Below are positions 1-56,349 of a stretch of 56,349 nt of DNA, piece after piece. Source of the stretch: a bacterium. Its GTDB lineage: Bacteria; Patescibacteriota; Minisyncoccia; CAIUEV01. The position numbers and the translations under genes are program-made. Location: contig JAJXZR010000001.1 of NCBI GenBank assembly GCA_021779915.1, forward strand, positions 1-56,349, given 5' to 3'. Positions within the stretch are counted from its first letter, which is position 1; the number at the start of each line of letters is the position of its first letter. The notes beneath the pieces were generated by a model, which searched no databases, was not told the origin of the DNA, and saw only the letters and a program-made list of their open reading frames with translations.

Positions 1-23
1 AAAAGAAAAAGGGACCCGCTTAT

Positions 24-347
24 ATGCTTTCAGAAAAAACTAGTAAGGCAGGCGTTGTAAAAATTGTTATTAAGGGTTGGTTCGAAGTATTTTCCCAACT
101 AATAGATCTTCTTCAAGAAAGAAATTTTATTCATTCGAACAGATTGGTCAGCAACCAAGAATTTCATCAATTACTCAAGGAAAAACGTTTTAGAGCTAGC
201 CTCAAAAAAATGATATTTTCGACACCAAATTTTAAACAGAAAAAAGCAGAAAAAAAAGCTAAAAATTCTGTCTTGAAACAAGGTGAGAAAGAGGAGCAAA
301 AGACAAACGGTGAAGAGGGCAAGGACCAACTTCCTGAATGGTTTTGA
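24..347 (+). CDS. Hypothetical protein, possibly the 3' end of a gene starting before the window
   Basis: Frame is open back to the window edge; Lys/Glu-rich tail overlaps the rnhB 3' end by 89 bp; no recognisable motif. Confidence 0.35.
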   Translation: MLSEKTSKAGVVKIVIKGWFEVFSQLIDLLQERNFIHSNRLVSNQEFHQLLKEKRFRASLKKMIFSTPNFKQKKAEKKAKNSVLKQGEKEEQKTNGEEGKDQLPEWF

Positions 348-903
348 TGTGTCGTGCGGTTCCATACCCCTTGTTGTCGCAAAAACAGTATTTTGGCCAT
401 TTTTTGTGGCATTTTAACATAAATCTGTCTCTCTCAACTTTAGCTACGATCGATGCGCAGGCGATCGAAAAAATTCTTGAATCTCCTCTTTTGAAAAGTT
501 TCTGCTTGTGATTAGTTTTTGTAATAAACTTTCTAATACCGTCTACTAAAAGAACATCAGGAACAAGTTTAATTTTTCTGAGTGCTTTTTTTGAAGCTTC
601 TTCGGTAGCTTTGGTTATTCCTATGCGGTCAATCAGTTTAGCTGATACCATTCCTACCGCGAACGACATATTTTTTGCAATATATTTATAAAGTTTTTCT
701 CTCTTTTTGGCTGACAATTTTTTTGAATCATTTACTTCTCTCCACCAACTGAGTTTTTGATTTTTTTCCAGAAAATCATAATCAAAAACTACCACTCCAA
801 CAGCTAGGGGACCAGCCAGTGGTCCCCTCCCTGCTTCATCCATACCAATGATAATCTTTTTACCGCTTTTTAATAGTTGTTTTTCAAAAGTGAATAGAAG
901 CAT
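259..903 (-). CDS. rnhB: Ribonuclease HII
   Basis: GMDEAGRGPLAGP, DSKKLS, VDG, GDSRIFSIACASIVAKVERD, NKGYGT, HRLSF motifs. Confidence 0.97.
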   Translation of the reverse strand: MLLFTFEKQLLKSGKKIIIGMDEAGRGPLAGPLAVGVVVFDYDFLEKNQKLSWWREVNDSKKLSAKKREKLYKYIAKNMSFAVGMVSAKLIDRIGITKATEEASKKALRKIKLVPDVLLVDGIRKFITKTNHKQKLFKRGDSRIFSIACASIVAKVERDRFMLKCHKKWPKYCFCDNKGYGTARHIKTIQEVGPCPLHRLSFAPLSHLVSRQNF

Positions 904-909
904 GAGGAA

Positions 910-1007
910 TTAGTTCATAAAGTTCATAAAGTTCATAAAGTTCTCTTGGATGAATATGTTCCTATCAACTTTACAAACTTTATAAACTTTCTAACTTTCT
1001 AAACTAA
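910..1007. repeat. Family A: inverted arrays of ~9-mer units (AAAGTTYAT / ATAAACTTT) with TTAGTT...AACTAA ends
   Basis: ttagttcataaagttcataaagttcataaagtt ... aactttacaaactttataaactttctaactttctaaactaa. Confidence 0.85.
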
Positions 1008-3145
1008 TTTAGGCTTTCTGGTTCAATATCAATTTTTACGCCGTTTGGTAGGTTTGCTAGGATTTTATTGATGGGAAATTCTTTTTGGGTTTTTAAAATA
1101 AGGGTGGTGAAATAAGACCCTTTTTTGTAATAAGTTTCTCCAGGAGCGATGAAAGACTCTAAAACCCCTTGTCTTGTTTTTAATTTATCGGCGAGGAAAC
1201 TGGCTTTCTGTTGGGATTCCATGCGGGTTTTCCCAGAGACTTCTAGCTTTACCAAAAGAGAAAAAGGAGGGTATTGAAAGGTTTTTCTTTGATTAAGCCA
1301 GAGGGGAAATAGGGAGGAATAAGTGCTTGCAATAATTTTTTCAAGAAAAGGATGATTGGGATTGGAGGTTTGGAGAATTATTTTAGGAGAAATGGAAACA
1401 AGATTGAAAAAACGGGAAGCTAGAACCTCCTCGCTGTTATAGTTTGGATTGTAAAGTAAACTGTCAAAGGAAACAAAAGAAGCAATTCCGACTTGTTTTT
1501 TAAAAAGGCGCAATAGGGCTATCATCCCTCCATAGCCCACAACAATGCAAGGTTTACCAGCATTGTCAACCAACTTGTTCCAAAAATTAAGATATTGTTT
1601 AAAAGTGGATTTGGCATCAATGGGAACCAGAAGTTCGAAATCAATTTCCTTTTTAATTTTGAGGAGCTCTTCTTTAACTTTTTCAATTCCAGCTCCCGGA
1701 AAGTAAAAATTTGAACCTTGGCATTTTGGACATTTTCCCAATGATTTATCGACGAAGGAACAATTATGACATTCGAGCCTGGAATTTTTGTTGAGAAACA
1801 AAGGTTTTTGACAGTTGGGGCAATTAGGTATGTAGCCACAGTCCCGACAGATTGTCAATCTGGCAATTCCTTTACGTCCAGCTAAAATAACAACCCATTT
1901 TTTCTTAAGAAGGGATTTTTTGATGCTGTCCTTAAGATATTGGGAAATAATGCTGTCTTTTTCATTTAATTTGGCCTCTAATTTCAAATTAATGATCGAA
2001 ATTTTTGTTTTTTCTCCTTGGAAAGAGACGGTTTGCGTTATTTTGTGAGGGGGGTTTTCTTCCGGTTTTTCGGAAATGCTTTCTGATTTACTATTCGGAA
2101 AATTAAATTTTATAATTTTATTATTTTTTAAAAAGTAGGGTGAGTTAAAAAAATCTTCAAGTCTTGGAGTTTGGCTCAAGTAGAGCTTTAGCACGTTGTC
2201 ATAAAGAGTCGGCAAAACAGATCTGACATCATAACGTGGCGACATATCCCATTGTTTAAAATTGGGATCGTGCCCATCTTCCAGAATGACTAAACCTAAT
2301 TTCAAAAAAGGAGCAAAAATTGAAGATCTTGTCCCTATGAAAATAGCGGGGCGTAAATTTTGAGCAAGCTGCCAACCTTCTCTGAAAGCGGTATGGGGCA
2401 AAGCTTTACTTAGGATTATTGGGCTTGAAACAGAAACTTTTTGGGCAAGCAGATAATATTTAGCACAAACAGGTAACAGTTGCGTTTTTTCTGGAACCAC
2501 GATTAATACCTGTTCTCTTTTTTGAATAGTTTTGACAACTATTTTTTGAAGTTCAGAAGTTTGATTTTGAGACAAGAACACATAGGGCAGTTTTTGTCCC
2601 TTCTCAAAAAGAAGATTCTCTTTTTTCTTATCTGTATTTTTGATAGGGGCAAGATAGTCTACCAATTCGACCATTTTCCCAAAAGTTGCCAAGTAGCTTA
2701 TTTGACTGTGTTTGCCCATTTTTGGATCTTGAGCGATGTATTTGGCAAAATGGTTCCAGGAAACCAAATAATGTTCAGATAGAATTTTTGATTTCCGTAT
2801 TAAATTTTCTGGAAAATATTTTTTGGCTGTTACGCTGATAATTTCTCTAATTTTAATTTTTGGAGGGATAAAACTGCAATAGAAATAATTTTTATTTCCA
2901 ATTAGCTTTCTTAAATTGGTCTCCCAAATATTCCCTTTGAAATTGGGTGTTACTATTTTTTGCAGTTTTACTACAACTCCCTTTTTTATGCTTCGACGAA
3001 AGGGAACTTCAATCAGATCTCCGGTTTCAGGATAGAGGTCTGGTTCTCTTGAGTAGTAAAAGAAAGTAGAATTGTTTTTATAAGGAAATCGTTGAAGTAG
3101 AAGAACCTCAAGCAGAGTTAAGGTTATATATTCTTTTTTAGGCAA
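1004..3145 (-). CDS. priA: Primosomal protein N' (PriA) with degenerate helicase motifs
   Basis: N-terminal VPF..GVV 3'-DNA-binding region, VLIVVPE, IGTRSSIFAP, FKQWDMSPRYD, four CxxC pairs, QTSNPNHP, YPPF; TTG start. Confidence 0.88.
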   Translation of the reverse strand: MPKKEYITLTLLEVLLLQRFPYKNNSTFFYYSREPDLYPETGDLIEVPFRRSIKKGVVVKLQKIVTPNFKGNIWETNLRKLIGNKNYFYCSFIPPKIKIREIISVTAKKYFPENLIRKSKILSEHYLVSWNHFAKYIAQDPKMGKHSQISYLATFGKMVELVDYLAPIKNTDKKKENLLFEKGQKLPYVFLSQNQTSELQKIVVKTIQKREQVLIVVPEKTQLLPVCAKYYLLAQKVSVSSPIILSKALPHTAFREGWQLAQNLRPAIFIGTRSSIFAPFLKLGLVILEDGHDPNFKQWDMSPRYDVRSVLPTLYDNVLKLYLSQTPRLEDFFNSPYFLKNNKIIKFNFPNSKSESISEKPEENPPHKITQTVSFQGEKTKISIINLKLEAKLNEKDSIISQYLKDSIKKSLLKKKWVVILAGRKGIARLTICRDCGYIPNCPNCQKPLFLNKNSRLECHNCSFVDKSLGKCPKCQGSNFYFPGAGIEKVKEELLKIKKEIDFELLVPIDAKSTFKQYLNFWNKLVDNAGKPCIVVGYGGMIALLRLFKKQVGIASFVSFDSLLYNPNYNSEEVLASRFFNLVSISPKIILQTSNPNHPFLEKIIASTYSSLFPLWLNQRKTFQYPPFSLLVKLEVSGKTRMESQQKASFLADKLKTRQGVLESFIAPGETYYKKGSYFTTLILKTQKEFPINKILANLPNGVKIDIEPESLN

Positions 3146-3182
3146 TTGAATGATTTAAAACCAAGAAGTTTTTTAGAGAAGG

Positions 3183-3986
3183 TTATTTTCTGTCTTTAAT
3201 AATCCAGACTTTCCTTATCTTCTTTCCATCCCATGGGAGGTCGAGAACTGCTTCCTTGAAAAGGCGGTCGTCGCTTTCTTTTACTTCCGATACTTTTCCC
3301 AGAAGCAGTCCAGAAGGCACTCCAGGATCGGTATTGTCAGTAACTACTTCGGCATTTGTGTCAATTTTGCTTTCAATCGGCAACATTTCTAAAAGAGCTC
3401 TTAAATTTTTACTTCCCTCCAGGACCCCATTATAATCAGTCCCGGCAATTATAGCGGTTATTCTGCTTGTGATGTTGGAGGTCAAAGCGATGTAACTGGT
3501 TGATCGAGTTGTCCTTTGAATTTTTCCAATCATAATGCCGGTGTCATCTACTACCGCCATCCCGGGGCGAATTTGTTGTTCTTCTCCTTGATTGATCATT
3601 AAAATGGGGGCATCAAAAAAATTATCTTTTCCTATCACATCTGCTTCTTCCAGATTGAAATTAGTTGCCACATTCTCATTTTGCAGAACGATCCCGTTGG
3701 ACAGAATGTTCTCTTTTAGTTGAGAATTTTCTCGCATAAGCCTTTCATTTTCCAAACGTAAAGTTTCTAAATCGTTGGAATTAACCAATTTTTCGTTAAC
3801 TTGCGACAACTTTTCTTTGATTTGCGTACCCAAAAAACTTAACTTGTTTCCTAAATAGCCAAAAGTATATTGATAAAGCGAATTGTTGGTAAAAAGTAAC
3901 CCAAGCAGTACAAAAAAGACCAAAATATATTTAATTGGCCATTTCCTTTTTTTTTGTAAGGAGGATTTTTTATAATTTTTATACAT
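3183..3986 (-). CDS. mreC: Rod shape-determining protein MreC
   Basis: N-terminal TM, coiled coil (LRLENERL), ADVIGKD, INQG...GMAVV...GKI, PSGLLLGKV, LFKEA. Confidence 0.9.
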   Translation of the reverse strand: MYKNYKKSSLQKKRKWPIKYILVFFVLLGLLFTNNSLYQYTFGYLGNKLSFLGTQIKEKLSQVNEKLVNSNDLETLRLENERLMRENSQLKENILSNGIVLQNENVATNFNLEEADVIGKDNFFDAPILMINQGEEQQIRPGMAVVDDTGIMIGKIQRTTRSTSYIALTSNITSRITAIIAGTDYNGVLEGSKNLRALLEMLPIESKIDTNAEVVTDNTDPGVPSGLLLGKVSEVKESDDRLFKEAVLDLPWDGKKIRKVWIIKDRK

Positions 3987-4037
3987 AAACTAACGAATAT
4001 AAAAATACAACGGAGCTGGAGTTAATACGTTGAAAAT

Positions 4038-6920
4038 CTAACTTTTTTTCTTTTCTCCTGCATAAGAAATCCAAGCTACTCCGCTTAAAAGAAAATACAA
4101 AAAGATTGCCCAAACCAATGTTTCAAAAATAAATCTGAAATTATCCGGAACATTCAAGTAGGCGAAAGCCAAACTTCCTATTGAGCTCTTTTGGCTAATG
4201 GGCGTGGTTTTGTCAGATTTTGTCATTAGAGTGAGTTCATCCTCATAAACTAATTGTTTATTAGATGTTTCAACTCTCAACTTCAGATTGTGAGGAGTAC
4301 CGGGAAGATAGCTTTCGTCAAGTTTTAGATCATAATTATCATTGCCCTCTTTGAATTCTGAACTGTCGAAGGACCAAAGATAACGTACATCAGTTTCGGA
4401 GGCAAAGTTACTGCCAACCGGACCTCTATAAGCAACGAAGTTTAAATCAGTATTAAAGGGAATCCGGTATACCAGATTGTCTTTTGAAGAATTCGAATTT
4501 TCTTTATCGGTGGAAACATTGGAAAAAGTTTTTTCGCTAGGCCTAATTCTGACATAAGGATTAATCACTTTAAGATTAACCGTATTTTCTGCTATATGTG
4601 TTCGGTTTCGATTTGTGGCTACTAATTTTATTTCATAATTGGAACCCGGATTTTTATCGATATTAAGAGAAATCTTGGGGTCGCTCCCCTCAACTTGTTT
4701 TTTATCTACGTACCAAACAAAATCGTCATATAATCTTCCTTTGTATTCGGCTAAAACTGTGTCTCCTTTGGTTGTCTCGTTGTTTTCCAGATCTTCCCTT
4801 TGTTCTAATTTTCCAGCATTTAAGGTGAGTCTTGAAAAATCTATTTTCAAATCTTCATTTACTTCAAAATTCAGGGTAGCTTCTCCTAGTTTCTGAACGG
4901 TATCTTTGATGCTGACCGCTCTAACTAGGGCGGTATAATTTCCTTCGATTAAAGGGATTAGGGTGAGTTTGTTCCAGCCAGTAGTTCCTTCTTCTTTATA
5001 AGTAGCCAACAAATTGTCTAGCGGAGTATAGGCGACTTCAGCTCCGTTCATTTTCCAAATCAATCTGCCGTTTTTATCGTCTTTTTCTGGTTTTAGAACA
5101 TTCTCTCCGTGTTTTAAAGTCCAATTGTAAGAAAACAATTGTCCATCATTTTCTTCATCGGCGGTAATCGCTTCAAGGTAAATTGAGTCTTTAACATTCG
5201 GACGAAGCGGAAAGAGATTAATCATCGTGTCGATTTTGTTATTGTCAGTTGAGGCGGTACTTTGCCAAATATCTTTCAGTGCAAGATAGCCGAACCCGAA
5301 ATCGTTGGATTCAACGCAAGTCCCATCTTTTTTATCTTTACAAGAACAAAGATTGTTAAAATCAGGAGAACTGTTTTCTTTGATTCTAATAGCCTCGCTC
5401 GAGCAATTCTCCGGAAAAGCCCACATGATTTTATAATAAGGGGCTTGCTCGTTAGTTGAAAGAAGAGAGGTTCCCTCCACTACGACTCCGATTTTATCTC
5501 CGGGTTGATAGGTGAATCCCACAGTTTGCTGACCTAGCCCTACAATATCTGCTTCATCTGGAAAACCGTCTCCGTCCGTGTCGGCATTAGTAGGGTCGGT
5601 TCCCCAAAAAATTTCTTCATTAGTGTCAAAACTGCCGTCTCCTGCTTTAAAAGGAACTTTATCATCCCATTTTAAAGCAGGATTAGGATTATTTGCTCCT
5701 GGAAAAAAATGACCGCAAGTAATCGGTTGGAATATTCCAGCAAGGTGGTCTTTCACATCTCGCCCTCCAAAATTGTATCGAAAACATCTGCTTCCAACTG
5801 GTTCGACCGAAGGAGAAGATAATAAATTAGTATCACTCACCTCGCACTTTTTAGTACAGTAATCTTTCTGTTTGTTGATAGTCCACTTGTTTTTGTTATA
5901 TTCTCTATCGCAATCAGAACAGTCTTGGGCAGGTTTACTTCCACAAGTGCCTTTGTTGAGGCAACAAAGATCTCTTTGATTAGTACAGTCGCTTTCCTGA
6001 CTGAAAAAATCTCCGTCGCATTTATTGTATTGATCAATCGGCAATGTTCTAAGGCAGTCTTTTTGCTTATCGTTGTCTTTTTGATTGCATATTTTTGAAA
6101 AACAATCGTCTTCAAGACTGGTCTTCATACCAGTTAAACAGGAGCTATAGTCATCGTTGCAAGAGCTACAACACTGATCGATCCAAGTGTCGCAAGCTGG
6201 CTTGAAACAGCTCTCATGTTTCCACTCCACCTCGTTTAGAGCGTTGTCATAAGTAATTTTACAATTTTGTTTGCAACTGGAAGTAAAATCGCTATAGTTA
6301 AAATCATAATCTTTTCCCAAAATATCTTCAATATTTTTTTCAATTGCACCCTTCCCTCCGTCTCCTCCAAAACTCGCCAGATAACCGTCACGATCAAGTC
6401 CTGGTCCCTCGGAAGAAGTTCCTAAATCTTTTGCCGTTTTGCTGGTTCCGGGCACATAAGTTCCTCTAGCTTGGGCCATTGCTCCGCGAATCAAGGCTCC
6501 TTCGACTGTGTTGGAAGGAATAAAAACTTTCTGGCCATTTTTCACTACCACCGAGCCAACTTTGGGGTCAGCATTAAAAATGTACCAAGAATAATAAAGT
6601 TTTGAACTAGATGTTCGAAAATTTTGGGGGAGAGCTTGAGCGTGAACCGATTCTTGTGCTTTGGGATTTGTTGGAGTTATAGTGATATCCACATTAGGAA
6701 TCTTGTTTGGGCCTTCTGAAGAAGAACCCAGATTATTATTAGCGTCATCTGAAACTTTGTTAGAGCTGTTGAAGGAGGCTGCCAGCATTTTTATACTATC
6801 GGAAGCAGAGAGGTTTTGCTGATCCGAATCAAACGAACCAGGCAGAAGAAAAGCGAAGGCTGTATTCCCTCCGGATAAAAAAATTGTAGATAAAATTAGA
6901 AAACTGCTTAAATATTTCAT
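4038..6920 (-). CDS. Large exported, C-terminally membrane-anchored protein with a Cys-rich segment, a DxDGDG Ca-binding loop and beta-rich Ig/PKD-like repeats
   Basis: Signal peptide (..TAFA), 20-Cys block, TDPTNADTDGDGFPDEAD, repeated Y-x-W beta motifs, hydrophobic C-terminal helix followed by KKKS. Confidence 0.8.
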   Translation of the reverse strand: MKYLSSFLILSTIFLSGGNTAFAFLLPGSFDSDQQNLSASDSIKMLAASFNSSNKVSDDANNNLGSSSEGPNKIPNVDITITPTNPKAQESVHAQALPQNFRTSSSKLYYSWYIFNADPKVGSVVVKNGQKVFIPSNTVEGALIRGAMAQARGTYVPGTSKTAKDLGTSSEGPGLDRDGYLASFGGDGGKGAIEKNIEDILGKDYDFNYSDFTSSCKQNCKITYDNALNEVEWKHESCFKPACDTWIDQCCSSCNDDYSSCLTGMKTSLEDDCFSKICNQKDNDKQKDCLRTLPIDQYNKCDGDFFSQESDCTNQRDLCCLNKGTCGSKPAQDCSDCDREYNKNKWTINKQKDYCTKKCEVSDTNLLSSPSVEPVGSRCFRYNFGGRDVKDHLAGIFQPITCGHFFPGANNPNPALKWDDKVPFKAGDGSFDTNEEIFWGTDPTNADTDGDGFPDEADIVGLGQQTVGFTYQPGDKIGVVVEGTSLLSTNEQAPYYKIMWAFPENCSSEAIRIKENSSPDFNNLCSCKDKKDGTCVESNDFGFGYLALKDIWQSTASTDNNKIDTMINLFPLRPNVKDSIYLEAITADEENDGQLFSYNWTLKHGENVLKPEKDDKNGRLIWKMNGAEVAYTPLDNLLATYKEEGTTGWNKLTLIPLIEGNYTALVRAVSIKDTVQKLGEATLNFEVNEDLKIDFSRLTLNAGKLEQREDLENNETTKGDTVLAEYKGRLYDDFVWYVDKKQVEGSDPKISLNIDKNPGSNYEIKLVATNRNRTHIAENTVNLKVINPYVRIRPSEKTFSNVSTDKENSNSSKDNLVYRIPFNTDLNFVAYRGPVGSNFASETDVRYLWSFDSSEFKEGNDNYDLKLDESYLPGTPHNLKLRVETSNKQLVYEDELTLMTKSDKTTPISQKSSIGSLAFAYLNVPDNFRFIFETLVWAIFLYFLLSGVAWISYAGEKKKS

Positions 6921-6942
6921 TGGATAAATAAATTTTTTAAAA

Positions 6943-7998
6943 CTAAAAAATTATTTCCTGGCTTTCTTTGGAAAACGACAGCAAATATCCTTCGTCGTAG
7001 GATCTTAAAATTAAACCAAGGTGGTCTCTGTCGCCGGAGGTGAGGTTTTGCACGTTGGGAGATCGAAGAAGGTAGTCGCTTCTTTCGTTGATCTCATGCG
7101 TTCCTGATCCGGCGTAAGCTCTGTAATCTTGAAGCCAATTCTCGATAGTAGGGTTGACAATTTCTCCATTATAAAGAAGCTTTATTGGATTCTGCCCGAT
7201 TTTTTGTTCACCGATTCGAGGATATTTTTTGATAAGATCGATAATCTCACCGCTTAAAAGGTTTTGGCTGAAAGGATTAATTTTTTCTCGAACATCCGAA
7301 ATAATATTATTGTCATTGTTGTTTTCGGGGCTTTCTAAAGAGGTTAATTCTTCGGAATATTCCTCCAAAACACTTTGGAGTGCGTCTCTAATTTGTTTTT
7401 GAGAAGGAAATTTTAGTTCTTCATAAAATTCGATAATTTGGAGTAAAAGAAATTTTTCTTCCTTACTAAGTTTAGCAACGTTGGGATTTTCGGTGATATA
7501 TTTGACGGGGATAATCTTTTCATGGCGGTCCATTCCATAAATCCGGTTATAGTCGCGTAACCAATTAAGCAAATAAGGAGGGGAATCTTGTTTTTCTCCA
7601 TTGATTCTAATATCGAACAATCCAATCCTTTCTTCATTCCTAAGCATCGCCTCTATAAAAAGTTGTAGGGTTTCCGGCCAAAGAACATCAGAAGTCAGGT
7701 TCATTTTAATAGAAAATCGATTCCTAATGTCGATGCCAACCTTAAAGGCTTTAACGAGAGATTTCTCAAATAGCCCCAATTGTTCTCTTTCGGATAAAGT
7801 TTGAAAGAGAATGAATTTCAAAAGACAGGCGTAAACTTCCAGTTCTTCCACTTGAGCTCGATTTTTCAAAACAGTTGGCGATTTTAAGAGCTCGTTTATT
7901 TTTTTTAGCTCTTCGTCCGCCTCGTCCATAAAATAAGTCTTCAAAATTTCTATCGTACTTTCTCTTATTTTTTTAATTTGTTCATTTGTATCTGACAT
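6943..7998 (-). CDS. Hypothetical protein with an internally duplicated ~75-aa domain
   Basis: Long ORF; two copies of IG..I...NGE...P...NWLxDY....G..HE.....Y....PNV..L; ATG at 7998 preferred over TTG at 8001. Confidence 0.8.
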   Translation of the reverse strand: MSDTNEQIKKIRESTIEILKTYFMDEADEELKKINELLKSPTVLKNRAQVEELEVYACLLKFILFQTLSEREQLGLFEKSLVKAFKVGIDIRNRFSIKMNLTSDVLWPETLQLFIEAMLRNEERIGLFDIRINGEKQDSPPYLLNWLRDYNRIYGMDRHEKIIPVKYITENPNVAKLSKEEKFLLLQIIEFYEELKFPSQKQIRDALQSVLEEYSEELTSLESPENNNDNNIISDVREKINPFSQNLLSGEIIDLIKKYPRIGEQKIGQNPIKLLYNGEIVNPTIENWLQDYRAYAGSGTHEINERSDYLLRSPNVQNLTSGDRDHLGLILRSYDEGYLLSFSKESQEIIF

Positions 7999-8005
7999 CA
8001 AAATA

Positions 8006-8119
8006 ATGTAAAATTAAAAGATCAAAATGCAAAATTGAGGAGTCGCCTTAGGCGACAATCAATTGAATGTTGCGATTAGCGACACCACAATTTTCCATTT
8101 TGATTTTTGCATTTTAAAT
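8006..8119. repeat. Family C: 7-mer (AAAATGY-type) inverted arrays enclosing two GTCGC-loop-GCGAC hairpins
   Basis: aaaatgcaaaattgaggagtcgccttaggcgac...gcgacaccacaattttccattttgatttttgcatttt; similar copies at 22983, 33006 and 50278. Confidence 0.85.
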
Positions 8120-8158
8120 TATGCGCTTGTACAAAAATAACCAAAACACGTCTGGTGT

Positions 8159-9094
8159 TCAGACCAAATTGCTTCTCCAATTCTTCAATAAACTCAAATC
8201 CCGAGCCATTCCTTCCGGGGTTGGTGTTTCTAAAATCACGTCTGTATTATAATCCTCTTTATAAAAATAGTCTACTAAATTTAAAAAAGCTTTTTCTCCG
8301 ATTTTACCCTGGCCCAAGTGGGCGTGGCGATCTACTTTGGAATCAAATTCAGCCAGAGAGTCGTTAAAGTGGATAAGTTTTAATTTGTCCCTGCCAATCC
8401 ACTTTTCCATTTTAATGAGGTTGGATTTTATTTCTTCAGTAGTCCGAAAATCATAGCCGGAAGCAAATGCATGGGCAGTGTCCAAACAAAATCCACTGAG
8501 AGCGGGAACAGCCTCAAGATAGTAGGATATTTCTTCAAAGGTAGCTCCTAACACCGCTCCAGAACCGGCGGATATTTCAATAAGGAGAGGAATATTTTTT
8601 TCTTGTCCGGCAATTTTTTCCAGTCCCGCAACCACTCTTAAAAAGGCACTTGGATCAAACTTTCTTTTTTGAGCCAGAACTAAAAGCTCCTTAAAATATT
8701 TTTTAGAAAAACTCTCTGAGTAATTTTGCTCAAAAAGAGGTGTTTCAATTTTAAAATCCCTAGCGCTTCCCAAATGAGTTACGACGTATTTTGCTCCAAG
8801 AATCTTAGCTCTTTTAAGATCTTCTTTAATCGCATTGATAGAGCCAAAAAAAATTCGATTGTCTTTGGAAGCAAGATTGATGAAATAAGGAGTGTGGATA
8901 TAATAATTTTTTAAACCAAGCTTCTTCAATCCCTCTTTAAATTCTTTTACTTCGGCTTCTTCGAGTTCTTTTGCTTTTCCTCCGTGAGGAGAACGAGCAA
9001 AAAATTGAAAACACTCTCCGCCAAGAGATTCCACTCTCTCGGGAATTTTTGTAATACCACCGGAAGCACTGACATGGAAACCAAAGCGTAACAT
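8159..9094 (-). CDS. nfo: Endonuclease IV (AP endonuclease)
   Basis: GFHVSASGG, QFF, HTPYFINLAS, HLGS, EISAG, CLDTAHAFASGYD, HFNDS, DRHAHLGQG, ILETP. Confidence 0.95.
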   Translation of the reverse strand: MLRFGFHVSASGGITKIPERVESLGGECFQFFARSPHGGKAKELEEAEVKEFKEGLKKLGLKNYYIHTPYFINLASKDNRIFFGSINAIKEDLKRAKILGAKYVVTHLGSARDFKIETPLFEQNYSESFSKKYFKELLVLAQKRKFDPSAFLRVVAGLEKIAGQEKNIPLLIEISAGSGAVLGATFEEISYYLEAVPALSGFCLDTAHAFASGYDFRTTEEIKSNLIKMEKWIGRDKLKLIHFNDSLAEFDSKVDRHAHLGQGKIGEKAFLNLVDYFYKEDYNTDVILETPTPEGMARDLSLLKNWRSNLV

Positions 9095-9149
9095 TTCAAA
9101 TAATTAAAAATGTAAAATGCAATAAATATTTTTTAAGAAACGAGCTTAC

Positions 9150-9293
9150 GTGTCATCCCCGGCGTGTCGACCGGGGATCCAGGCGGATAGTATTAATCTA
9201 GTAGAATATTGTTTTGTTTAGTTTTCTAAGAATGCACATTGAACTAACATTCAATTAGTCTAACTGGATCCTGGGTCAAGCCCGGGATGACAC
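9150..9293. mobile_element. Family B REP-doublet / MITE-like element, copy 1
   Basis: GTGTCATCCCCGGCGTGTCGACCGGGGATCCAG ... CTGGATCCTGGGTCAAGCCCGGGATGACAC; five related copies in the window. Confidence 0.8.
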
Positions 9294-9334
9294 TGTCAAA
9301 TTAGTTTCTTGAAGTATCTATTACCCATTTATTT

Positions 9335-10942
9335 TTATTTTAGTGCATCTAGCAAACTGTTTCCTACCATATCATGAGGAACGGGGATATTCAATAAAGC
9401 AAGAATAGTAGGAGCGATATCCACCAACATTCCGTCCACCATGCTTTGATGGCGCATAATTTGGGTTTCTGTCCGCTCTTTTTGATTGTCCGGCGTCACA
9501 AAAAAACAAGGAACGGGATTGTCAGTGTGCTCTGTGGTAACTTCTCCGCTCTTGGGATCCATCATTACCTCAGCATTGCCATGATCCGAAGTGATAAGTA
9601 AACTACCTCCTCTCTCCAAAACGGATTTTGTTACATACCCTACACATTTATCAATTGATTCAACTGCTTTTACCGTTGCGCTAAAATTTCCGGTGTGTCC
9701 CAACATATCCGCGTTAGCGTAGTTGATGAGAATAAAATCGTATTTATTGAGGCTGATTGCATTTAGGACTTTTTCCGTTACCCCCGCTGCGCTCATTTCC
9801 GGGGTTTCTTCATAATTACTGACCTGTGGCGAAGGAACTAACATTCGGTCTTCTCCGGGAAAAGCCTCTTCACGACCACCATTAAAAAAATAAGTGACAT
9901 GGGCATACTTCTCTGTTTCGGCAATATGAAACTGTTTTTTTCCGGTATCAGAAATCACTTTGGCGATAGGGTTAACCACTTTTTGAGGTGGAAAAGCAAC
10001 ATCCGAATTAAGCCCGTCTTCGTAAGAAACTGTGGAAATAAAAAGGAGGTCGCGAATTTTTTTATCCCTTGGAAAACCATTAAAATCTTCTTCTATAAAG
10101 GATTTTGCGATCTGTCTGGCGCGATCTTCGCGAAAATTAAAGAATATGATAGCATCACCTTCGCGAACTGGACCAACGGGATCTCCTTTTTCATCAATTA
10201 TAGTTGTTGGCACTATGAACTCATCGGTAACGTTTTGATTATAAGAATCATGAATAACTTGCATGGGATCGGTCGCTTTATTTTCCCCGTTGCCAGTAAT
10301 TGAATTATAAGCTTTTTGAATTCGATCCCAATTTTGATTGCGATCCATACCGTAGTATCTTCCTCCAATGGAAGCTATTTTTCCAATCCCCGATTCGGTT
10401 AATTTTTCCTGAAGCATTTCAATAAAACCTTCTCCTGATTTTGGCAAAGTATCTCGACCATCGGTAAAAGCATGAATAAAAAGTTTTTTAATTCCGCTAC
10501 TGATCGCCATTTCAATTAATGCAAAAAGGTGGTCGGTGTGTCCATGTACCCCGCCATTAGATATAATGCCCATTAGATGGAGGGCACTTCCCTTTTTTTT
10601 GACGTATTCCATCGCTTCAAGGTATGCTGGATTGGTAAAAAAGGTACCATTCTGAATGGCTAAGTTGATGCGGGGCAAATTTTGATAAAGTATCATTCCT
10701 GAACCTATTGTCATATGTCCTACTTCTGAGTTGCCTGGTTCTCCCCAAGAAAGCCCTACAGATATTCCTGAGGCTTGGAGTGCAATACAAGGATAATTTC
10801 CTTTCAAATAGTTAATATAGGGAGTCTTGGCACTGGCTATAGCATTGCCTTCGATAGAAGAATTGATACCCCATCCATCAAGTATCATAAGGACAATTGG
10901 CCGGTATTCCTTGACGGTATTTATTGAGTTTTGAAAAGACAT
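9335..10942 (-). CDS. gpmI: 2,3-bisphosphoglycerate-independent phosphoglycerate mutase
   Basis: ILDGWG, GNSEVGH, GGVHGH, DGRD, GRYYGMDR, AETEKYAHVTYFFNGG, DMLGHTG, SDHGNAE. Confidence 0.97.
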   Translation of the reverse strand: MSFQNSINTVKEYRPIVLMILDGWGINSSIEGNAIASAKTPYINYLKGNYPCIALQASGISVGLSWGEPGNSEVGHMTIGSGMILYQNLPRINLAIQNGTFFTNPAYLEAMEYVKKKGSALHLMGIISNGGVHGHTDHLFALIEMAISSGIKKLFIHAFTDGRDTLPKSGEGFIEMLQEKLTESGIGKIASIGGRYYGMDRNQNWDRIQKAYNSITGNGENKATDPMQVIHDSYNQNVTDEFIVPTTIIDEKGDPVGPVREGDAIIFFNFREDRARQIAKSFIEEDFNGFPRDKKIRDLLFISTVSYEDGLNSDVAFPPQKVVNPIAKVISDTGKKQFHIAETEKYAHVTYFFNGGREEAFPGEDRMLVPSPQVSNYEETPEMSAAGVTEKVLNAISLNKYDFILINYANADMLGHTGNFSATVKAVESIDKCVGYVTKSVLERGGSLLITSDHGNAEVMMDPKSGEVTTEHTDNPVPCFFVTPDNQKERTETQIMRHQSMVDGMLVDIAPTILALLNIPVPHDMVGNSLLDALK

Positions 10943-10947
10943 GGGTA

Positions 10948-11042
10948 TTAGTTTAGAAAGTAAAAAGTTTAGAAAGTTTAGAAAGATATTTTTTAAAAAC
11001 CACTTTCTAAACTTTCATAACTTTCCAAACTTTCTAAACTTA
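10948..11042. repeat. Family A 9-mer inverted array
   Basis: ttagtttagaaagtaaaaagtttagaaagtttagaaag ... ctttctaaactttcataactttccaaactttctaaact. Confidence 0.85.
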
Positions 11043-11145
11043 TTAGTTCATTATCCTTTTCAATTATTTTTTCGACAACTTTTAAATCAGATGTTAAAAA
11101 ATGGTTGTAAGACAGATAGATTAAATAACAATTAATATAAACAAA

Positions 11146-11337
11146 ATGAAGGTCACCGTTGACAAAACAAAGTGTATTGGTTGTGGAGCTTGTGCCTCCA
11201 TTGAACCGGCTGTTTTTATGATCAATCCGGAAGACGGAAAATCACAGGCCGATCAAAATAATGTGGCTGGTCGAGAAGACGCTTGCAAAGAAGCAGCCAG
11301 TGTTTGTCCAGTCGGAGCAATTGTTATTGAAGAGTAA
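11146..11337 (+). CDS. Monocluster ferredoxin
   Basis: CIGCGAC..P and CPVGAI motifs in 63 aa. Confidence 0.93.
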   Translation: MKVTVDKTKCIGCGACASIEPAVFMINPEDGKSQADQNNVAGREDACKEAASVCPVGAIVIEE

Positions 11338-11377
11338 AAATTAATTTCAAATTATTTTTAATTTTTAAAAATACAAA

Positions 11378-12397
11378 ATGCCAATAAGAATTGCCATCAA
11401 TGGTATGGGGCGAATAGGGAGAGCTGCTTTTAAAATTGCCATGGAAAGACCGGACGCGACAATCGTTGCCGTCAATGATCTTACTGAACCTAAAGATTTA
11501 GTTTATCTTTTAAAACATGATTCTGCTTACGGATTGTGGGATAAAAAAATTGATGCAAAAGAGAATGAAATAAAGGTGGGGGAGAAGGTAATTCCGTTTT
11601 TCAAGGAACCCGATCCAGAAAAATTGCCATGGAAAAATCTTGATGTTGATGTTGTGCTTGAATGTACGGGAATTTTTAGAAATAAAGAAAAAGCCTCCAA
11701 ACATTTGACTGCTGGGGCAAAGCTGGTTATTTTGAGCGCTCCCCCTAAAGATGAAGATATCCGAATGTTTCTGATGGGATGCAACGAAAAAGAATTTAGA
11801 GCCGGACAGCACAAGATTATTTCCAATGCTTCCTGTACTACCAATTGTTTGGCTCCGGTAATCAAAGTGTTAAACGATGAATTCGGTGTTGAACAAGCTT
11901 TGATGACGACCGTCCACAGCTATACAGCGAGCCAAGCTTTGGTTGACGGGCCAGCTAAAGAAACTCGAGAAATGAGAGCAGCCGCCCTCAACATTATCCC
12001 CTCAACAACTGGGGCGGCAATCGCGGTAACAAAGGTTTTACCGGAGCTGAAAGGACGTTTTAATGGAATGGCAGTAAGAGTTCCCTCACCGGTAGTTTCT
12101 GCTTCTGATCTTGTGGTAAAACTGAGACAGACCGTAAGTGCTGAAAAAGTAAACAACGCTTTTATTGCGGCTTCTAATGGAGCGATGAAAGGAATTATTG
12201 AAACTAATTCTGAAGAATTGGTATCAACTGATTTTAAAAAGAATCCCCATTCTTCCATAATTGACTTAGATCTTACAATGACAGTAGGTGGCGACTTAGT
12301 AAAAGTATTCGCTTGGTACGATAATGAATGGGGATACAGCGAAAGATTGGTCGATTTAACTTTATATACAGGATCAAAGATTAAAAAGGAGGAGTAA
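11378..12397 (+). CDS. gap: Type I glyceraldehyde-3-phosphate dehydrogenase
   Basis: INGMGRIGR, SNASCTTNCLAP, PSTTGAA, WYDNEWGYS. Confidence 0.98.
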   Translation: MPIRIAINGMGRIGRAAFKIAMERPDATIVAVNDLTEPKDLVYLLKHDSAYGLWDKKIDAKENEIKVGEKVIPFFKEPDPEKLPWKNLDVDVVLECTGIFRNKEKASKHLTAGAKLVILSAPPKDEDIRMFLMGCNEKEFRAGQHKIISNASCTTNCLAPVIKVLNDEFGVEQALMTTVHSYTASQALVDGPAKETREMRAAALNIIPSTTGAAIAVTKVLPELKGRFNGMAVRVPSPVVSASDLVVKLRQTVSAEKVNNAFIAASNGAMKGIIETNSEELVSTDFKKNPHSSIIDLDLTMTVGGDLVKVFAWYDNEWGYSERLVDLTLYTGSKIKKEE

Positions 12398-12411
12398 GGA
12401 TATTAACTTTT

Positions 12412-13488
12412 ATGCTTAGACTAAAAAAATTTTGGCACGCTTGGCAAAGCCGTTGGCGTTTCGATATTGGAATTGACCTAGGAACGGCCAATACTTTGGT
12501 TTATGTCAAGGGAAAAGGCGTCATAATTAATGAACCCTCAGTTGTTGCGGTCAATAAAAAGACCGGCAAGATTTTGGCAATTGGTACGGAAGCTAAAAAA
12601 ATGGTAGGAAAAACCCCGGCTCATATAGTTGCAACGAGACCTTTAGTCGAAGGAGTGATTTCCGATTTCGAAGTAACCGAGCAGATGCTGACTTATTTTA
12701 TTAACAAAGTGCGGGATGGTCGTTTTTCTTCTTTAATTAAACCAAGAGTCTTGGTGGGAATTCCTTCTGGTGTGACGGAAGTGGAAAAAAGAGCCGTTCA
12801 AGAGGCAACTCTTTCCGGAGGAGCGGGTGAAGCGTACTTAATTGACGAACCGATTGCGGCAGCCATTGGTGCCCGGCTTCCCATTCAAGAAGCAGGAGGA
12901 AATATGATTGTGGATATCGGAGGAGGAACTTCGGAAATTGCGGTAATTTCTCTTGGAGGAGCGGTGGTGGCAAAGAGTTTGCGAGTAGGAGGAGACAAAA
13001 TGAATGAGGATATCATCAACTATGTCAGGGAAAATTTCAGTTTGCTTCTGGGTGAAAAAACGGCTGAAGATGTAAAAGTAGCGATTGGATCGGCCTACCG
13101 CCTAGATCAACCGATAAAAATCGCTATTCGAGGAAGAGACCTGATAACTGGTCTTCCTAAAGAAATTGAAGTGAGCGACAGTGACATTCGCCAGGCTACT
13201 CAAAAATCGGTAAGAATTATCATAAACACCATAAAAACAGTTTTAGAAACCACGCCTCCTGAACTTTTGGGAGATATTATGCGAAGAGGAGTGATTCTGG
13301 CTGGCGGAGGAAGCTTGCTTCGCGGGCTTGATCGATTGATTGCCGAACAAACCGAGATGCCAGTAAAGGTGGTTGATGATCCTCTTACGGCAGTAGTAAG
13401 AGGAACCGGAATCGTCCTGGAAGACATCGACGAACTTCGCTCAGTTCTTATTGACACATATGTTGAAGATAATAAACCTAAGTGGTAA
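12412..13488 (+). CDS. mreB: Rod shape-determining protein MreB
   Basis: GIDLGTANT, EPSVVA, DIGGGTSE, LAGGGSLLRG. Confidence 0.97.
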   Translation: MLRLKKFWHAWQSRWRFDIGIDLGTANTLVYVKGKGVIINEPSVVAVNKKTGKILAIGTEAKKMVGKTPAHIVATRPLVEGVISDFEVTEQMLTYFINKVRDGRFSSLIKPRVLVGIPSGVTEVEKRAVQEATLSGGAGEAYLIDEPIAAAIGARLPIQEAGGNMIVDIGGGTSEIAVISLGGAVVAKSLRVGGDKMNEDIINYVRENFSLLLGEKTAEDVKVAIGSAYRLDQPIKIAIRGRDLITGLPKEIEVSDSDIRQATQKSVRIIINTIKTVLETTPPELLGDIMRRGVILAGGGSLLRGLDRLIAEQTEMPVKVVDDPLTAVVRGTGIVLEDIDELRSVLIDTYVEDNKPKW

Positions 13489-13490
13489 TA

Positions 13491-13573
13491 TAAGTTTGTA
13501 AAGTTTGTAAAGTTAAAAAGTTAAAAAATATTTACTTGATGAACTTTATAAACTTTATAACTTGATGAACTAA
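13491..13573. repeat. Family A 9-mer inverted array
   Basis: aagtttgtaaagtttgtaaagttaaaaagtt ... acttgatgaactttataaactttataacttgatgaactaa. Confidence 0.85.
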
Positions 13574-13578
13574 TACAA

Positions 13579-15897
13579 ATGTCTCAAAACAAAAAAATTG
13601 CCCTGCTAATTTCGGTTTTTTCCTTGGCTCCTGTGTTTGTAGTTGCCCAGGACAAACTCGTGAATTGTTCAGGGATGGACTGTTCTTTTTGCTCTTTAAT
13701 TGAAATTTTCAGTTTGACGAGTAAATGGATTTTTTCCATCTCAGCGACTGTCGCAGTTTTCCTCCTAGTAATAAGCGGGCTTTATTATATTTTTTCTATT
13801 GGAAACAACCGATACCTAAAAATTGCGAGACTAACTGCTGTATACTCGGCTTTGGGTTTTTCTTTCATTCTGGTGGCTTTTTTGGTAGTTAGTACAATAA
13901 TTTGGATGTTGGGAGGAAAGAAAGAAGGAAGTTTTCTTAGTTTTGAATGTACGGTAATGAATTATGCTGATGAAAAAGATGCTAGCCTTGCAACAGATAC
14001 TAGTCCTTGGTCGGAAATTCCTTACACACAAAACATAAATAAACTAATATCTGACAAATTAGGAGCTATCGTACTTGATAATAATACTAATCCACAAAAC
14101 TTAAGCCAGGATCTTTTAGATATGAATCCTGATAACACTTTAAAGGCTATTATTGCAAGCAGTAGCTTGACTGCGGATGATATTATGAATTATATAAAAT
14201 ATACTAATGGCTATACCGACAATCTGAAAAATATTGATCCAGCCAAAATTAATGAATATGTTGCTTCTTTGCAAAATAAGATTCAAGAAGTTGCTTCAAT
14301 CAGCCGAACAGATGCAGATGTTAGCATAGATGGAAAAAATAATTATTCTAATATTTCCGGTGACTATCCAGTTGAAGACGGAACTTTATCTTCGGCGATT
14401 AGTAAATTGATTAACAGCTTAAAGAGTAAAAAAGCTTCTGGCAGTACAGTGATTTATCCTGATGCCAAATCTTCTAATACCATGAATTTATGCATTGATT
14501 CAGGAGGGGATTGGACTCAGTTTCAAAACGAATGCAAGGCTTTAGGAGGCACTAATTGTTCAGATGTCTCCAATCCAACGATGGGTTGCCAGTGTCCAAG
14601 CGGGATGACTCTTTTTCATAACCAATGCATAAAAAATTCTGACTATAAATCAAGTAGCAGTGCAGATAAAGACGACGATGGAGATGGAATAACCAATAAT
14701 CTTGATAAATGCCCAGGAACACCTAAGGGAGAAATTCCTGATAAAGATCCCTCCAGTTCCCGTTTGGGTTGTTCCTGTTCTCAAATTGCCCTTCAAACCA
14801 GAACTTGTCCTGCCACTCGTTGTGAAGGAACGAATCTGGTAACTTATCCAGGTTCCGGAAAAGATCTTTGTTTTAATGGAATGGTGACTGAACATTCCTG
14901 TGACGCAGTAAAAACTGAAGTGGTAAGCCAATGCCAAACTATTAGCCAAATTACCAATCCCACCCAACAGGAAAACGTAGCCAAGCAGGATCCTGATCTT
15001 TATAATAAAATCAAAGATGCTTTGAATCGTAACAAAGGCTCTAATAATGGCTCTGGCGGAAGCGGAGGGGGTACAGGCGGAGGCGGTAACACAGGAGGTG
15101 GCGGTAATACGGGAGGCGGTAATACGGGAGGGGGTAATACCCAACCAGACGGAAATATTCCTCCTGACAAAGGACCAGGCAGTTTCAACCCTTCTCCCAG
15201 CTTCAAAGAAATGGCCGAATGTATCGGTTTCAAGGATGGAAAAATTCCCTATAATGGGGTTATAGTCCTCCTTTTGAACAAGGAAGATCCTACTAATGCT
15301 CTACACCCCAGTCGAAACGCTAGTAGACTTTTTTATTTGGACAGAAACGGACAGGTAGTTGGGATGAACGGAGATAAAGGAACAGAGCAGGGTGGTCTGC
15401 CAGCGGGTCCTTGGACGAAAGGAAGTGGAGGAACAGCTTGGTCGCCAGGTTTTACTTTTTTCAATGCGCAAACCGTTCATGTTAATGGCAGTCCCGACCC
15501 TTGTTCTTTTAAATCAGGTGCTGGAGTAAGTTGTGGTCCACAAGGGGAAGGAAAATTAAGTAACGGTCAGTTGGGAGGAGATAAATTTGAGGGAATGTCG
15601 GGATGCAATATGCATTCTGGAAACAACCGTTCTCATTCTAGAGGTTGTTTGACGATGGGGGGTAAAGAAAGGTGCGGTTTTACTAATGATATAAAATCAA
15701 TGGCCACCCAAAATCAAGGAAAAATCATGATGGCGACGCTGACGGCCGAAAATACTGATAAAAATGACCCACATGTTAAAAGCGATTATTGCGGAAAAAT
15801 GGATCCTTACAAAGCAATTGACAAATATAAAAATCAGAAAGATTCTAGTTTTGACCCATTTCAAGGGTATTCCGGCGGGGATTCCAGGGGGAAATAA
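13579..15897 (+). CDS. CPR pilin-domain (VirB2/TrbC-like) fusion protein with Cys-rich/TSP3-like region, Gly-rich linker and C-terminal YkuD-like domain
   Basis: Signal peptide, LVNCSGMDCSFC then two TMs with G-x-Y-x-x-S-x-G...A spacing; DDDGDGITNNLDKCPGTP; (GGNTG)n; SGCNMHSGNNRSHSRGCLTMG. Confidence 0.75.
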   Translation: MSQNKKIALLISVFSLAPVFVVAQDKLVNCSGMDCSFCSLIEIFSLTSKWIFSISATVAVFLLVISGLYYIFSIGNNRYLKIARLTAVYSALGFSFILVAFLVVSTIIWMLGGKKEGSFLSFECTVMNYADEKDASLATDTSPWSEIPYTQNINKLISDKLGAIVLDNNTNPQNLSQDLLDMNPDNTLKAIIASSSLTADDIMNYIKYTNGYTDNLKNIDPAKINEYVASLQNKIQEVASISRTDADVSIDGKNNYSNISGDYPVEDGTLSSAISKLINSLKSKKASGSTVIYPDAKSSNTMNLCIDSGGDWTQFQNECKALGGTNCSDVSNPTMGCQCPSGMTLFHNQCIKNSDYKSSSSADKDDDGDGITNNLDKCPGTPKGEIPDKDPSSSRLGCSCSQIALQTRTCPATRCEGTNLVTYPGSGKDLCFNGMVTEHSCDAVKTEVVSQCQTISQITNPTQQENVAKQDPDLYNKIKDALNRNKGSNNGSGGSGGGTGGGGNTGGGGNTGGGNTGGGNTQPDGNIPPDKGPGSFNPSPSFKEMAECIGFKDGKIPYNGVIVLLLNKEDPTNALHPSRNASRLFYLDRNGQVVGMNGDKGTEQGGLPAGPWTKGSGGTAWSPGFTFFNAQTVHVNGSPDPCSFKSGAGVSCGPQGEGKLSNGQLGGDKFEGMSGCNMHSGNNRSHSRGCLTMGGKERCGFTNDIKSMATQNQGKIMMATLTAENTDKNDPHVKSDYCGKMDPYKAIDKYKNQKDSSFDPFQGYSGGDSRGK
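15046..15141 (+). repeat. Coding tandem repeat encoding a Gly-rich (GGNTG)n linker
   Basis: ggcggtaacacaggaggtggcggtaatacgggaggcggtaatacgggagggggtaatacc. Confidence 0.85.
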
Positions 15898-15940
15898 GAA
15901 AACATAAATCTCTAAATAATATTTAAATTAAAATTCGGTT

Positions 15941-16414
15941 ATGAAGATCAAAGTTACTTGGGGAACCGGGACGGGAAACACTCTTTTGAGTTCTTTCGAC
16001 AGTGCTTTATTTGATGCGGGAATTGCTAATTATAATTTGATTCCCTTAAGTTCGGTCATTCCTCCCAAATCTAAAATCGAAGTGAAAAAAATAAATCTGC
16101 AAGAATCAAAAAAAGATTTTGGTAAAAGGCTTTATGTGGTTTTAAGTCGCAATTGTACCGCTAAAAAAGACGCCAGTATTTTTGCCGGAGTAGGCTGGGT
16201 CATGAATGAAAAAGAGCAAAAAGGCTTGTTTGTTGAACATCACGGGGAAAGTGAAAAAGAAGTTGAAACTTTGATAAAAAAATCCTTAACTGACATGACT
16301 GTTTACCGCAAGGATAGTTTTGGAGAAATCAATATGAAAATAACTGGCATAAAATGCACTGGAAAACCAGTTTCGGCACTAGTTTGTGCGGTTTATAAAG
16401 TCAGTAAATGGTAA
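15941..16414 (+). CDS. pdaD: Pyruvoyl-dependent arginine decarboxylase
   Basis: GTG...LSSFDSAL.DAGIANYNLIPLSSVIPP (Ser-Ser autocleavage site), G..LYVV, GLFVEH. Confidence 0.88.
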   Translation: MKIKVTWGTGTGNTLLSSFDSALFDAGIANYNLIPLSSVIPPKSKIEVKKINLQESKKDFGKRLYVVLSRNCTAKKDASIFAGVGWVMNEKEQKGLFVEHHGESEKEVETLIKKSLTDMTVYRKDSFGEINMKITGIKCTGKPVSALVCAVYKVSKW

Positions 16415-16421
16415 AAAAACA

Positions 16422-16642
16422 TGTCATCCCCGGCGTGTCGACCGGGGATCCAGGAGAATAGAAAATTGCACTAATTAGTCTAATTATACTAATTGACCTA
16501 AAAAAGCACCAAGCACTAAATAATAAAATAAAATCTTAGAAATTGGTTTTCGAGAGTTTGTTTAGAATAATTAAGTTAATTAGTACAATTAGAATAATTA
16601 GTGAGTTTAACTGGATCCCCGGTCGACACGCCGGGGATGACA
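16422..16642. mobile_element. Family B element, copy 2: perfect 32-bp terminal inverted repeats around a family F (CTAATTATA-type 9-mer) array
   Basis: 16422-16453 is the exact reverse complement of 16611-16642. Confidence 0.88.
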
Positions 16643-16661
16643 CATTTTTTAAACTAATTTA

Positions 16662-17558
16662 ATGCCTGAGCTTCCCGAAGTTGAAACTGTAGTTCGCAGT
16701 CTTAAGAAGAAAATTATTGGAAGGAAAATCAAGAAGATCTGGACTGATTGGCCGAGGGGCGTTAAGAATTCAACTGAAAAAGAATTGAATGAAAAGCTCA
16801 ATGGCAAGATATTCTCTAAAGTTCAAAGAAGAGGTAAAAATATTCTTATTGAAATCGGAGAAAAATATACACTTTGGATTCATCTCAAAATGACCGGACA
16901 TTTGATGGTTCGACCGGTTTCTTTTTTCGGTAAAAAGTTAGATGAATTCAAGGGAAAAGAACTGGAAAGTCCTTTTTCGGAAAAAGTGAATCAGTATATT
17001 CATTTTAGAATCATCTTGGATAAAAATGAAGAATTAGCTCTTTCAGACCTGCGAAAATTTGCCAAAATAACGTTTATCGAAGAGCCGATTACTCAAAAAT
17101 TAGTTAGCTCGATGTTTTTTGATCTCGGACCGGAACCCTTAGAAAAAGAATTTACTTTGGAAAAATTTTCTGAGATTCTTAAGAATAAGAAAAATCAGAA
17201 TAAAGAATTAAAAATATTCTTACTGGATCAATCAGTAATTTCCGGTATTGGAAATATTTATGCCAGTGAAATTCCTTTTGAGGCGGGGATTAGTCCAAAA
17301 AGAAGGATAAAAACTCTAAAGAAACAAGAAAAAGATAAACTTTACAATGCAATTTTAAAAATTCTAAAACTTGCGGTAAAAGAAAGAGGCACCAGCATTA
17401 GTGATTTTCGTAACCCAGATGGTAACAAAGGAAATTTTGGCAATCTAAGAAAAGTATACCAAAGAAAGAATCAAAAATGTTCCAATTGTGAAGGAACCAT
17501 CGAATCTTTCAAACAAGGCCAAAGAACCACTTTCTGGTGTCCGAAATGCCAGAAATAA
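16662..17558 (+). CDS. mutM: Formamidopyrimidine-DNA glycosylase (Fpg)
   Basis: MPELPEVET, RRGK, HLKMTG, GIGNIYASE, C-terminal CxxC...CPKCQ zinc finger. Confidence 0.97.
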   Translation: MPELPEVETVVRSLKKKIIGRKIKKIWTDWPRGVKNSTEKELNEKLNGKIFSKVQRRGKNILIEIGEKYTLWIHLKMTGHLMVRPVSFFGKKLDEFKGKELESPFSEKVNQYIHFRIILDKNEELALSDLRKFAKITFIEEPITQKLVSSMFFDLGPEPLEKEFTLEKFSEILKNKKNQNKELKIFLLDQSVISGIGNIYASEIPFEAGISPKRRIKTLKKQEKDKLYNAILKILKLAVKERGTSISDFRNPDGNKGNFGNLRKVYQRKNQKCSNCEGTIESFKQGQRTTFWCPKCQK

Positions 17559-17599
17559 GTTTTTGCTGTTCTTTAATTAATCAATTTAATTTGGCTTTC

Positions 17600-19132
17600 A
17601 TGTTTAAAAAAATCATTCGCAGAAATATGGTTCAAATTGTGATTGTATTTGTAGTAACATTCTCGATTTTTTATGCCCTAGAATTTAATTCCCGCAATCC
17701 CTATTTTTCCGGTTATGACAGCTTTTATCATATTGGCATGTCGGAATTAATTATGAAGGAAGGCTTTACTAGACAATTTCCTTATCTCTATTTCACTACT
17801 ATAAATAAAAATTTTTCTGACAATCACCTTTTATTCCATCTCTTAATGATTCCATTTATTAAATTATTCGGGGATGTTGTTGGTCCGAAACTTTTTATTG
17901 TATTGACTTTTTCTCTGGTGTTTGTCTTCTTGTTTATTCTACTTAAGCGGTTAAACTTCGCTTGGGCGCTTCCCTTCACTTTCATTGCTTTTTTTTTAGA
18001 GCCTTCAGATTTCTATTTCCGGATGGCCTTTATCCGTGACCCAACTCCCTCTTTGTTATTCCTTGTAGTCGGATTATTTCTTGTTTATGAAAGGCGGTAT
18101 GTTGCTATTGGAATCCTGTCTTTCCTTTATGGATGGCTATATACAGGTGGAGGGTTCTTATTCCTTCTGACTTATGTGATAATTTATGAAGGAATTTCCC
18201 TGCTCACTAGAAAAAAATTGAATTGGAAAATGCTGATTTATTCCACTCTTGGAACTGCTTTGTCGCTTGTAATAAATCCTTATTTTCCTGCGAATGTGAA
18301 ATCAATATTTCTACAAATATTTCAAACTGGTCTTCAAGCCAAACAATATTCGGGCGGTGAATGGTACCCTTATGACACTTGGTTTTGGTTCTCTATTTCC
18401 TACATTCCTTTGATTATTTGTTTTGGAGCGATTGGAATTGCTCTTTACAAAGGTATTAAAATTTCTCGTTTTTCTCTTTCGGTTTTTATTTTCAGTCTTT
18501 TCCTGATGGTTTTACTTTGGAAATCAAAAAGATTCATCGAATTATGGCCATTTTTTGCAATTCTGAGTGGGATTTTAATTGCGGGCAAACAACTGGAGGA
18601 GTGGGTAAAACAAACAACCAATAGAGTTCTGAGAGAACACTTCAAAAAACATAAACTCCATTTCATTGTTTTACTTTTAGGAATCGGAATACTGGGATCT
18701 ACGTCACTAGTGTTTGCCAGAGGCGAATGGTCAAGAGCCTGGAAGGACACGGCTATGGATTATAACGTTGATAAAGCCAAAGAAGCCCAGGAATTTCTTA
18801 AATCTAAAAGCAATCCGGGAGATATTGTGTTCACGGACGATTGGGACGTTTTTCCTTTGTATTTTTATCTCAACCAAAAAGATTACTACATTGTGGGACT
18901 TGATCCTGAATTTATGAACCAGTTTGACCACAATCTTTATATACAGTTTGCAGCTATTTCTTCTGGTAACGACAATAAGAATCTAGAACGGATCAAGGAT
19001 TTATTCAAGTCCAAATGGGTGATAGTGAAATTCGATCATGCCGAGTTTATTGGTAATCTTCGAGCCCGAAAAGATCTTTTTGATGAAGTTTTTTCCAATG
19101 GTGAGTACTTTGTTTTTAAAGTCAAAGGATAA
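17600..19132 (+). CDS. Multi-pass membrane protein, probable GT-C fold glycosyltransferase
   Basis: DSFYH after the first TM, many TMs, KRF, C-terminal VFTDDWD...GLDP soluble domain; ATG at 17600 preferred over the 17537 start that overlaps mutM. Confidence 0.65.
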   Translation: MFKKIIRRNMVQIVIVFVVTFSIFYALEFNSRNPYFSGYDSFYHIGMSELIMKEGFTRQFPYLYFTTINKNFSDNHLLFHLLMIPFIKLFGDVVGPKLFIVLTFSLVFVFLFILLKRLNFAWALPFTFIAFFLEPSDFYFRMAFIRDPTPSLLFLVVGLFLVYERRYVAIGILSFLYGWLYTGGGFLFLLTYVIIYEGISLLTRKKLNWKMLIYSTLGTALSLVINPYFPANVKSIFLQIFQTGLQAKQYSGGEWYPYDTWFWFSISYIPLIICFGAIGIALYKGIKISRFSLSVFIFSLFLMVLLWKSKRFIELWPFFAILSGILIAGKQLEEWVKQTTNRVLREHFKKHKLHFIVLLLGIGILGSTSLVFARGEWSRAWKDTAMDYNVDKAKEAQEFLKSKSNPGDIVFTDDWDVFPLYFYLNQKDYYIVGLDPEFMNQFDHNLYIQFAAISSGNDNKNLERIKDLFKSKWVIVKFDHAEFIGNLRARKDLFDEVFSNGEYFVFKVKG

Positions 19133-19229
19133 AATCGAAATTAATAGCAGTTTCTCTTGCTTTTTTTGAAAAAGGGGCTTAGTTTAGCTCGTTGGTTTGA
19201 TCATTAAAATTTTAAAAGGAGATATTGCG

Positions 19230-19652
19230 ATGTTGACAAGATTGAAAAGAATGATCGGTTATGTTGTTGTCTTGACGGCAATTTCCTATGGAATGTGTGG
19301 ACTTACATTCTACGCAGTCGGAAATTATTGGTCTGCCACCATAATAATTGGTCTAACGAACGTTCTAGCGGCATTAATGGCCAGTTTTAGAATGGTTGCG
19401 GAAAGAGGACCATCGGTACATTCCGATGCACTTGATCAAGGTTTCGGGCTAGGAACGATTATGTTTATTGGTCAATTTTTGTATGTAATTCCTCAGCTTA
19501 AGGTCATTAATGGTTATCCAAGTTTTTGCATAACTTATTTTGTTTGTGCAATCATACTTGTTACGACTTGGGTTGGAGTTGCGTGGGCATGTACTTTGGG
19601 GGAAAGTTTTCACGAAGCTTTCTTCAAAACCAAAAATGCAGTTATCGATTAG
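19230..19652 (+). CDS. Hypothetical four-TM membrane protein
   Basis: Four hydrophobic segments; AAAGGAG SD upstream of ATG 19230; followed by a terminator. Confidence 0.7.
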   Translation: MLTRLKRMIGYVVVLTAISYGMCGLTFYAVGNYWSATIIIGLTNVLAALMASFRMVAERGPSVHSDALDQGFGLGTIMFIGQFLYVIPQLKVINGYPSFCITYFVCAIILVTTWVGVAWACTLGESFHEAFFKTKNAVID

Positions 19653-19673
19653 TACGTCGATTAGAAAACACAC

Positions 19674-19704
19674 AAAGAGCAACTAAACTTAGTTGCTCTT
19701 TTTT
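19674..19704. terminator. Intrinsic terminator, possibly bidirectional
   Basis: aaagagcaactaa-ac-ttagttgctcttt plus T-run, between convergent genes. Confidence 0.8.
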
Positions 19705-19717
19705 AATTTGATCAGAA

Positions 19718-19993
19718 CTAAATGTTACGGGTTTTATTTTGCCAGCGGGGAAGAGTTGGCATCATTTGGTCGGCCATCATCTCTGCTTCTTGAGGAGTTT
19801 TCCCTAGGAGGGTAATTGTTGCCTGGATGCTACTGGCGCGGACTTGCTCAAAATTCTTAAGTTCTCCCGTTTGTTGATTTTGGCAATGGATACAATAGCG
19901 ATTGTCCAGTGCAGAAGAAATATTTTTATTAAGAGGCATACCACAACTTTCACAAACCAAAGCAACTGGGTTGTCTAATGATTCGTCGGTCAT
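19718..19993 (-). CDS. Zinc-ribbon domain protein (Zn_ribbon_2-like)
   Basis: CESCGMPL, YCIHC, C-terminal MPTLPRW. Confidence 0.85.
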   Translation of the reverse strand: MTDESLDNPVALVCESCGMPLNKNISSALDNRYCIHCQNQQTGELKNFEQVRASSIQATITLLGKTPQEAEMMADQMMPTLPRWQNKTRNI

Positions 19994-20016
19994 AAATTTG
20001 AATAAAAAATATCTAT

Positions 20017-20475
20017 TTATTTCTTCACTACGTAAGTCTTAGCAATTTTATCGTGCAGGCCTTGTTTTTTCTTATCAAAAGCAATCCAGAGAAACCCGAT
20101 CCCCAGGGTAATCCAACTGACGATATATCCAAGATAGCGGATAATAGCTGTTTTCCAGGACAATTTTTCTCCTTTTTCATTTACAATTTTGAGTCCGAAC
20201 AACATTTTTCCCGGACTAGTTGAAAGCACTCCCCAAAATCCGATGGTGTAGAGGATTGGAACTAAAGTTTGCCAGCCGGTAAAGCTGACATTAGCCGTTC
20301 CATCCTGCATGTTGGCGGTTTCGCTTCCAAAGAGAATTCTACCTAAAATTGACAGGATAATCCCGTCAATAATCGTTGCCAGAAGCCTAATCCAAAACCC
20401 TGCGTACTTTTTTGTTTTTACGCTTGGAACTTCCGGATTAGTTTGCTCTTTTGGAGCCTCTGGTTCGTTCTCCAT
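20017..20475 (-). CDS. RDD family membrane protein
   Basis: YAGFWIRLLATIID, SPGKMLFGLKIV, KQGLHDKIAKTYVV. Confidence 0.93.
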   Translation of the reverse strand: MENEPEAPKEQTNPEVPSVKTKKYAGFWIRLLATIIDGIILSILGRILFGSETANMQDGTANVSFTGWQTLVPILYTIGFWGVLSTSPGKMLFGLKIVNEKGEKLSWKTAIIRYLGYIVSWITLGIGFLWIAFDKKKQGLHDKIAKTYVVKK

Positions 20476-20539
20476 TTGTTTTTGATTAAAATTTATTAAA
20501 GATCAAAATTATTTCCTTAAATTATACCACAGTTTTATT

Positions 20540-20578
20540 CTTGATAAACTTGAAAAACCTTATAACTTGAAAAACTAA
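20540..20578. repeat. Family A half element
   Basis: cttgataaacttgaaaaaccttataacttgaaaaactaa. Confidence 0.7.
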
Positions 20579-20656
20579 GTTTTTTGTTGACTTTTTCTAA
20601 TATTTGTCTCACTATAACCCTCGAAAAAGCTGTTTAACAATTCGAGGAGGAACAAG

Positions 20657-21343
20657 ATGGAGAAAAAAATATTCTATAATTTTTTTGAGCTTGGAGACTT
20701 CGTTTACTACAAGCCCTTATTGCCGGATAATCCCCTTAGGAAAGAAGATCTCTACTTAAAGAGGTTGCAGTGCAAAATAGTGGGATTTGAAGAGCTGGCA
20801 ATTGGCCGTAATTCGGAGAAAGCGCTCCAATGGGGAATTAAACCGGGGATTTATAAAAATCTTGATAAAGTAAAGATTAAAATTCCCTTAATTGGTGGGG
20901 AAACCGTTTGGGTTAGGAGAGCTTACGATTTGGAACATTGCAACAAGAAAGTTGCAAAAGAAAGAGCGGTGGCGCTTAAATATTTGAGAGACAAGTATAA
21001 AAATAATGAAGTCGAACTTGCAAGGAAAATTGCCGAAAAAAATTTTATTCGAGATCTTCCTGAAACACCTTTTTGGGAAGATGATTTAGTTGAAATGAAA
21101 AGAGTTTTTGCCGGCAGTATTTACCGAATAATCGACATTGACTATGTCCGCTTACGAGAAATAATCTACAAAGACGAAGAGATGGAAATAGAATATTCTG
21201 CTTACAAGATAATCAATTTGGAAGGCAAAACAAAAGAAGTCAACAAAGATGAAATCAAACTGCTCGTTCGCGGAAAGTATTGGAAAAAAGCACATGACGC
21301 GGATGTTTTGTTGTTTCATCCAAAAACTCTTCACCACGTGTAA
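20657..21343 (+). CDS. Hypothetical protein, possibly two small beta-barrel (SH3/KOW-like) modules
   Basis: GAGGAGG SD before ATG; FELGDFV and FWEDDLV motifs; own terminator. Confidence 0.7.
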   Translation: MEKKIFYNFFELGDFVYYKPLLPDNPLRKEDLYLKRLQCKIVGFEELAIGRNSEKALQWGIKPGIYKNLDKVKIKIPLIGGETVWVRRAYDLEHCNKKVAKERAVALKYLRDKYKNNEVELARKIAEKNFIRDLPETPFWEDDLVEMKRVFAGSIYRIIDIDYVRLREIIYKDEEMEIEYSAYKIINLEGKTKEVNKDEIKLLVRGKYWKKAHDADVLLFHPKTLHHV

Positions 21344-21360
21344 GCAATTTAATAAAATCC

Positions 21361-21392
21361 AAAACGGAATGCCAAAAGGCTTTCCGTTTTTT
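21361..21392 (+). terminator. Intrinsic terminator
   Basis: aaaacggaatgcc-aaaa-ggctttccgtttttt. Confidence 0.75.
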
Positions 21393-21460
21393 ATTTTATG
21401 CTTTAATTACCAAAAATTTAAAAATAGTTGAAAATAGAAAAGTAAAATTTAGATTTTCTT

Positions 21461-22987
21461 ATGAACAATTATACGATAGTGGAAAAACTGAAAAATTGGC
21501 GGGGGGAGCAGGCAATGAAGGAGAATTGTGAACTTTTTCGGATTCTTTCCAATGGAACGATTGAAGAAATCGCCTCTATTTTACCTCGAAATAAAGAGGA
21601 ATTGTTAAAGATTAAAGGAATTAAGGAAAGAAAATTTGAGAAATATGGGAAAGACATTCTTCGAATAGTTACCGGCCTGGAAGAAGGTAATGATTCTGAA
21701 AGCAACGATGAAAATACCCTCTTCTCATTTTTACCAAAAGGCAACAAAGATGAGAAGGAAAAAATTTATTCGGTAGGTGATTTTTTAGATCTGGTAAATC
21801 AAAATTTATCGGGTTTAAGAGCGAGTATAAGAGGAGAAATTACTAGTTTGGACCAGAGGGGCAATTATTTGTTTTTTTCTCTCAAAGACAAAGAAACAGA
21901 GAGTTTAATTAATTGTTTTATGTGGCGGAGTGATTATGAAATATGCAAAGTAGAGATTTCTGAGGGGATGGAAATTATCGCTCATGGAACGCCAGAAGTT
22001 TACAAAAGAAGTGGCCGGTTTACCTTTAGAACTGATGCGATTGAATTGTTTGGAGAAGGAGCCTTGAAAAAAGCTTATGATGAGTTAAAAAGAAAACTTG
22101 AAGAAGAAGGGCTTTTCCTCGAAGAAAGGAAAAAACCACTTGCCGAATATCCTCATCGAATCGGGCTTATTACCTCGCGGGATGGAGCAGTGATCAATGA
22201 TTTTTTAAATAATATCGGTCGATATGGCTATAAAATTACTTTTGTGGATTCCCGGGTGGAAGGTGTGATGGCAGTAAAGGATTTGGTTGAGGCAGTTCGA
22301 TTTTTCAAAAAACATCCGGTCGATGTGCTAGTAATAATCCGTGGTGGAGGAAGTTTGGAAAGTCTACAAGCTTTTAATAATGAAGCCCTTATTCGTGAAG
22401 TAGTAGGACTTGAAATCCCTTTGATGTGTGGAATTGGGCACGACAAAGACGTTCCCTTGCTTTCTTATGTGGCTGACCAAGCCTATTCCACGCCTTCTAT
22501 TGTAGCTAGGGAAATCAATCAATCCTGGGAAAAGGGGGTGGAAAAACTGGGACTTTACCAAGTTGAAGTTTTAAATGCGTTTGATAGAATATTAAAGGAT
22601 TCCAGTTACAATCTGGAGCGTGTTAAAGAGAAAATCAATACGTTTTTTCAAGATATCTCAAATAATTTTAAAGAAAAGGAGCAATCCGTCAAGCATTGGT
22701 TTTTGCTTCTTAATCAGTTAATTAAAATTCAAAAAGAAAAAATAGAAAGGGGGAAAAGTATTATTTTATCGGGTTTTGAAAATAAGTTGAATCACATTTA
22801 TGGCAATATCGATCAATTCGAAAGAAACCTTAAGAATAACGATCCAAGCCACCAATTAAAACTGGGTTACAGTATTTTAACTCTTCAAGGAAAAGTAGTG
22901 CGATCGGTTAAAGATCTCAAAAAGGGCGATGAAATCAGAAATAAACTGAGTGACGGGGAAGTTGTGTCGGAAGTTAGAAATAATTGA
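21461..22987 (+). CDS. xseA: Exodeoxyribonuclease VII large subunit with N-terminal HRDC domain
   Basis: HRDC-like LKNWR...RILSN..IEEIA...P....L..IKGI...KYGKDIL; then GEI..YLFFSLKD, IGLITS..GAVIND, IIRGGGSLESL..FN.E, GIGHDKD, TPS, L.LGYS. Confidence 0.93.
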   Translation: MNNYTIVEKLKNWRGEQAMKENCELFRILSNGTIEEIASILPRNKEELLKIKGIKERKFEKYGKDILRIVTGLEEGNDSESNDENTLFSFLPKGNKDEKEKIYSVGDFLDLVNQNLSGLRASIRGEITSLDQRGNYLFFSLKDKETESLINCFMWRSDYEICKVEISEGMEIIAHGTPEVYKRSGRFTFRTDAIELFGEGALKKAYDELKRKLEEEGLFLEERKKPLAEYPHRIGLITSRDGAVINDFLNNIGRYGYKITFVDSRVEGVMAVKDLVEAVRFFKKHPVDVLVIIRGGGSLESLQAFNNEALIREVVGLEIPLMCGIGHDKDVPLLSYVADQAYSTPSIVAREINQSWEKGVEKLGLYQVEVLNAFDRILKDSSYNLERVKEKINTFFQDISNNFKEKEQSVKHWFLLLNQLIKIQKEKIERGKSIILSGFENKLNHIYGNIDQFERNLKNNDPSHQLKLGYSILTLQGKVVRSVKDLKKGDEIRNKLSDGEVVSEVRNN

Positions 22988-23089
22988 AAATTAAAAATGG
23001 AAAATTGTGGTGTCGCTTCGCGACAATTAATTGAAGGTCGCCAAGGGCGACACCTTAATTTTGCATTTTGATTTTTACATTTTTAATTT
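22983..23089. repeat. Family C element
   Basis: aaaatggaaaattgtggtgtcgcttcgcgac...gtcgccaagggcgacaccttaattttgcattttgatttttacatttt. Confidence 0.85.
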
Positions 23090-23103
23090 AATTTATTAAA
23101 CCC

Positions 23104-23301
23104 ATGGACAAACAAAATTTATCCGAATCCCTTAAAAAACTCGAAGGAATTGCTAATTGGTTCGATAATCAGGAGGAGGTGGATGTGGAGAAGGGACTTC
23201 AGAAAGTCAAAGAAGGTGTAAAATTGATCAAGGAAAGCCGGAAGAGATTGGAGGAAGTAGAGAACGAGTTTGAGGACATTAAAAAGGAACTTGAAAACTA
23301 A
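23104..23301 (+). CDS. xseB: Exodeoxyribonuclease VII small subunit
   Basis: LKKLE.I......VDVEKGL...KEGVKL....KRL..VE pattern; directly downstream of xseA. Confidence 0.92.
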   Translation: MDKQNLSESLKKLEGIANWFDNQEEVDVEKGLQKVKEGVKLIKESRKRLEEVENEFEDIKKELEN

Positions 23302-23909
23302 AGAGTGAAACTGCTGTTATTAAACATATTCATAGACTGCTCAAACCCTTCATGGATCAAAACTTCCAGGACCTCAGTCCCTTTTTTGGAAACGGTCTCA
23401 ATAATCTTTGGCGGAAAACTTTTTAGAATAAATTTTTCCGCCTTAATGTGTCCTTGAAGTTCAGATTTGGCCTTGGAAATTGGTCTTACGCCAATTTTAA
23501 TGCGGGTAAAATTGGTGCTTCCGAGAGATTTAATAATGCTTTCAACTCCTTTATGGCCACCAGAACTCTGGTTAGCTGAAATCTTCAGCTTTCCTAAAAG
23601 AATATCTGAGTCATCATGCACCACGATAATGTCAGCAGTTCTGATTTTCCAAAAATTCTGCGCTTCCCGAACGGCTAGACCTGAATTGTTCATATAGGTT
23701 TGAGGTTTGATAACAATAATCTCCTTTTCGGATGTTTTAATTTTTGCCACTTTGGAGTGAACTTTCTTGGCACTCTCAAAAATTCTTTGACTGTTTGAAA
23801 TAAATTCCTCAACAACCCAAAAACCCGCATTATGAGGAGTTTTTTGGTATTCCGGCGCAGGATTGCCCAGGCCGACGATGAGAATTGTTTTATCAGTAGT
23901 TTGAGACAT
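23298..23909 (-). CDS. pth: Peptidyl-tRNA hydrolase
   Basis: IVGLGNP, HNAGF, KPQTYMNNSG, VHDD, GGHKG, RIKIGV. Confidence 0.96.
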   Translation of the reverse strand: MSQTTDKTILIVGLGNPAPEYQKTPHNAGFWVVEEFISNSQRIFESAKKVHSKVAKIKTSEKEIIVIKPQTYMNNSGLAVREAQNFWKIRTADIIVVHDDSDILLGKLKISANQSSGGHKGVESIIKSLGSTNFTRIKIGVRPISKAKSELQGHIKAEKFILKSFPPKIIETVSKKGTEVLEVLIHEGFEQSMNMFNNSSFTL

Positions 23910-23935
23910 AGTTGAAAAGTAATTTTTAAAAACAC

Positions 23936-24105
23936 GTGTTATCCTCGGCGTGTAGACCGGGGATCCAGTTAGACTAACAAGACTTTATTTTAATATTTAT
24001 CGTTAAAAAATTAAATATATTTAAATCAACGCTTTGCGAGATTAATACTATTCTCCTGGATCCCGGGTCCCTGCCTGCCGGTAGGCAAGAAGCCCGGGAT
24101 GACAC
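23936..24105. mobile_element. Family B element, copy 3 (inverted relative to copy 1), with a 20-bp palindrome inserted in the right hairpin loop
   Basis: gtgttatcctcggcgtgtagaccggggatccag ... ctggatcccgggtc[cctgcctgccggtaggcaag]aagcccgggatgacac. Confidence 0.82.
24070..24089. repeat. Family E 20-bp near-palindrome (CCTGCCTGCCGGYAGGCARG)
   Basis: Exact reverse complement at 52795-52814; variants at 48564-48583 and 51887-51906. Confidence 0.85.
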
Positions 24106-24334
24106 ATAATTAAGTTTTTCCTTTTCTTAAGAGAGGAACTTGTTTAGAAGATTAAGATTTATTTACAAAATTCAAAAATTATAAAAATTAAAATTTATCA
24201 ACTTATTTGCCTAATATAAAATTATTAGCAATAAATATCATTTAGGAAAGAATTTTGGTTAGAAAGACTCGAAAAATTGGCTAAATTATTTTAACGCGTT
24301 AGAGTTTCATACGTCTTATTTTTTTGTATTAAAT

Positions 24335-24706
24335 ATGAGTTCAAAAGTTGTATCACGAAACGAAAAAAGATTATCCAGGCATGGCAGAATCAGAGGCAAA
24401 GTTAAAGGAACGGCTGATTGCCCCAGACTTAACGTTTTTTGTAGTCTGAAGTTTGTTTATGTTCAAGCAATCAATGACGACGAGGGTAAGGTTGTTGCCA
24501 AGGCTCACAGTAAAGAGCTTCAGAAAAAGGGAGAGAAAAAATCTTTAAGTAACATAGAAAGTGCTATTGCTGTAGGAAAAATGATTGCCACGAGGTGTCT
24601 TGAACAAAAAATCGACAAAGTGGTTTTTGACCGCGGAGGTTATAAATATCACGGAAAAATCAAAGCTTTGGCTGATTCAGCCAGAGAAAACGGATTGAAA
24701 TTTTAA
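24335..24706 (+). CDS. rplR: 50S ribosomal protein L18
   Basis: RH.RIRGKV.GT..CPRLNVF.S, VVFDRGGYKYHGKIKALADSARENGLKF. Confidence 0.97.
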   Translation: MSSKVVSRNEKRLSRHGRIRGKVKGTADCPRLNVFCSLKFVYVQAINDDEGKVVAKAHSKELQKKGEKKSLSNIESAIAVGKMIATRCLEQKIDKVVFDRGGYKYHGKIKALADSARENGLKF

Positions 24707-24723
24707 TTGTTATGAATATTTTT

Positions 24724-25425
24724 ATGTCAACAGCTGATCAAAATAGAAATACGCCAGGGGGGAGACAGGAAAACAGGGGTGGTGGTCGTCGCGACTCTCA
24801 TCTAAGAGGAAGAGACAAAAGAGAAAAGGATTTTGACCACAGCCTTCTTCATGTCGCCCGTGTGGCTAGAGTCGTCCAGGGAGGTAGAAGATTCAGTTTC
24901 CGTGCTACGGTTGCCATCGGAGATCGCAAGGGAAAGGTGGGAGTGGGAGTAGCTAAGGGGTCAGACGTATCTACTGCAATTGGTAAGGCAATTCATGATG
25001 CAAAGAAAGATTTAGTATCTTTTCCTATAATTTCCGAAACGATTCCCTATGAGGTCGAAGCCAGATACAAAGGAGCAAAGATCATTATAAAACCTGCTAG
25101 AATTGGGAAAGGTATTGTAGCTGGAGGATCGCTTCGAGTTATCGCAGAATTAGGAGGAATAAAAAATCTGACTGCCAAGAGCCTTGGCTCCAGTAACAAG
25201 ATAAATACTGCCAAAGCAATGCTTGGCGCCTTGAAAGCTATGCGATCCAAGAGAGCTTCTACTCCAATTGAGTTTGAAAATAAGGAAATGGAAAAGGCAG
25301 AGAAGCTCGAGGAGCAGAAAAAGACTCAAGAGAGCCTTGAAAAAGAGGAAGGGGTAAAAGTCTCTCCCGAGATAACGGAGAAAGCTAAATCCGCTCCCGC
25401 CAAAGCCACAACAATCAAGAAATAA
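24724..25425 (+). CDS. rpsE: 30S ribosomal protein S5 with charged N- and C-terminal extensions
   Basis: RVARVVQGGRRFSFRA, GKVGVG, GIVAGG, KSLGSSN; the start could also be 24712. Confidence 0.97.
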   Translation: MSTADQNRNTPGGRQENRGGGRRDSHLRGRDKREKDFDHSLLHVARVARVVQGGRRFSFRATVAIGDRKGKVGVGVAKGSDVSTAIGKAIHDAKKDLVSFPIISETIPYEVEARYKGAKIIIKPARIGKGIVAGGSLRVIAELGGIKNLTAKSLGSSNKINTAKAMLGALKAMRSKRASTPIEFENKEMEKAEKLEEQKKTQESLEKEEGVKVSPEITEKAKSAPAKATTIKK

Positions 25426-25461
25426 AGATAACATTAATTTTAACTAGATTAGTTTAATTTT

Positions 25462-25962
25462 ATGGAATTAAAAGATTTAAAGAAACCAAGCTGGCACAAA
25501 AAATCCAAGAGAATAGGAAGAGGTGGAAAGAGAGGAACTTACTCAGGAAAAGGAAATAAGGGGCAGAAGGCTCGTTCAGGTGGGAATATTGCCCCGGGAT
25601 TTGAAGGACAGGATACTACTTTGGTATCCCGCTCGCCTAAAATTCGTGGTTTTTCCTCTCCTAAACTGAAAAATATTGTTATTAGTTTGGATGTTCTAGA
25701 AAAAAACTTTGTATCCGGTGATTCAGTCAGCCCCAAAACACTGATTGAGAAAAAATTATTAAAACTTAACAAAAAAAGCCGTTCCAAAAAGAAGGCCGTA
25801 GTTAAGATTTTGGGGGAAGGCGAAATTACCAAATCTCTCAAGATTGAAGAGTGTCTGGTTTCGGGGACTGCCCAGGAAGCCATTGTTAAAGCGGGTGGAA
25901 CTGTCACTCAAAAGAAAGCGAAAGTTCAAAAAGAGAGGGCGTCTAAAAAAGTTGAAAAATAA
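25462..25962 (+). CDS. rplO: 50S ribosomal protein L15
   Basis: KRIGRGGKRGTYSGKGNKGQKARSG, GFEG, VKILGEG, AGG. Confidence 0.97.
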   Translation: MELKDLKKPSWHKKSKRIGRGGKRGTYSGKGNKGQKARSGGNIAPGFEGQDTTLVSRSPKIRGFSSPKLKNIVISLDVLEKNFVSGDSVSPKTLIEKKLLKLNKKSRSKKKAVVKILGEGEITKSLKIEECLVSGTAQEAIVKAGGTVTQKKAKVQKERASKKVEK

Positions 25963-26019
25963 AAAACCTGTTTTCTTGACAGGCGAGTTCTGCTTTCAGA
26001 TAAAAAGTTAAAAGATTAA

Positions 26020-27405
26020 ATGACAAAAAAAAGTCTCTACTCTTTTTGTGTTCAAATTTACGGCTGTCAGATGAATTATGCTGATGCCGAAAGAATTGTC
26101 TTTTTGCTTGAGAAGAAAGGGGGGATCTTGATTAAAGATCCAGAAAAAGCCGACTTTATTGTAATTGTAAGTTGCGGAGTAAGAAGGGGCGCGGAACAAA
26201 GAGCGATTAGTTGGATGAAAAAACTGCGCATAAAAAACCAGAACGCTTTTATTGTCTTAACCGGCTGTTTAAGCCTTAGAAAAGACATCCAGCGGGTACT
26301 TGCCGATGTTGCTGATTTGTCTTTGCCCGTCTTTAATTTTAAGGAAGCCTTGGAAAAGTTTCTTATTTTTAAGAAAAAAGAAAAAAACGAGGACAAAAAA
26401 GAGCTCCAAATGGAATTAATTAATTCTCCTTTTGACGCAACTTGTTTTTATGCCACGAAAACAAAAAGGTTTTCCCGCTATCGTGCTCACATCCCTATTA
26501 TGAGCGGTTGCAACAATTTTTGTTCCTATTGTGTTGTTCCTTACGCACGCGGTAAAGAGGTATCTCGCTCCCCCGAAGAGATTATTAGAGAAGTAAAACA
26601 ACTCATAAACCAAGGGTACAAGGAAATCTATCTTTTGGGGCAAAACGTCAACAGTTATAAGGGGCGGGATAAACAAGGTGCAATCTGGAATTTTGCCTGC
26701 CTTTTGGAGAAAATAGATGCAATCAAAGGAAATTTTTGGGTTAAATACTTATCCTCGCACCCCAAAGATGTGGATGTTCTTTTTCTTAAAACTCTTGCCC
26801 TAAGAAAGAAAATCTCTTATAACCTGCACTTACCTATTCAATCAGGAAGTACAAGGATTTTAGGGCTAATGAACCGCAAATACAGTAAGGAACATTACCT
26901 TAATCTTGTCCAAAAAATTAGAAAATATGCCCCTAAAACGGTTTTGTCCAGTGATATTATTGTTGGCTTCCCTTCGGAAACAAAAGAGGATTTTAAAGAT
27001 TCTCTCGAGGTGCTTAAGAAATGTCAGTTTGAGATGTTATATTCTCTTAAATACTCACCAAGACCAGGTACCGAGGCTTTTAAAATGAAAGATGATGTTT
27101 CGATTGAAACAAAAAAAATAAGGCAGAAAAAATTGGATGGAGAATGGAAAAAAATAGCCGATAAGCTTAATCAAAGATTTGTTGGAAAAGAGCTAGTAAT
27201 GCTTGTGGATAAAATAAAAGAAAAGGGTAAAAAAGAAGAAAAAGAACTTTATTATTATTGGGGCAGATCTTTTGAGGATAAAAATGTTTATTTTATTTTA
27301 AAAGAAAGAATTGATTTAGTAGGAAAATGGGCAAAAGTTGTCATCCTGAAAGCCTCCCCTCTTTGCCTCGAAGGAAAATTTTTAATGGTTGAAAAAGAAG
27401 GGTAA
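26020..27405 (+). CDS. miaB: tRNA methylthiotransferase (MiaB family radical SAM)
   Basis: YGCQMN, SCGVR, TGC, GCNNFCSYC, LLGQNVNSY, HLPIQSGS, DIIVGFP.ET, YSPRPGT, TRAM-like tail. Confidence 0.9.
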   Translation: MTKKSLYSFCVQIYGCQMNYADAERIVFLLEKKGGILIKDPEKADFIVIVSCGVRRGAEQRAISWMKKLRIKNQNAFIVLTGCLSLRKDIQRVLADVADLSLPVFNFKEALEKFLIFKKKEKNEDKKELQMELINSPFDATCFYATKTKRFSRYRAHIPIMSGCNNFCSYCVVPYARGKEVSRSPEEIIREVKQLINQGYKEIYLLGQNVNSYKGRDKQGAIWNFACLLEKIDAIKGNFWVKYLSSHPKDVDVLFLKTLALRKKISYNLHLPIQSGSTRILGLMNRKYSKEHYLNLVQKIRKYAPKTVLSSDIIVGFPSETKEDFKDSLEVLKKCQFEMLYSLKYSPRPGTEAFKMKDDVSIETKKIRQKKLDGEWKKIADKLNQRFVGKELVMLVDKIKEKGKKEEKELYYYWGRSFEDKNVYFILKERIDLVGKWAKVVILKASPLCLEGKFLMVEKEG

Positions 27406-27407
27406 AA

Positions 27408-27448
27408 TTAGTTTATCAAGTTTATCAAGTCCATAAAGTTTGTAAAGT
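27408..27448. repeat. Family A half element
   Basis: ttagtttatcaagtttatcaagtccataaagtttgtaaagt. Confidence 0.75.
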
Positions 27449-27482
27449 ATATAAAATATTTTTAAATAAATTAAAACAAAAA

Positions 27483-28391
27483 ATGAAATCAATTGAACTT
27501 AACAAATTGACTTGGGTGATGGCTGAACAACCGAAAGCGGAGGACATTTCTTTTTTACAGGATAAATTCGATCTTCACCCTCTTATCATTGGAAAACTGA
27601 CTTTACCGGTTTATCGACCTCAATTCAGCGATCACAAGAAATATTTTTTCGCGGTAATCCATTATCCCGTTTTTGGCGAGGATGGGAGCTTTAAAGAAAT
27701 CGGCGAGGTAGACATTCTGGTAAACGAAAAATTTGTGGTTACCGCCACTTCTCATCCCGATTCCCCAGTGGCATTGTTTTTTGATAAATGCCATTCTAAC
27801 CTGGAAAGTTGCAAAAAATATTTTAATAACGGTTCCCACTACCTTCTTCTTATCATAATAAACAATTTTCTTAGTAATTATTTCCCCTTCCTAGATGATT
27901 TAGCTAAAGAAATCGACAAAATCGAGGAGCATCTTTTTAAAGAGGAGGAAGGTAAAACACTGAAAAGCATTTCGCTTTTACAAAGAGACATCATCGAGTT
28001 TCGCAGGATTATAAAGCCTCAAATTTCCATCTTACGCTCCATTTTTGCTGTGAAAGAAATTGCTAATGACGATTATCTTAAAACTTATGCTCACGATATT
28101 ATTGCCACTAACATTCAAATTTGGAACACCCTGGAAAATTACTGGGAAACAATCAATGCTTTGCATCGCACAAATAATACCTTGCTCTCTTATAAATTAA
28201 ATCGTGCCATCAACGTTCTTACGGCATTTTCGATTATTTTTATCCCTGCCAACCTTGTTGCCTTTATTTTTGGGATGAATGTAGACATGCCCCCTGTTTT
28301 TAGAGACACAAAAATAGTTTTTCTAGTCATGATAGGAGCAATGAGTGTTACTTCGCTACTCCTGCTTTATTTAGTGAAAAGGAAAAACTAA
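27483..28391 (+). CDS. corA: CorA family Mg2+ transporter
   Basis: FDLHPL, RPQ, two C-terminal TMs with FGMN signature. Confidence 0.92.
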   Translation: MKSIELNKLTWVMAEQPKAEDISFLQDKFDLHPLIIGKLTLPVYRPQFSDHKKYFFAVIHYPVFGEDGSFKEIGEVDILVNEKFVVTATSHPDSPVALFFDKCHSNLESCKKYFNNGSHYLLLIIINNFLSNYFPFLDDLAKEIDKIEEHLFKEEEGKTLKSISLLQRDIIEFRRIIKPQISILRSIFAVKEIANDDYLKTYAHDIIATNIQIWNTLENYWETINALHRTNNTLLSYKLNRAINVLTAFSIIFIPANLVAFIFGMNVDMPPVFRDTKIVFLVMIGAMSVTSLLLLYLVKRKN

Positions 28392-28394
28392 AAA

Positions 28395-28465
28395 TTAGTT
28401 TAGAAAGATTTTTTTGTTCGTATTGCTTTATGAGACTTTTGAAACTTTCATAACTTTCTAAACTA
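28395..28465. repeat. Family A element, degenerate
   Basis: ttagtttagaaag ... acttttgaaactttcataactttctaaacta. Confidence 0.7.
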
Positions 28466-28537
28466 TCCTGGGTTTGCCTATCTCGTTATTCCATGTTAAA
28501 AAACAGCTGATTTATTATTTATTTAAGATGTATTCAG

Positions 28538-28810
28538 ATGAAAAAGAAAATTCACCCAAATTATGGACCAGCGACTATTATTTGTGCTTGCGGTAATCGA
28601 GTAGAAACTGAATCTACCGTTTCTGAGCTTAAAGTAGAAATATGCAGTGCATGCCATCCTTTTTATACTGGACAGAAAAAAATTGTGGACTCCGCTGGAC
28701 GAGTTGATCGCTTCAAAAAAAGATTAGAAAAAAGCCAATCAATTATCGAGGAAGAAAAGTCCAAGAAGGAAACAAAGACTAAGAAGGCGACCAAGAAAAA
28801 GAAAAAATAA
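28538..28810 (+). CDS. rpmE: 50S ribosomal protein L31 (Zn-binding type)
   Basis: [31 protein letters not shown]. Confidence 0.97.
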
Positions 28811-28841
28811 TATTTTAGCATTACGCAATTTCATATTATAA

Positions 28842-29972
28842 ATGCAAATAAATAACAATATAAAAGAACAACCTGCCAATATTTCTCCAGATAATTTTGA
28901 TCGTGGTCTTATAAGATTACTCAGATGGGTGCTGATTTTTATAACTCTTTTTGTAGCCACTTTTTTTGTGACTGGATGGGGTATTTATCGCCTAAATTGG
29001 CAAAATTCTTTTTCCAATTCGGTAGCTAGGGTCATCCCTTATCCAGCTGCTATCGTTAATTATACTAATTGGATATCTTTTAATGATTATAACCAAAATA
29101 TCCAGTCTATCAGGAAATACTTGGAAAGTAAGGAGGCTGCCTACAAGGGGAGCGGGTTTGATTTTTCTACGGATGAAGGTTTGAAGCGCCTAGCAATTAT
29201 CAAGAAAAACGTTCTTAATCAGTTGATTGAAAATAGAATAATAAGAATTTTAGCTGAAAAAAGGGGAATAAAAGTTTCCGACGCAGAACTTTCTGATACT
29301 ACAAATAAAATTTTAGCTCGCGATAATCAAGAAAAGGAAAATTTAACTCAATTGTCCCTTCTTTACGGCTGGGGTTCAGATGATTTTCAAAAAAGAGTAG
29401 TAAAAGACCTGCTTTATCGGGATAAATTGGAAGAATATGTCAAAAACCAAGGAGAGCTTGATAAAAATGCTAAAGTTAAATTGCAAACCGTGCTGGATAA
29501 AATTAAGAATGGAGAAGATTTTGCGGAGGTTGCCAAAGAATTTAGTGAGTCTCCTAGCAAAGAATACGGTGGATTGTTGCCGGCTTTTACTAAAGAAGAA
29601 GCTCCAGAAAACTTTGCTAACGTTGCATTCAGTATTCCGGTTGGAAAAATTAGTGATCCAATCGAAGGAACTGATGGATGGCACATTGTAAAAATCGAAA
29701 AAAAATTTGAAGAAGGGGGAAAGACTAAGGTAGAACTGAGAAATATCTTTATCAATCGAGACACTCTCGATGACTGGCTAAAAAATCAAAAAAAACAGTT
29801 TAGAGTGTATGTCCCTCTAAGCGATTATTTCTGGCATCCCGAAATGGGGCGACTCTATTTCAAGGATGAATCTTTGAACCAGTTGGAGGAAAAAATTAAT
29901 CGTGCCACCATAGATGAAAAATTGCAGGAGGCTGATTTTTTACTAAACGTTTCCAAACCCCTTTCAAAATAG
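28842..29972 (+). CDS. SurA/PrsA-like parvulin peptidyl-prolyl isomerase
   Basis: N-terminal TM, PAAIVN, SurA-N-like helices, GEDFAEVAKEFSE...GGLL, ISDPI...GWHIVK. Confidence 0.88.
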   Translation: MQINNNIKEQPANISPDNFDRGLIRLLRWVLIFITLFVATFFVTGWGIYRLNWQNSFSNSVARVIPYPAAIVNYTNWISFNDYNQNIQSIRKYLESKEAAYKGSGFDFSTDEGLKRLAIIKKNVLNQLIENRIIRILAEKRGIKVSDAELSDTTNKILARDNQEKENLTQLSLLYGWGSDDFQKRVVKDLLYRDKLEEYVKNQGELDKNAKVKLQTVLDKIKNGEDFAEVAKEFSESPSKEYGGLLPAFTKEEAPENFANVAFSIPVGKISDPIEGTDGWHIVKIEKKFEEGGKTKVELRNIFINRDTLDDWLKNQKKQFRVYVPLSDYFWHPEMGRLYFKDESLNQLEEKINRATIDEKLQEADFLLNVSKPLSK

Positions 29973-29999
29973 AATTTTATCAAAATTTCAACAAAAAAT

Positions 30000-30599
30000 A
30001 TGCTAAATCAAAAAGAAAAAAAAGAGATTAAACCGGACGTTGGGTCAATGATGGGGAATTTTATGAATCCTCGGGTAGTAGCGTTAACTTTAGGAATCCA
30101 GATGAATGACAATATCGCTGATTTAGGTTGCGGAGGAGGTTATTTTACGATCCCCTTGGCACATTTAGTGGGAAAAGGAGGAAAAGTCTATGCTGTAGAT
30201 GTTATGGAGGGCCCACTTGAAGCAGTTAAAAGTCGCGTACACATGGAAAAATTAGAAAATGTTTCGATTATTAGGAATAATTTGGAAAAGAAAAATGCTC
30301 TTCAAAAAGAAATTCCTTCTGAACATTGTCAATGGGTAATTTTGGCCAGCATACTTTACAGTTCGACCAAAAGCAATGCTATTTTAGCAGAAAGTAAGCG
30401 AATTCTAGCTAAAAACGGCAAGTTGGTAATTATTGATTGGGAAAAAAAGCCCAAGAAACAATTTTCCTTTTTTGGACCACCCCTAGAATCAAGAATCAGC
30501 GAAGGCGAGATTAAAAATTTAGCGAAGAAAGAGGGATTTAGGTTGGAGAAAAAGTTTAATGTCGGAAAATTTCATTATGGCTTTATTTTTTCCAAATAA
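30000..30599 (+). CDS. Class I SAM-dependent methyltransferase
   Basis: IADLGCGGGYF, VYAVD, RIL..NGKLVIIDW, GPP, HYG. Confidence 0.9.
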   Translation: MLNQKEKKEIKPDVGSMMGNFMNPRVVALTLGIQMNDNIADLGCGGGYFTIPLAHLVGKGGKVYAVDVMEGPLEAVKSRVHMEKLENVSIIRNNLEKKNALQKEIPSEHCQWVILASILYSSTKSNAILAESKRILAKNGKLVIIDWEKKPKKQFSFFGPPLESRISEGEIKNLAKKEGFRLEKKFNVGKFHYGFIFSK

Positions 30600-30675
30600 T
30601 TGAAAAGAGAGAAATCGAAAGGTAAAATGGAAAAACTCCATGCCGGTATAAATTGTATAAAATTAATCGTTTTTC

Positions 30676-33003
30676 GTGGCTTCAAAAAAAAACAGTAAAA
30701 AATCGCAAAATCTCGAGGAAGAGGCGGATAATTCGCAAATTTCCACTTTTGCCAGAAGATGGCTTTATGCCGTAATAGTTTGGGGAATTGCCATAATTTT
30801 TATCCTCAGTATTCTAGGACAGGCCGGTGCAATGGGCAAGTACATTGAACTTATACTCGATGGTCTTTTGGGGTGGGGAAGATATGTTATTCCCATAATT
30901 ATGCTTGCAAGCGGGCTTTGGATTGTTCGAGAGGAAAAAATCACTCATCCCTATTATCGAGTGACCGGTATTTTTGTGATGTTTATTTCTGCACTTTCTA
31001 TAAGTGCTCTTTTCTCGGGTGGAAATGGAGTAAAAATTAAGATACTGGAGGCTCGAACTATGGGAGGCTATGCTGGTCTTTCTCTAGCCTATTTGTCCAG
31101 AATTCTCGGTTTTTGGGGAGGCTTTGCTCTTTTGTTTACGTTTTTTGTAGTTGGAATTATTTTGCTTCTGGATAGTTTTATTGCAGATAAAAAAAATAAA
31201 GAGGAAATTTTAGTTAATCAAAAAACAGAAATAGAAAAAGAAGAAGCGCACCAAGAAAGTTTCAGCGATTCCGTCCAAACAGAGGAGAATAAAGAAGAAT
31301 TAGAAAAGAAAAATATCTTCACCCGGGTTCTGGATTGGAGAAAAAAAGATAAACAAAAAGAAGCTATTCTCAAAGAATTCGAGCAAAAGGAGAAGGGAAA
31401 TGTTTGGGAAAAAATACGAAAGCAACCACCGGAAGAAACAAAAAAGGAGACTCAAAATATCCCAATAGAAAAATCTGTGCTTAAACCGGAAATTACCCAG
31501 CTAAATTGGAAATATCCCCCCTTTAATATTTTAGAAAAAACTAAATCGAAAGCAATTGCTGAGGATATCAAGAAAAACACCATGGCTATTAAAAATACTC
31601 TTATTAATTTTGGTATCCCTACTGAAATAGCCGATGTAAACGTTGGTCCAACTGTTACGCAGTATGCAGCGCGTCCGGCGGAGGGAATCAAGTTAAGTCG
31701 GATCACCGCTCTTCAAAACGACTTGGCAATGTCCTTAGCTGCTCATCCAATCAGAATTGAAGCCCCGATTCCTGGAAGATCACTGGTAGGGATAGAGGTG
31801 CCTAACAAGGTAAAGAGAGTGGTTTCGTTGCGAGAAATACTGGAATCGCCCACTTTCAATGAATCTAAAGACCGCTTGTTAATTGCCTTAGGAGAAGACG
31901 TGGCAGGTAATTATGTTTATTCTGATCTTGCGGAAATGCCTCACTTGTTGATTGCTGGTTCTACCGGCTCGGGAAAAAGTATCGGCATCAACTGCTTAAT
32001 CGCTAGTTTGCTTTATCGCAATTCTCCAAAGGATATGCGAGTTATCCTCGTTGATCCTAAAAGAGTAGAGCTTTCGGTTTATAATGATATACCCCATCTT
32101 TTAACTCCTGTTATCATGGATCCGCCAAAAGTGGCGAACGCTTTGAAATGGGCAGTTTCGGAAATGGAAAGAAGATATATTTTAATTCAGGAAACAATGT
32201 CAAGAAATATTGTTTCCTATAACAGTAAAATTACAGAAGGCGAGATTGAACCAGAAGTTGACCAAGAGACCGGAGAAATTATCGAACCGGAATTTTTGCC
32301 TTATGTTGTTATTATTATTGACGAATTGGCTGATTTAATGTCTTCTCCTTTTGCTAAAGAAATTGAATCTTTGATTGTTAGATTGGCACAAATGTCTCGA
32401 GCAGTGGGAATCCACCTAGTGCTTTCTACTCAAAGACCGTCGGTTAACGTTATTACCGGCATTATAAAAGCCAATTTTCCCACTCGAATGGCGTTTCAGG
32501 TAGTTTCTCAAATCGATTCCAGAACTATTTTAGATATGTCTGGAGCAGAGAAACTTTTAGGAAAAGGAGATATGCTTTATCTTGCCCGGGAGTCCAATCA
32601 ACCTAGGCGTATTCAAGGCGCATACGTTTCGGAAAAAGAAATTCGCAAAATGGTTGAATACCTGATTAACCAAGAAGCAGTGCAATATGATCCAACCGTA
32701 ACAAAAGCCGTTTCTTCTAGCAATGGAATTAGTGGCGAGAACGAGGAAGACGAAGACGAATTTTATGAAGAGGCGGTGAAAATTGTTACTCGAGAAAAAA
32801 GAGCTTCCACTTCCCTTTTGCAACGGCATTTGAGAATCGGCTATGCTCGTGCCGCAAGGCTGATGGACTTTTTGGAGCGGGAGGGCATTGTCGGCCCGGC
32901 AGAAGGCTCAAAACCTAGACAAGTATTAACTGCAACGCCAAAAGAAGCAACAGATTATGAAGATCCTCTCAGTGATCAGGTTAAGAGAGATCAATGGAAT
33001 TAG
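30676..33003 (+). CDS. ftsK: DNA translocase FtsK/SpoIIIE
   Basis: 4-TM N-terminus, RIEAPIPG, PHLLIAGSTGSGKS, IIDELADLM, TQRPS, GAEKLLGKGDML, gamma domain LQRHLRIGYARAARLMD. Confidence 0.97.
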   Translation: MASKKNSKKSQNLEEEADNSQISTFARRWLYAVIVWGIAIIFILSILGQAGAMGKYIELILDGLLGWGRYVIPIIMLASGLWIVREEKITHPYYRVTGIFVMFISALSISALFSGGNGVKIKILEARTMGGYAGLSLAYLSRILGFWGGFALLFTFFVVGIILLLDSFIADKKNKEEILVNQKTEIEKEEAHQESFSDSVQTEENKEELEKKNIFTRVLDWRKKDKQKEAILKEFEQKEKGNVWEKIRKQPPEETKKETQNIPIEKSVLKPEITQLNWKYPPFNILEKTKSKAIAEDIKKNTMAIKNTLINFGIPTEIADVNVGPTVTQYAARPAEGIKLSRITALQNDLAMSLAAHPIRIEAPIPGRSLVGIEVPNKVKRVVSLREILESPTFNESKDRLLIALGEDVAGNYVYSDLAEMPHLLIAGSTGSGKSIGINCLIASLLYRNSPKDMRVILVDPKRVELSVYNDIPHLLTPVIMDPPKVANALKWAVSEMERRYILIQETMSRNIVSYNSKITEGEIEPEVDQETGEIIEPEFLPYVVIIIDELADLMSSPFAKEIESLIVRLAQMSRAVGIHLVLSTQRPSVNVITGIIKANFPTRMAFQVVSQIDSRTILDMSGAEKLLGKGDMLYLARESNQPRRIQGAYVSEKEIRKMVEYLINQEAVQYDPTVTKAVSSSNGISGENEEDEDEFYEEAVKIVTREKRASTSLLQRHLRIGYARAARLMDFLEREGIVGPAEGSKPRQVLTATPKEATDYEDPLSDQVKRDQWN

Positions 33004-33005
33004 AT

Positions 33006-33119
33006 AAATGAAAAATGTAAAAATCAAAATACAAAATTATTGAGTCGCCTTGATCGACAATCAATCAATCGTCGCTGTAGGCGACACCATAATTTTACAT
33101 TTTGATTTTTACATTTTTA
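33006..33119. repeat. Family C element
   Basis: aaaaatgtaaaaatcaaaatacaaaattattgagtcgccttgatcgac...gtcgctgtaggcgacaccataattttacattttgatttttacatttt; lies between convergent ftsK and yraN. Confidence 0.83.
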
Positions 33120-33120
33120 T

Positions 33121-33549
33121 TTATATCGTCACATATTTATAGTGTTTTAATTTTACCTTTTTAATCGACCTAATTATTATCACACTGATTAGATCGATTC
33201 TCCATTCGGGGAAAGTGTAGGGGGCTAAGTCCCGGAAATAGGGTTCCCAAAGCTCGGGTTCTTTTTCAAGAAATAGCCAGGCAGTTTTTTCTATTTTTTT
33301 GAGCTTGCGAGAATTTACAGAGTCTTCTGGAATTATGGAAAGCGGATTGTAGATATTTTCCATTTCATACAGCCACTTACTTCTCACTTCAACAAAAACA
33401 ATTTCTTGTCTTCTTGAGTCATAAACAATAATATCCACTTCCCCTTTTTTGTGGGAATAATTTCGGGCGATTATTTGATAATTTCTCTGTTTTAAAAAAG
33501 AAACAGCGATATTTTCAGCATAATTGCCCTGGGATTTAGTATTTTTCAT
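33121..33549 (-). CDS. yraN: YraN (UPF0102) family nuclease
   Basis: G..AE..A..FL...Y.II.RNY..KKGEVDII, VFVEVR, RIDLI; adjacent to comM. Confidence 0.9.
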   Translation of the reverse strand: MKNTKSQGNYAENIAVSFLKQRNYQIIARNYSHKKGEVDIIVYDSRRQEIVFVEVRSKWLYEMENIYNPLSIIPEDSVNSRKLKKIEKTAWLFLEKEPELWEPYFRDLAPYTFPEWRIDLISVIIIRSIKKVKLKHYKYVTI

Positions 33550-33563
33550 ATATAAAAAAGAAA

Positions 33564-35105
33564 TTAAATTAAATCCATGCTTTGTAAACGGTACTGCAAG
33601 GCTTCCGCAATATGTCTGGCGAATATTTTTTCCGATCCTTCTAAATCTGCAATTGTGCGACTAATTTTAATAGTGCGAAAATAACTACGAGCACTTAAAT
33701 GAAATTTTCTGATAGCTTGGTTCAATAAATCTTGTTCTTTAGGAGAGAAAACACAATATTTTTTTATATGATTATTGCGCATTTCAGCATTGGAATAAAT
33801 CTTTTGTCCTCTATAGCGCTCCTGTTGCATAGTTCTAGCTTTTTGCACCCTTTCCCTGATTTTATCAGAACTTTCTTCCGGGAGGGTGGAAGTTAATTTT
33901 TCATATTTGACTCTGGGAACATTTAAGAAAATATCCATTCGATCGCTAATTGGACCGGAAAGTTTTTTTTGATATCGAACAACAGAACTATGGTTGCAGG
34001 TACATTCTTTCTCAGGATCGTTAAGATATCCACAAGGGCAAGGGTTCATAGCTGCTATCAAAATAAACCGAGCAGGAAAAGTAACTGATCCGGCAGCTCG
34101 AGAGATAGTGATTATCCCGTCTTCCAGTGGTTGTCTCAGGCAATCGAGTGTTTTGGCTGGAAATTCCAAAAATTCATCCAGGAAAAGAACTCCTCTATGA
34201 GCTAAACTAATTTCTCCGGGTTTTGGATTAGTTCCTCCACCAATCAAAGCGACACTTGAGGAAGTGTGGTGAGGGGAACGAAAAGGTCTTTCTTTAATTA
34301 GAGGAAAGTCGCGACTCAACTTGCCTGAAACAGAAAATATTTTAGTTGCTTCCAGACATTCTTCCGTATCCATCTCCGGCAAAATTCCTGGAAATGCTCT
34401 TGCAATAAGAGTTTTTCCTGATCCCGGGGGACCGATAAGGCAAACATTATGTCCTCCGGCTGCCACGATTTCCATTGCTCTTTTCACATGCTCTTGCCCT
34501 TTTATATCCTGCATATCATAAAGATATTCCGGTTTTTTTTGGAAATTTTCTTTTCTTTCATAAGGAAACAAATTTATTTCTCCATTAAAAAAAGAAATCA
34601 GTTCAGCTAAACTGTTTAACGGATATGCCTCGATTCCATTCACAATGGAAGTTTCCCTGGCATTTTCAGCAGGAAGAAAAATTCTTCTAAACCCACTGTT
34701 TTTGGCGGAAATAACAACAGGGAGAGCTCCTCTGACTCCTCGCAATTCACCATTTAGAGCTAATTCTCCGATGAACAGACTGTCTTTATAAATTTCCTCC
34801 TTGCTGGGAATTTGTCCGCTTGCCATCAAAATCCCTACTGCGATTGGTAGATCATACATTGCGCCTTCTTTTTTAAGATCGGCAGGAGCTAGATTAACAA
34901 CCAAGTTCCCTAGACGATAAGGAGGAACCGCCCCACTATTTTTCATAGCTGATCCCACCCGTTGCAGGGATTCTTTCACGGCAGTGTCTGGAAGCCCAAC
35001 CATCATGAAATGGTGGGTTCCTGGAAAACAGTCCACTTCTACTTCGACAACCACTGGTTCAAGCCCGACTATGGCACAGGATTTTATTTTGCTAGTACGG
35101 CGCAT
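33564..35105 (-). CDS. comM: YifB/ComM Mg-chelatase-like AAA+ ATPase
   Basis: VGLPD.AVKES, NLAPADL.KEG..YDLPIA, GPPGSGKT, PFRSPHH, GEISLAHRGVLFLDE, MNPCPCG, LSAR, EALQYR. Confidence 0.95.
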   Translation of the reverse strand: MRRTSKIKSCAIVGLEPVVVEVEVDCFPGTHHFMMVGLPDTAVKESLQRVGSAMKNSGAVPPYRLGNLVVNLAPADLKKEGAMYDLPIAVGILMASGQIPSKEEIYKDSLFIGELALNGELRGVRGALPVVISAKNSGFRRIFLPAENARETSIVNGIEAYPLNSLAELISFFNGEINLFPYERKENFQKKPEYLYDMQDIKGQEHVKRAMEIVAAGGHNVCLIGPPGSGKTLIARAFPGILPEMDTEECLEATKIFSVSGKLSRDFPLIKERPFRSPHHTSSSVALIGGGTNPKPGEISLAHRGVLFLDEFLEFPAKTLDCLRQPLEDGIITISRAAGSVTFPARFILIAAMNPCPCGYLNDPEKECTCNHSSVVRYQKKLSGPISDRMDIFLNVPRVKYEKLTSTLPEESSDKIRERVQKARTMQQERYRGQKIYSNAEMRNNHIKKYCVFSPKEQDLLNQAIRKFHLSARSYFRTIKISRTIADLEGSEKIFARHIAEALQYRLQSMDLI

Positions 35106-35142
35106 AAATGATTAAAAGGAATAAAAATTTATAAATATGTAG

Positions 35143-35265
35143 AAAGCCTTACCGCTTCTCCCTCTTGGAAAAAGAGAAGCGGTTGTAAGCCTTTTACGCC
35201 TTTAAAGAATATTCGGAAAAAGGAGCAAAATTTTTCGCGAACATCTTTATGCCGAAACTATATCA
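35143..35265 (-). promoter_or_regulatory. Putative extended -10 promoter and structured leader upstream of comM-yraN
   Basis: Minus-strand TGATATAGT at ~35257-35265, followed by two long hairpins (35203-35249 and 35151-35183). Confidence 0.4.
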
Positions 35266-35313
35266 AAGAGAAGATAAATTTTTTCTAAAAAAAAGATAAA
35301 ACGAAAATCAAGA

Positions 35314-35362
35314 TTAGTTCTTCAAGCTATAAAGTTTTTCAAGTTTATCAAGCAATAAAGCT
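35314..35362. repeat. Family A half element
   Basis: ttagttcttcaagctataaagtttttcaagtttatcaagcaataaagct. Confidence 0.7.
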
Positions 35363-35405
35363 GTTGTTCAGGTATTGACAAGCAATATTAAAAAACGAAA
35401 TGCTG

Positions 35406-36851
35406 TCAGATTCCAATATTTATATTTTGGTTTTCTATTTTGACCTTAAATTTCCATCCAGTTTTTTTGTCTTTTTCCGCTTTTACGTAGATTAAGTGTT
35501 TTAAGCCGGATATCTCTTCGTTGAAAGCAGTCCGAAGAGGAAAGGGGAGAACCCCCCAGCAAACTAAAAGTTTTCTGGAAAGAGGGCTATGGCTCCCCAT
35601 AAAACAATAAACAGGAGTGTTGGGACGAAGACTGGCTAGATGCTTAACAAAGAGAACGGGAGTTTCTTCCAGAACAATTCCATCGGGTTTTGACTCGAGT
35701 GCTAGGCGGAAAATTGCTTGAGCTGTCATTTGAAGGAGATTTTTTTGAGGCAGATTTCTTCTTGTTTCAAGCTCTTTAACTCGGTTTAGGTCGTCATAGG
35801 GTGATTTTTCCGTAACTTTAATTATTTTTTCCATCATCTGGACAGAAAGAATTGGATATTTACCGCTGGCTGACTCCCCCGAAAGCATAACCGCATCAGT
35901 TCTATCGATAACGGCATTGGCAACATCCGTTAGTTCTGCCCGAGTAGGCCTAGGAGAATCAACCATTGATTCAAGCATATTAGTTGCTACAATGGCCGGT
36001 ACTCCGCTTCGGAGACAGTGTCTTAGTAGTAATTTTTGATAAACAGGAACCTTTTCGGGAGGTGCCTCTACTCCTAAATCGCCCCTGGCTACCATAATCA
36101 CATCCACCACTTTAAGGATATCTTTTAGATTATGCAGTGCTTCCAAAGTTTCAATTTTAGCCACAATCCAAGGATGTCCAGTCGTTTTGCCTAAAATTTT
36201 AGTTATTCTTTTTTGGAGGGAAACAATGTCTTTTGCGTTTTTGACAAACGATAAGGCAATAAAATCAAGTCCCTTTTTTACTGCAAATTCAAGGTCTTTT
36301 TGATCCTTTTTTGTAAAAGAAGGAATAAATTTAGCTAGAGTAGGAAAGTTTATTCCCTTGCGTATTTTTATCAGTCCATTATTTTTTACCGACATTTCCC
36401 ATCTTTTCTCGCTAATTTTTTTAAGGCTTCTAAGCTCTACCATACCGTTGTCCAAAAACACCGAGTCACCATTTTTAAGGTGTTTTATGAGCATCACATC
36501 ACAATCTAAGCGGATTTGCTTCTTTAAATCGCCTTCTAAGCGTCCTTCAACTAAATAAACTTTTTCTCCTTTTTTAAATTCTAGCTCAGAAACTTTATTA
36601 TTCTTATCTTTTAATTCAGAAATTCTCACTCTTGGTCCCTGAAGATCAGCCATGATCCCAACACTTTTTCCAGTTCGGTAAGCGGCATGGCGCAGATTCA
36701 AGATAGCCTGTTCGTGCCAGTCATGTGAACCATGAGAAAAATTTAATCTAGCAATATCCATCCCCGATTCTATCATTGCTTCGAGAGTCTCAATATTTTC
36801 TGAAGCGGGGCCAATAGTCGCGACCACTTTGGTCAAGTTATCTTTTTTCAT
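35406..36851 (-). CDS. pyk: Pyruvate kinase
   Basis: TKVVATIGPAS, ARLNFSHG, DLQGP, AKIE, MVARGDLGVE, ATNMLESM, PTRAE, DAVMLSGES; C-terminal domain divergent. Confidence 0.96.
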   Translation of the reverse strand: MKKDNLTKVVATIGPASENIETLEAMIESGMDIARLNFSHGSHDWHEQAILNLRHAAYRTGKSVGIMADLQGPRVRISELKDKNNKVSELEFKKGEKVYLVEGRLEGDLKKQIRLDCDVMLIKHLKNGDSVFLDNGMVELRSLKKISEKRWEMSVKNNGLIKIRKGINFPTLAKFIPSFTKKDQKDLEFAVKKGLDFIALSFVKNAKDIVSLQKRITKILGKTTGHPWIVAKIETLEALHNLKDILKVVDVIMVARGDLGVEAPPEKVPVYQKLLLRHCLRSGVPAIVATNMLESMVDSPRPTRAELTDVANAVIDRTDAVMLSGESASGKYPILSVQMMEKIIKVTEKSPYDDLNRVKELETRRNLPQKNLLQMTAQAIFRLALESKPDGIVLEETPVLFVKHLASLRPNTPVYCFMGSHSPLSRKLLVCWGVLPFPLRTAFNEEISGLKHLIYVKAEKDKKTGWKFKVKIENQNINIGI

Positions 36852-36901
36852 TTTGTTTTAGTTATAGGTTTTATTTGTCCTATAGGACTTATTCGAATTT
36901 T

Positions 36902-37504
36902 TTATTCAATACAACAATCGACTGCTTTTTTCACTAGCTCACCGAGTTTTCCCAAAACACCCGTTCTTTTTTGAGTATTATGGTCTTTTTGGTGAATCCC
37001 CAATTTTTTAAGAGTGTCCCGCACTTCCCGACGCATCAGCTTGGTTTCTTCGGGCTTTACAATTTTCAAATTAAGTCCCCAAAAAAGCAGGTAAAGCTCA
37101 TAGGAAAATCGAAACATCTCGTCAGCGGTTTCTTTTTTGCCATCTTTTAGATTCTTTGTCCCGACTTCCATCAGACGCATACTGGCAGAAAGAAGATGTT
37201 TGCTGGTACACCACACTTCTCCCTCGTATTCCTTGATAATCTTTTTAAGAAGCCTTTTACGCATTTCACGAACAATCCGTAAAATTTCAAAATATCCGTT
37301 ATTTTGGGTTTTTTCAGCGGTAAAAAACAAGTGTTCCTCAATTCCAATCAGATTCATTATGGCAAGGGAAAGATCTTCGTCAGTTGAAAGATCGAGATTG
37401 TTATCTCTTTTGAGTTCATTAATTCTGTCGATAAACTCTTTAATTCTTTCTTCGCTCAATAATTTTTCCAATATACCCCCTTCTTCCTTAAGATTTTCTG
37501 ACAT
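36902..37504 (-). CDS. Hypothetical helical protein with possible metal ligands
   Basis: IEEHL, WCTSKHLL, C-terminal DCCIE; co-oriented between the AI-2E gene and pyk. Confidence 0.8.
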   Translation of the reverse strand: MSENLKEEGGILEKLLSEERIKEFIDRINELKRDNNLDLSTDEDLSLAIMNLIGIEEHLFFTAEKTQNNGYFEILRIVREMRKRLLKKIIKEYEGEVWCTSKHLLSASMRLMEVGTKNLKDGKKETADEMFRFSYELYLLFWGLNLKIVKPEETKLMRREVRDTLKKLGIHQKDHNTQKRTGVLGKLGELVKKAVDCCIE

Positions 37505-37534
37505 AAGTTTCTAGTAAATTATTATAAGACAAAA

Positions 37535-38587
37535 TTAATTATCGCCTTGGATAATTTTTTTTTCAAATATTTCTAAAATTGTTACAAAAATTGAGATAAT
37601 GATTGGCCCCACTATAAAACCCATTGCTCCAAATTCAACAATTCCACCCAAGGTTCCCAAAAGAATCAATACTGGATGAATAGCCGTATTTTTTCCCACT
37701 AGTCTCGGTCGCAAGAAATTATCGAAACCGCCCATTACAAAAGTGCCGACAAAAACAAGGATTAGTCCCGACATAACTTGTCCGGTAACAAACAGCCAAA
37801 TAGCCATAGGAAGCCAAATTATAGCTGAACCGACAAGAGGAATGACAGAGAAAAAAGTCATCATCAATCCCCAGAAAACCGGAGATCCGATGCCCAAAAA
37901 AAAGAAAGCAACTCCTCCCAAAACTCCTTGTATGATTCCCATTATCACACTACCTCGCAGAGTTGCCCGACTCATTGACATAAAACGTTCAAAAAGAGTA
38001 TTATCGTCTCTTTGGGGTAGGGGAGAAATTCGAAAAAGATACCTTAAAAACTTTTCGCCATCCAAGAAAAAATAGTAAAGTGTAAAAATCATAACAAAGA
38101 CCAGGAAAATAAACCAGCTCAATTGAGTGTATACCTGTTGAAGAATCCCAGCAGTCACCCCGGCTACTTGATTAGTAACCTCATTCAGGTTAATAGAAGT
38201 AAAATAATCGTTAACTTTAGCTTCCTCGAGCCCGAAATGGTTTCCTTGCTGAACAACCCAAAGCTTCATTTTATCTTCAAATCCAACAACTATAGAAGGA
38301 TTGTTGCTAATATTGCCATAAATATCAAGAGCTTCTTTTGAAGCAATGCTACCAATGATAAATATAGGTATAATGACAATGAGAGCAATCAGTATGCAAG
38401 TGAGAAAGGAAGCAATTTGAGCGTTTTTAACAACTTTTTTAAAAAACTCAAAACACTTTTTGAATAGTTGCCAAAGAATAAAAGAAATTAACAGAGTAAT
38501 GATAAAAGGAGAAAACATCTTAAACACCGCCAACCCTGAAACAATAGCGATTGCTATCAAAAAATAGTTGTTAGTTTTATGTTTCAT
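37535..38587 (-). CDS. AI-2E (PerM) family transporter
   Basis: YYFFLDG, IQG.LGG, S.IPLVGS..IWLP, DNFLRP.LVG, HPVLILLG.LGG...FG..G..VGP. Confidence 0.93.
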   Translation of the reverse strand: MKHKTNNYFLIAIAIVSGLAVFKMFSPFIITLLISFILWQLFKKCFEFFKKVVKNAQIASFLTCILIALIVIIPIFIIGSIASKEALDIYGNISNNPSIVVGFEDKMKLWVVQQGNHFGLEEAKVNDYFTSINLNEVTNQVAGVTAGILQQVYTQLSWFIFLVFVMIFTLYYFFLDGEKFLRYLFRISPLPQRDDNTLFERFMSMSRATLRGSVIMGIIQGVLGGVAFFFLGIGSPVFWGLMMTFFSVIPLVGSAIIWLPMAIWLFVTGQVMSGLILVFVGTFVMGGFDNFLRPRLVGKNTAIHPVLILLGTLGGIVEFGAMGFIVGPIIISIFVTILEIFEKKIIQGDN

Positions 38588-38664
38588 TCTAATTTTGTTT
38601 TTAAAATTTGATTCTATTACTAAAATATCAATTGTTTACTATTGCGACAATTATTCGGTATTAG

Positions 38665-38786
38665 AAATTTAAAAAATCTGTTTTTTAGTATTTTTTTATC
38701 AATTTCTTGTTGCGGAACTCGCTTCGCTCAGACAGTCCTCACAAGAAATTGATAAAAAAATACTAAAAAACAGATTTTTTAAATTT
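38665..38786. repeat. Family D long palindrome, copy 1: perfect 46-bp arms around a 30-nt conserved core
   Basis: 38665-38710 is the exact reverse complement of 38741-38786; core TGCGGAACTCGCTTCGCTCAGACAGTCCTC. Confidence 0.92.
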
Positions 38787-38860
38787 TTGGCTAGTTATCA
38801 ATTATTACTCAAAATCATAAATTTGTTTATTAATATAAGTATAAAAATTAACATTAGGTT

Positions 38861-39088
38861 ATGGTTCAAATTATAGCGATAGTCCAGGTTGTATCAGCCA
38901 TTCTTCTCACAATTGTAGTTCTTTTGCAAAACAGAGAGGGCGGTGCTTCCGGCGTTTTAGGTGGGGAAGGAGTAGGAGGTTCGTTTTACACGAAACGAGG
39001 TCTTGACAGAGGGCTTTTTTACGGAACCGTAGTTTTAGGGGTTATCTTTTTTATGAGTGCTATTGCCAGTTTTTTTGTGAGTAAATAA
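38861..39088 (+). CDS. secG: Preprotein translocase subunit SecG
   Basis: VLLQ...GG.SG..GG...FYTKRG.DR.L, two TMs, 75 aa. Confidence 0.92.
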   Translation: MVQIIAIVQVVSAILLTIVVLLQNREGGASGVLGGEGVGGSFYTKRGLDRGLFYGTVVLGVIFFMSAIASFFVSK

Positions 39089-39123
39089 ATTTGCAATTGT
39101 ATTCCAAAAAATAATATAAAAAA

Positions 39124-39846
39124 ATGACAAAAGATTCACAAAACAAAAGGATTATCAGGAGTCTTCTAGTCTTCTTAGCGGTTTTTGCAATTGCACTAAT
39201 TTTAATCGAAATTATGTCTTCAAATTCGACGGTTACAGATATAGAAGGACTAAAAAAAGCGACTAGCCTAGATGAATTCATTGTTTCAAATCCCAATGAT
39301 TTTATGAGCAATCAGGAAAAAAAGGCAATGGGATTGAGTGATACAGAAATACTTTCACCGGTTCCACTCAAAGTGGAGGGTGCAAAAATTATTATGGCAC
39401 CAAAACTTCTGGGAGGGGGAGACCTTGTTTATACGCCCGTTTTTGCCACTGGAAATTATTTTGCCATTATTACCGCTGAAAATCTAAGTAAGATTTTTTC
39501 TCCTCAATCCCCCGAACAAGCTATACAATATATTGATTTTCTTAGAACTAAGCTTGGAGCAACCAGTTATGATCGCTCCAGGATTACTGTTTGGCAAAAA
39601 AGCGATTATGATAATATACATTGTAAAGATGACAACGGTAATGATCTTGGGCTACCAAACGAACGGCCGGTTACGACAGCAACTTCCAAAGACAATGGTT
39701 GGGAAATAACTTGGATTTATCATTCCCAAACAGTTCCAGCCGGTTTTTTCAGAGAAGTTTTTGAGGTTGGTAAAGATGGGAGTGTCAACCTAAAAGAAAA
39801 AGAAGGGGAACCTTTCTGGTCTTGCGGAACAGGAATCTTGTTTTAG
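39124..39846 (+). CDS. Hypothetical membrane-anchored extracytoplasmic protein
   Basis: N-terminal TM, two Cys, 240-aa ORF downstream of secG. Confidence 0.75.
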   Translation: MTKDSQNKRIIRSLLVFLAVFAIALILIEIMSSNSTVTDIEGLKKATSLDEFIVSNPNDFMSNQEKKAMGLSDTEILSPVPLKVEGAKIIMAPKLLGGGDLVYTPVFATGNYFAIITAENLSKIFSPQSPEQAIQYIDFLRTKLGATSYDRSRITVWQKSDYDNIHCKDDNGNDLGLPNERPVTTATSKDNGWEITWIYHSQTVPAGFFREVFEVGKDGSVNLKEKEGEPFWSCGTGILF

Positions 39847-39865
39847 CTTTGGATGAATTTTTTTT

Positions 39866-40765
39866 CTAAACATTTAAAAGATAAGCTTCAAGAAGCAATT
39901 CCGGGTTTCCGCTAGGATTGCTCTTTTTGGCTTGACTGGTATAATCCAATGTTTTTTGAATTTTTTTAATTAGTTTTTTACATCCCTTCGTGTCTTCTTT
40001 TTCATAAGCTTCTTTGAGTTTCGAATAGTTTTCTAAAGTAAAAATTTCCAGCAAATCTATAACCTCATTTTGGCTGTTTTTTATCCAATCTTTCGCCCAA
40101 GATATTTTTTGAGTCGGGCTCAGAGAGCTTAGATTTTGGAAAAGATCAAAAATATTTTCATAATAAGTGAAATTATCAGCCATCTTACTGGCTAAATTAA
40201 TATTTCCTTGCGACCAAAAATATATTTTTACTATTTCTTCATTTTTAAGATGGGGGAAGTTATTCGTTAAATATTCTGTGATGAGCAGATTTTCTTTTCT
40301 AGTCAAATTAAACTGAATTGAACGGCTAATTAAAGTTGGGAGAATTTCTTCCCGTGAATTTCCAAAAAGGATTAGGTAACGATTTTTTCTCGGCTCTTCC
40401 ATAGTCTTAAGCAGAGCGTTTTGAGACTCAAGGTTTAGCGCTCTAACATTCGGAATAATCCCTATTTTAAAAGACCTAGAAGAACTCGAGAGACTGAGGT
40501 CTCGAATAAAACTTCTGGTTTCTTTAATACTGATACTATTTTTCCCAACGCTCCTAACAAGTAAAATTACTTCCGACTCCAAAGAATTTCGATCGGACAA
40601 GACTCCGTCTTCATGTCCCAACAAATAAGCAAATATTTCACTTTGGTTTTTTTTCCATTCTTCTTCCCCCAACGGAAAAATAAAAAGCGGAGGTTTCTCC
40701 CCCTCCTTACACCAATTCAGGAGAGTCGAACGTAAAAAAGGATAATGTTTTTTTAGAAACACCAA
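39866..40765 (-). CDS. holB: DNA polymerase III delta' subunit, divergent
   Basis: ISIKETR, KIGII...LN.ESQNALLKTMEEP, ILPTLISR, SQGN; P-loop and Zn module not recognisable. Confidence 0.85.
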   Translation of the reverse strand: MVFLKKHYPFLRSTLLNWCKEGEKPPLFIFPLGEEEWKKNQSEIFAYLLGHEDGVLSDRNSLESEVILLVRSVGKNSISIKETRSFIRDLSLSSSSRSFKIGIIPNVRALNLESQNALLKTMEEPRKNRYLILFGNSREEILPTLISRSIQFNLTRKENLLITEYLTNNFPHLKNEEIVKIYFWSQGNINLASKMADNFTYYENIFDLFQNLSSLSPTQKISWAKDWIKNSQNEVIDLLEIFTLENYSKLKEAYEKEDTKGCKKLIKKIQKTLDYTSQAKKSNPSGNPELLLEAYLLNV

Positions 40766-40766
40766 A

Positions 40767-40910
40767 TTAGTTTATCAAGTTAGAAAGTTTATCAAGTTCA
40801 TTAAATAAGAACTATAATGAATAGATAAGAAAACGCAATAAAACAAAAAACAAACCTATAGCAACAGAGATCATAATAAAAAAGTTTGCTTGATAAACCC
40901 AATGAACTAG
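40767..40910. repeat. Family A element with a long internal spacer
   Basis: ttagtttatcaagttagaaagtttatcaagttca ... cttgataaacccaatgaactag; the terminal CTA is the TAG stop of the upstream GT gene. Confidence 0.65.
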
Positions 40911-42709
40911 TTTTCCGGCACATGATAGACGAAAATTGAATATCCGATTTGAGCGACTGGTTTATAATAATCTGTCAGCCAATGGTAGCTTCCTTGAGAA
41001 GGAGGATTCAAACTGTTCCATTGAATGGCGCTGGCGGAAATAGCGAACCAACCACTCGTTGGCTTCTTGTCAAACCCCCAAACTTGGTACCTGCCGTTTA
41101 AGTAATAATCAAGGTTTCCCCCACCAAAATAATCAATCTTAACATAAGGAATATTATTGTCATCCATAAACTGGCGTAATCTGATCAAATCCTGTCCCCA
41201 ATCCAAATTGGAATCTACTAGATATTTATAACCCTCTTTCGGTCCTCCAATCGTTTCGTTAAAATAGGCAAGATAGCTTGGGAAAACTAATATGTTACTC
41301 CCAACAACCCAAATTAGAAGCAAAGAAAGTATTCCAATAGTGAAAAAGCGTGCCCAGACTTGTTTCTTTCCTTCAAAGTGCTCCCAAAAAATTGAAAGCA
41401 TATAGGCGGTAAAAAGATAAATGAAAGGAAAAACAGGCAAAATATAACGGATTCCCAACTGTAGCTTGTTAACCGAAGCCATAAAGAAAATCAGAAAAGC
41501 GAAAAAGAAATAACCTATAAGAACCGCATTTGTTTGAAGCCAATAAGCATTCAATAACTTGTGATTTTTCCCTTTAGACCAAGATTTCAACACCTTTACA
41601 AGAATCAAAGTAAATATTATTCCAGCAAAATAGAAAAGTATTTGCGATGCAATCGGTTCTTTTAATAAATAGGCGAAAACAAAGTAATCCGGCCAATTTT
41701 TCCCCACCTCCCCAAAGAAATAAGTGGTGTGGCCTCCAGTGGCATGAGCGGTAACCATTAAAAATCCTAAAAGATACTGGGCATAAGGCCTTGTAAGGGG
41801 AAAATCTGTCATTTTGTTCAAGTAGTAAGGAGCATTGATTTTCCCCAGATCATTGGGGGTTAAAGATTCATTGATTAGTTGATGTTGAACAGCTAATGGC
41901 ATATTCCACATAGTGAAAGTATACCAAACCCCCACTAAAACATATCCAATTGCCATTATTACAATAGCTTTGCCTATTTGGAGAAACATCTGGTGTAAAG
42001 CTATTTTGGATTTTCCTTTGCGGTACACCCCCAAACCATAAAGAGCCCCAATTACTAAAAAGGTGGGAATTAAGAGAAAAACAGAAAATTTGGCTAGTTG
42101 CGCTAAACCAAAAATTAAACCGGCAAACAGCATTCTTTTCCAGTTTGGTCTTTCTAAATAAAGATAATAGGAATAAAGAGCAAAAACAGTAAAGGCAGTA
42201 ATTCCCATATCGGTCGTAATAAACCTCCCGTGAGCCATCAAATTAGGCGAAAAAAGAAAAAGCAAAAGAGCAATTAAGGCAGTTTCTCTCCTTTTGGTAA
42301 TTTTTTCGGCAAACCGATAAAGTACCCAGCCTCCCAAAAGGAATATTAGAATCATAGGAATACGAGCCCAAAACAGCATTCTATCAGCATCATTTCCGTA
42401 TTTATATAAAAATTTGTCTCCCAGATCCCACTGGTCATTGACATGATCCTTCCAAGCAGGATCTTGTTCAGGGAAATAAACGCTTTGAAAAAGAAGTGGA
42501 ACGGCCGCCAACTCTTTAATAAGTGGCGGATGTTCAGGGTTGACACGATAGTCCTGTTTGGTTAGATAGGAATATCCGGAAACAATATGAGGCATTTCAT
42601 CCCTCACGGCTGAATCGTCCCAAATACTAAAAATCGCCAGCAAACCTGCCATTATCATAAGAACAGCAGCAATAAAATGCGTTTTAATAATGTGTTTCCA
42701 GAATTTCAT
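40907..42709 (-). CDS. GT-C (PMT/ArnT-like) membrane glycosyltransferase
   Basis: DEMPHI.SG, NPEHPPL.K, ARIP, SPN..AHG...TTD, AKFS, IRYILP, DSNLDWGQDL. Confidence 0.88.
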   Translation of the reverse strand: MKFWKHIIKTHFIAAVLMIMAGLLAIFSIWDDSAVRDEMPHIVSGYSYLTKQDYRVNPEHPPLIKELAAVPLLFQSVYFPEQDPAWKDHVNDQWDLGDKFLYKYGNDADRMLFWARIPMILIFLLGGWVLYRFAEKITKRRETALIALLLFLFSPNLMAHGRFITTDMGITAFTVFALYSYYLYLERPNWKRMLFAGLIFGLAQLAKFSVFLLIPTFLVIGALYGLGVYRKGKSKIALHQMFLQIGKAIVIMAIGYVLVGVWYTFTMWNMPLAVQHQLINESLTPNDLGKINAPYYLNKMTDFPLTRPYAQYLLGFLMVTAHATGGHTTYFFGEVGKNWPDYFVFAYLLKEPIASQILFYFAGIIFTLILVKVLKSWSKGKNHKLLNAYWLQTNAVLIGYFFFAFLIFFMASVNKLQLGIRYILPVFPFIYLFTAYMLSIFWEHFEGKKQVWARFFTIGILSLLLIWVVGSNILVFPSYLAYFNETIGGPKEGYKYLVDSNLDWGQDLIRLRQFMDDNNIPYVKIDYFGGGNLDYYLNGRYQVWGFDKKPTSGWFAISASAIQWNSLNPPSQGSYHWLTDYYKPVAQIGYSIFVYHVPEN

Positions 42710-42789
42710 TTTTTTTGTTTTTAGAAATTTTTTATAATTAACTTTCTTTCATTCTATTCTTAAAAATCTCATTTATCAAATATTAAGAA

Positions 42790-42907
42790 TATTCTAAAAT
42801 CTATTTTTTGAGTATTTTTTATTAGTTTCTTGTGAGGACTGTTCGAGCGAAGCGAGTTCCGCAACAAGAAACTAACAAAAAATACTCAAAAAATAGATTT
42901 TAGAATA
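42790..42907. repeat. Family D long palindrome, copy 2: 44-bp arms with one mismatch, core inverted relative to copy 1
   Basis: Arms 42790-42833 and 42864-42907; core GAGGACTGTTCGAGCGAAGCGAGTTCCGCA. Confidence 0.92.
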
Positions 42908-42914
42908 ATACATA

Positions 42915-43943
42915 TTATTTCAACAGCTCCTTAAATCTTTCTACCATCGCAACCGGCGTGGGATCGGTTTCATAGGCAATAGCCAGATAATACGAGGCGA
43001 AGCAACCGATTTGTAAAATGGAAAAAATACGAAAAATAATTTCTCCTTCGGGCATTTCAATTTTAGTCACCTTTGTTCCGTAATTAGCAAGCAAACTAGC
43101 CATTCTTTCAAAACGTTTTAGGTTTCTGGGATCGTCCTTATTATCTTCAAGGAAAATCAAGGAAAAATTAGCTTGGGGGTTAGTGAATCCAACCATTTCG
43201 TTGTGGTTTAGCTCCGGAAAATAGTTCCAAAAAGCAGGGGTTTTGGAATTTTCATTGAACATTATCTTCCAAATCATGGCAATTGATTTAAACTGCCAGG
43301 AAGAATAAACCACCGGCGTTTCCCCATGAACATTACCAGCGATTTTTTTTCCAATTTCTTTGTATTTCTCCATATTCATATATATTTCCAGTTTTGCTGA
43401 AGCCAGACTGTCGGCGACATTTTTAACTACACCTATATTTATTAAAACGCCCAGTAAAGCGGAGAAACTAGTTCCAATTCCCATTCTTGGTTGCATGCCT
43501 TGGGGAAGTTTAACAAGGGGAACATTACATTCTCGAGCAATCTCGGTCACTTTTCCCCCACTAGAAATGGCTATGCAAGCCAGTTTGTTTTCGTAAACTT
43601 CTTTAAAAGCAGAAAGAGTTTCTTCAGTATTGCCAGAATAGGAAGAAATGACATTCAAACATTTCGGATTAAACGCTTCCATGGGAAGGGCATAGGATCG
43701 ATTAATAATAATGCGAAAAGGATTTCCTCTTCTTTCTTTATTAACAGTTACATCTAAATAAATCTGCAACAAATCTCCCACCAGCGCCGACCCCCCCATT
43801 CCGTTTATAAGAAGAGTGTCGAATTCACCCTTTGGAGCTATTTCTTTGGAAAGCTCTAATCCCTCCATCAACTGATTGGGCATATTTTCAATCACCTGGA
43901 AAAGATTCTCTTTGTCTATGTCATTAGAATTTTCTTCATACAT
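42915..43943 (-). CDS. Bifunctional phosphoglucose/phosphomannose isomerase (SIS domain, archaeal-type)
   Basis: GMGGSA, SYSGNTEET, SSGG, QPR, WK..FNENSK, PELNHNE, DPTPV; ATG at 43943 preferred. Confidence 0.92.
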   Translation of the reverse strand: MYEENSNDIDKENLFQVIENMPNQLMEGLELSKEIAPKGEFDTLLINGMGGSALVGDLLQIYLDVTVNKERRGNPFRIIINRSYALPMEAFNPKCLNVISSYSGNTEETLSAFKEVYENKLACIAISSGGKVTEIARECNVPLVKLPQGMQPRMGIGTSFSALLGVLINIGVVKNVADSLASAKLEIYMNMEKYKEIGKKIAGNVHGETPVVYSSWQFKSIAMIWKIMFNENSKTPAFWNYFPELNHNEMVGFTNPQANFSLIFLEDNKDDPRNLKRFERMASLLANYGTKVTKIEMPEGEIIFRIFSILQIGCFASYYLAIAYETDPTPVAMVERFKELLK

Positions 43944-44002
43944 TTTTTTAATTTTAAAAAATGAATAAAATTTTAATTTTTTGTTTCTGACCAAATACCC
44001 AC

Positions 44003-44077
44003 TGGGGTGACTAGAGGGAGTTGAACCCTCGTGACCAGTTCCACAGACTGGCGTTCTACCGTTGAACTATAGTCACC
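44003..44077 (-). tRNA. tRNA-His (GTG)
   Basis: G-1 then GTGACTA/TAGTCAC acceptor stem with C73 and encoded CCA; D arm GTTC/GAAC; anticodon arm CCAGT-CT GTG GA-ACTGG; T arm GAGGG-TTCAACT-CCCTC. Confidence 0.95.
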
Positions 44078-44180
44078 CCGCTAGGTACTTAAACCATTAC
44101 AGCTCGACTTTATCAGATTTTATTTAATAAGACAAAAAATTTTCAAGAAGAATACGAAAAAAACAAAAAACTATTCTATC

Positions 44181-44216
44181 AAAAAACAAAGCCCGCAAAA
44201 TAATGAGGGCTTTGTT
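44181..44216 (-). terminator. Probable intrinsic terminator downstream of the DedA gene
   Basis: aacaaagccc...gggctttgtt 10-bp stem with a T-run on the minus strand. Confidence 0.6.
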
Positions 44217-44272
44217 AATAGTTAGCACGCCAAAAGACTTAAACGAAAACTGCAAAAAAGGCTCATCTTTTC

Positions 44273-44896
44273 TCACTCCTTTTCCATATTCTTCATAAAT
44301 CTAACTGCTAAATAATAAGAAACAATCAGCAAAATAGTTATTCCAACCGTTACTTCGGCTGTATAGCTAAGGTAATTGTTAATTTGTTTATAGGATTCCC
44401 CAAAATAATACCCAATAAGAACTAGAAGAAACGATTTTGGTAAAGTTCCTACAAGATTAAAAAAAACAAATTTGCCGATTGGAACTTTGGCTACCCCGGC
44501 CGCAAACAGAAATACTGATCCTATCCCTTGAGTAACTTTAGATATAAGCAACGTTTTACCAGCATGCTTTTTAAAATATTTTTCAAGCTTTAAAATTCTT
44601 GCATTGCTTGCTCCCGTAATTTTTCTCCATCCCAGAGCAATAGAAGTGTTTCTTCCCCAACGACCCAGAAAATAATACAAGAGATCGCCCACGACATCCC
44701 CCAAAACCAAGATAAAATAAGCTGTCACAAAATTAATTTTTCCATGGGCAGAAAGAAAACCGGAGAGAACAGCCACAATTGGACCTTCAAAAACGGATAT
44801 GGGAAATATTACCCAATATTTGTAGGTTGCTAGCCAGAGAAGAATGTTTTGAAGTGAAAAAAACATTTTAATGAAATCAAAAACCATAAAAATCAC
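44273..44896 (-). CDS. DedA family membrane protein
   Basis: EGP.V.V.SGFL, GD...Y.LGR, GK.LL.SK, AG..KV...KF...N, GY.FG; start uncertain (44896, 44887 or later). Confidence 0.9.
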   Translation of the reverse strand: MIFMVFDFIKMFFSLQNILLWLATYKYWVIFPISVFEGPIVAVLSGFLSAHGKINFVTAYFILVLGDVVGDLLYYFLGRWGRNTSIALGWRKITGASNARILKLEKYFKKHAGKTLLISKVTQGIGSVFLFAAGVAKVPIGKFVFFNLVGTLPKSFLLVLIGYYFGESYKQINNYLSYTAEVTVGITILLIVSYYLAVRFMKNMEKE

Positions 44897-44951
44897 TTTC
44901 TATGACATCAGATTAACAAGTTTTTATCTAATTTGGTAATATTTATTGGTT

Positions 44952-45076
44952 ATCGAATTTCAAAATAGTTTTTGAGGAATTTTTTCTTAATTTATTGTGA
45001 GGACTTGTGTGAGCGAAGCGAGTTCCGCAACAAGAAATTAAGAAAAAATTCCTTAAAAACTATTTTGAAATTCGAT
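44952..45076. repeat. Family D long palindrome, copy 3: 47-bp arms with two mismatches
   Basis: Arms 44952-44998 and 45030-45076; core GAGGACTTGTGTGAGCGAAGCGAGTTCCGCA. Confidence 0.92.
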
Positions 45077-45141
45077 TTATTTACAGAATTTAAGAATTAA
45101 GATATAAAAGAGGAGATAAGTTTTAAAAGTAAGATAATTCA

Positions 45142-45417
45142 ATGCCTAACAAATCAGCCGGAAAAAAATATTTAAAAGTTTCCAAGAAAAACAATGCCCG
45201 TAATGTTGCAGTTAAAGATAAGATGAAGAAAGTTGTCAAAAGCATGAAGGAAACTCTGAAAAGCGAGGGAGCGACAAAAAAGGTGGAGGAACTTCTTAAA
45301 GAGGCCACTAAAATTATTGATCGAGCCGCTCAGAAAAAAGTCATCAAGAAAAACACAGCTGCCAGAAAAAAAAGTCGGTTATATAAAAAACTAAAGGCAA
45401 CTAAGGAGAAAAAATAA
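45142..45417 (+). CDS. rpsT: 30S ribosomal protein S20
   Basis: MPN.SA.K......NARN, IDRAAQKKVIKKNTAARKKSRL. Confidence 0.95.
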   Translation: MPNKSAGKKYLKVSKKNNARNVAVKDKMKKVVKSMKETLKSEGATKKVEELLKEATKIIDRAAQKKVIKKNTAARKKSRLYKKLKATKEKK

Positions 45418-45428
45418 GATTTCAAAGC

Positions 45429-45466
45429 ATTTAAAAAGACCCGCTGTCAAAAGGGTCTTTTTAAAT
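45429..45466. terminator. Bidirectional intrinsic terminator
   Basis: atttaaaaagaccc-loop-gggtctttttaaat between convergent rpsT and the phosphoesterase gene. Confidence 0.8.
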
Positions 45467-45495
45467 TTATCCTTTTAAAATTTCAAATTAACTTT

Positions 45496-46425
45496 TTATT
45501 TTCCCACAAAATCGAACTTGTTTAAAAGTTTTCCGTTAGTTTTGTAAGCACGTACAGTAATTTTTTTTCCTTTTACGTCTACCAGCACATAACTGTTTTT
45601 TGTATAATAATAATCGGACATCCCTTTTTTTGGAACTTTGGCGGACGTTGAAGCGTTAGTGTTGCCGACAATGAACTGGTAAACTTCGTTTTTTACTCCA
45701 GGAAGAAGATCGACAGTGATTTTTTTTCTGGTGTAAAGGTGTTCGTGTCCAGAAAAGACTGCCGTGACTTTGTAATCAGAAAGAATATTCCAAAGCTCAT
45801 CTCGTTCAGAAGGATTCTTATCTAAACTTTTACCTACCTTGGAATTTGTGGGCCAGGCTGGCTCGTGAAAAAAAACAAAAACATTCTCTCGCGTGTTATT
45901 GTTTAGATCTTCTTCTAGCCAAGTTCTTTGATCGCTGTCAACATCGTGATCATCAGGATTTTGACTGTTAAGGAAAACAAAGTGGGAATTCCCGTAATTG
46001 AAAGAATAAACCGTTTCATCATAACTGGAAGAGGGACTGTTGCCAGGAAGACTAAAAACTTCCTGCCAAATATCATCTGCAGAGGTATCCGTTCGGTCGT
46101 TGTCTCCCATTGTCAGATAGTATTTGGAAAACTTTGACTTTAGGATATCCTTAAAACTGGTAAATCTGGTCTTGCAAACATCATCACCCCCGCAAGAAGT
46201 GCTCATATCCCCCATAGAAACAATAAACTTTGATTTGGCTGTAGAAATCTTCTTTACCGCTTTTTGTAAGGGGCCATTGGAAATGTCTGGATTAAACTTT
46301 TCGCTGTCCCCCACAATACCAAAAGTAAAATTCGACGTACTTGCACTTGCCCTATTACCCACTTGAAAAAGCAAGAGAGCAAAGCTCAAAAACAAACACC
46401 AAGAAAGTTTGTTTTTTGTTTTCAT
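45496..46425 (-). CDS. Exported calcineurin-like metallophosphoesterase
   Basis: Signal peptide; GDSE, GD, GDND (variant of GNHD), YSF.YGN.HF, Q..WL..DL, HEP, FSGHEH. Confidence 0.88.
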   Translation of the reverse strand: MKTKNKLSWCLFLSFALLLFQVGNRASASTSNFTFGIVGDSEKFNPDISNGPLQKAVKKISTAKSKFIVSMGDMSTSCGGDDVCKTRFTSFKDILKSKFSKYYLTMGDNDRTDTSADDIWQEVFSLPGNSPSSSYDETVYSFNYGNSHFVFLNSQNPDDHDVDSDQRTWLEEDLNNNTRENVFVFFHEPAWPTNSKVGKSLDKNPSERDELWNILSDYKVTAVFSGHEHLYTRKKITVDLLPGVKNEVYQFIVGNTNASTSAKVPKKGMSDYYYTKNSYVLVDVKGKKITVRAYKTNGKLLNKFDFVGK

Positions 46426-46489
46426 TTTTGTTAAATAAATTAAATTAAAATACCAACTTTTTTTAACATTTTTTTATAAAAATTGCATT

Positions 46490-48346
46490 TCACGATTTAT
46501 TTTTACCATCTTTAATCTTTTGATTAAAGGCGTTCAGTTCCTCAAAAAGCCTTTTTAATTCCATTTTATCGCCTTGTTTTTCAGCCGTTTTTATTAAATT
46601 TACTAAAACTCTTTTTTCTTCCTGCAAGTTCTCCTCTAAAAGATTGTCTAGACAATACAAAAGCTCTTTTTTTTGTTCCTCCAGATCATCTTCGTTCGTT
46701 AGTTCCATTTCCTTTTCAATCTTAATGGCAATTTTTGAAGCTTCCAATTCTAAATTACGGCTTTCAAACTTGAAGTCTCCCGATTTTACTTTTTCTAGGG
46801 ATTTGTCATCTAAACCCTTTAAAAATTTTTTCACTTCTTTCCAAATGCTGAAAATTTCGGGACTTTTAAAATAAACATTTTGCATCCTCTCCCTCAGAAC
46901 AAAATAAAGTTTCGGATAATTAAAAATCAGTCCGACTATCCTTTCTTCCAACAAAAATTTTCTCCCTTTTTCTTGGTTTAAGGGGGTATTTTCCGCGCCG
47001 ATATTTTGATTAACTGACTCAACAGTTGATTTTTGTTCTTTTTTCAATTTTTCAAACAGAAAATTTTCCGGGACTTGGACTTCTTCGGAAAGTTTTCTCA
47101 CAAAATGCGATTTTTCCACTTCGGAAGGCACTTTGGCGATCATCTTGATTAGCCGGTCAGCAAGGGATTTCTTTTGGTCAAGGGACAGTATCCTTTTTTT
47201 AAAAGCTAAATCAAAAAAATAGCCTAAAACACTCTTGCTCTTACGTGCTTTTCTTTTCCATTTTTCAGGATCCTCTTTGGCAATATCCGCCACATCTGTT
47301 CCGACCTTAAGGGAAATTACCTTGACGTCCAATTCATCTTCCCAAGCGAGTTCTGCTCCTCTTTTGGTGGCTTTAACTCCGGCCATATCACCGTCAAAAG
47401 CCAAAACTACTCTTTTGGTATATCGGCGCAGGAATTGAAGGTGCTTTTTGGAAAGCGCTGTTCCACAAGTGGCTACAGCCTGATTAACTCCGACTTGATG
47501 GCTTAAAACCACATCCAGATTACCTTCTAAGAGTATTACCTCCCCTTCTTCGCGAATAAAGGGCTTAGCCAAATGAAAACCGTAGAGCAGACTCCCCTTA
47601 TCATAAAGTAACGTTTGGGGAGTATTGACATATTTGCCTTGAGTGGTAGTATCACCGGGAAGAACTCGTGCAGAAAAACCAACCGGTCTTCCTAAACTGT
47701 CAAAGATAGGAAAAATCGCTCGCCCCTTGAAACGATCCATAAACAGCCTAGAATTTCCGCTTTGGTATTGAAAAACACTGCCACTTTCCAATATTTCTTC
47801 TGGGGAAAAACCTTGAGATTTTAAATTATCAAAGAGGGCAGTGGGGAAACCATTATTATTTTTTCGAGGCGAATATCCCAAGCGAAACTGCTTAATCGTT
47901 TCGGGTTTTAAACCGCGTGAAATATAGTAATCATAAGCTTCTTTACCTTCTATTGATTGCAGGGCGTTTTCAAAAAACAAAGTGGTTGATTCTAAAATAC
48001 GAAATAAAATTTCCTTCCTACTTCCCCGACCATCACTTAAGGCGCTAGACCTCATTCCTTGGTATTTACTAGGGTCAAGGCCTGCTTTTTCCGCCAGCAT
48101 TTTAAGCGCTTCTTTGAACTCTAGACCCTCCATCTCTTCGGCAAAAGTAATTATATCTCCTCCCTTAGCGCATCCAAAACAGTGAAAAATTTGTTTTTCC
48201 CGACTTACCATAAAAGAAGGAGTTTTCTCTTTGTGAAAAGGACAAAGACCCCGAAAATTTGATCCAGCTGGAGTAAGTTTCAAGTATCCGGAAATAAATT
48301 CCACAATATCAGTCCGATCTTTTACATCATCCACGAGAGAACGCAT
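46490..48346 (-). CDS. dnaG: DNA primase
   Basis: CPFHKEKTPSF..FHCFGC zinc finger, DRF..R..FPI, KYVNTP, EG.LDV, GTAL, FDGD.AG. Confidence 0.97.
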   Translation of the reverse strand: MRSLVDDVKDRTDIVEFISGYLKLTPAGSNFRGLCPFHKEKTPSFMVSREKQIFHCFGCAKGGDIITFAEEMEGLEFKEALKMLAEKAGLDPSKYQGMRSSALSDGRGSRKEILFRILESTTLFFENALQSIEGKEAYDYYISRGLKPETIKQFRLGYSPRKNNNGFPTALFDNLKSQGFSPEEILESGSVFQYQSGNSRLFMDRFKGRAIFPIFDSLGRPVGFSARVLPGDTTTQGKYVNTPQTLLYDKGSLLYGFHLAKPFIREEGEVILLEGNLDVVLSHQVGVNQAVATCGTALSKKHLQFLRRYTKRVVLAFDGDMAGVKATKRGAELAWEDELDVKVISLKVGTDVADIAKEDPEKWKRKARKSKSVLGYFFDLAFKKRILSLDQKKSLADRLIKMIAKVPSEVEKSHFVRKLSEEVQVPENFLFEKLKKEQKSTVESVNQNIGAENTPLNQEKGRKFLLEERIVGLIFNYPKLYFVLRERMQNVYFKSPEIFSIWKEVKKFLKGLDDKSLEKVKSGDFKFESRNLELEASKIAIKIEKEMELTNEDDLEEQKKELLYCLDNLLEENLQEEKRVLVNLIKTAEKQGDKMELKRLFEELNAFNQKIKDGKNKS

Positions 48347-48418
48347 AAAAATATGTTAAAATAATTTTTAGAATTATACCTTGTAGGAATTGTAGAATAA
48401 ATAAAAAGAAAAGACCAT

Positions 48419-48663
48419 GTGCCATTCCGGGCTTGACCCGGAATCCAGGATAGTAAAACTTAAAATTCCAAGAAACAAGAGACAAATTGCAAACAAATTC
48501 AAGCATCACAAATTCCAAATAAAAAAAATAATGTTTTGAATTTGGAAAATTGTATCTTGTTTGCCTGCCTGCCGGTAGGCGGGTAATTTGTTTCTTGGAA
48601 TTTGGAATTTTGCTAGATTAATTCTATCCTCCTGGATCCCCGGTCGACACGCCGGGGATGACA
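48419..48663. mobile_element. Family B element, copy 4, enclosing a 7-mer (AAATTCC-type) inverted array that itself contains a family E palindrome
   Basis: gtgccattccgggcttgacccggaatccag ... [cctgcctgccggtaggcggg at 48564-48583] ... ctggatccccggtcgacacgccggggatgaca. Confidence 0.83.
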
Positions 48664-48691
48664 TATATTTGAAAATTTTAATTAAATCCCA

Positions 48692-50278
48692 ATGTCTCCT
48701 CAAAACAATCTCCTCAAATCTTCCAAAAACATCCACCTTGTCGGCATCAAAGGCGTCGGTATGACGGCTTTGGCCGAGATATTGAAAAATCAGGGAAAAA
48801 TTATAAGCGGTTCGGACACCCAGGAGAAGTTTTTTACCGATAAGGTTTTAGAAAAGCTCAAAATACCTTTCAAAGAAGGATTTGAGGCTTCTAATTTGTC
48901 CAATAAAACTGATTTAATCATTTATTCCACTGCTTATAATCCGGAAGTTCATCCGGAAATTCAAGCTGGTATCGAACGAGGAATTTCCACTATCACTTAT
49001 CCTGAAGCAGTTGGGCAGTTGTTTAATGAATCCCTGGGAATTGCCGTTTGTGGAACTCACGGTAAAACCACCACCTCGGCTATCTTGGCAACGGCTCTGA
49101 AAAAAATAGGGTTTGACCCAACTGCCTTGATTGGTAGCAATGTTTTAGGATGGGGAAGCAATTCGATCTCAGGGAAAAGCCCGCTCCTCGTTTTGGAGGC
49201 AGATGAACATCAAAACAAACTTCGATTCTATAATCCTTGGGGATTGATTGTCACTAACATCGATTATGACCATCCTGATTTTTATCCAACCAAGGAAGAT
49301 TATTTTTTGAGTTTTAAGAATTTTATTCAAAAATGGAAAGAAAATAAAACAATTCTAACAAAAATACTGATTTTAAACGGGGAAGACGCTAATACTCAAA
49401 AACTAATCACTGGTTTAAAGCTAAAAAATACAGAAAAAGAGCTGATCGGTTTTTTTGGTAAAGACATTCGAGATGAGGAAAATAATAACTCATCGGAAAA
49501 TAATAAAGGTCAAGTTAGTCTTAAAATATCTTTACCTTCTAAAGCACTGCCTTTTGAAAGTCAACCGGATTTGATAATAAATATTAAAACCCCGCTTGTT
49601 GGTGAACATAATCTTTCTAATCTCAGGGCTGCTGCTACTTTTCTGGCTTTTTTTCTGCTTTCTCTTTGGAAAAACAAGAATTATCCCTTACTTTTTCCTC
49701 GAGAAAAAAATCAATTAAAAATCGATCGTTTCAAAACTATTCTCTGGCTAAAAACCGAAATTAAAAATGTGGAGCAGGAAGAGAATTGGCTTAAAGAACT
49801 TTCCGAGTTGATCTCGTCGGGTCTGTCGTCTTTTCAAGGAACCGAAAGACGATTTGAACTAAAAGGAAAAAAGGGTAACGTTTTGGTTTACGATGATTAC
49901 GCCCATCATCCAGCAGAGATTAGAGCTACTTTGTCCGCCGTAAAACAAGCTTTTCCGAATCACGAAATTTTTGTCCTTTTTCATCCCCACACCTTCAGTC
50001 GAACCAAAACTTTTCTTAAAGATTTTGCCAAGTCGCTTGAGATTGCTGACCGAATCGGAATCCTAGAAATTTACGGTTCCGCCCGGGAAGAAAGTGGGGA
50101 AGTCAGCAGTCAAGATATTATCAATCTTATTTCCAAAGACAAAAAAGTGGTTCATTATTTTAAAAATCATAAAGAGGCGTTAGAATTTCTCAATAGTCAA
50201 TCCTTCGATAAACCCACGATTTTTCTAACTATAGGAGCGGGGGATGTTTGGAGAGTGGGAGAGAAATGGCTGGGATAA
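48692..50278 (+). CDS. murC: UDP-N-acetylmuramate--L-alanine ligase
   Basis: HLVGIKGVGM, SGSD, GTHGKTTT, EADE, TNIDYDH, GEHN, RRFE, DDYAHHP.EI, PHTFSRT, GAGD. Confidence 0.92.
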   Translation: MSPQNNLLKSSKNIHLVGIKGVGMTALAEILKNQGKIISGSDTQEKFFTDKVLEKLKIPFKEGFEASNLSNKTDLIIYSTAYNPEVHPEIQAGIERGISTITYPEAVGQLFNESLGIAVCGTHGKTTTSAILATALKKIGFDPTALIGSNVLGWGSNSISGKSPLLVLEADEHQNKLRFYNPWGLIVTNIDYDHPDFYPTKEDYFLSFKNFIQKWKENKTILTKILILNGEDANTQKLITGLKLKNTEKELIGFFGKDIRDEENNNSSENNKGQVSLKISLPSKALPFESQPDLIINIKTPLVGEHNLSNLRAAATFLAFFLLSLWKNKNYPLLFPREKNQLKIDRFKTILWLKTEIKNVEQEENWLKELSELISSGLSSFQGTERRFELKGKKGNVLVYDDYAHHPAEIRATLSAVKQAFPNHEIFVLFHPHTFSRTKTFLKDFAKSLEIADRIGILEIYGSAREESGEVSSQDIINLISKDKKVVHYFKNHKEALEFLNSQSFDKPTIFLTIGAGDVWRVGEKWLG

Positions 50279-50393
50279 TTAAAATTAAAAATGCAAAATT
50301 AAAAATTGTGGAGTGAGCTGTCGCTCACATTTTAATTAATTGTCACTTTTAGCGACACCGAAATTTTGCATTTTGCATTTTTAATTTTGAATT
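50278..50393. repeat. Family C element
   Basis: aaaatgcaaaattaaaaattgtggagtgagctgtcgctcac...gtcacttttagcgacaccgaaattttgcattttgcatttt. Confidence 0.83.
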
Positions 50394-50399
50394 AATATT

Positions 50400-51854
50400 T
50401 TGCTCGCCAAATCCTTCTTTTTTGTTCTAATTAGTGAAATTTTTTTCAATCTTTCTGGTTATATTGTCCACAGTGGGATGGGGCGGATTTTGGGACCGGC
50501 GGGGTATGGTCGTTATGGAGTGGTGATCACGCTTTCTACTATGATTATAATTCTCATCGGAAATGGTATTCCGACGGCGATGGCAAAGTATTTAAGCGAG
50601 ATTTTTGAAAAGAAACCGGGACTAGTGCCAATTATTAAAAGACAAGCGGCGATACTACAAACATTGTTGATTGGCTCAGTTACGGTTTTATTCTATTTTT
50701 TTTCCCCTCTTATTTCTGACGTCCTAGGTGACAGTAGCTTAACGCCCTTATTTCAGATTTCCGCTTTTATTATCCCTTCTTTTGCTCTAGCGTCTTTTTA
50801 TTTTTCCTATTACACGGGAGTCCACAAATTCAAAGTTCAGGCAATCCTCAAAACCAGTCGTTCCATTTTTCGAGTAGTTTTTATTTTAGGGTTAGCCCTG
50901 CTCCTCAAAAGCCGTGGAATGGCTCTCCAAGGCGCTATTCTTGGCTATATTCTTGTTCCTCTTACAATTTTTTTTGAAGCCAGTCATTATAACTCTTACA
51001 AAAAACAAAAACCGGAAGGAAGTTTTAAATGGCAAAAATTATTGAAATACGCTTGGCCGGTCACACTTTTTATGATCGCTTACGAGTTTCTGATTACTAT
51101 TGACCTTTATATGGTAAAAGGTCTTTTGCGCGATGACTATTTAACTGGGATTTACAATGCGACTATTACAGTGGGTCGCATTCCTTATTATCTTTTTTAT
51201 GCTCTTACTATTATTTTGCTCCCCACCGTTTCCAGGTCTACCTCTAACAACAATCACGATGAAACAAAAAAACTGGTCAGCCAGTCACTTAGGTTAATGA
51301 CCATGTTTCTGGTACCTATCTGCATTTTAATGTCAGCATATTCGGCTCCAATCCTACAAATTTTTTATTCTAAGAGATTTCTAGCAGCCACAGAACCAAT
51401 GTCAATTTTTGTTTTTGGAGTAGGATTCTTGACCATTTTTTATGTTCTTACTTTTGTCATAAACGGAGCCGGAAAAGTGAAAGTACCAATGTACATCTCG
51501 TTTTTTGGACTCATCCTCAATATTATCCTCACCTATTTTCTTATCAAAAAATATGCTCTTCTTGGAGCTGTGTGGGGAACTTCTACGACATCTTTGATTG
51601 TCACACTGATTATGCTAGTCTACACTTATAAATTCTTCGGTTATTTATTTGAATTAAAAAGTTTTCTTAAAATTGTATTGGCTGGCTTATTACTTTCCAT
51701 TCCCGCTTTTCTTTTACCAAGGGAATCAATCTTTACGCTACCCATCGGCGCCTTAGAATTTGGATTTTATATTTTGCTCCTTTATTTATTCAAAGAATTT
51801 GGCAGTTTTGAGATTGATTTTTTTATGCGAATGGTTAGGAGGAAGAAGAAGTAA
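50400..51854 (+). CDS. Wzx-like oligosaccharide flippase (MOP superfamily)
   Basis: R.LGPAGYG.Y, GIP.A..KY, ID..MV, G.YNA, LPTVS, GA; many TMs; next to a glycosyltransferase. Confidence 0.88.
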   Translation: MLAKSFFFVLISEIFFNLSGYIVHSGMGRILGPAGYGRYGVVITLSTMIIILIGNGIPTAMAKYLSEIFEKKPGLVPIIKRQAAILQTLLIGSVTVLFYFFSPLISDVLGDSSLTPLFQISAFIIPSFALASFYFSYYTGVHKFKVQAILKTSRSIFRVVFILGLALLLKSRGMALQGAILGYILVPLTIFFEASHYNSYKKQKPEGSFKWQKLLKYAWPVTLFMIAYEFLITIDLYMVKGLLRDDYLTGIYNATITVGRIPYYLFYALTIILLPTVSRSTSNNNHDETKKLVSQSLRLMTMFLVPICILMSAYSAPILQIFYSKRFLAATEPMSIFVFGVGFLTIFYVLTFVINGAGKVKVPMYISFFGLILNIILTYFLIKKYALLGAVWGTSTTSLIVTLIMLVYTYKFFGYLFELKSFLKIVLAGLLLSIPAFLLPRESIFTLPIGALEFGFYILLLYLFKEFGSFEIDFFMRMVRRKKK

Positions 51855-51871
51855 ATAGAACTTTATTTTTA

Positions 51872-52094
51872 TGTCATCCCGGACTTCTTGCCTAACGGTA
51901 GCAAAGAAGCGGGGTCTAGGTTAGTTTCACTAATTATTCTAATTGTTCTAATTATACTAATTGATCTAAAAAACACCAAAAACCAATAAATAAAATTTTT
52001 AAAAAATGGTTCTTGTGAATTTGTTTAGAATAATTAGATTAATTAGAATAATTTAAAAAGTTACTGGATCCCAGCTCGGAGGACGGGATGACAC
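51872..52094. mobile_element. Family B element, copy 5 (degenerate), with a family E insertion and family F cargo
   Basis: tgtcatcccggactt[cttgcctaacggtagcaaag]aagcggggtctag ... ctggatcccagctcggaggacgggatgacac; interior aligns with that of copy 2. Confidence 0.75.
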
Positions 52095-52110
52095 ACTTTT
52101 TTCGATCTAT

Positions 52111-52149
52111 CTTTATAAACTTGATAAACTTTATGAACTTTATGAACTC
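52111..52149. repeat. Family A half element overlapping the probable GT4 start
   Basis: ctttataaacttgataaactttatgaactttatgaact. Confidence 0.75.
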
Positions 52150-53359
52150 ATCTTCGCCCGAAATCCTTCTAATCACCCGCCCGCTCACCCCCCCTTGGGA
52201 CGAGGCTAGCAAGAATTTGGCTTATACAATTGCAAAAAATATTACCGAATATAAATTTCATATTCTGGTAGGGAAGTATGATTCAACTCTTCCCAAACAC
52301 ATTACCCAACATTTGATTTATAAAGGGGCTGATTGGACGGGAATCCAAAAAACCCGTTTAATTTTGTCACTTCCTAAAATTTTAAAAAATAATCCCGGGA
52401 TAAGCATTGCCCATCTACTTTTCGCTCCAACTCCCCTTAACACTCGAGTGCTTGGGACTATTCTAAAAAGATTCGAAGTACAAATCATTCAAAATCTGGC
52501 TTGCCCCCCTCAAAACAAAAAAACCAATCTTAATTTTGCAGACAAAATCATTGTTTATTCCAAATATACCGCAGAGAGGATCAATCAAAAAAACGTCAAT
52601 ATAATTCCGCCTTTCATTGATTTTGAAAAATTTCCGGTTCTAAGTGAAAAGGCAAGAAGTGATTTAAGAAAGAAATGGAGAATTGGAGAGAATGACAAAA
52701 TAATACTTTTTCCGGGAGAATACAGCCGATTAAACGCACTGGGAACGCTTTGGAAAGGATACACAGGATTAATTTCCAATTTCCAATTTCCAACCTTGCC
52801 TACCGGCAGGCAGGTTTCCAAAAAATTTTCAAGTTCCAATGACAAAATTAATTTAAAGCTTTTTATGGCGTGTCGGATTAAGAATAAAAGAGATTTGGTA
52901 TTAGAAAAAAAGTTTAAAAAACTGGTTAATTTAAGTCAATTTAAAGATAATGTGTGGTTTCTGGGTAAAATTGAGAAACCGGAAGAAATGTATCAGATTG
53001 CCGACTTGACTGTCTTCCCAGTTAAAAAAATGGAAGGGAAGTTTGATTTTCCCTTTGTCTTGCTTGAATCCTTAGCTTGCGGAACACCCGTTTTAACCAG
53101 TGCTATTGGGGCGCTTTCTGAGATTTGGAGAGGAGAAAAAGAGTATGGAGAAAAATACGTTTTTGAAAAAGAGGAAGAATTCGTGAGAAAAGCTGGTGAA
53201 ATTTTAGAAGGAGAAAAGAAAAAGGATGATCTATCTAATTTTGTAAAAGAAAAATTTTCTAAGGATAAAATTCTAAGAAACTACAAGGAGATTTATGATT
53301 TAGGAAATATTTTTTATTCTAGTACGAAGAAAAATCTTAAATCTAACCTACCATTGTAG
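52142..53359 (+). CDS. GT4 (GT-B) glycosyltransferase carrying an in-frame repeat-derived insertion
   Basis: ILLITRPL.PPWDE, ADKII..S, IIPP.ID, FLG, ADL.VFP, P.VLLESLACGTPVL.S.IG..SEI; the ORF-track ATG at 52088 lies inside a family B hairpin, so 52142 or 52133 is preferred. Confidence 0.88.
   Translation: MNSSSPEILLITRPLTPPWDEASKNLAYTIAKNITEYKFHILVGKYDSTLPKHITQHLIYKGADWTGIQKTRLILSLPKILKNNPGISIAHLLFAPTPLNTRVLGTILKRFEVQIIQNLACPPQNKKTNLNFADKIIVYSKYTAERINQKNVNIIPPFIDFEKFPVLSEKARSDLRKKWRIGENDKIILFPGEYSRLNALGTLWKGYTGLISNFQFPTLPTGRQVSKKFSSSNDKINLKLFMACRIKNKRDLVLEKKFKKLVNLSQFKDNVWFLGKIEKPEEMYQIADLTVFPVKKMEGKFDFPFVLLESLACGTPVLTSAIGALSEIWRGEKEYGEKYVFEKEEEFVRKAGEILEGEKKKDDLSNFVKEKFSKDKILRNYKEIYDLGNIFYSSTKKNLKSNLPL
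52771..52848 (+). repeat. Intragenic AATTTCC 7-mer array plus family E palindrome (52795-52814)
   Basis: aatttccaatttccaatttccaac[cttgcctaccggcaggcagg]tttccaaaaaattttcaagttccaatgacaaaa, translated as ISNFQFPTLPTGRQVSKKFSSSNDK. Confidence 0.85.
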
Positions 53360-55621
53360 TAATTTTTTCCAAGCATTGTTTTTATAGCAATTTAAGATGT
53401 TCCTTCCATAATTCGGTTCTGTTTCTTTGCCTGGTCCATATCTATCCGCCAGCGACACAAGGTCGTTGTCGTTGCCGATCGGTTTTCCATTGCCATTTGT
53501 TCCTCTTTTTTTGAAATCAAGTAGGGCATAGGAAAGAGCAGCGGAAAGGTTGGGGTCTGAACGAAGCAATTCTCTTTTTTTAGTAAAATTTTCGCTCATT
53601 ATTATTTTTTTTAAATCCCCCTTTCCATCCCTCGCAACTTTATCAGAGAGCTCTTTAAAATGTTCTGGTGCATATTTTTCCATTTGTTTAAGAGCGTCCT
53701 TACTGTCATTCATACACATTTGACCGATTCCCGAACAGCCCGAACTACTCATCGCACCGGCGTCGAATTTTGATTCGTATTGAAAAAAACACATGGCAAA
53801 ATCAGTTGGAATATTTAAATCCTTTCCGTTTTCAGCAATTTCTTTGCGCACCCCTTCCAACATTCCTCTGATTTGTTCTCTCTCTTCCAGCGTGAGAATT
53901 CGATCAGTCGAAACACGATATTTTAAATCGGAAATATCATAATTATCAACAGCAGAAACACGTTCTGCCACCGTCGATCCGCTTGGGTTATTAGTTTCTT
54001 GGCTTGTTGTCTGGGTTACAGAAGAACTAGTTGGTTGAACATCCTCATTGATTTTATTCGTCGCTCCGATAGAAGTCGGGTCTTGCAAAGATTCCGGGGT
54101 TGGAGCGGAAGGGGCCTTAGGATTGTAAAGAGTTCCATTATTTGGTGCAGGCGGTTCAGGCAGAGTTGGCAATGTTGGAATGTTGGGAGCAAGATTTTCT
54201 GCTTCGCCATAAGCTTTCGTAACCTTGGAAGTAACTTCCGAGATAATCCCCGTTTCTTCACTACTTGAATTTTCTTTTTGAATAATTTGTTTAGCCATTT
54301 GGGCCATTTGGGAACTGAAAGCAAGGGTATCTTCAACTGTACCAGTTGCATCCTTTACAAGCCCCGTAGGCAAAATACCGGAGTTATAAGTCAAATCAGT
54401 CATTTCCCCCGTTGATTTTTGTTTCATTTCAACATCTTTTACGATTGTGCCAGCAAGTTCCTGTAAAGAATCGTCCGTATAACTTTTGTTTAGAACTGTG
54501 TCAGCAACGACCTGAGAGATTGATTCTGTAGCTTTTTGAGCCGTTTCCTGAGAAATATTGGGAGGAAAATTAAAAGTGATTGGATTATCCTTGTTTAAGG
54601 AATAATTATCTTTTTTAGCGTCGTAATTGAAATTGAAAGTAACGTAGGAAAGATCCGTTTTAATTTCATCGCTACTTAGAATGGGTTTGTTTTCAATATA
54701 GACCAAACCGTCTTTGGTGATTGTTTTAATAGCTTGATTTGGATTTTGGTAAATATTCTTTGGCCAAAGATTATTGAATTGAGAAGGTGTTTTTCCTTGC
54801 TCTCCCAAATAGACAGGGATTTCTGTGGTAGGAGAGTCAGAAACAAGCTCTGAAATTAATTGTTTGATATTTTTGGTAGTCTGGGAACTGTTAGAGCCTA
54901 TATAATTGTTTAGATTTACAAATTGAGAAACATTGATTGAACCGGAACCGAATGTATTTTTTGGTAAAACCGTATAAAGAATACTCTTTTTCTCGGAAGC
55001 TTGCTTGACTGCAGTAATAATTTGTTTTGCCGAGTCGTCAAGTGGTTGCCCTCCAAGGCCATGGAGAAAAAAGTATTTATTTTGAGGAATTTTATCTAAA
55101 ATTAGCGAGGAAAGATCCTCTAATCTTACAGGGTTATTTCTACCACCTATCCCATTCAAAAGTACTTCATTGGCATACTGAATTTGATCAGGATTTTGTT
55201 CTTCCGTTCTATTTTCTGCATTGCTAGAAATTATAGGCGGATTGCATTCAATTTTCCACCAAGATGTTTGATTATAGCCAAGTAGAGAATAAAGGGTGTG
55301 TATCAAAAGCCAAGCTAAAAGGCAAACAGAAAAGCCAATTAAACTGAATTTTAATCCTCTTTTTGCTATTTTTAAGTAGCCGGAGCGAAAAAAAGAGCTC
55401 AGATAAAACAATCCATAGACAATAATAAAAAACAAGGCTGTTGCAAACGAAACCGATAACAAAAAATAAAATGACTTTTCAAGGAGCATTATAAAATTGC
55501 AAAAATCACACCCCGTGCCGGTGCAATTAACCAACCCCGAGGGGTCTGAAGCACTGGAGAATAAAGGAAAAATAGAAAAAATAACCAATAAACTTATAAA
55601 TCCTTTTAATTTTCGCGCCAT
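53348..55621 (-). CDS. CPR pilin-domain fusion protein with C-terminal lytic transglycosylase (SLT-like) domain
   Basis: Signal peptide, GLVNCTGTGCDFC then two TMs and WWKIEC; Pro/Thr-rich linker; QYESKFD..A.S.SG.SGIGQM, DPNLS, RYGPG, YGRNI. Confidence 0.78.
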   Translation of the reverse strand: MARKLKGFISLLVIFSIFPLFSSASDPSGLVNCTGTGCDFCNFIMLLEKSFYFLLSVSFATALFFIIVYGLFYLSSFFRSGYLKIAKRGLKFSLIGFSVCLLAWLLIHTLYSLLGYNQTSWWKIECNPPIISSNAENRTEEQNPDQIQYANEVLLNGIGGRNNPVRLEDLSSLILDKIPQNKYFFLHGLGGQPLDDSAKQIITAVKQASEKKSILYTVLPKNTFGSGSINVSQFVNLNNYIGSNSSQTTKNIKQLISELVSDSPTTEIPVYLGEQGKTPSQFNNLWPKNIYQNPNQAIKTITKDGLVYIENKPILSSDEIKTDLSYVTFNFNYDAKKDNYSLNKDNPITFNFPPNISQETAQKATESISQVVADTVLNKSYTDDSLQELAGTIVKDVEMKQKSTGEMTDLTYNSGILPTGLVKDATGTVEDTLAFSSQMAQMAKQIIQKENSSSEETGIISEVTSKVTKAYGEAENLAPNIPTLPTLPEPPAPNNGTLYNPKAPSAPTPESLQDPTSIGATNKINEDVQPTSSSVTQTTSQETNNPSGSTVAERVSAVDNYDISDLKYRVSTDRILTLEEREQIRGMLEGVRKEIAENGKDLNIPTDFAMCFFQYESKFDAGAMSSSGCSGIGQMCMNDSKDALKQMEKYAPEHFKELSDKVARDGKGDLKKIIMSENFTKKRELLRSDPNLSAALSYALLDFKKRGTNGNGKPIGNDNDLVSLADRYGPGKETEPNYGRNILNCYKNNAWKKLLQW

Positions 55622-55638
55622 TTTCTTTTTTATGAATT

Positions 55639-56211
55639 TTAGTTTTTATTTTCCAGATCTTTAATCATATCATTTGCCATTTTGATAATTTTTTCCGCTG
55701 TTTCTTCGGGGGACAAATTAGTGCTGTCGATAACAAGATCGTAGTTATTTTCGTTGGTAAAATCAACTCCATAATATTTTTCATAACGCATCTTGTCGGT
55801 TTCCACTCTTTCCTGAAGCTTCTTTGCAAGTTCCTCTATTGAATCGGCCTTTTCCTCGTTTTTTCTTTCCTCCTTAGCAAGATCTTTAAAAATTCTTTTA
55901 GACGCCTCGCCTAGATCAACAGAAATATAAACTTTCAAGGCATCAGGAATAAAATAAAAAGCAGTTCGGCTTTCAATCACAAAATTGTCGCTATTCCTGC
56001 CTAAATCAGTGACATACTGATCGATCTCCTCGTCAATTGTCGAGTCCGTTTCAGCTTGTTTCATCAACTCAAGAATAGTAACACCCTTATTTTCAGCCAT
56101 TTTTCTGAGGATTCCCCCCATATAATAACGTTCATAACCCATTTTTTCACACACTATTTTTGCCACTGTACTTTTACCCGATCCAGGAAGACCGGAGATA
56201 GAAATGATCAT
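55639..56211 (-). CDS. cmk: Cytidylate kinase (archaeal-type short form)
   Basis: IISISGLPGSGKSTVAK, G.I.R.MA, ID.EID, VIESR, RY.KYYG, YDLVIDS. Confidence 0.9.
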   Translation of the reverse strand: MIISISGLPGSGKSTVAKIVCEKMGYERYYMGGILRKMAENKGVTILELMKQAETDSTIDEEIDQYVTDLGRNSDNFVIESRTAFYFIPDALKVYISVDLGEASKRIFKDLAKEERKNEEKADSIEELAKKLQERVETDKMRYEKYYGVDFTNENNYDLVIDSTNLSPEETAEKIIKMANDMIKDLENKN

Positions 56212-56349
56212 AAATTAATTTTTAATTTTCGGTACTGGTGTAGAAATCTTGACTTGTAACCAGCAGTTTGATTAGTGTTTTAGATATAATTCAGGTATAT
56301 TGTTTTTTAGAAAAAAAAGGTAACCCTTTTAATTAATAATATACCTGAT

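Follow-up and report, generated by a model that had tools for sequence, protein, structure and literature searches.

The window, by which we mean the whole 56,349-nt stretch analysed here, comes from a Patescibacteriota genome of the CAIUEV01 lineage (a 48-contig draft MAG of ~1.1 Mb, 96% complete) and carries, among other genes, the runs hyp352-APendo-iPGM-fdx-gap-mreB and L18-S5-L15-miaB-corA, with pth next to L18. Its gene junctions hold a large number of repeats (Table 1). Among the 40 intergenic spacers of at least 20 bp, which total 5,170 bp, 21 contain dispersed repeats, that is, sequence matching other loci of the genome. These repeats cover 2,900 bp (56%) of the intergenic DNA, and 2,612 bp (51%) match at least three other copies; most copies lie directly before or after genes. 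They are of four kinds: T elements, array hairpins, D palindromes, and small GC palindromes (E and the twin GTCGC hairpins). The window holds five T elements, four full and five half A arrays, four C elements, three D palindromes and four E-type palindromes (three core matches and one variant read directly from the sequence). This agrees with the first-pass annotation, which had seen about 25 copies from at least six families filling many gene junctions and inserting into one another, and had suggested counting each family across the genome. The counts are 277 T termini (making 107 pairs), 81 A-type arrays with an AGTT core at period 9 (other periods gave 0-22, and four control cores 1-6), 15 twin-GTCGC cores of C type, 15 D copies and 22 E cores. 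The repeats are genuine, far more numerous than chance would give, and mostly intergenic. Nesting is the rule for the E cores, all 22 of which lie within another repeat (judged by eye), and CTAATT or AAATTCC arrays lie within T elements. We rejected the idea that the families are independent, since modules are shared, one twin-hairpin core occurring with three different heptamer arms.

Table 1. Repeat elements of the window, in order of position.
Feature	Position	Strand	Description
A element	908..1003	.	inverted AAGTTnnnn 9-mer arrays, outer ends TTAGTT/AACTAA; ssDNA fold z = -3.1
C element	8003..8122	.	A-rich 7-mer arm, twin GTCGC..GCGAC hairpin core, T-rich 7-mer arm; fold z = -6.8
T element 1	9149..9293	.	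inverted SRM pair (SRM match 9151-9182), ~80-bp AT-rich hairpin cargo; APendo/iPGM junction
A element	10947..11048	.	divergent iPGM/fdx junction
A element	13491..13573	.	after mreB
T element 2	16421..16643	.	SRM hairpins 16422-16453 and 16611-16642 around CTAATT 9-mer inverted-array hairpin 16469-16603
Half A array	20540..20580	-	
C element	22988..23090	.	after xseA
T element 3	23936..24106	.	pth/L18 junction; left terminus degenerate; E palindrome 24066-24090 in right SRM hairpin loop
Half A array (one arm)	27408..27455	+	between miaB and corA
A element, diverged	28394..28473	.	after corA; only 2 matching loci elsewhere
C element	33006..33120	.	between ftsK and YraN/UPF0102 gene; fold z = -10.6
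Half A array	35313..35360	+	
D element	38665..38786	-	46-48 bp perfect arms, conserved tip GTGAGGACYGTYTGAGCGAAGCGAGTTCCGCAAC; fold z = -13.6
Half A array	40767..40800	+	adjoins start of holB-like gene
D element	42790..42907	+	fold z = -14.6
D element	44952..45076	+	fold z = -13.4
T element 4	48418..48664	.	SRM pair around AAATTCC/GGAATTT 7-mer inverted arrays 48451-48615; E palindrome 48562-48585
C element, variant core hairpins	50279..50399	.	twin-hairpin pattern without match here
T element 5	51872..52095	.	SRM pair around CTAATT 9-mer hairpin 51928-52066; E-type insert 51884-51905 in left loop
Half A array	52111..52148	-	directly after T element 5; upstream of real glycosyltransferase gene start
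AATTTCC 7-mers and E palindrome	52771..52848	+	translated in frame inside glycosyltransferase gene, residues ~229-252

Each T element is a head-to-head pair of TGTC-tagged REP hairpins of the published CGTC-REP or Ssn-related motif (SRM) type. The ends read YG|TGTCATCC-hairpin-GGATCCAGG, in which the 8-bp stem opens with AT, has CTTGA as its 5-nt loop and is followed by a CCA tail; the main hairpin variant is ATCCCGGG-CTTGA-CCCGGGAT-CCA, and others have longer loops or loop inserts. Around the unpaired tag of 99 pairs, a G stands just before TGTCATCC in 83 and a C just after GGATGACA in 87. The published degenerate SRM pattern matches the genome 163 times, against 1.1 +/- 1.2 matches (maximum 4) in 20 dinucleotide shuffles. 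Judged by tag, by stem, loop and tail, and by the SRM pattern, the T termini belong to the class of CGTC-tagged REPs (Di Nocera, De Gregorio & Rocco 2013, PMC3733652), which also goes by the names Neisseria dRS3/NTS and SRM (Chenal et al. 2025, PMC11893778) and has the same (C/T)GTC tag, AT-starting stem (8-9 bp across the class), short loop (4-5 nt), CCA tail and head-to-head dimers. They differ in that the T hairpins stand 80-190 bp apart with an unrelated array hairpin between them, forming composites of 140 and 215-240 bp, in the inserts found in the hairpin loops themselves, and in their host, a ~1.1-Mb Patescibacteria genome. There are 233 copies of this hairpin type here, versus 1-14 copies in 14 of 40 relatives.

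Non-autonomous palindromic junction repeats with a lineage-specific expansion also recall REPIN/RAYT systems and classical MITEs. We rejected the former, as the tag is TGTC, not GTAG, and a search of the genome for RAYT/Y1 transposases gave no PF01797 match. Classical MITEs were rejected as well: inverted termini are present, but no target-site duplication, which the first-pass annotation had suggested looking for, exceeds chance in the 99 T pairs (direct repeats at nine offsets), and the genome has neither an ORF-bearing pair with a transposase nor an IS-type transposase with matching ends. No T pair genome-wide encloses a plausible mobiliser, which bears out the earlier description of the window copies as non-autonomous, and no catalytic mobiliser was found for any repeat family. 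Of the enzymes then put forward, RAYT/Y1 transposases drop out, GIY-YIG nucleases find a hairpin-flanked counterpart in a sister genus and not here, and small repeat-flanked genes have a candidate in PF05635. A Pfam search of this genome for GIY-YIG returned only a 78-aa UPF0213-like gene (on contig C34), UvrC and a 42-aa fragment. No T hairpins lie beside any of the three, and the 78-aa gene is the only intact small one. The genome has no DUF559 gene either. In the sister genus G002, a 97-aa GIY-YIG gene sits between two inverted T-type hairpins, much as ssnA (cd10448 GIY-YIG) genes often have the motif beside them in SRM/Ssn systems; a tblastn search with it against this genome gave no match at E < 0.1 (best E 0.60). 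Ssn is a small GIY-YIG nuclease that cuts beside such hairpins in ssDNA, cutting and not copying being what the passages on it show (PMC11893778). The T elements differ from SRM/Ssn systems in that our searches of this genome gave no Ssn-type gene, although at 96% completeness a copy may have stayed unassembled. Of the 40 relatives, 30 have small GIY-YIG genes, regardless of hairpin count. The T hairpins, the target of Ssn in other bacteria, would here be orphans of a missing gene or be served by another enzyme.

The search for ORF-containing copies that the first-pass annotation had proposed led outside the window, to this G002 gene and to PF05635 loci. All four PF05635 genes of this genome, none of them in the window, lie between inverted tandem-unit arrays. 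The CTAATT arms flanking the gene at C11:7718-7945 are 92-94% identical to the T cargo of the window (94% over 31-35 nt for T element 2; 93% over 42 nt between T element 5 and the flank of the gene), and AATGACG and CATGAAA heptamer arms bracket PF05635 genes on C9. AAGTT 9-mer arms bracket such genes in the relatives G005 and G007, and in this genome we saw no gene-bearing copy with AAGTT arms. Among 14 PF05635 loci in relatives, clear arrays stand on both sides of five (with AAGTT 9-mer arms at two of them) and on a single side of two others, and one gene (in G007) is inside a 16S rRNA gene. The 23S and 16S genes of this genome contain gene-less hairpin inserts. Judging from these arms, the array hairpins (AAGTT 9-mers, the 7-mer arms of C elements and the CTAATT cargo) are probably gene-less miniatures of an IVS-like cassette that in its full form has a PF05635 gene between the arms. 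The IVS of Coxiella burnetii with an S23p/PF05635 ORF (PMC4990558) is likewise a long hairpin whose loop holds a small gene for a four-helix bundle, and is regarded as selfish; the 16S insertion in G007 may add to the likeness, and the cassettes here differ in lying between protein-coding genes, in having tandem 7-9-mers as arms and in having lost the gene in nearly all copies. Our literature search for PF05635 turned up DGR work only, and no paper linking tandem-array hairpins with PF05635 cassettes. We know of no enzymatic activity of PF05635 proteins.

Alternatively, the tandem 7-9-mers could be arrays of sites bound by a DNA- or RNA-binding protein (the PF05635 protein or a global regulator), their palindromic layout representing paired operators. 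Avd is a nucleic-acid-binding accessory protein, and PF05635 proteins (S23p / rRNA-intervening-sequence, four-helix bundle) would be suited to such a role in that they resemble it (PMC10053308). One-armed arrays exist, and in the 9-mers the AAGTT core is conserved next to variable neighbours, so that the arms need not be exactly complementary. The "putative global regulator binding sites" of classes 1-3 in Geobacter metallireducens (Aklujkar et al. 2009, PMC2700814) are also opposite-strand paired sites of 3-5 tandem 7-9-nt units each, in tens of copies per genome, although with other unit sequences; the passages describing them draw no link to PF05635 or mobility. Yet many unrelated units coexist in this genome (AAGTT, CTAATT, AATGACG, AAAATGC, AAATTCC, CATGAAA and GYWRCAAG) with only four PF05635 genes, and the elements are missing from orthologous junctions in relatives. 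We regard this explanation as unlikely, and binding would in any case be compatible with selfish spread.

D elements have 43-49 bp near-perfect arms beneath a 34-nt tip. In 10 of the 15 copies the stem is an ungapped 43-49 bp with 0-2 non-Watson-Crick pairs, though arm sequence varies between copies. The exact 21-mer of the tip is present in 13 other genomes of several phyla: 26 stretches from 13 MAGs in our genome collection, and 29 metagenome stretches, have it at hairpin tips with unrelated arms. Such conservation across phyla implies that the tip is read by a factor that is itself conserved. Six of the 12 intergenic copies are at divergent junctions, versus 14% of junctions (on crude gene calls, the longest ORFs), and the tip is opposite to the gene strand in five of six tandem junctions here and in nine of 12 co-directional junctions in other genomes (by our reading). 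Together, this enrichment and strand bias hint at a transcript-level or promoter-region role.

Another explanation would make the hairpins regulatory RNA elements of the host, such as terminators, insulators, stems processed by RNase III or stems that stabilise mRNA, under selection for RNA structure. The orientation bias of D would fit it. RNase III is known to excise intervening sequences from rRNA, and such sequences have a like build (PMC4990558); the passages on REPs in PMC3733652 argue that many are transcribed. The folds are very strong as ssDNA (z between -13.4 and -14.6 for D; C gave -6.8 and -10.6, and A -3.1), and most copies directly flank genes. However, G-T pairs are not enriched among D stem mismatches (~4 of ~15 non-Watson-Crick positions, by our tally), and half arrays and truncated copies are frequent. 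The T pairs are distributed over tandem, divergent and convergent junctions (69/12/10) like the baseline of 676/132/136, divergent junctions included, with both sets resting on the same crude gene calls. Two further observations, presented below, speak against regulatory RNA: the elements are missing from the same junctions in sister genera with the same gene order, and one copy is translated within a gene. We give this explanation a low probability.

The two gene runs and the pth/L18 pair are each collinear with at least one sister genus. The first-pass annotation had the repeats coincide with a shuffled gene order, which does not hold at the junctions tested; gene order being conserved, the elements fill conserved junctions. 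Six junctions that are filled here are short in sister genera. The one with T element 1 measures 240 bp here versus 33, 89 and 18 bp in G001, G002 and G003; the one with the first C element 157 bp versus 12 bp (G002) and 23 bp (G003); iPGM-fdx 203 bp versus 126 bp (G001) and 139 bp (G002); miaB-corA 77 bp versus 29, 30 and 23 bp in G003, G004 and G005; and pth-L18 425 bp versus ~220 bp (G001) and ~150 bp (G002), by subtraction of gene coordinates. At the junction of T element 2, G002 has an AAGTT array element in its place. The junction comparison that had been proposed thus finds presence and absence between genera, and not copies fixed at orthologous positions. We found no close relative of this lineage in metagenomes, and it is parsimony over the three sister genera that would favour insertion here over loss in the relatives. 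Artefacts of assembly or binning might be suspected in a 48-contig draft, several contigs of which terminate in T elements, but we consider them highly improbable: two public runs contain 95-96% of sampled words from window positions 8000-17000, copies lie within long contigs between intact conserved genes, and related hairpins occur in other genomes.

The copy inside the glycosyltransferase gene falls at a linker where the homologues in G004, G001 and G003 are shorter by 15, 13 and 10 residues, at exactly that point. The real start of this gene is internal to the long ORF, relatives aligning only from its residue 13-24. In Rickettsia palindromic elements (RPE), too, a palindromic repeat is translated in frame within a gene of a reduced genome. 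The case here differs from RPE, named among the CGTC-1/-4 members in a passage of PMC3733652, in being the only one in the window and in consisting of an E/7-mer module, not a T hairpin.

With moderate confidence, we consider it probable that selfish foldback repeats of several kinds, all of them gene-less, have colonised the window, moving into short junctions between genes in this lineage and inserting into one another: T as head-to-head SRM dimers, the arrays as gene-less miniatures of IVS-like PF05635 cassettes, D as tip-bearing palindromes, and the small GC palindromes riding inside the others. GIY-YIG or PF05635 proteins may have spread them, and the route may have been single-stranded hairpin intermediates in replication or repair, not classical cut-and-paste. 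D arms drift between copies and stay complementary, which intrastrand template switching at the DNA level would account for, and a conserved factor would read the tip.

About half of the intergenic DNA of the window is hairpin repeats despite a 1.1-Mb genome under strong reduction, and such a load argues for active spread over passive retention. CGTC REPs and Ssn motifs, PF05635 (Avd-like) rRNA IVS cassettes and tandem-heptamer "regulator sites", usually treated separately, are connected here, and the data open cheap and concrete tests of the roles of Ssn-type and PF05635 proteins. With the D tip, the hunt for a new hairpin-reading factor has a defined bait of 34 nt. As a tentative proposal, and one we would not yet bet on, GTGAGGACYGTYTGAGCGAAGCGAGTTCCGCAAC might mark a superfamily of hairpin repeats that spans phyla, has so far escaped description and stands on a par with REP/RAYT and SRM/Ssn. 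The arms below the tip would be perfectly paired and specific to each lineage (CPR, Bacteroidales, Proteobacteria, Nitrospirota and Saccharimonadia), and a conserved putative protein would read the tip in single-stranded nucleic acid. If the PF05635 cassettes are counted in, reduced CPR genomes might then be shaped by at least three selfish systems that are independent of one another, work through hairpins and use no classical transposase.

The window is one entire contig of the source genome (C39; 56,349 bp, ~37% G+C), which comprises 1.118 Mb in 48 contigs at an estimated completeness of 96%. Its gene content is that of a reduced bacterium living by fermentation and takes in glycolysis, MreB/MreC, PriA, DnaG, FtsK, a few ribosomal proteins and one tRNA-His. 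Tandem-repeat and inverted-repeat scans, together with a listing of all spacers, recovered repeat elements where the first-pass annotation had placed them. With our own gene list, and taking only spacers of at least 20 bp, 21 of the 40 spacers (5,170 bp in total) match other loci in the genome; repeats cover 2,900 bp of the spacer bases (56%), and 2,612 bp (51%) match three or more further copies. Genome-wide statistics rely on simple longest-ORF gene calls. Folded as ssDNA and compared with shuffles, the long near-perfect palindromes (D) give z values of -13.4 to -14.6, the elements with 7-mer arms and twin hairpins (C) -6.8 and -10.6, and the AAGTT 9-mer inverted arrays (A) -3.1. Two small unlisted ORFs lie inside 'long spacers' and are, by the look of their sequences, XseB-like (after xseA) and SecG-like. 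A gene for the predicted endonuclease YraN/UPF0102 adjoins a C element, a single case from which no association can be claimed.

We compared junctions, using DNA and protein, with five genomes of the same family (see table). Spacers filled here are short in sister genera and the gap–mreB junction shows the reverse; orthologous sites therefore do not carry fixed elements. We infer the mobility of the elements from presence and absence between genera only. The repeats described by the first-pass annotation are real, but the link that it drew to a shuffled gene order is not supported: the order at every compared junction is common to at least one sister genus, including L18-S5-L15-miaB-corA and pth–L18. 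A rearrangement breakpoint at pth–L18 seemed to be supported by genus g4 and was rejected, as G001 and G002 have the order of this genome and the difference upstream of L18 therefore belongs to g4 itself. All six family genomes have a MiaB-like radical-SAM gene and corA after L18-S5-L15, in the place of secY; this interruption of the ribosomal-protein cluster is thus ancient and shared by the whole family. The window stretch was found in four sequencing runs of one study, and a search of metagenome contigs with a 772-aa protein gave no closer relatives.

Spacer lengths at compared junctions, arms of PF05635 genes, and places of other features (G000, source genome; G001-G005, relatives; C-numbers, contigs, of G000 unless stated; L-numbers, stretches compared; T, TGTC-tagged REP hairpin pair)
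Feature	Place	Element or arms	Here (bp)	Relatives (bp)
hyp352–APendo		C	157	12 (G002), 23 (G003)
APendo–iPGM		T	240	33 (G001), 89 (G002), 18 (G003)
iPGM–fdx		A	203	126 (G001), 139 (G002)
miaB–corA		half A	77	29, 30, 23 (G003-G005)
pth–L18		T	425	~220 (G001), ~150 (G002), by subtracting gene coordinates
pvlArgDC–fpg		T	247	117 (G002), containing its own AAGTT inverted array
fdx–gap (control)		without element	40	28-45
gap–mreB (reverse case)			14	48-151
PF05635 gene	C9	CATGAAA and AATGACG heptamers (two genes)		
PF05635 gene	C11	CTAATT 9-mers		
PF05635 gene	C28	GYWRCAAG octamers		
XseB-like ORF	window 23100-23294			
SecG-like ORF	window 38861-39090			
YraN/UPF0102 gene	window 33121-33549			
C element beside it	window 33006-33120	C		
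L18-S5-L15, MiaB-like gene, corA	window 24335-28391; L050-L052, L083, L084			
Glycosyltransferase longest ORF, start	window 52088-52160			
Inserts in 23S and 16S rRNA genes	C42 ~35,700-36,010 (= L085 2225-2505); C6 ~9,450 (L086)			
One-armed D elements at dnaA	LCCP01000008, ~31.6 and 33.4 kb (L021/L029)	D		
tRNA-Ser with partial copy	C34 (L005 1791-2060)			
Hairpins around 97-aa GIY-YIG gene	G002, L056 1160-1186 and 1520-1546	T-type		
Identical PF05635 genes	G003 contigs C4, C5 (L064, L072)	without tandem-unit arms		

D elements occur in 15 copies genome-wide, three of them in the window, and carry the tip GTGAGGACYGTYTGAGCGAAGCGAGTTCCGCAAC, whose centre contains GCGAAGC, which we take to be a very stable DNA mini-hairpin. 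Their stems are ungapped in 10 copies (43-49 bp, with 0-2 non-Watson-Crick positions) and have a one-base bulge in the other five, with arms that are complementary within each copy and vary in sequence among copies. By a hand tally G-T pairs account for ~4 of the ~15 non-Watson-Crick positions, which gives no sign of selection at the RNA level. In this genome D copies lie in divergent junctions in 6 of 12 intergenic cases vs 14% of all junctions, and in five of six tandem junctions the tip stands on the strand opposite to the genes. The exact 21-mer of the tip is rare in relatives: allowing up to two mismatches, 3 of the class's 401 genomes contain it, this one included. It recurs in the genome collection, on 26 stretches belonging to 13 MAGs (including Bacteroidales, Barnesiella, two Gammaproteobacteria, Janthinobacterium, Methylotenera and a Pseudomonadota MAG, as well as Nitrospirota, Parcubacteria, Falkowbacteria and Saccharimonadia) and in 29 metagenome stretches of 35% to 64% G+C. 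In nearly all of these 55 stretches it sits, by eye, at a hairpin tip with lineage-specific arms, and several copies retain one arm only. Two related metagenome contigs have it before a ClpB-like gene, their arms being different yet internally complementary. Viral contigs gave 0 matches and neither plasmids nor E. coli genomes gave any; no Rfam family matched, either at gathering score across the window or on six D loci with E values as high as 0.1, and the string was not found in the literature searched. As far as these searches go, the D tip is new. A partner gene was sought among the ORFs flanking 18 genome-collection loci, which proved to be unrelated housekeeping genes, and the recurrent 'ORF' at GC-rich metagenome loci turned out to be the translated repeat, not a real gene.

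The 23S rRNA gene of the source genome has two hairpin inserts and the 16S gene one, with CCCGCTCCAC/GTGGGGCGGG-type arms and a tip containing GAGCGAAGCGA, an 11-mer that also forms the centre of the D tip. In Parcubacteria GW2011_GWC2_42_12, one-armed D elements stand in opposite orientation on either side of dnaA, next to rnpA and close to the probable origin of replication.

The A family is built from AAGTTnnnn 9-mers in inverted runs whose outer ends are TTAGTT/AACTAA. Arrays of at least three AAGTT units number 81 at period 9 vs 0-22 at periods 7, 8, 10 and 11 (1-6 for four control cores), and make up 61 loci. The two arms share the AAGTT core and not the variable letters, and one-armed copies are frequent. 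A reading of these arrays as promoter or 5'-UTR elements was dropped, since their outer ends show no preference for gene starts (20) over gene ends (26). The twin-hairpin core of the C family (GTCGC..GCGAC, linker, GTCGC..GCGAC) is conserved and present in 15 copies genome-wide, joined to three different heptamer arms (AAAATGN, AATGACG and AAAGTTR). Paired tandem 7-9-mers of Geobacter have been catalogued as 'putative global regulator binding sites' (PMC2700814). Downstream of a tRNA-Ser gene on contig C34 come an A-type 9-mer hairpin and, after it, a partial second copy of the 5' part of the tRNA, into which a small GC hairpin is inserted; the layout resembles a repeat insertion accompanied by duplication at the tRNA gene.

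The 20-bp palindrome E, CCTGCCTGCCGGTAGGCAGG, is nested: all 22 cores in the genome lie, by eye, inside another repeat, nine in T hairpin loops and the others in 7-mer, 9-mer or heptad hairpins. One E copy, with AATTTCC 7-mers, is translated in frame within a glycosyltransferase gene, and homologues are shorter at this linker by 15 (G004), 13 (G001) and 10 (G003) residues. The longest ORF of the glycosyltransferase begins within a T terminus and crosses an A array; relatives align to it only from residue 13-24, so that the true start lies further downstream and the opening ~20 codons of the ORF consist of repeat DNA.

The first-pass annotation had seen these repeats as non-autonomous elements with partners encoded elsewhere and had suggested searching for copies with an ORF inside. 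Such a form was found: each of the four PF05635 genes in this genome is bracketed by tandem-unit arrays in inverted orientation. The cargo of T elements is a hairpin of CTAATTnnn 9-mers or AAATTCC 7-mers, and both CTAATT cargos of the window are 92-94% identical over 31-42 nt to the arms on C11, in a match that takes in the junction leading, in C11, into the start of the PF05635 gene. Among 14 PF05635 loci in eight relatives, five have clear arrays on either side, which in two cases (G005 and G007) are AAGTT 9-mer arms, the G005 copy also having an ATTAGTT end; the remainder are one weakly bracketed, two with an array on one side, one in a 16S rRNA gene, four without arrays and one at a contig start. 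PF05635, the family of the '23S rRNA intervening-sequence protein', resembles the DGR protein Avd (PMC10053308), and the Coxiella IVS has been described as a selfish hairpin that carries an ORF of this kind (PMC4990558); the sole match for PF05635 in the literature searched was a DGR review. Two identical PF05635 genes of G003 stand within an apparent larger coding region, and the host gene around them may be intein- or Hint-like.

The proposal of partners encoded elsewhere was thus right in kind, but its main candidate was wrong: the genome has 0 matches to Y1/RAYT. The window holds five T copies, with one end of the form (Y)G-TGTCATCC-hairpin-GGATCCAGG and the other its reverse complement; genome-wide there are 277 termini and 107 facing pairs, in size classes of ~29, 94, 140 and 215-240 bp, the 29-bp class being a lone hairpin between GTGTC and GACAC. 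No candidate mobiliser was found inside any T pair genome-wide, and pairs of 2,080 and 4,114 bp, considered as ORF-bearing forms, merely span ordinary genes between two separate elements. Flanking direct repeats at T ends do not exceed chance (99 pairs <300 bp, nine offsets). With crude gene calls T pairs split into 69 tandem, 12 divergent, 10 convergent and 8 intragenic cases vs a baseline of 676, 132 and 136; a terminator role would predict depletion from divergent junctions. DUF559 has no match in the genome. Apart from UvrC and a 42-aa fragment, GIY-YIG is matched by a single intact gene of 78 aa on C34, which is UPF0213-like, adjoins tRNA-Ser and has no flanking T hairpins; similar small genes occur in 30 of 40 relatives regardless of hairpin count. 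In the sister genus G002 an inverted pair of T-type hairpins precisely encloses a GIY-YIG gene of 97 aa, the hairpin-gene-hairpin arrangement reported for ssnA in the paper on Ssn, a small GIY-YIG nuclease (PMC11893778). This protein has no tblastn match in our genome at E <0.1 (best E 0.60).

The main T hairpin is ATCCCGGG-CTTGA-CCCGGGAT, followed by CCA. CGTC-tagged REPs are described as head-to-head dimers with a tag that is often changed to TGTC, an 8-9 bp stem that begins with A-T pairs, a 4-5 nt loop and a CCA tail (PMC3733652), and the main T hairpin shares the tag, stem, loop, tail and dimer features. It is also closely alike to the Neisseria NTS motif printed in PMC11893778, and the degenerate pattern of the Ssn-related motif (SRM) taken from that paper has 163 matches in the genome vs 1.1 +/- 1.2 in 20 dinucleotide shuffles. 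A looser hairpin pattern matches 233 times here and 1-14 times in 14 of 40 relatives, several of whose matches are letter-for-letter the Neisseria motif, and the exact local hairpin (up to two mismatches) has 136 matches here and 0 in the 40 relatives. T is therefore a known and widely distributed class of hairpin that has expanded in this lineage.

Follow-up and report, generated by a model that had tools for sequence, protein, structure and literature searches.

A pan-bacterial fold-back repeat family with an invariant tip, locally expanded in a Patescibacteria-type genome

Within a stretch of 56,349 nucleotides (the window) from a 1.1-Mb Patescibacteria-type genome, three palindromes of ~120 bp carry a nearly constant centre between arms that differ from copy to copy, raising the question of what keeps such arms paired and what fixes the centre. 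A sequence-only reading had placed the three elements and given their arm pairing as 46/46, 43/44 and 45/47. The coordinates proved correct, and an inverted-repeat search reproduced the pairing, with arms of 46 nt (100% complementary), 44 nt (98%) and 47 nt (96%) and inter-arm spacers of 30, 30 and 31 nt for copies 1, 2 and 3, respectively. The parts are as follows, with 5' and 3' given in the element's own orientation.

38665..38710, + strand: copy 1, 5' arm, T-rich, 46 nt (inverted-repeat search, 100% complementary)
38711..38740, + strand: copy 1, 30-nt tip TGCGGAACTCGCTTCGCTCAGACAGTCCTC, with GCGAAGC on the - strand at 38721-38727
38741..38786, + strand: copy 1, 3' arm, A-rich, 46 nt (inverted-repeat search)
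42790..42833, - strand: copy 2, 3' arm (43/44 complementary)
42834..42863, - strand: copy 2, 30-nt tip; the + strand is the complement, with GCGAAGC at 42847-42853
42864..42907, - strand: copy 2, 5' arm (inverted-repeat search)
44952..44998, - strand: copy 3, 3' arm (45/47 complementary)
44999..45029, - strand: copy 3, 31-nt tip, variant ..CTCACACAAGTCCTC, with GCGAAGC on the + strand at 45013-45019
45030..45076, - strand: copy 3, 5' arm (inverted-repeat search)

The core, TGCGGAACTCGCTTCGCTC..TCCTC, lies on the + strand in copy 1 and on the - strand in copies 2 and 3. All three copies fold far better than shuffled sequences; for copy 1, z = -16.5 and -14.2 on the two strands, and none of 200 shuffles was its equal.

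Logan unitigs break inside copies 1 and 2, and one copy in the genome sits at a contig start, as might be expected if the palindromes were mirror artefacts of assembly. However, a 5657-nt Logan contig from a second assembler crosses copy 3 whole and without differences in each of two runs, which may be the source samples. A like architecture is found in complete chromosomes and in finished Ralstonia megaplasmids, and at least 20 pairs form between the flanks in 106 of 115 loci from other genomes. We consider the chance of an artefact negligible.

The source genome holds 15 copies, one of them truncated by a contig end, and a reversed-pattern control run over the whole genome gave no matches. 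In the 14 whole copies, the left arm and the reverse-complemented right arm are on average 97.8% identical (minimum 95.5%), whereas the same arm compared between copies is 68.4% identical (55-89%); the arm of one copy and the partner arm of another are 68.2% identical. The earlier observation of arms that are self-complementary yet divergent between copies can thus be put in numbers (97.8% within against ~68% between), and the near-invariant, asymmetric core of 30-31 nt was upheld across the source-genome copies. A run of six or seven Ts lies 11-14 nt off the tip in 14/14 whole copies. The T-tracts reported previously are therefore real; their description as roughly helical in spacing is fair but loose, because the distance between runs of at least four Ts has a median of 10.75 nt and a range of 7-24 nt (n = 22).

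Comparison of the seven disjoint closest copy pairs of this genome revealed 41 differences compensated on both arms versus 8 uncompensated, which supports the conclusion that the arms evolve in concert. Mismatched arm pairs number 10 of 625, and three of those 10 are of the G-T type on either strand. Re-copying or homogenisation of the DNA type accounts for this pattern better than slow compensation of the RNA type would. Concerted change was also seen at one intergenic site shared by Ralstonia strains, where fully compensated changes, including a swap of C-G to G-C, occur in a unit that is otherwise nearly identical. Homogenisation of imperfect inverted repeats by quasipalindrome template switching is described as an established process in PMC7202029 and PMC8604942. 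Of the earlier proposal that one arm is re-copied from the other, with synthesis or conversion beginning at the core, the concerted change of the arms is borne out by these counts, and a start at the core might at most be conjectured. A spacer as long as 30 nt speaks for folding in single-stranded DNA rather than for extrusion of a cruciform.

The sequence-only reading saw the arm pairing correctly and missed that these palindromes are the AT-rich, locally expanded branch of a pan-bacterial non-coding fold-back repeat family. At no fewer than 120 loci, long hairpins that differ by lineage end in this tip, letter for letter; the loci belong to Nitrospirota, Pseudomonadota, Lachnospiraceae, Bacteroidota, Patescibacteria, Spirochaetota and others, with 1-30 copies per genome, and at least seven phylum-level groups are represented. 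Membership in a family of this breadth means that tip invariance, beyond arm pairing, needs explaining. What does not vary is a loop of ~20 nt, AACTCGCTTCGCTCRRACA, held shut by a covarying helix of 3-4 bp (variants GGA/TCC, GGC/GCC, GCCG/CGGC and GCG/CGC), and the complement of the loop holds a hyperstable GCGNAGC mini-hairpin flanked by tandem G-A pairs. The sole tolerated change in the tip is at the N of this mini-hairpin, where 17 of the 27 one-mismatch variants fall. According to PMC13037366, GCGNAGC forms a stable DNA mini-hairpin with any of the four bases at N. In a hand-picked alignment of 40 sequences (37 of the 120 loci plus three source-genome copies), both sides had changed at 10/10 pairs of the stem adjoining the tip, and 0/500 shuffles matched the score. 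The arms match the base composition of their hosts and differ by lineage. Near-total invariance of ~20 nt across phyla exceeds what is usual for the ends of selfish elements.

The distribution of the family is patchy. No copies were carried by 13 genomes of the same family or order as the source genome; one variant copy was found, singly, among 27 genomes of its class, and true members were present in 2 of 400 other genomes of its phylum. Each of six Nitrospirales chromosomes has 10-30 copies, Barnesiella has 23 and two Lachnospiraceae have 11-13, while Thauera, Maricurvus and a Saccharibacterium have one each; none was detected among 5,426 E. coli genomes. In Nitrospirales the copies form islands at 1-3 kb spacing, in mixed orientations and with ordinary, large genes between them. 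Units ~90% alike were found in unrelated flanks.

We considered whether the family might be a structured RNA, i.e., a long hairpin with a protein-binding apical loop, carried in neighbouring mRNAs or made as a small RNA, that would protect or terminate 3' ends, undergo RNase III-type processing or regulate from a 5' leader, its spread being secondary. All 15 source-genome copies are intergenic, and 12 of the 14 that could be assessed are co-directional with the downstream gene, 32-208 nt ahead of it, a hint of some function tied to genes that may be exerted through RNA. Small extra hairpins, some cUUCGg-looped, and U-rich tracts after the big hairpin are found in units from Proteobacteria, Nitrospirota, Bacteroidota and Saccharibacteria. 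These extra hairpins look RNA-like; their UUCG-type loops are on the strand opposite to that of GCGAAGC, so that either strand may be the functional one. RNA folding prefers the GCGAAGC strand at 87 loci and the opposite strand at 25. Some copies lie between dctP and dctQ or between glgB and glgX, classical positions for mRNA stabilisers that, by analogy, recall those of the REP type.

Against a structured RNA, copies in three genomes from two other phyla are oriented at random with respect to their neighbouring genes: in Barnesiella, 11 copies have the same and 9 the opposite orientation as the upstream gene (8 and 11 for the downstream gene), and same and opposite counts are 10 and 11, and 9 and 13, in the two Lachnospiraceae. 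G-U pairs are not enriched in the source-genome arms, and elsewhere their numbers differ little from one strand to the other (286 versus 359). At the gathering threshold, Rfam 15 returned only a tRNA in the window, and at E<=1 it gave only sub-threshold microRNA-hairpin matches for 13 loci from 8 lineages. Copies that lie in frame within essential genes are read through rather than acting as signals, and copy 2 is separated from its downstream gene by a promoter-like site, identified by consensus match only. We regard a structured RNA as an unlikely alternative. An intrinsic terminator, i.e., a GC-rich hairpin with a U-run at a gene 3' end, was rejected: a divergently oriented ORF lies upstream of 7 of the 13 source-genome copies that have an upstream-side ORF, and a terminator scan reported none at the three window elements. 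This agrees with the earlier view that the copies are not simple terminators, as does an ORF check that again placed copies 1 and 3 between divergent genes.

Insertions within genes involve the whole element. In a Patescibacteria serine hydroxymethyltransferase (SHMT) gene, palindrome and tip together form a 32-residue in-frame insert that a second SHMT from the phylum lacks. One in-frame copy lies in a topoisomerase I gene of Saccharibacteria type, and two further open frames traverse copies. These insertions bear on the idea that the ~30-nt tip alone is mobile and inserts into the loops of pre-existing host hairpins. Tip-only mobility would explain arms that follow host base composition and vary by lineage, and could also be read into Ralstonia alleles that form a nested palindrome series of 55, 105 and about 520 nt. 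However, the SHMT insert is a whole palindrome, and no tip-less, arm-like "empty" hairpins were found elsewhere in the source genome; the arms therefore travel with the tip. The Ralstonia series is more simply explained by deletions between small palindromes in the two halves; four strains (GMI1000, CFBP2957, MolK2 and RS488), with flanks ~11% different, have the complete form. We regard mobility of the tip by itself as very improbable.

No HUH/Rep gene, which the earlier reading proposed to look for, goes with the element: PF01797 (Y1/HUH) had no match in the source genome (95.9% complete) or in three of four other carriers; the fourth had one match, and control genomes matched. No reverse transcriptase was present in three Nitrospirales examined, and no gene recurred beside or between copies; in particular, there was no recurring small nuclease among 29 neighbour proteins in the source genome or among the neighbours in six other genomes. 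The window copies showed no target-site duplication, terminal inverted repeats, excision or empty-site junction. A DDE-type MITE was rejected, since outer ends differ between source-genome copies and flanks are unduplicated, and Barnesiella and Nitrospirales units likewise have unlike ends without duplication. An IS200/IS605-derived PATE, with subterminal hairpins at both ends and a Y1 TnpA in trans, is at odds with the single hairpin of the source-genome form and its lack of a Y1 gene. A literature search for the motif found no paper containing it and, together with the Rfam 15 result, this bears out, as far as the search reached, the description of the element as uncharacterised.

Among known systems, REPINs with their RAYT transposases resemble the family in being non-coding, dispersed, multi-copy, intergenic hairpins of ~100 nt that are preserved by compensatory changes (as in the copy pairs above) and presumably active as single-stranded DNA. 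REPINs, however, have conserved ends and a variable middle; here it is the middle, the tip, that does not vary, between arms only 68% alike. Each lineage has its own REPIN sequences, whereas distant phyla share one and the same tip. With neither a RAYT gene, in the source genome or three of the four other carriers, nor inverted conserved REP ends, membership in REPIN/RAYT was rejected. Rickettsia palindromic elements (RPE), reportedly described by Ogata et al. in 2000 and from Rickettsia only, are likewise said to be ~100-150 bp palindromes that lie between genes and in frame within protein genes, where they are translated. The 32-residue SHMT insert and the topoisomerase I copy share the in-frame feature, which the intergenic copies of the source genome do not. 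The present family differs, in a comparison made by description alone, in its phylum-level breadth and in being defined by an invariant apical loop. Integron attC sites also fold as single-strand hairpins, keep structure over stem sequence and may cluster between genes. In attC, conservation falls on the hairpin base, with its R and L boxes, and on extrahelical bases rather than on the loop, and the sites stand co-oriented in arrays next to intI, in contrast to the variable stem bases, conserved tip, mixed orientations and large intervening genes seen here; attC was rejected on these grounds.

Two further systems suggest that the family could be a single-stranded DNA signal used by the host, its tip being a folding nucleus that is recognised by a conserved protein of replication, repair or transformation (e.g., primase-type initiation or an ssDNA nuclease target), useful in itself and spread by recombination. 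The ssoA/ssoU signals of rolling-circle plasmids and G4-type/ssiA sites are, like the present repeats, long imperfect hairpins whose apical loop is conserved while the stems vary; they work only as single-stranded DNA. G4, ssiA and N4 sites all contain GNA mini-hairpins, which mark primase- and RepB'-dependent single-strand initiation sites and the hairpin promoters of phage N4 (PMC13037366). The NTS/Ssn-related motifs (CGTC-tagged REPs acted on by the GIY-YIG ssDNA nuclease Ssn) offer a precedent for a hairpin repeat that is pan-bacterial and has a small nuclease of its own: in PMC11893778, a short hairpin repeat is spread across distant bacteria in up to hundreds of copies, acts as ssDNA, and typically flanks the Ssn gene, with 71% of these genes having a repeat nearby. 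Recognition by a universal partner would account for a tip that stays identical from phylum to phylum.

Such a signal of a universal machine would not be expected to be as rare and patchy as the counts for the phylum and for E. coli indicate. The sso/ssi signals reside on plasmids and ssDNA phages at one or few per replicon, whereas this family is chromosomal, multi-copy and near-absent from the replicons that need such signals: no full-length match was found in 72,556 plasmid records (only a variant core, in Ralstonia megaplasmids), nothing longer than 21/30 bases in 50,697 phage records, and one match in 2.9 million viral contigs. A rolling-circle sso or G4-type ssi was rejected on this location. 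Membership in NTS/SRM was rejected because the motif differs and the neighbours include no recurring small nuclease; more generally, no partner gene lies beside the copies. No clean replichore bias was seen in five further Nitrospirales chromosomes. We judge a host-used signal improbable.

The explanation that we put first for the anatomy, the tip identity across phyla, the covariation, the patchy copy numbers and the whole-element insertions in genes, albeit tentatively and at somewhat less than an even chance, is a selfish repeat that forms hairpins at the DNA level, whose tip is recognised and whose arms are kept paired by template switching within the palindrome together with selection for folding. 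This would place it with REPINs and Rickettsia palindromic elements. Against it stand the lack of a transposase or nuclease partner and of insertion junctions, the co-directional copies of the source genome, the RNA-like extra hairpins, the copies at mRNA-stabiliser positions and a tip more constant than the ends of selfish elements usually are. The hairpin would fold when the DNA is single-stranded, presumably its active form, and a trans-acting factor may then copy the whole hairpin, arms plus tip, to new sites. The tip would be the recognised part or the folding nucleus, and the arms would need only to pair. A mutation in one arm would leave a quasipalindrome, and intramolecular template switching during replication could erase it or transfer it to the other arm; copies unable to fold would not be propagated, so that the arms stay complementary. 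Possible but doubtful is a bolder reading, in which the loop of ~20 nt and the GNA mini-hairpin in it serve as a universal "address label" that a single conserved protein or host machine reads when the nucleic acid is single-stranded, the long stems doing no more than present it. Candidate readers would be a new site-specific ssDNA nuclease or transposase, in a second case like that of Ssn, or the replication priming apparatus. If this is true, the family would stand as a new class of mobile signal carried on hairpins throughout bacteria, and would bring with it a new enzyme specificity.

Dispersed hairpin repeats (REP, REPIN, RPE, NTS) shape bacterial genomes, and for most of them the factor that mobilises or reads the repeat came to light decades after the repeat itself or is still missing. 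What makes the present family unusually tractable is that it can be recognised by a fixed ~20-base string common to distant phyla, culturable species included; phylogenetic profiling, pull-downs and assays of cleavage or priming in vitro can all be applied to it directly. A dedicated enzyme, if one exists, would give a new tool that acts on single-stranded nucleic acids by both sequence and structure. With the in-frame copies, the phenomenon of "selfish DNA inside protein genes" reaches past Rickettsia into the ultra-small genomes of Patescibacteria. Finally, the family provides a natural series for how long palindromes remain perfect during divergence.

An inverted-repeat search of the window returned, among its strongest inverted repeats, the three family D palindromes that a sequence-only reading had described, at the positions it had given. 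The arms, claimed to be almost fully complementary, measured 46, 44 and 47 nt at 100, 98 and 96% complementarity, spaced by 30-31 nt. We call the strand reading TGCGGAACTCGCTTCGCTC..TCCTC across the common centre, or tip, the 'forward' strand of the element; it lay as follows:

38665-38786, + strand: copy 1
42790-42907, - strand: copy 2
44952-45076, - strand: copy 3

When compared with shuffled sequences, copy 1 folded with z-values of -16.5 and -14.2, one for each strand. A sigma-70 promoter scan found 27 sites versus 21.2 +/- 5.4 in shuffles, i.e., no excess. The window was also compared with Logan DNA contigs from four runs of one study, two joints in run X4 with sides of only 20-21 nt being disregarded as unreliable. 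Other features of the window were as follows:

8003-8122, 33011-33118 and 50281-50401: long AT-rich palindromes of a further family; AAAATGCAAAATT-type repeats make up the arms, and the GC-rich centre is based on GAGTCGCC / GGCGAC
16414-16650: nested palindrome; its outer arms, rich in G+C (..CATCCCCGGCGTGTCGACCGGGGATC..), surround an inverted repeat composed of CACTAATTAGTCTAATT-type units
51928-52066: the same CACTAATTAGTCTAATT-type unit family again
about 40764-40800: short repeat between a holB-like gene and a 600-aa membrane glycosyltransferase-like gene, with a Logan contig depth about four times that of its surroundings and many loose ends in all four runs
44006-44076, - strand: tRNA gene between phosphoglucose isomerase and DedA-like genes

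The genome containing the window (G000) comprises 1.12 Mb in 48 contigs at 37% G+C, the window being contig 39; the genomes of its relatives span 0.5-1.2 Mb. Searching it for the core, as the sequence-only reading had proposed, gave 15 occurrences, compared with none for a reversed control pattern. All 15 were long, intergenic palindromes, one of them truncated by a contig start. Family D-armed hairpins lacking the tip ('empty hairpins') were not found, the matches being short A/T runs only. The further claim, that arms differ between copies yet stay complementary within each, was borne out in the 14 whole copies: mean identity to an arm's own partner was 97.8%, as against 68.4% for the same arm between copies and 68.2% for the partner arm of a different copy. 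Across seven disjoint closest copy pairs, 226 pair positions were identical, 41 were altered in both arms yet still paired, and eight were altered and no longer paired. Mismatches in the aligned arm pairs numbered 10 in 625, just three of which would be G-T on either strand. T made up 56% of the 5' arm and A 56% of the 3' arm, with a T6-7 run 11-14 nt from the tip in 14/14 copies and a median T-run spacing of 10.75 nt.

By our own population-genetic reasoning, the compensated share is too high, at the observed divergence, for independent double mutations to be a plausible source; a coupled event is needed. Template switching within the palindrome could be such an event, homogenising the arms; in imperfect inverted repeats it is treated, in two papers, as an established source of arm-homogenising mutations that can also invert spacers (PMC7202029, PMC8604942). 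Arm pairing would be reinforced by selection, during propagation, for hairpins able to fold. The same compensatory pattern is described for REPINs in an earlier report (PMC3116915). Two near-identical G000 copies, at C14:195-312 and C21:1-74, have eight extra bases (TTTTGTCG) in common on one side only, and their tips are oppositely oriented relative to this tail; this arrangement could arise if the copied unit (i.e., the whole element) carries a tail on one side only and the tip has inverted. On contig C42, two ..GACGAAGTCGCTTCGCTCAC.. segments with GCGAAGC, inverted relative to each other and about 150 nt apart (about 35773-35957), lie beside 23S-rRNA-like sequence and may represent an rRNA insertion.

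Within the tip, an inner loop AACTCGCTTCGCTCRRACA is closed by a 3-4-bp helix. Variant tips read GGC-AAACTCGCTTCGCTCAGACA-GCC in Ralstonia and GCG-AACTCGCTTCGCTCAAACA-ACGC in a relative from the same class as G000, and the closing helix is GCCG...CGGC in one Patescibacterium; the invariant piece is therefore the loop of about 20 nt, and the closing helix covaries. Two neighbouring loop positions showed purine-to-purine changes only. By our own count over 10 genomes, 17 of 27 one-mismatch variants hit the N of GCGNAGC, the motif of the complementary strand. DNA mini-hairpins with any of the four bases at N melt at 70-76 °C, according to one report (PMC13037366), and the GA/GA beside the mini-hairpin on this strand could, from its sequence, form tandem sheared pairs. 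RNA folding of 112 loci favoured the GCGNAGC strand in 87 and the other strand in 25. Units from Proteobacteria, Nitrospirota, Bacteroidota and a Saccharibacterium carry, on the 5' side of the big hairpin as read on the forward strand, an extra small hairpin whose 3' arm is purine-rich and repeated once; the G000 form is without this module.

The core was also sought in other taxa, with one genome per species, and at least 120 loci matched GGAACTCGCTTCGCTC-N6-8-TCCTC exactly. A hand tally of 80 titled loci among the matches listed gave 30 Nitrospirota, 22 Pseudomonadota, 13 Lachnospiraceae, six Bacteroidota, five Patescibacteria/Saccharibacteria, one Bdellovibrionales, one Spirochaetota and two unclassified. 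Culturable species carrying the element include Thauera sp., Iodobacter arcticus and Maricurvus nonylphenolicus. Amongst the 115 listed loci with 70-nt flanks, the flanks were Watson-Crick at three or more of the first four positions in 98, and at least 20 pairs formed between them in 106 (median 40); shuffling the right flank lowered the median to 16 pairs, with 38 loci reaching 20. Hence the same tip caps long hairpins in these bacteria, with stems that track the base composition of the host.

Copies of the element per genome (counts over kin genomes are non-independent)
Six Nitrospirales chromosomes: 10-30 copies each, partly in islands with 1-3 kb spacing
Barnesiella (one genome): 23 copies
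Two Lachnospiraceae: 13 and 11 copies
Methylotenera (one genome): 3 copies
Third Lachnospiraceae, Thauera, Maricurvus and a Saccharibacterium: 1 copy each

The family is rare within its own phylum. Using the 14-nt inner core as the pattern, we did not find it in 13 genomes of the family or order of G000, and 27 genomes of its class together yielded a single variant copy. A phylum sample held true members in two of 400 other genomes, three more one-mismatch matches being chance occurrences in coding sequence. A metagenome scan yielded just three distant loci, and no close relatives were obtained for an empty-site comparison. The core was absent from 5,426 E. coli genomes; in 72,556 plasmids its sole occurrence was the variant core of Ralstonia megaplasmids. 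Phage records (50,697) gave partial matches only, i.e., 18-21 of 30 bases, and viral contigs gave one occurrence in 2.9 million. A replichore bias was considered and dropped: one Nitrospirales chromosome seemed biased and five more did not appear to be.

Units about 90% alike occupy unrelated flanks in Nitrospirales and in Barnesiella. One Patescibacteria gene for SHMT contains the palindrome as an in-frame insert of 32 residues, judged against a second SHMT from this phylum, and the insert splits the Pfam match; the element is likewise in frame in a Saccharibacteria-type topoisomerase I gene, and open frames run through it at two further loci. The sense strand was the GCGAAGC strand in all four in-gene cases, with two different reading frames used. 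A conserved peptide was rejected as the product, given that most copies are intergenic, that synonymous variation is absent and that one locus (L079) uses a second reading frame.

These in-gene copies bear on whether the element acts as DNA or as a structured RNA. For RNA speaks an orientation bias in G000, where 12 of 14 assessable copies were co-directional with the downstream ORF, 32-208 nt before it (ORFs called by a simple longest-ORF rule), the upstream ORF being on the same strand in six cases and on the opposite strand in seven. UUCG-type loops and U-rich tracts in other phyla, and positions typical of mRNA stabilisers for some copies, also favour RNA. On the DNA side, copies in Barnesiella and two Lachnospiraceae are oriented at random with respect to genes, the G000 arms are Watson-Crick only, the variation obeys the GNA rule, and the in-gene copies are read through. 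No known ncRNA family was matched in Rfam 15, in line with the sequence-only suggestion of an uncharacterised element.

That reading had also raised an associated HUH/Rep or nuclease gene, for which the searches gave no support. Y1/HUH was found neither in G000 nor in three of four other carriers, and genes beside or between copies were mutually unrelated. Pfam/NCBIfam scans covered G000, Maricurvus, Thauera, a Saccharibacterium, three Nitrospirales, Barnesiella, two Lachnospiraceae, two other Patescibacteria and three metagenome contigs; the only genes identified were unrelated ones with roles in housekeeping, transport, regulation or toxin-antitoxin systems. A pair of 71-aa ORFs lying downstream of copies bore no relation to each other, and a full-length parent, i.e., a gene between two inverted units, was looked for and not found. 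Reverse transcriptase was present in G000 and a Saccharibacterium and absent from three Nitrospirales; the 1.1-Mb G000 genome carries two such genes (C10:7767-8486 and C28:29559-30239). A TnpB/IscB guide RNA was discounted, the ORFs of about 400 aa adjoining single copies encoding an AMP-binding enzyme, DctP and SHMT, as were single-strand promoters near a transfer origin, the Lachnospiraceae copies examined sitting among ordinary genes.

The element behaves like a REPIN or RPE, but fails the defining tests of REPIN/RAYT systems, DDE-type MITEs, IS200-type PATEs, attC, sso/ssi and Ssn motifs. A literature search by motif and concept found no description, although subscription journals or supplements may contain one; the PBC-28-3 motif (PMC8632094) is ahpC-specific and a different element.

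Alleles of one intergenic site could be compared in the Ralstonia solanacearum complex (L159, on the GMI1000 megaplasmid, and L168-L170), in which the glgB-glgX spacer contains, in strains about 11% different in their flanks, a double unit of about 520 bp formed by two units in inverted orientation. Between strains, changes in the big-hairpin arms were fully compensated, including a C-G to G-C swap, and the remainder of the unit was almost identical. The inner part was inverted in one strain. Some strains retain palindromic remnants of 105 nt or 55 nt in the spacer, accounted for by deletions that run from the small palindrome of one half to that of the other. In the Nitrospirales islands (L153, L154, L171-L176), units flank individual genes or small operons on both sides, and the products of these genes include a TonB receptor, a carotenoid-synthesis protein, HicAB, an HTH antitoxin and a histidine kinase; other REP-like hairpins, e.g., GGCGCCATGGGATGGCGCC, are interspersed.
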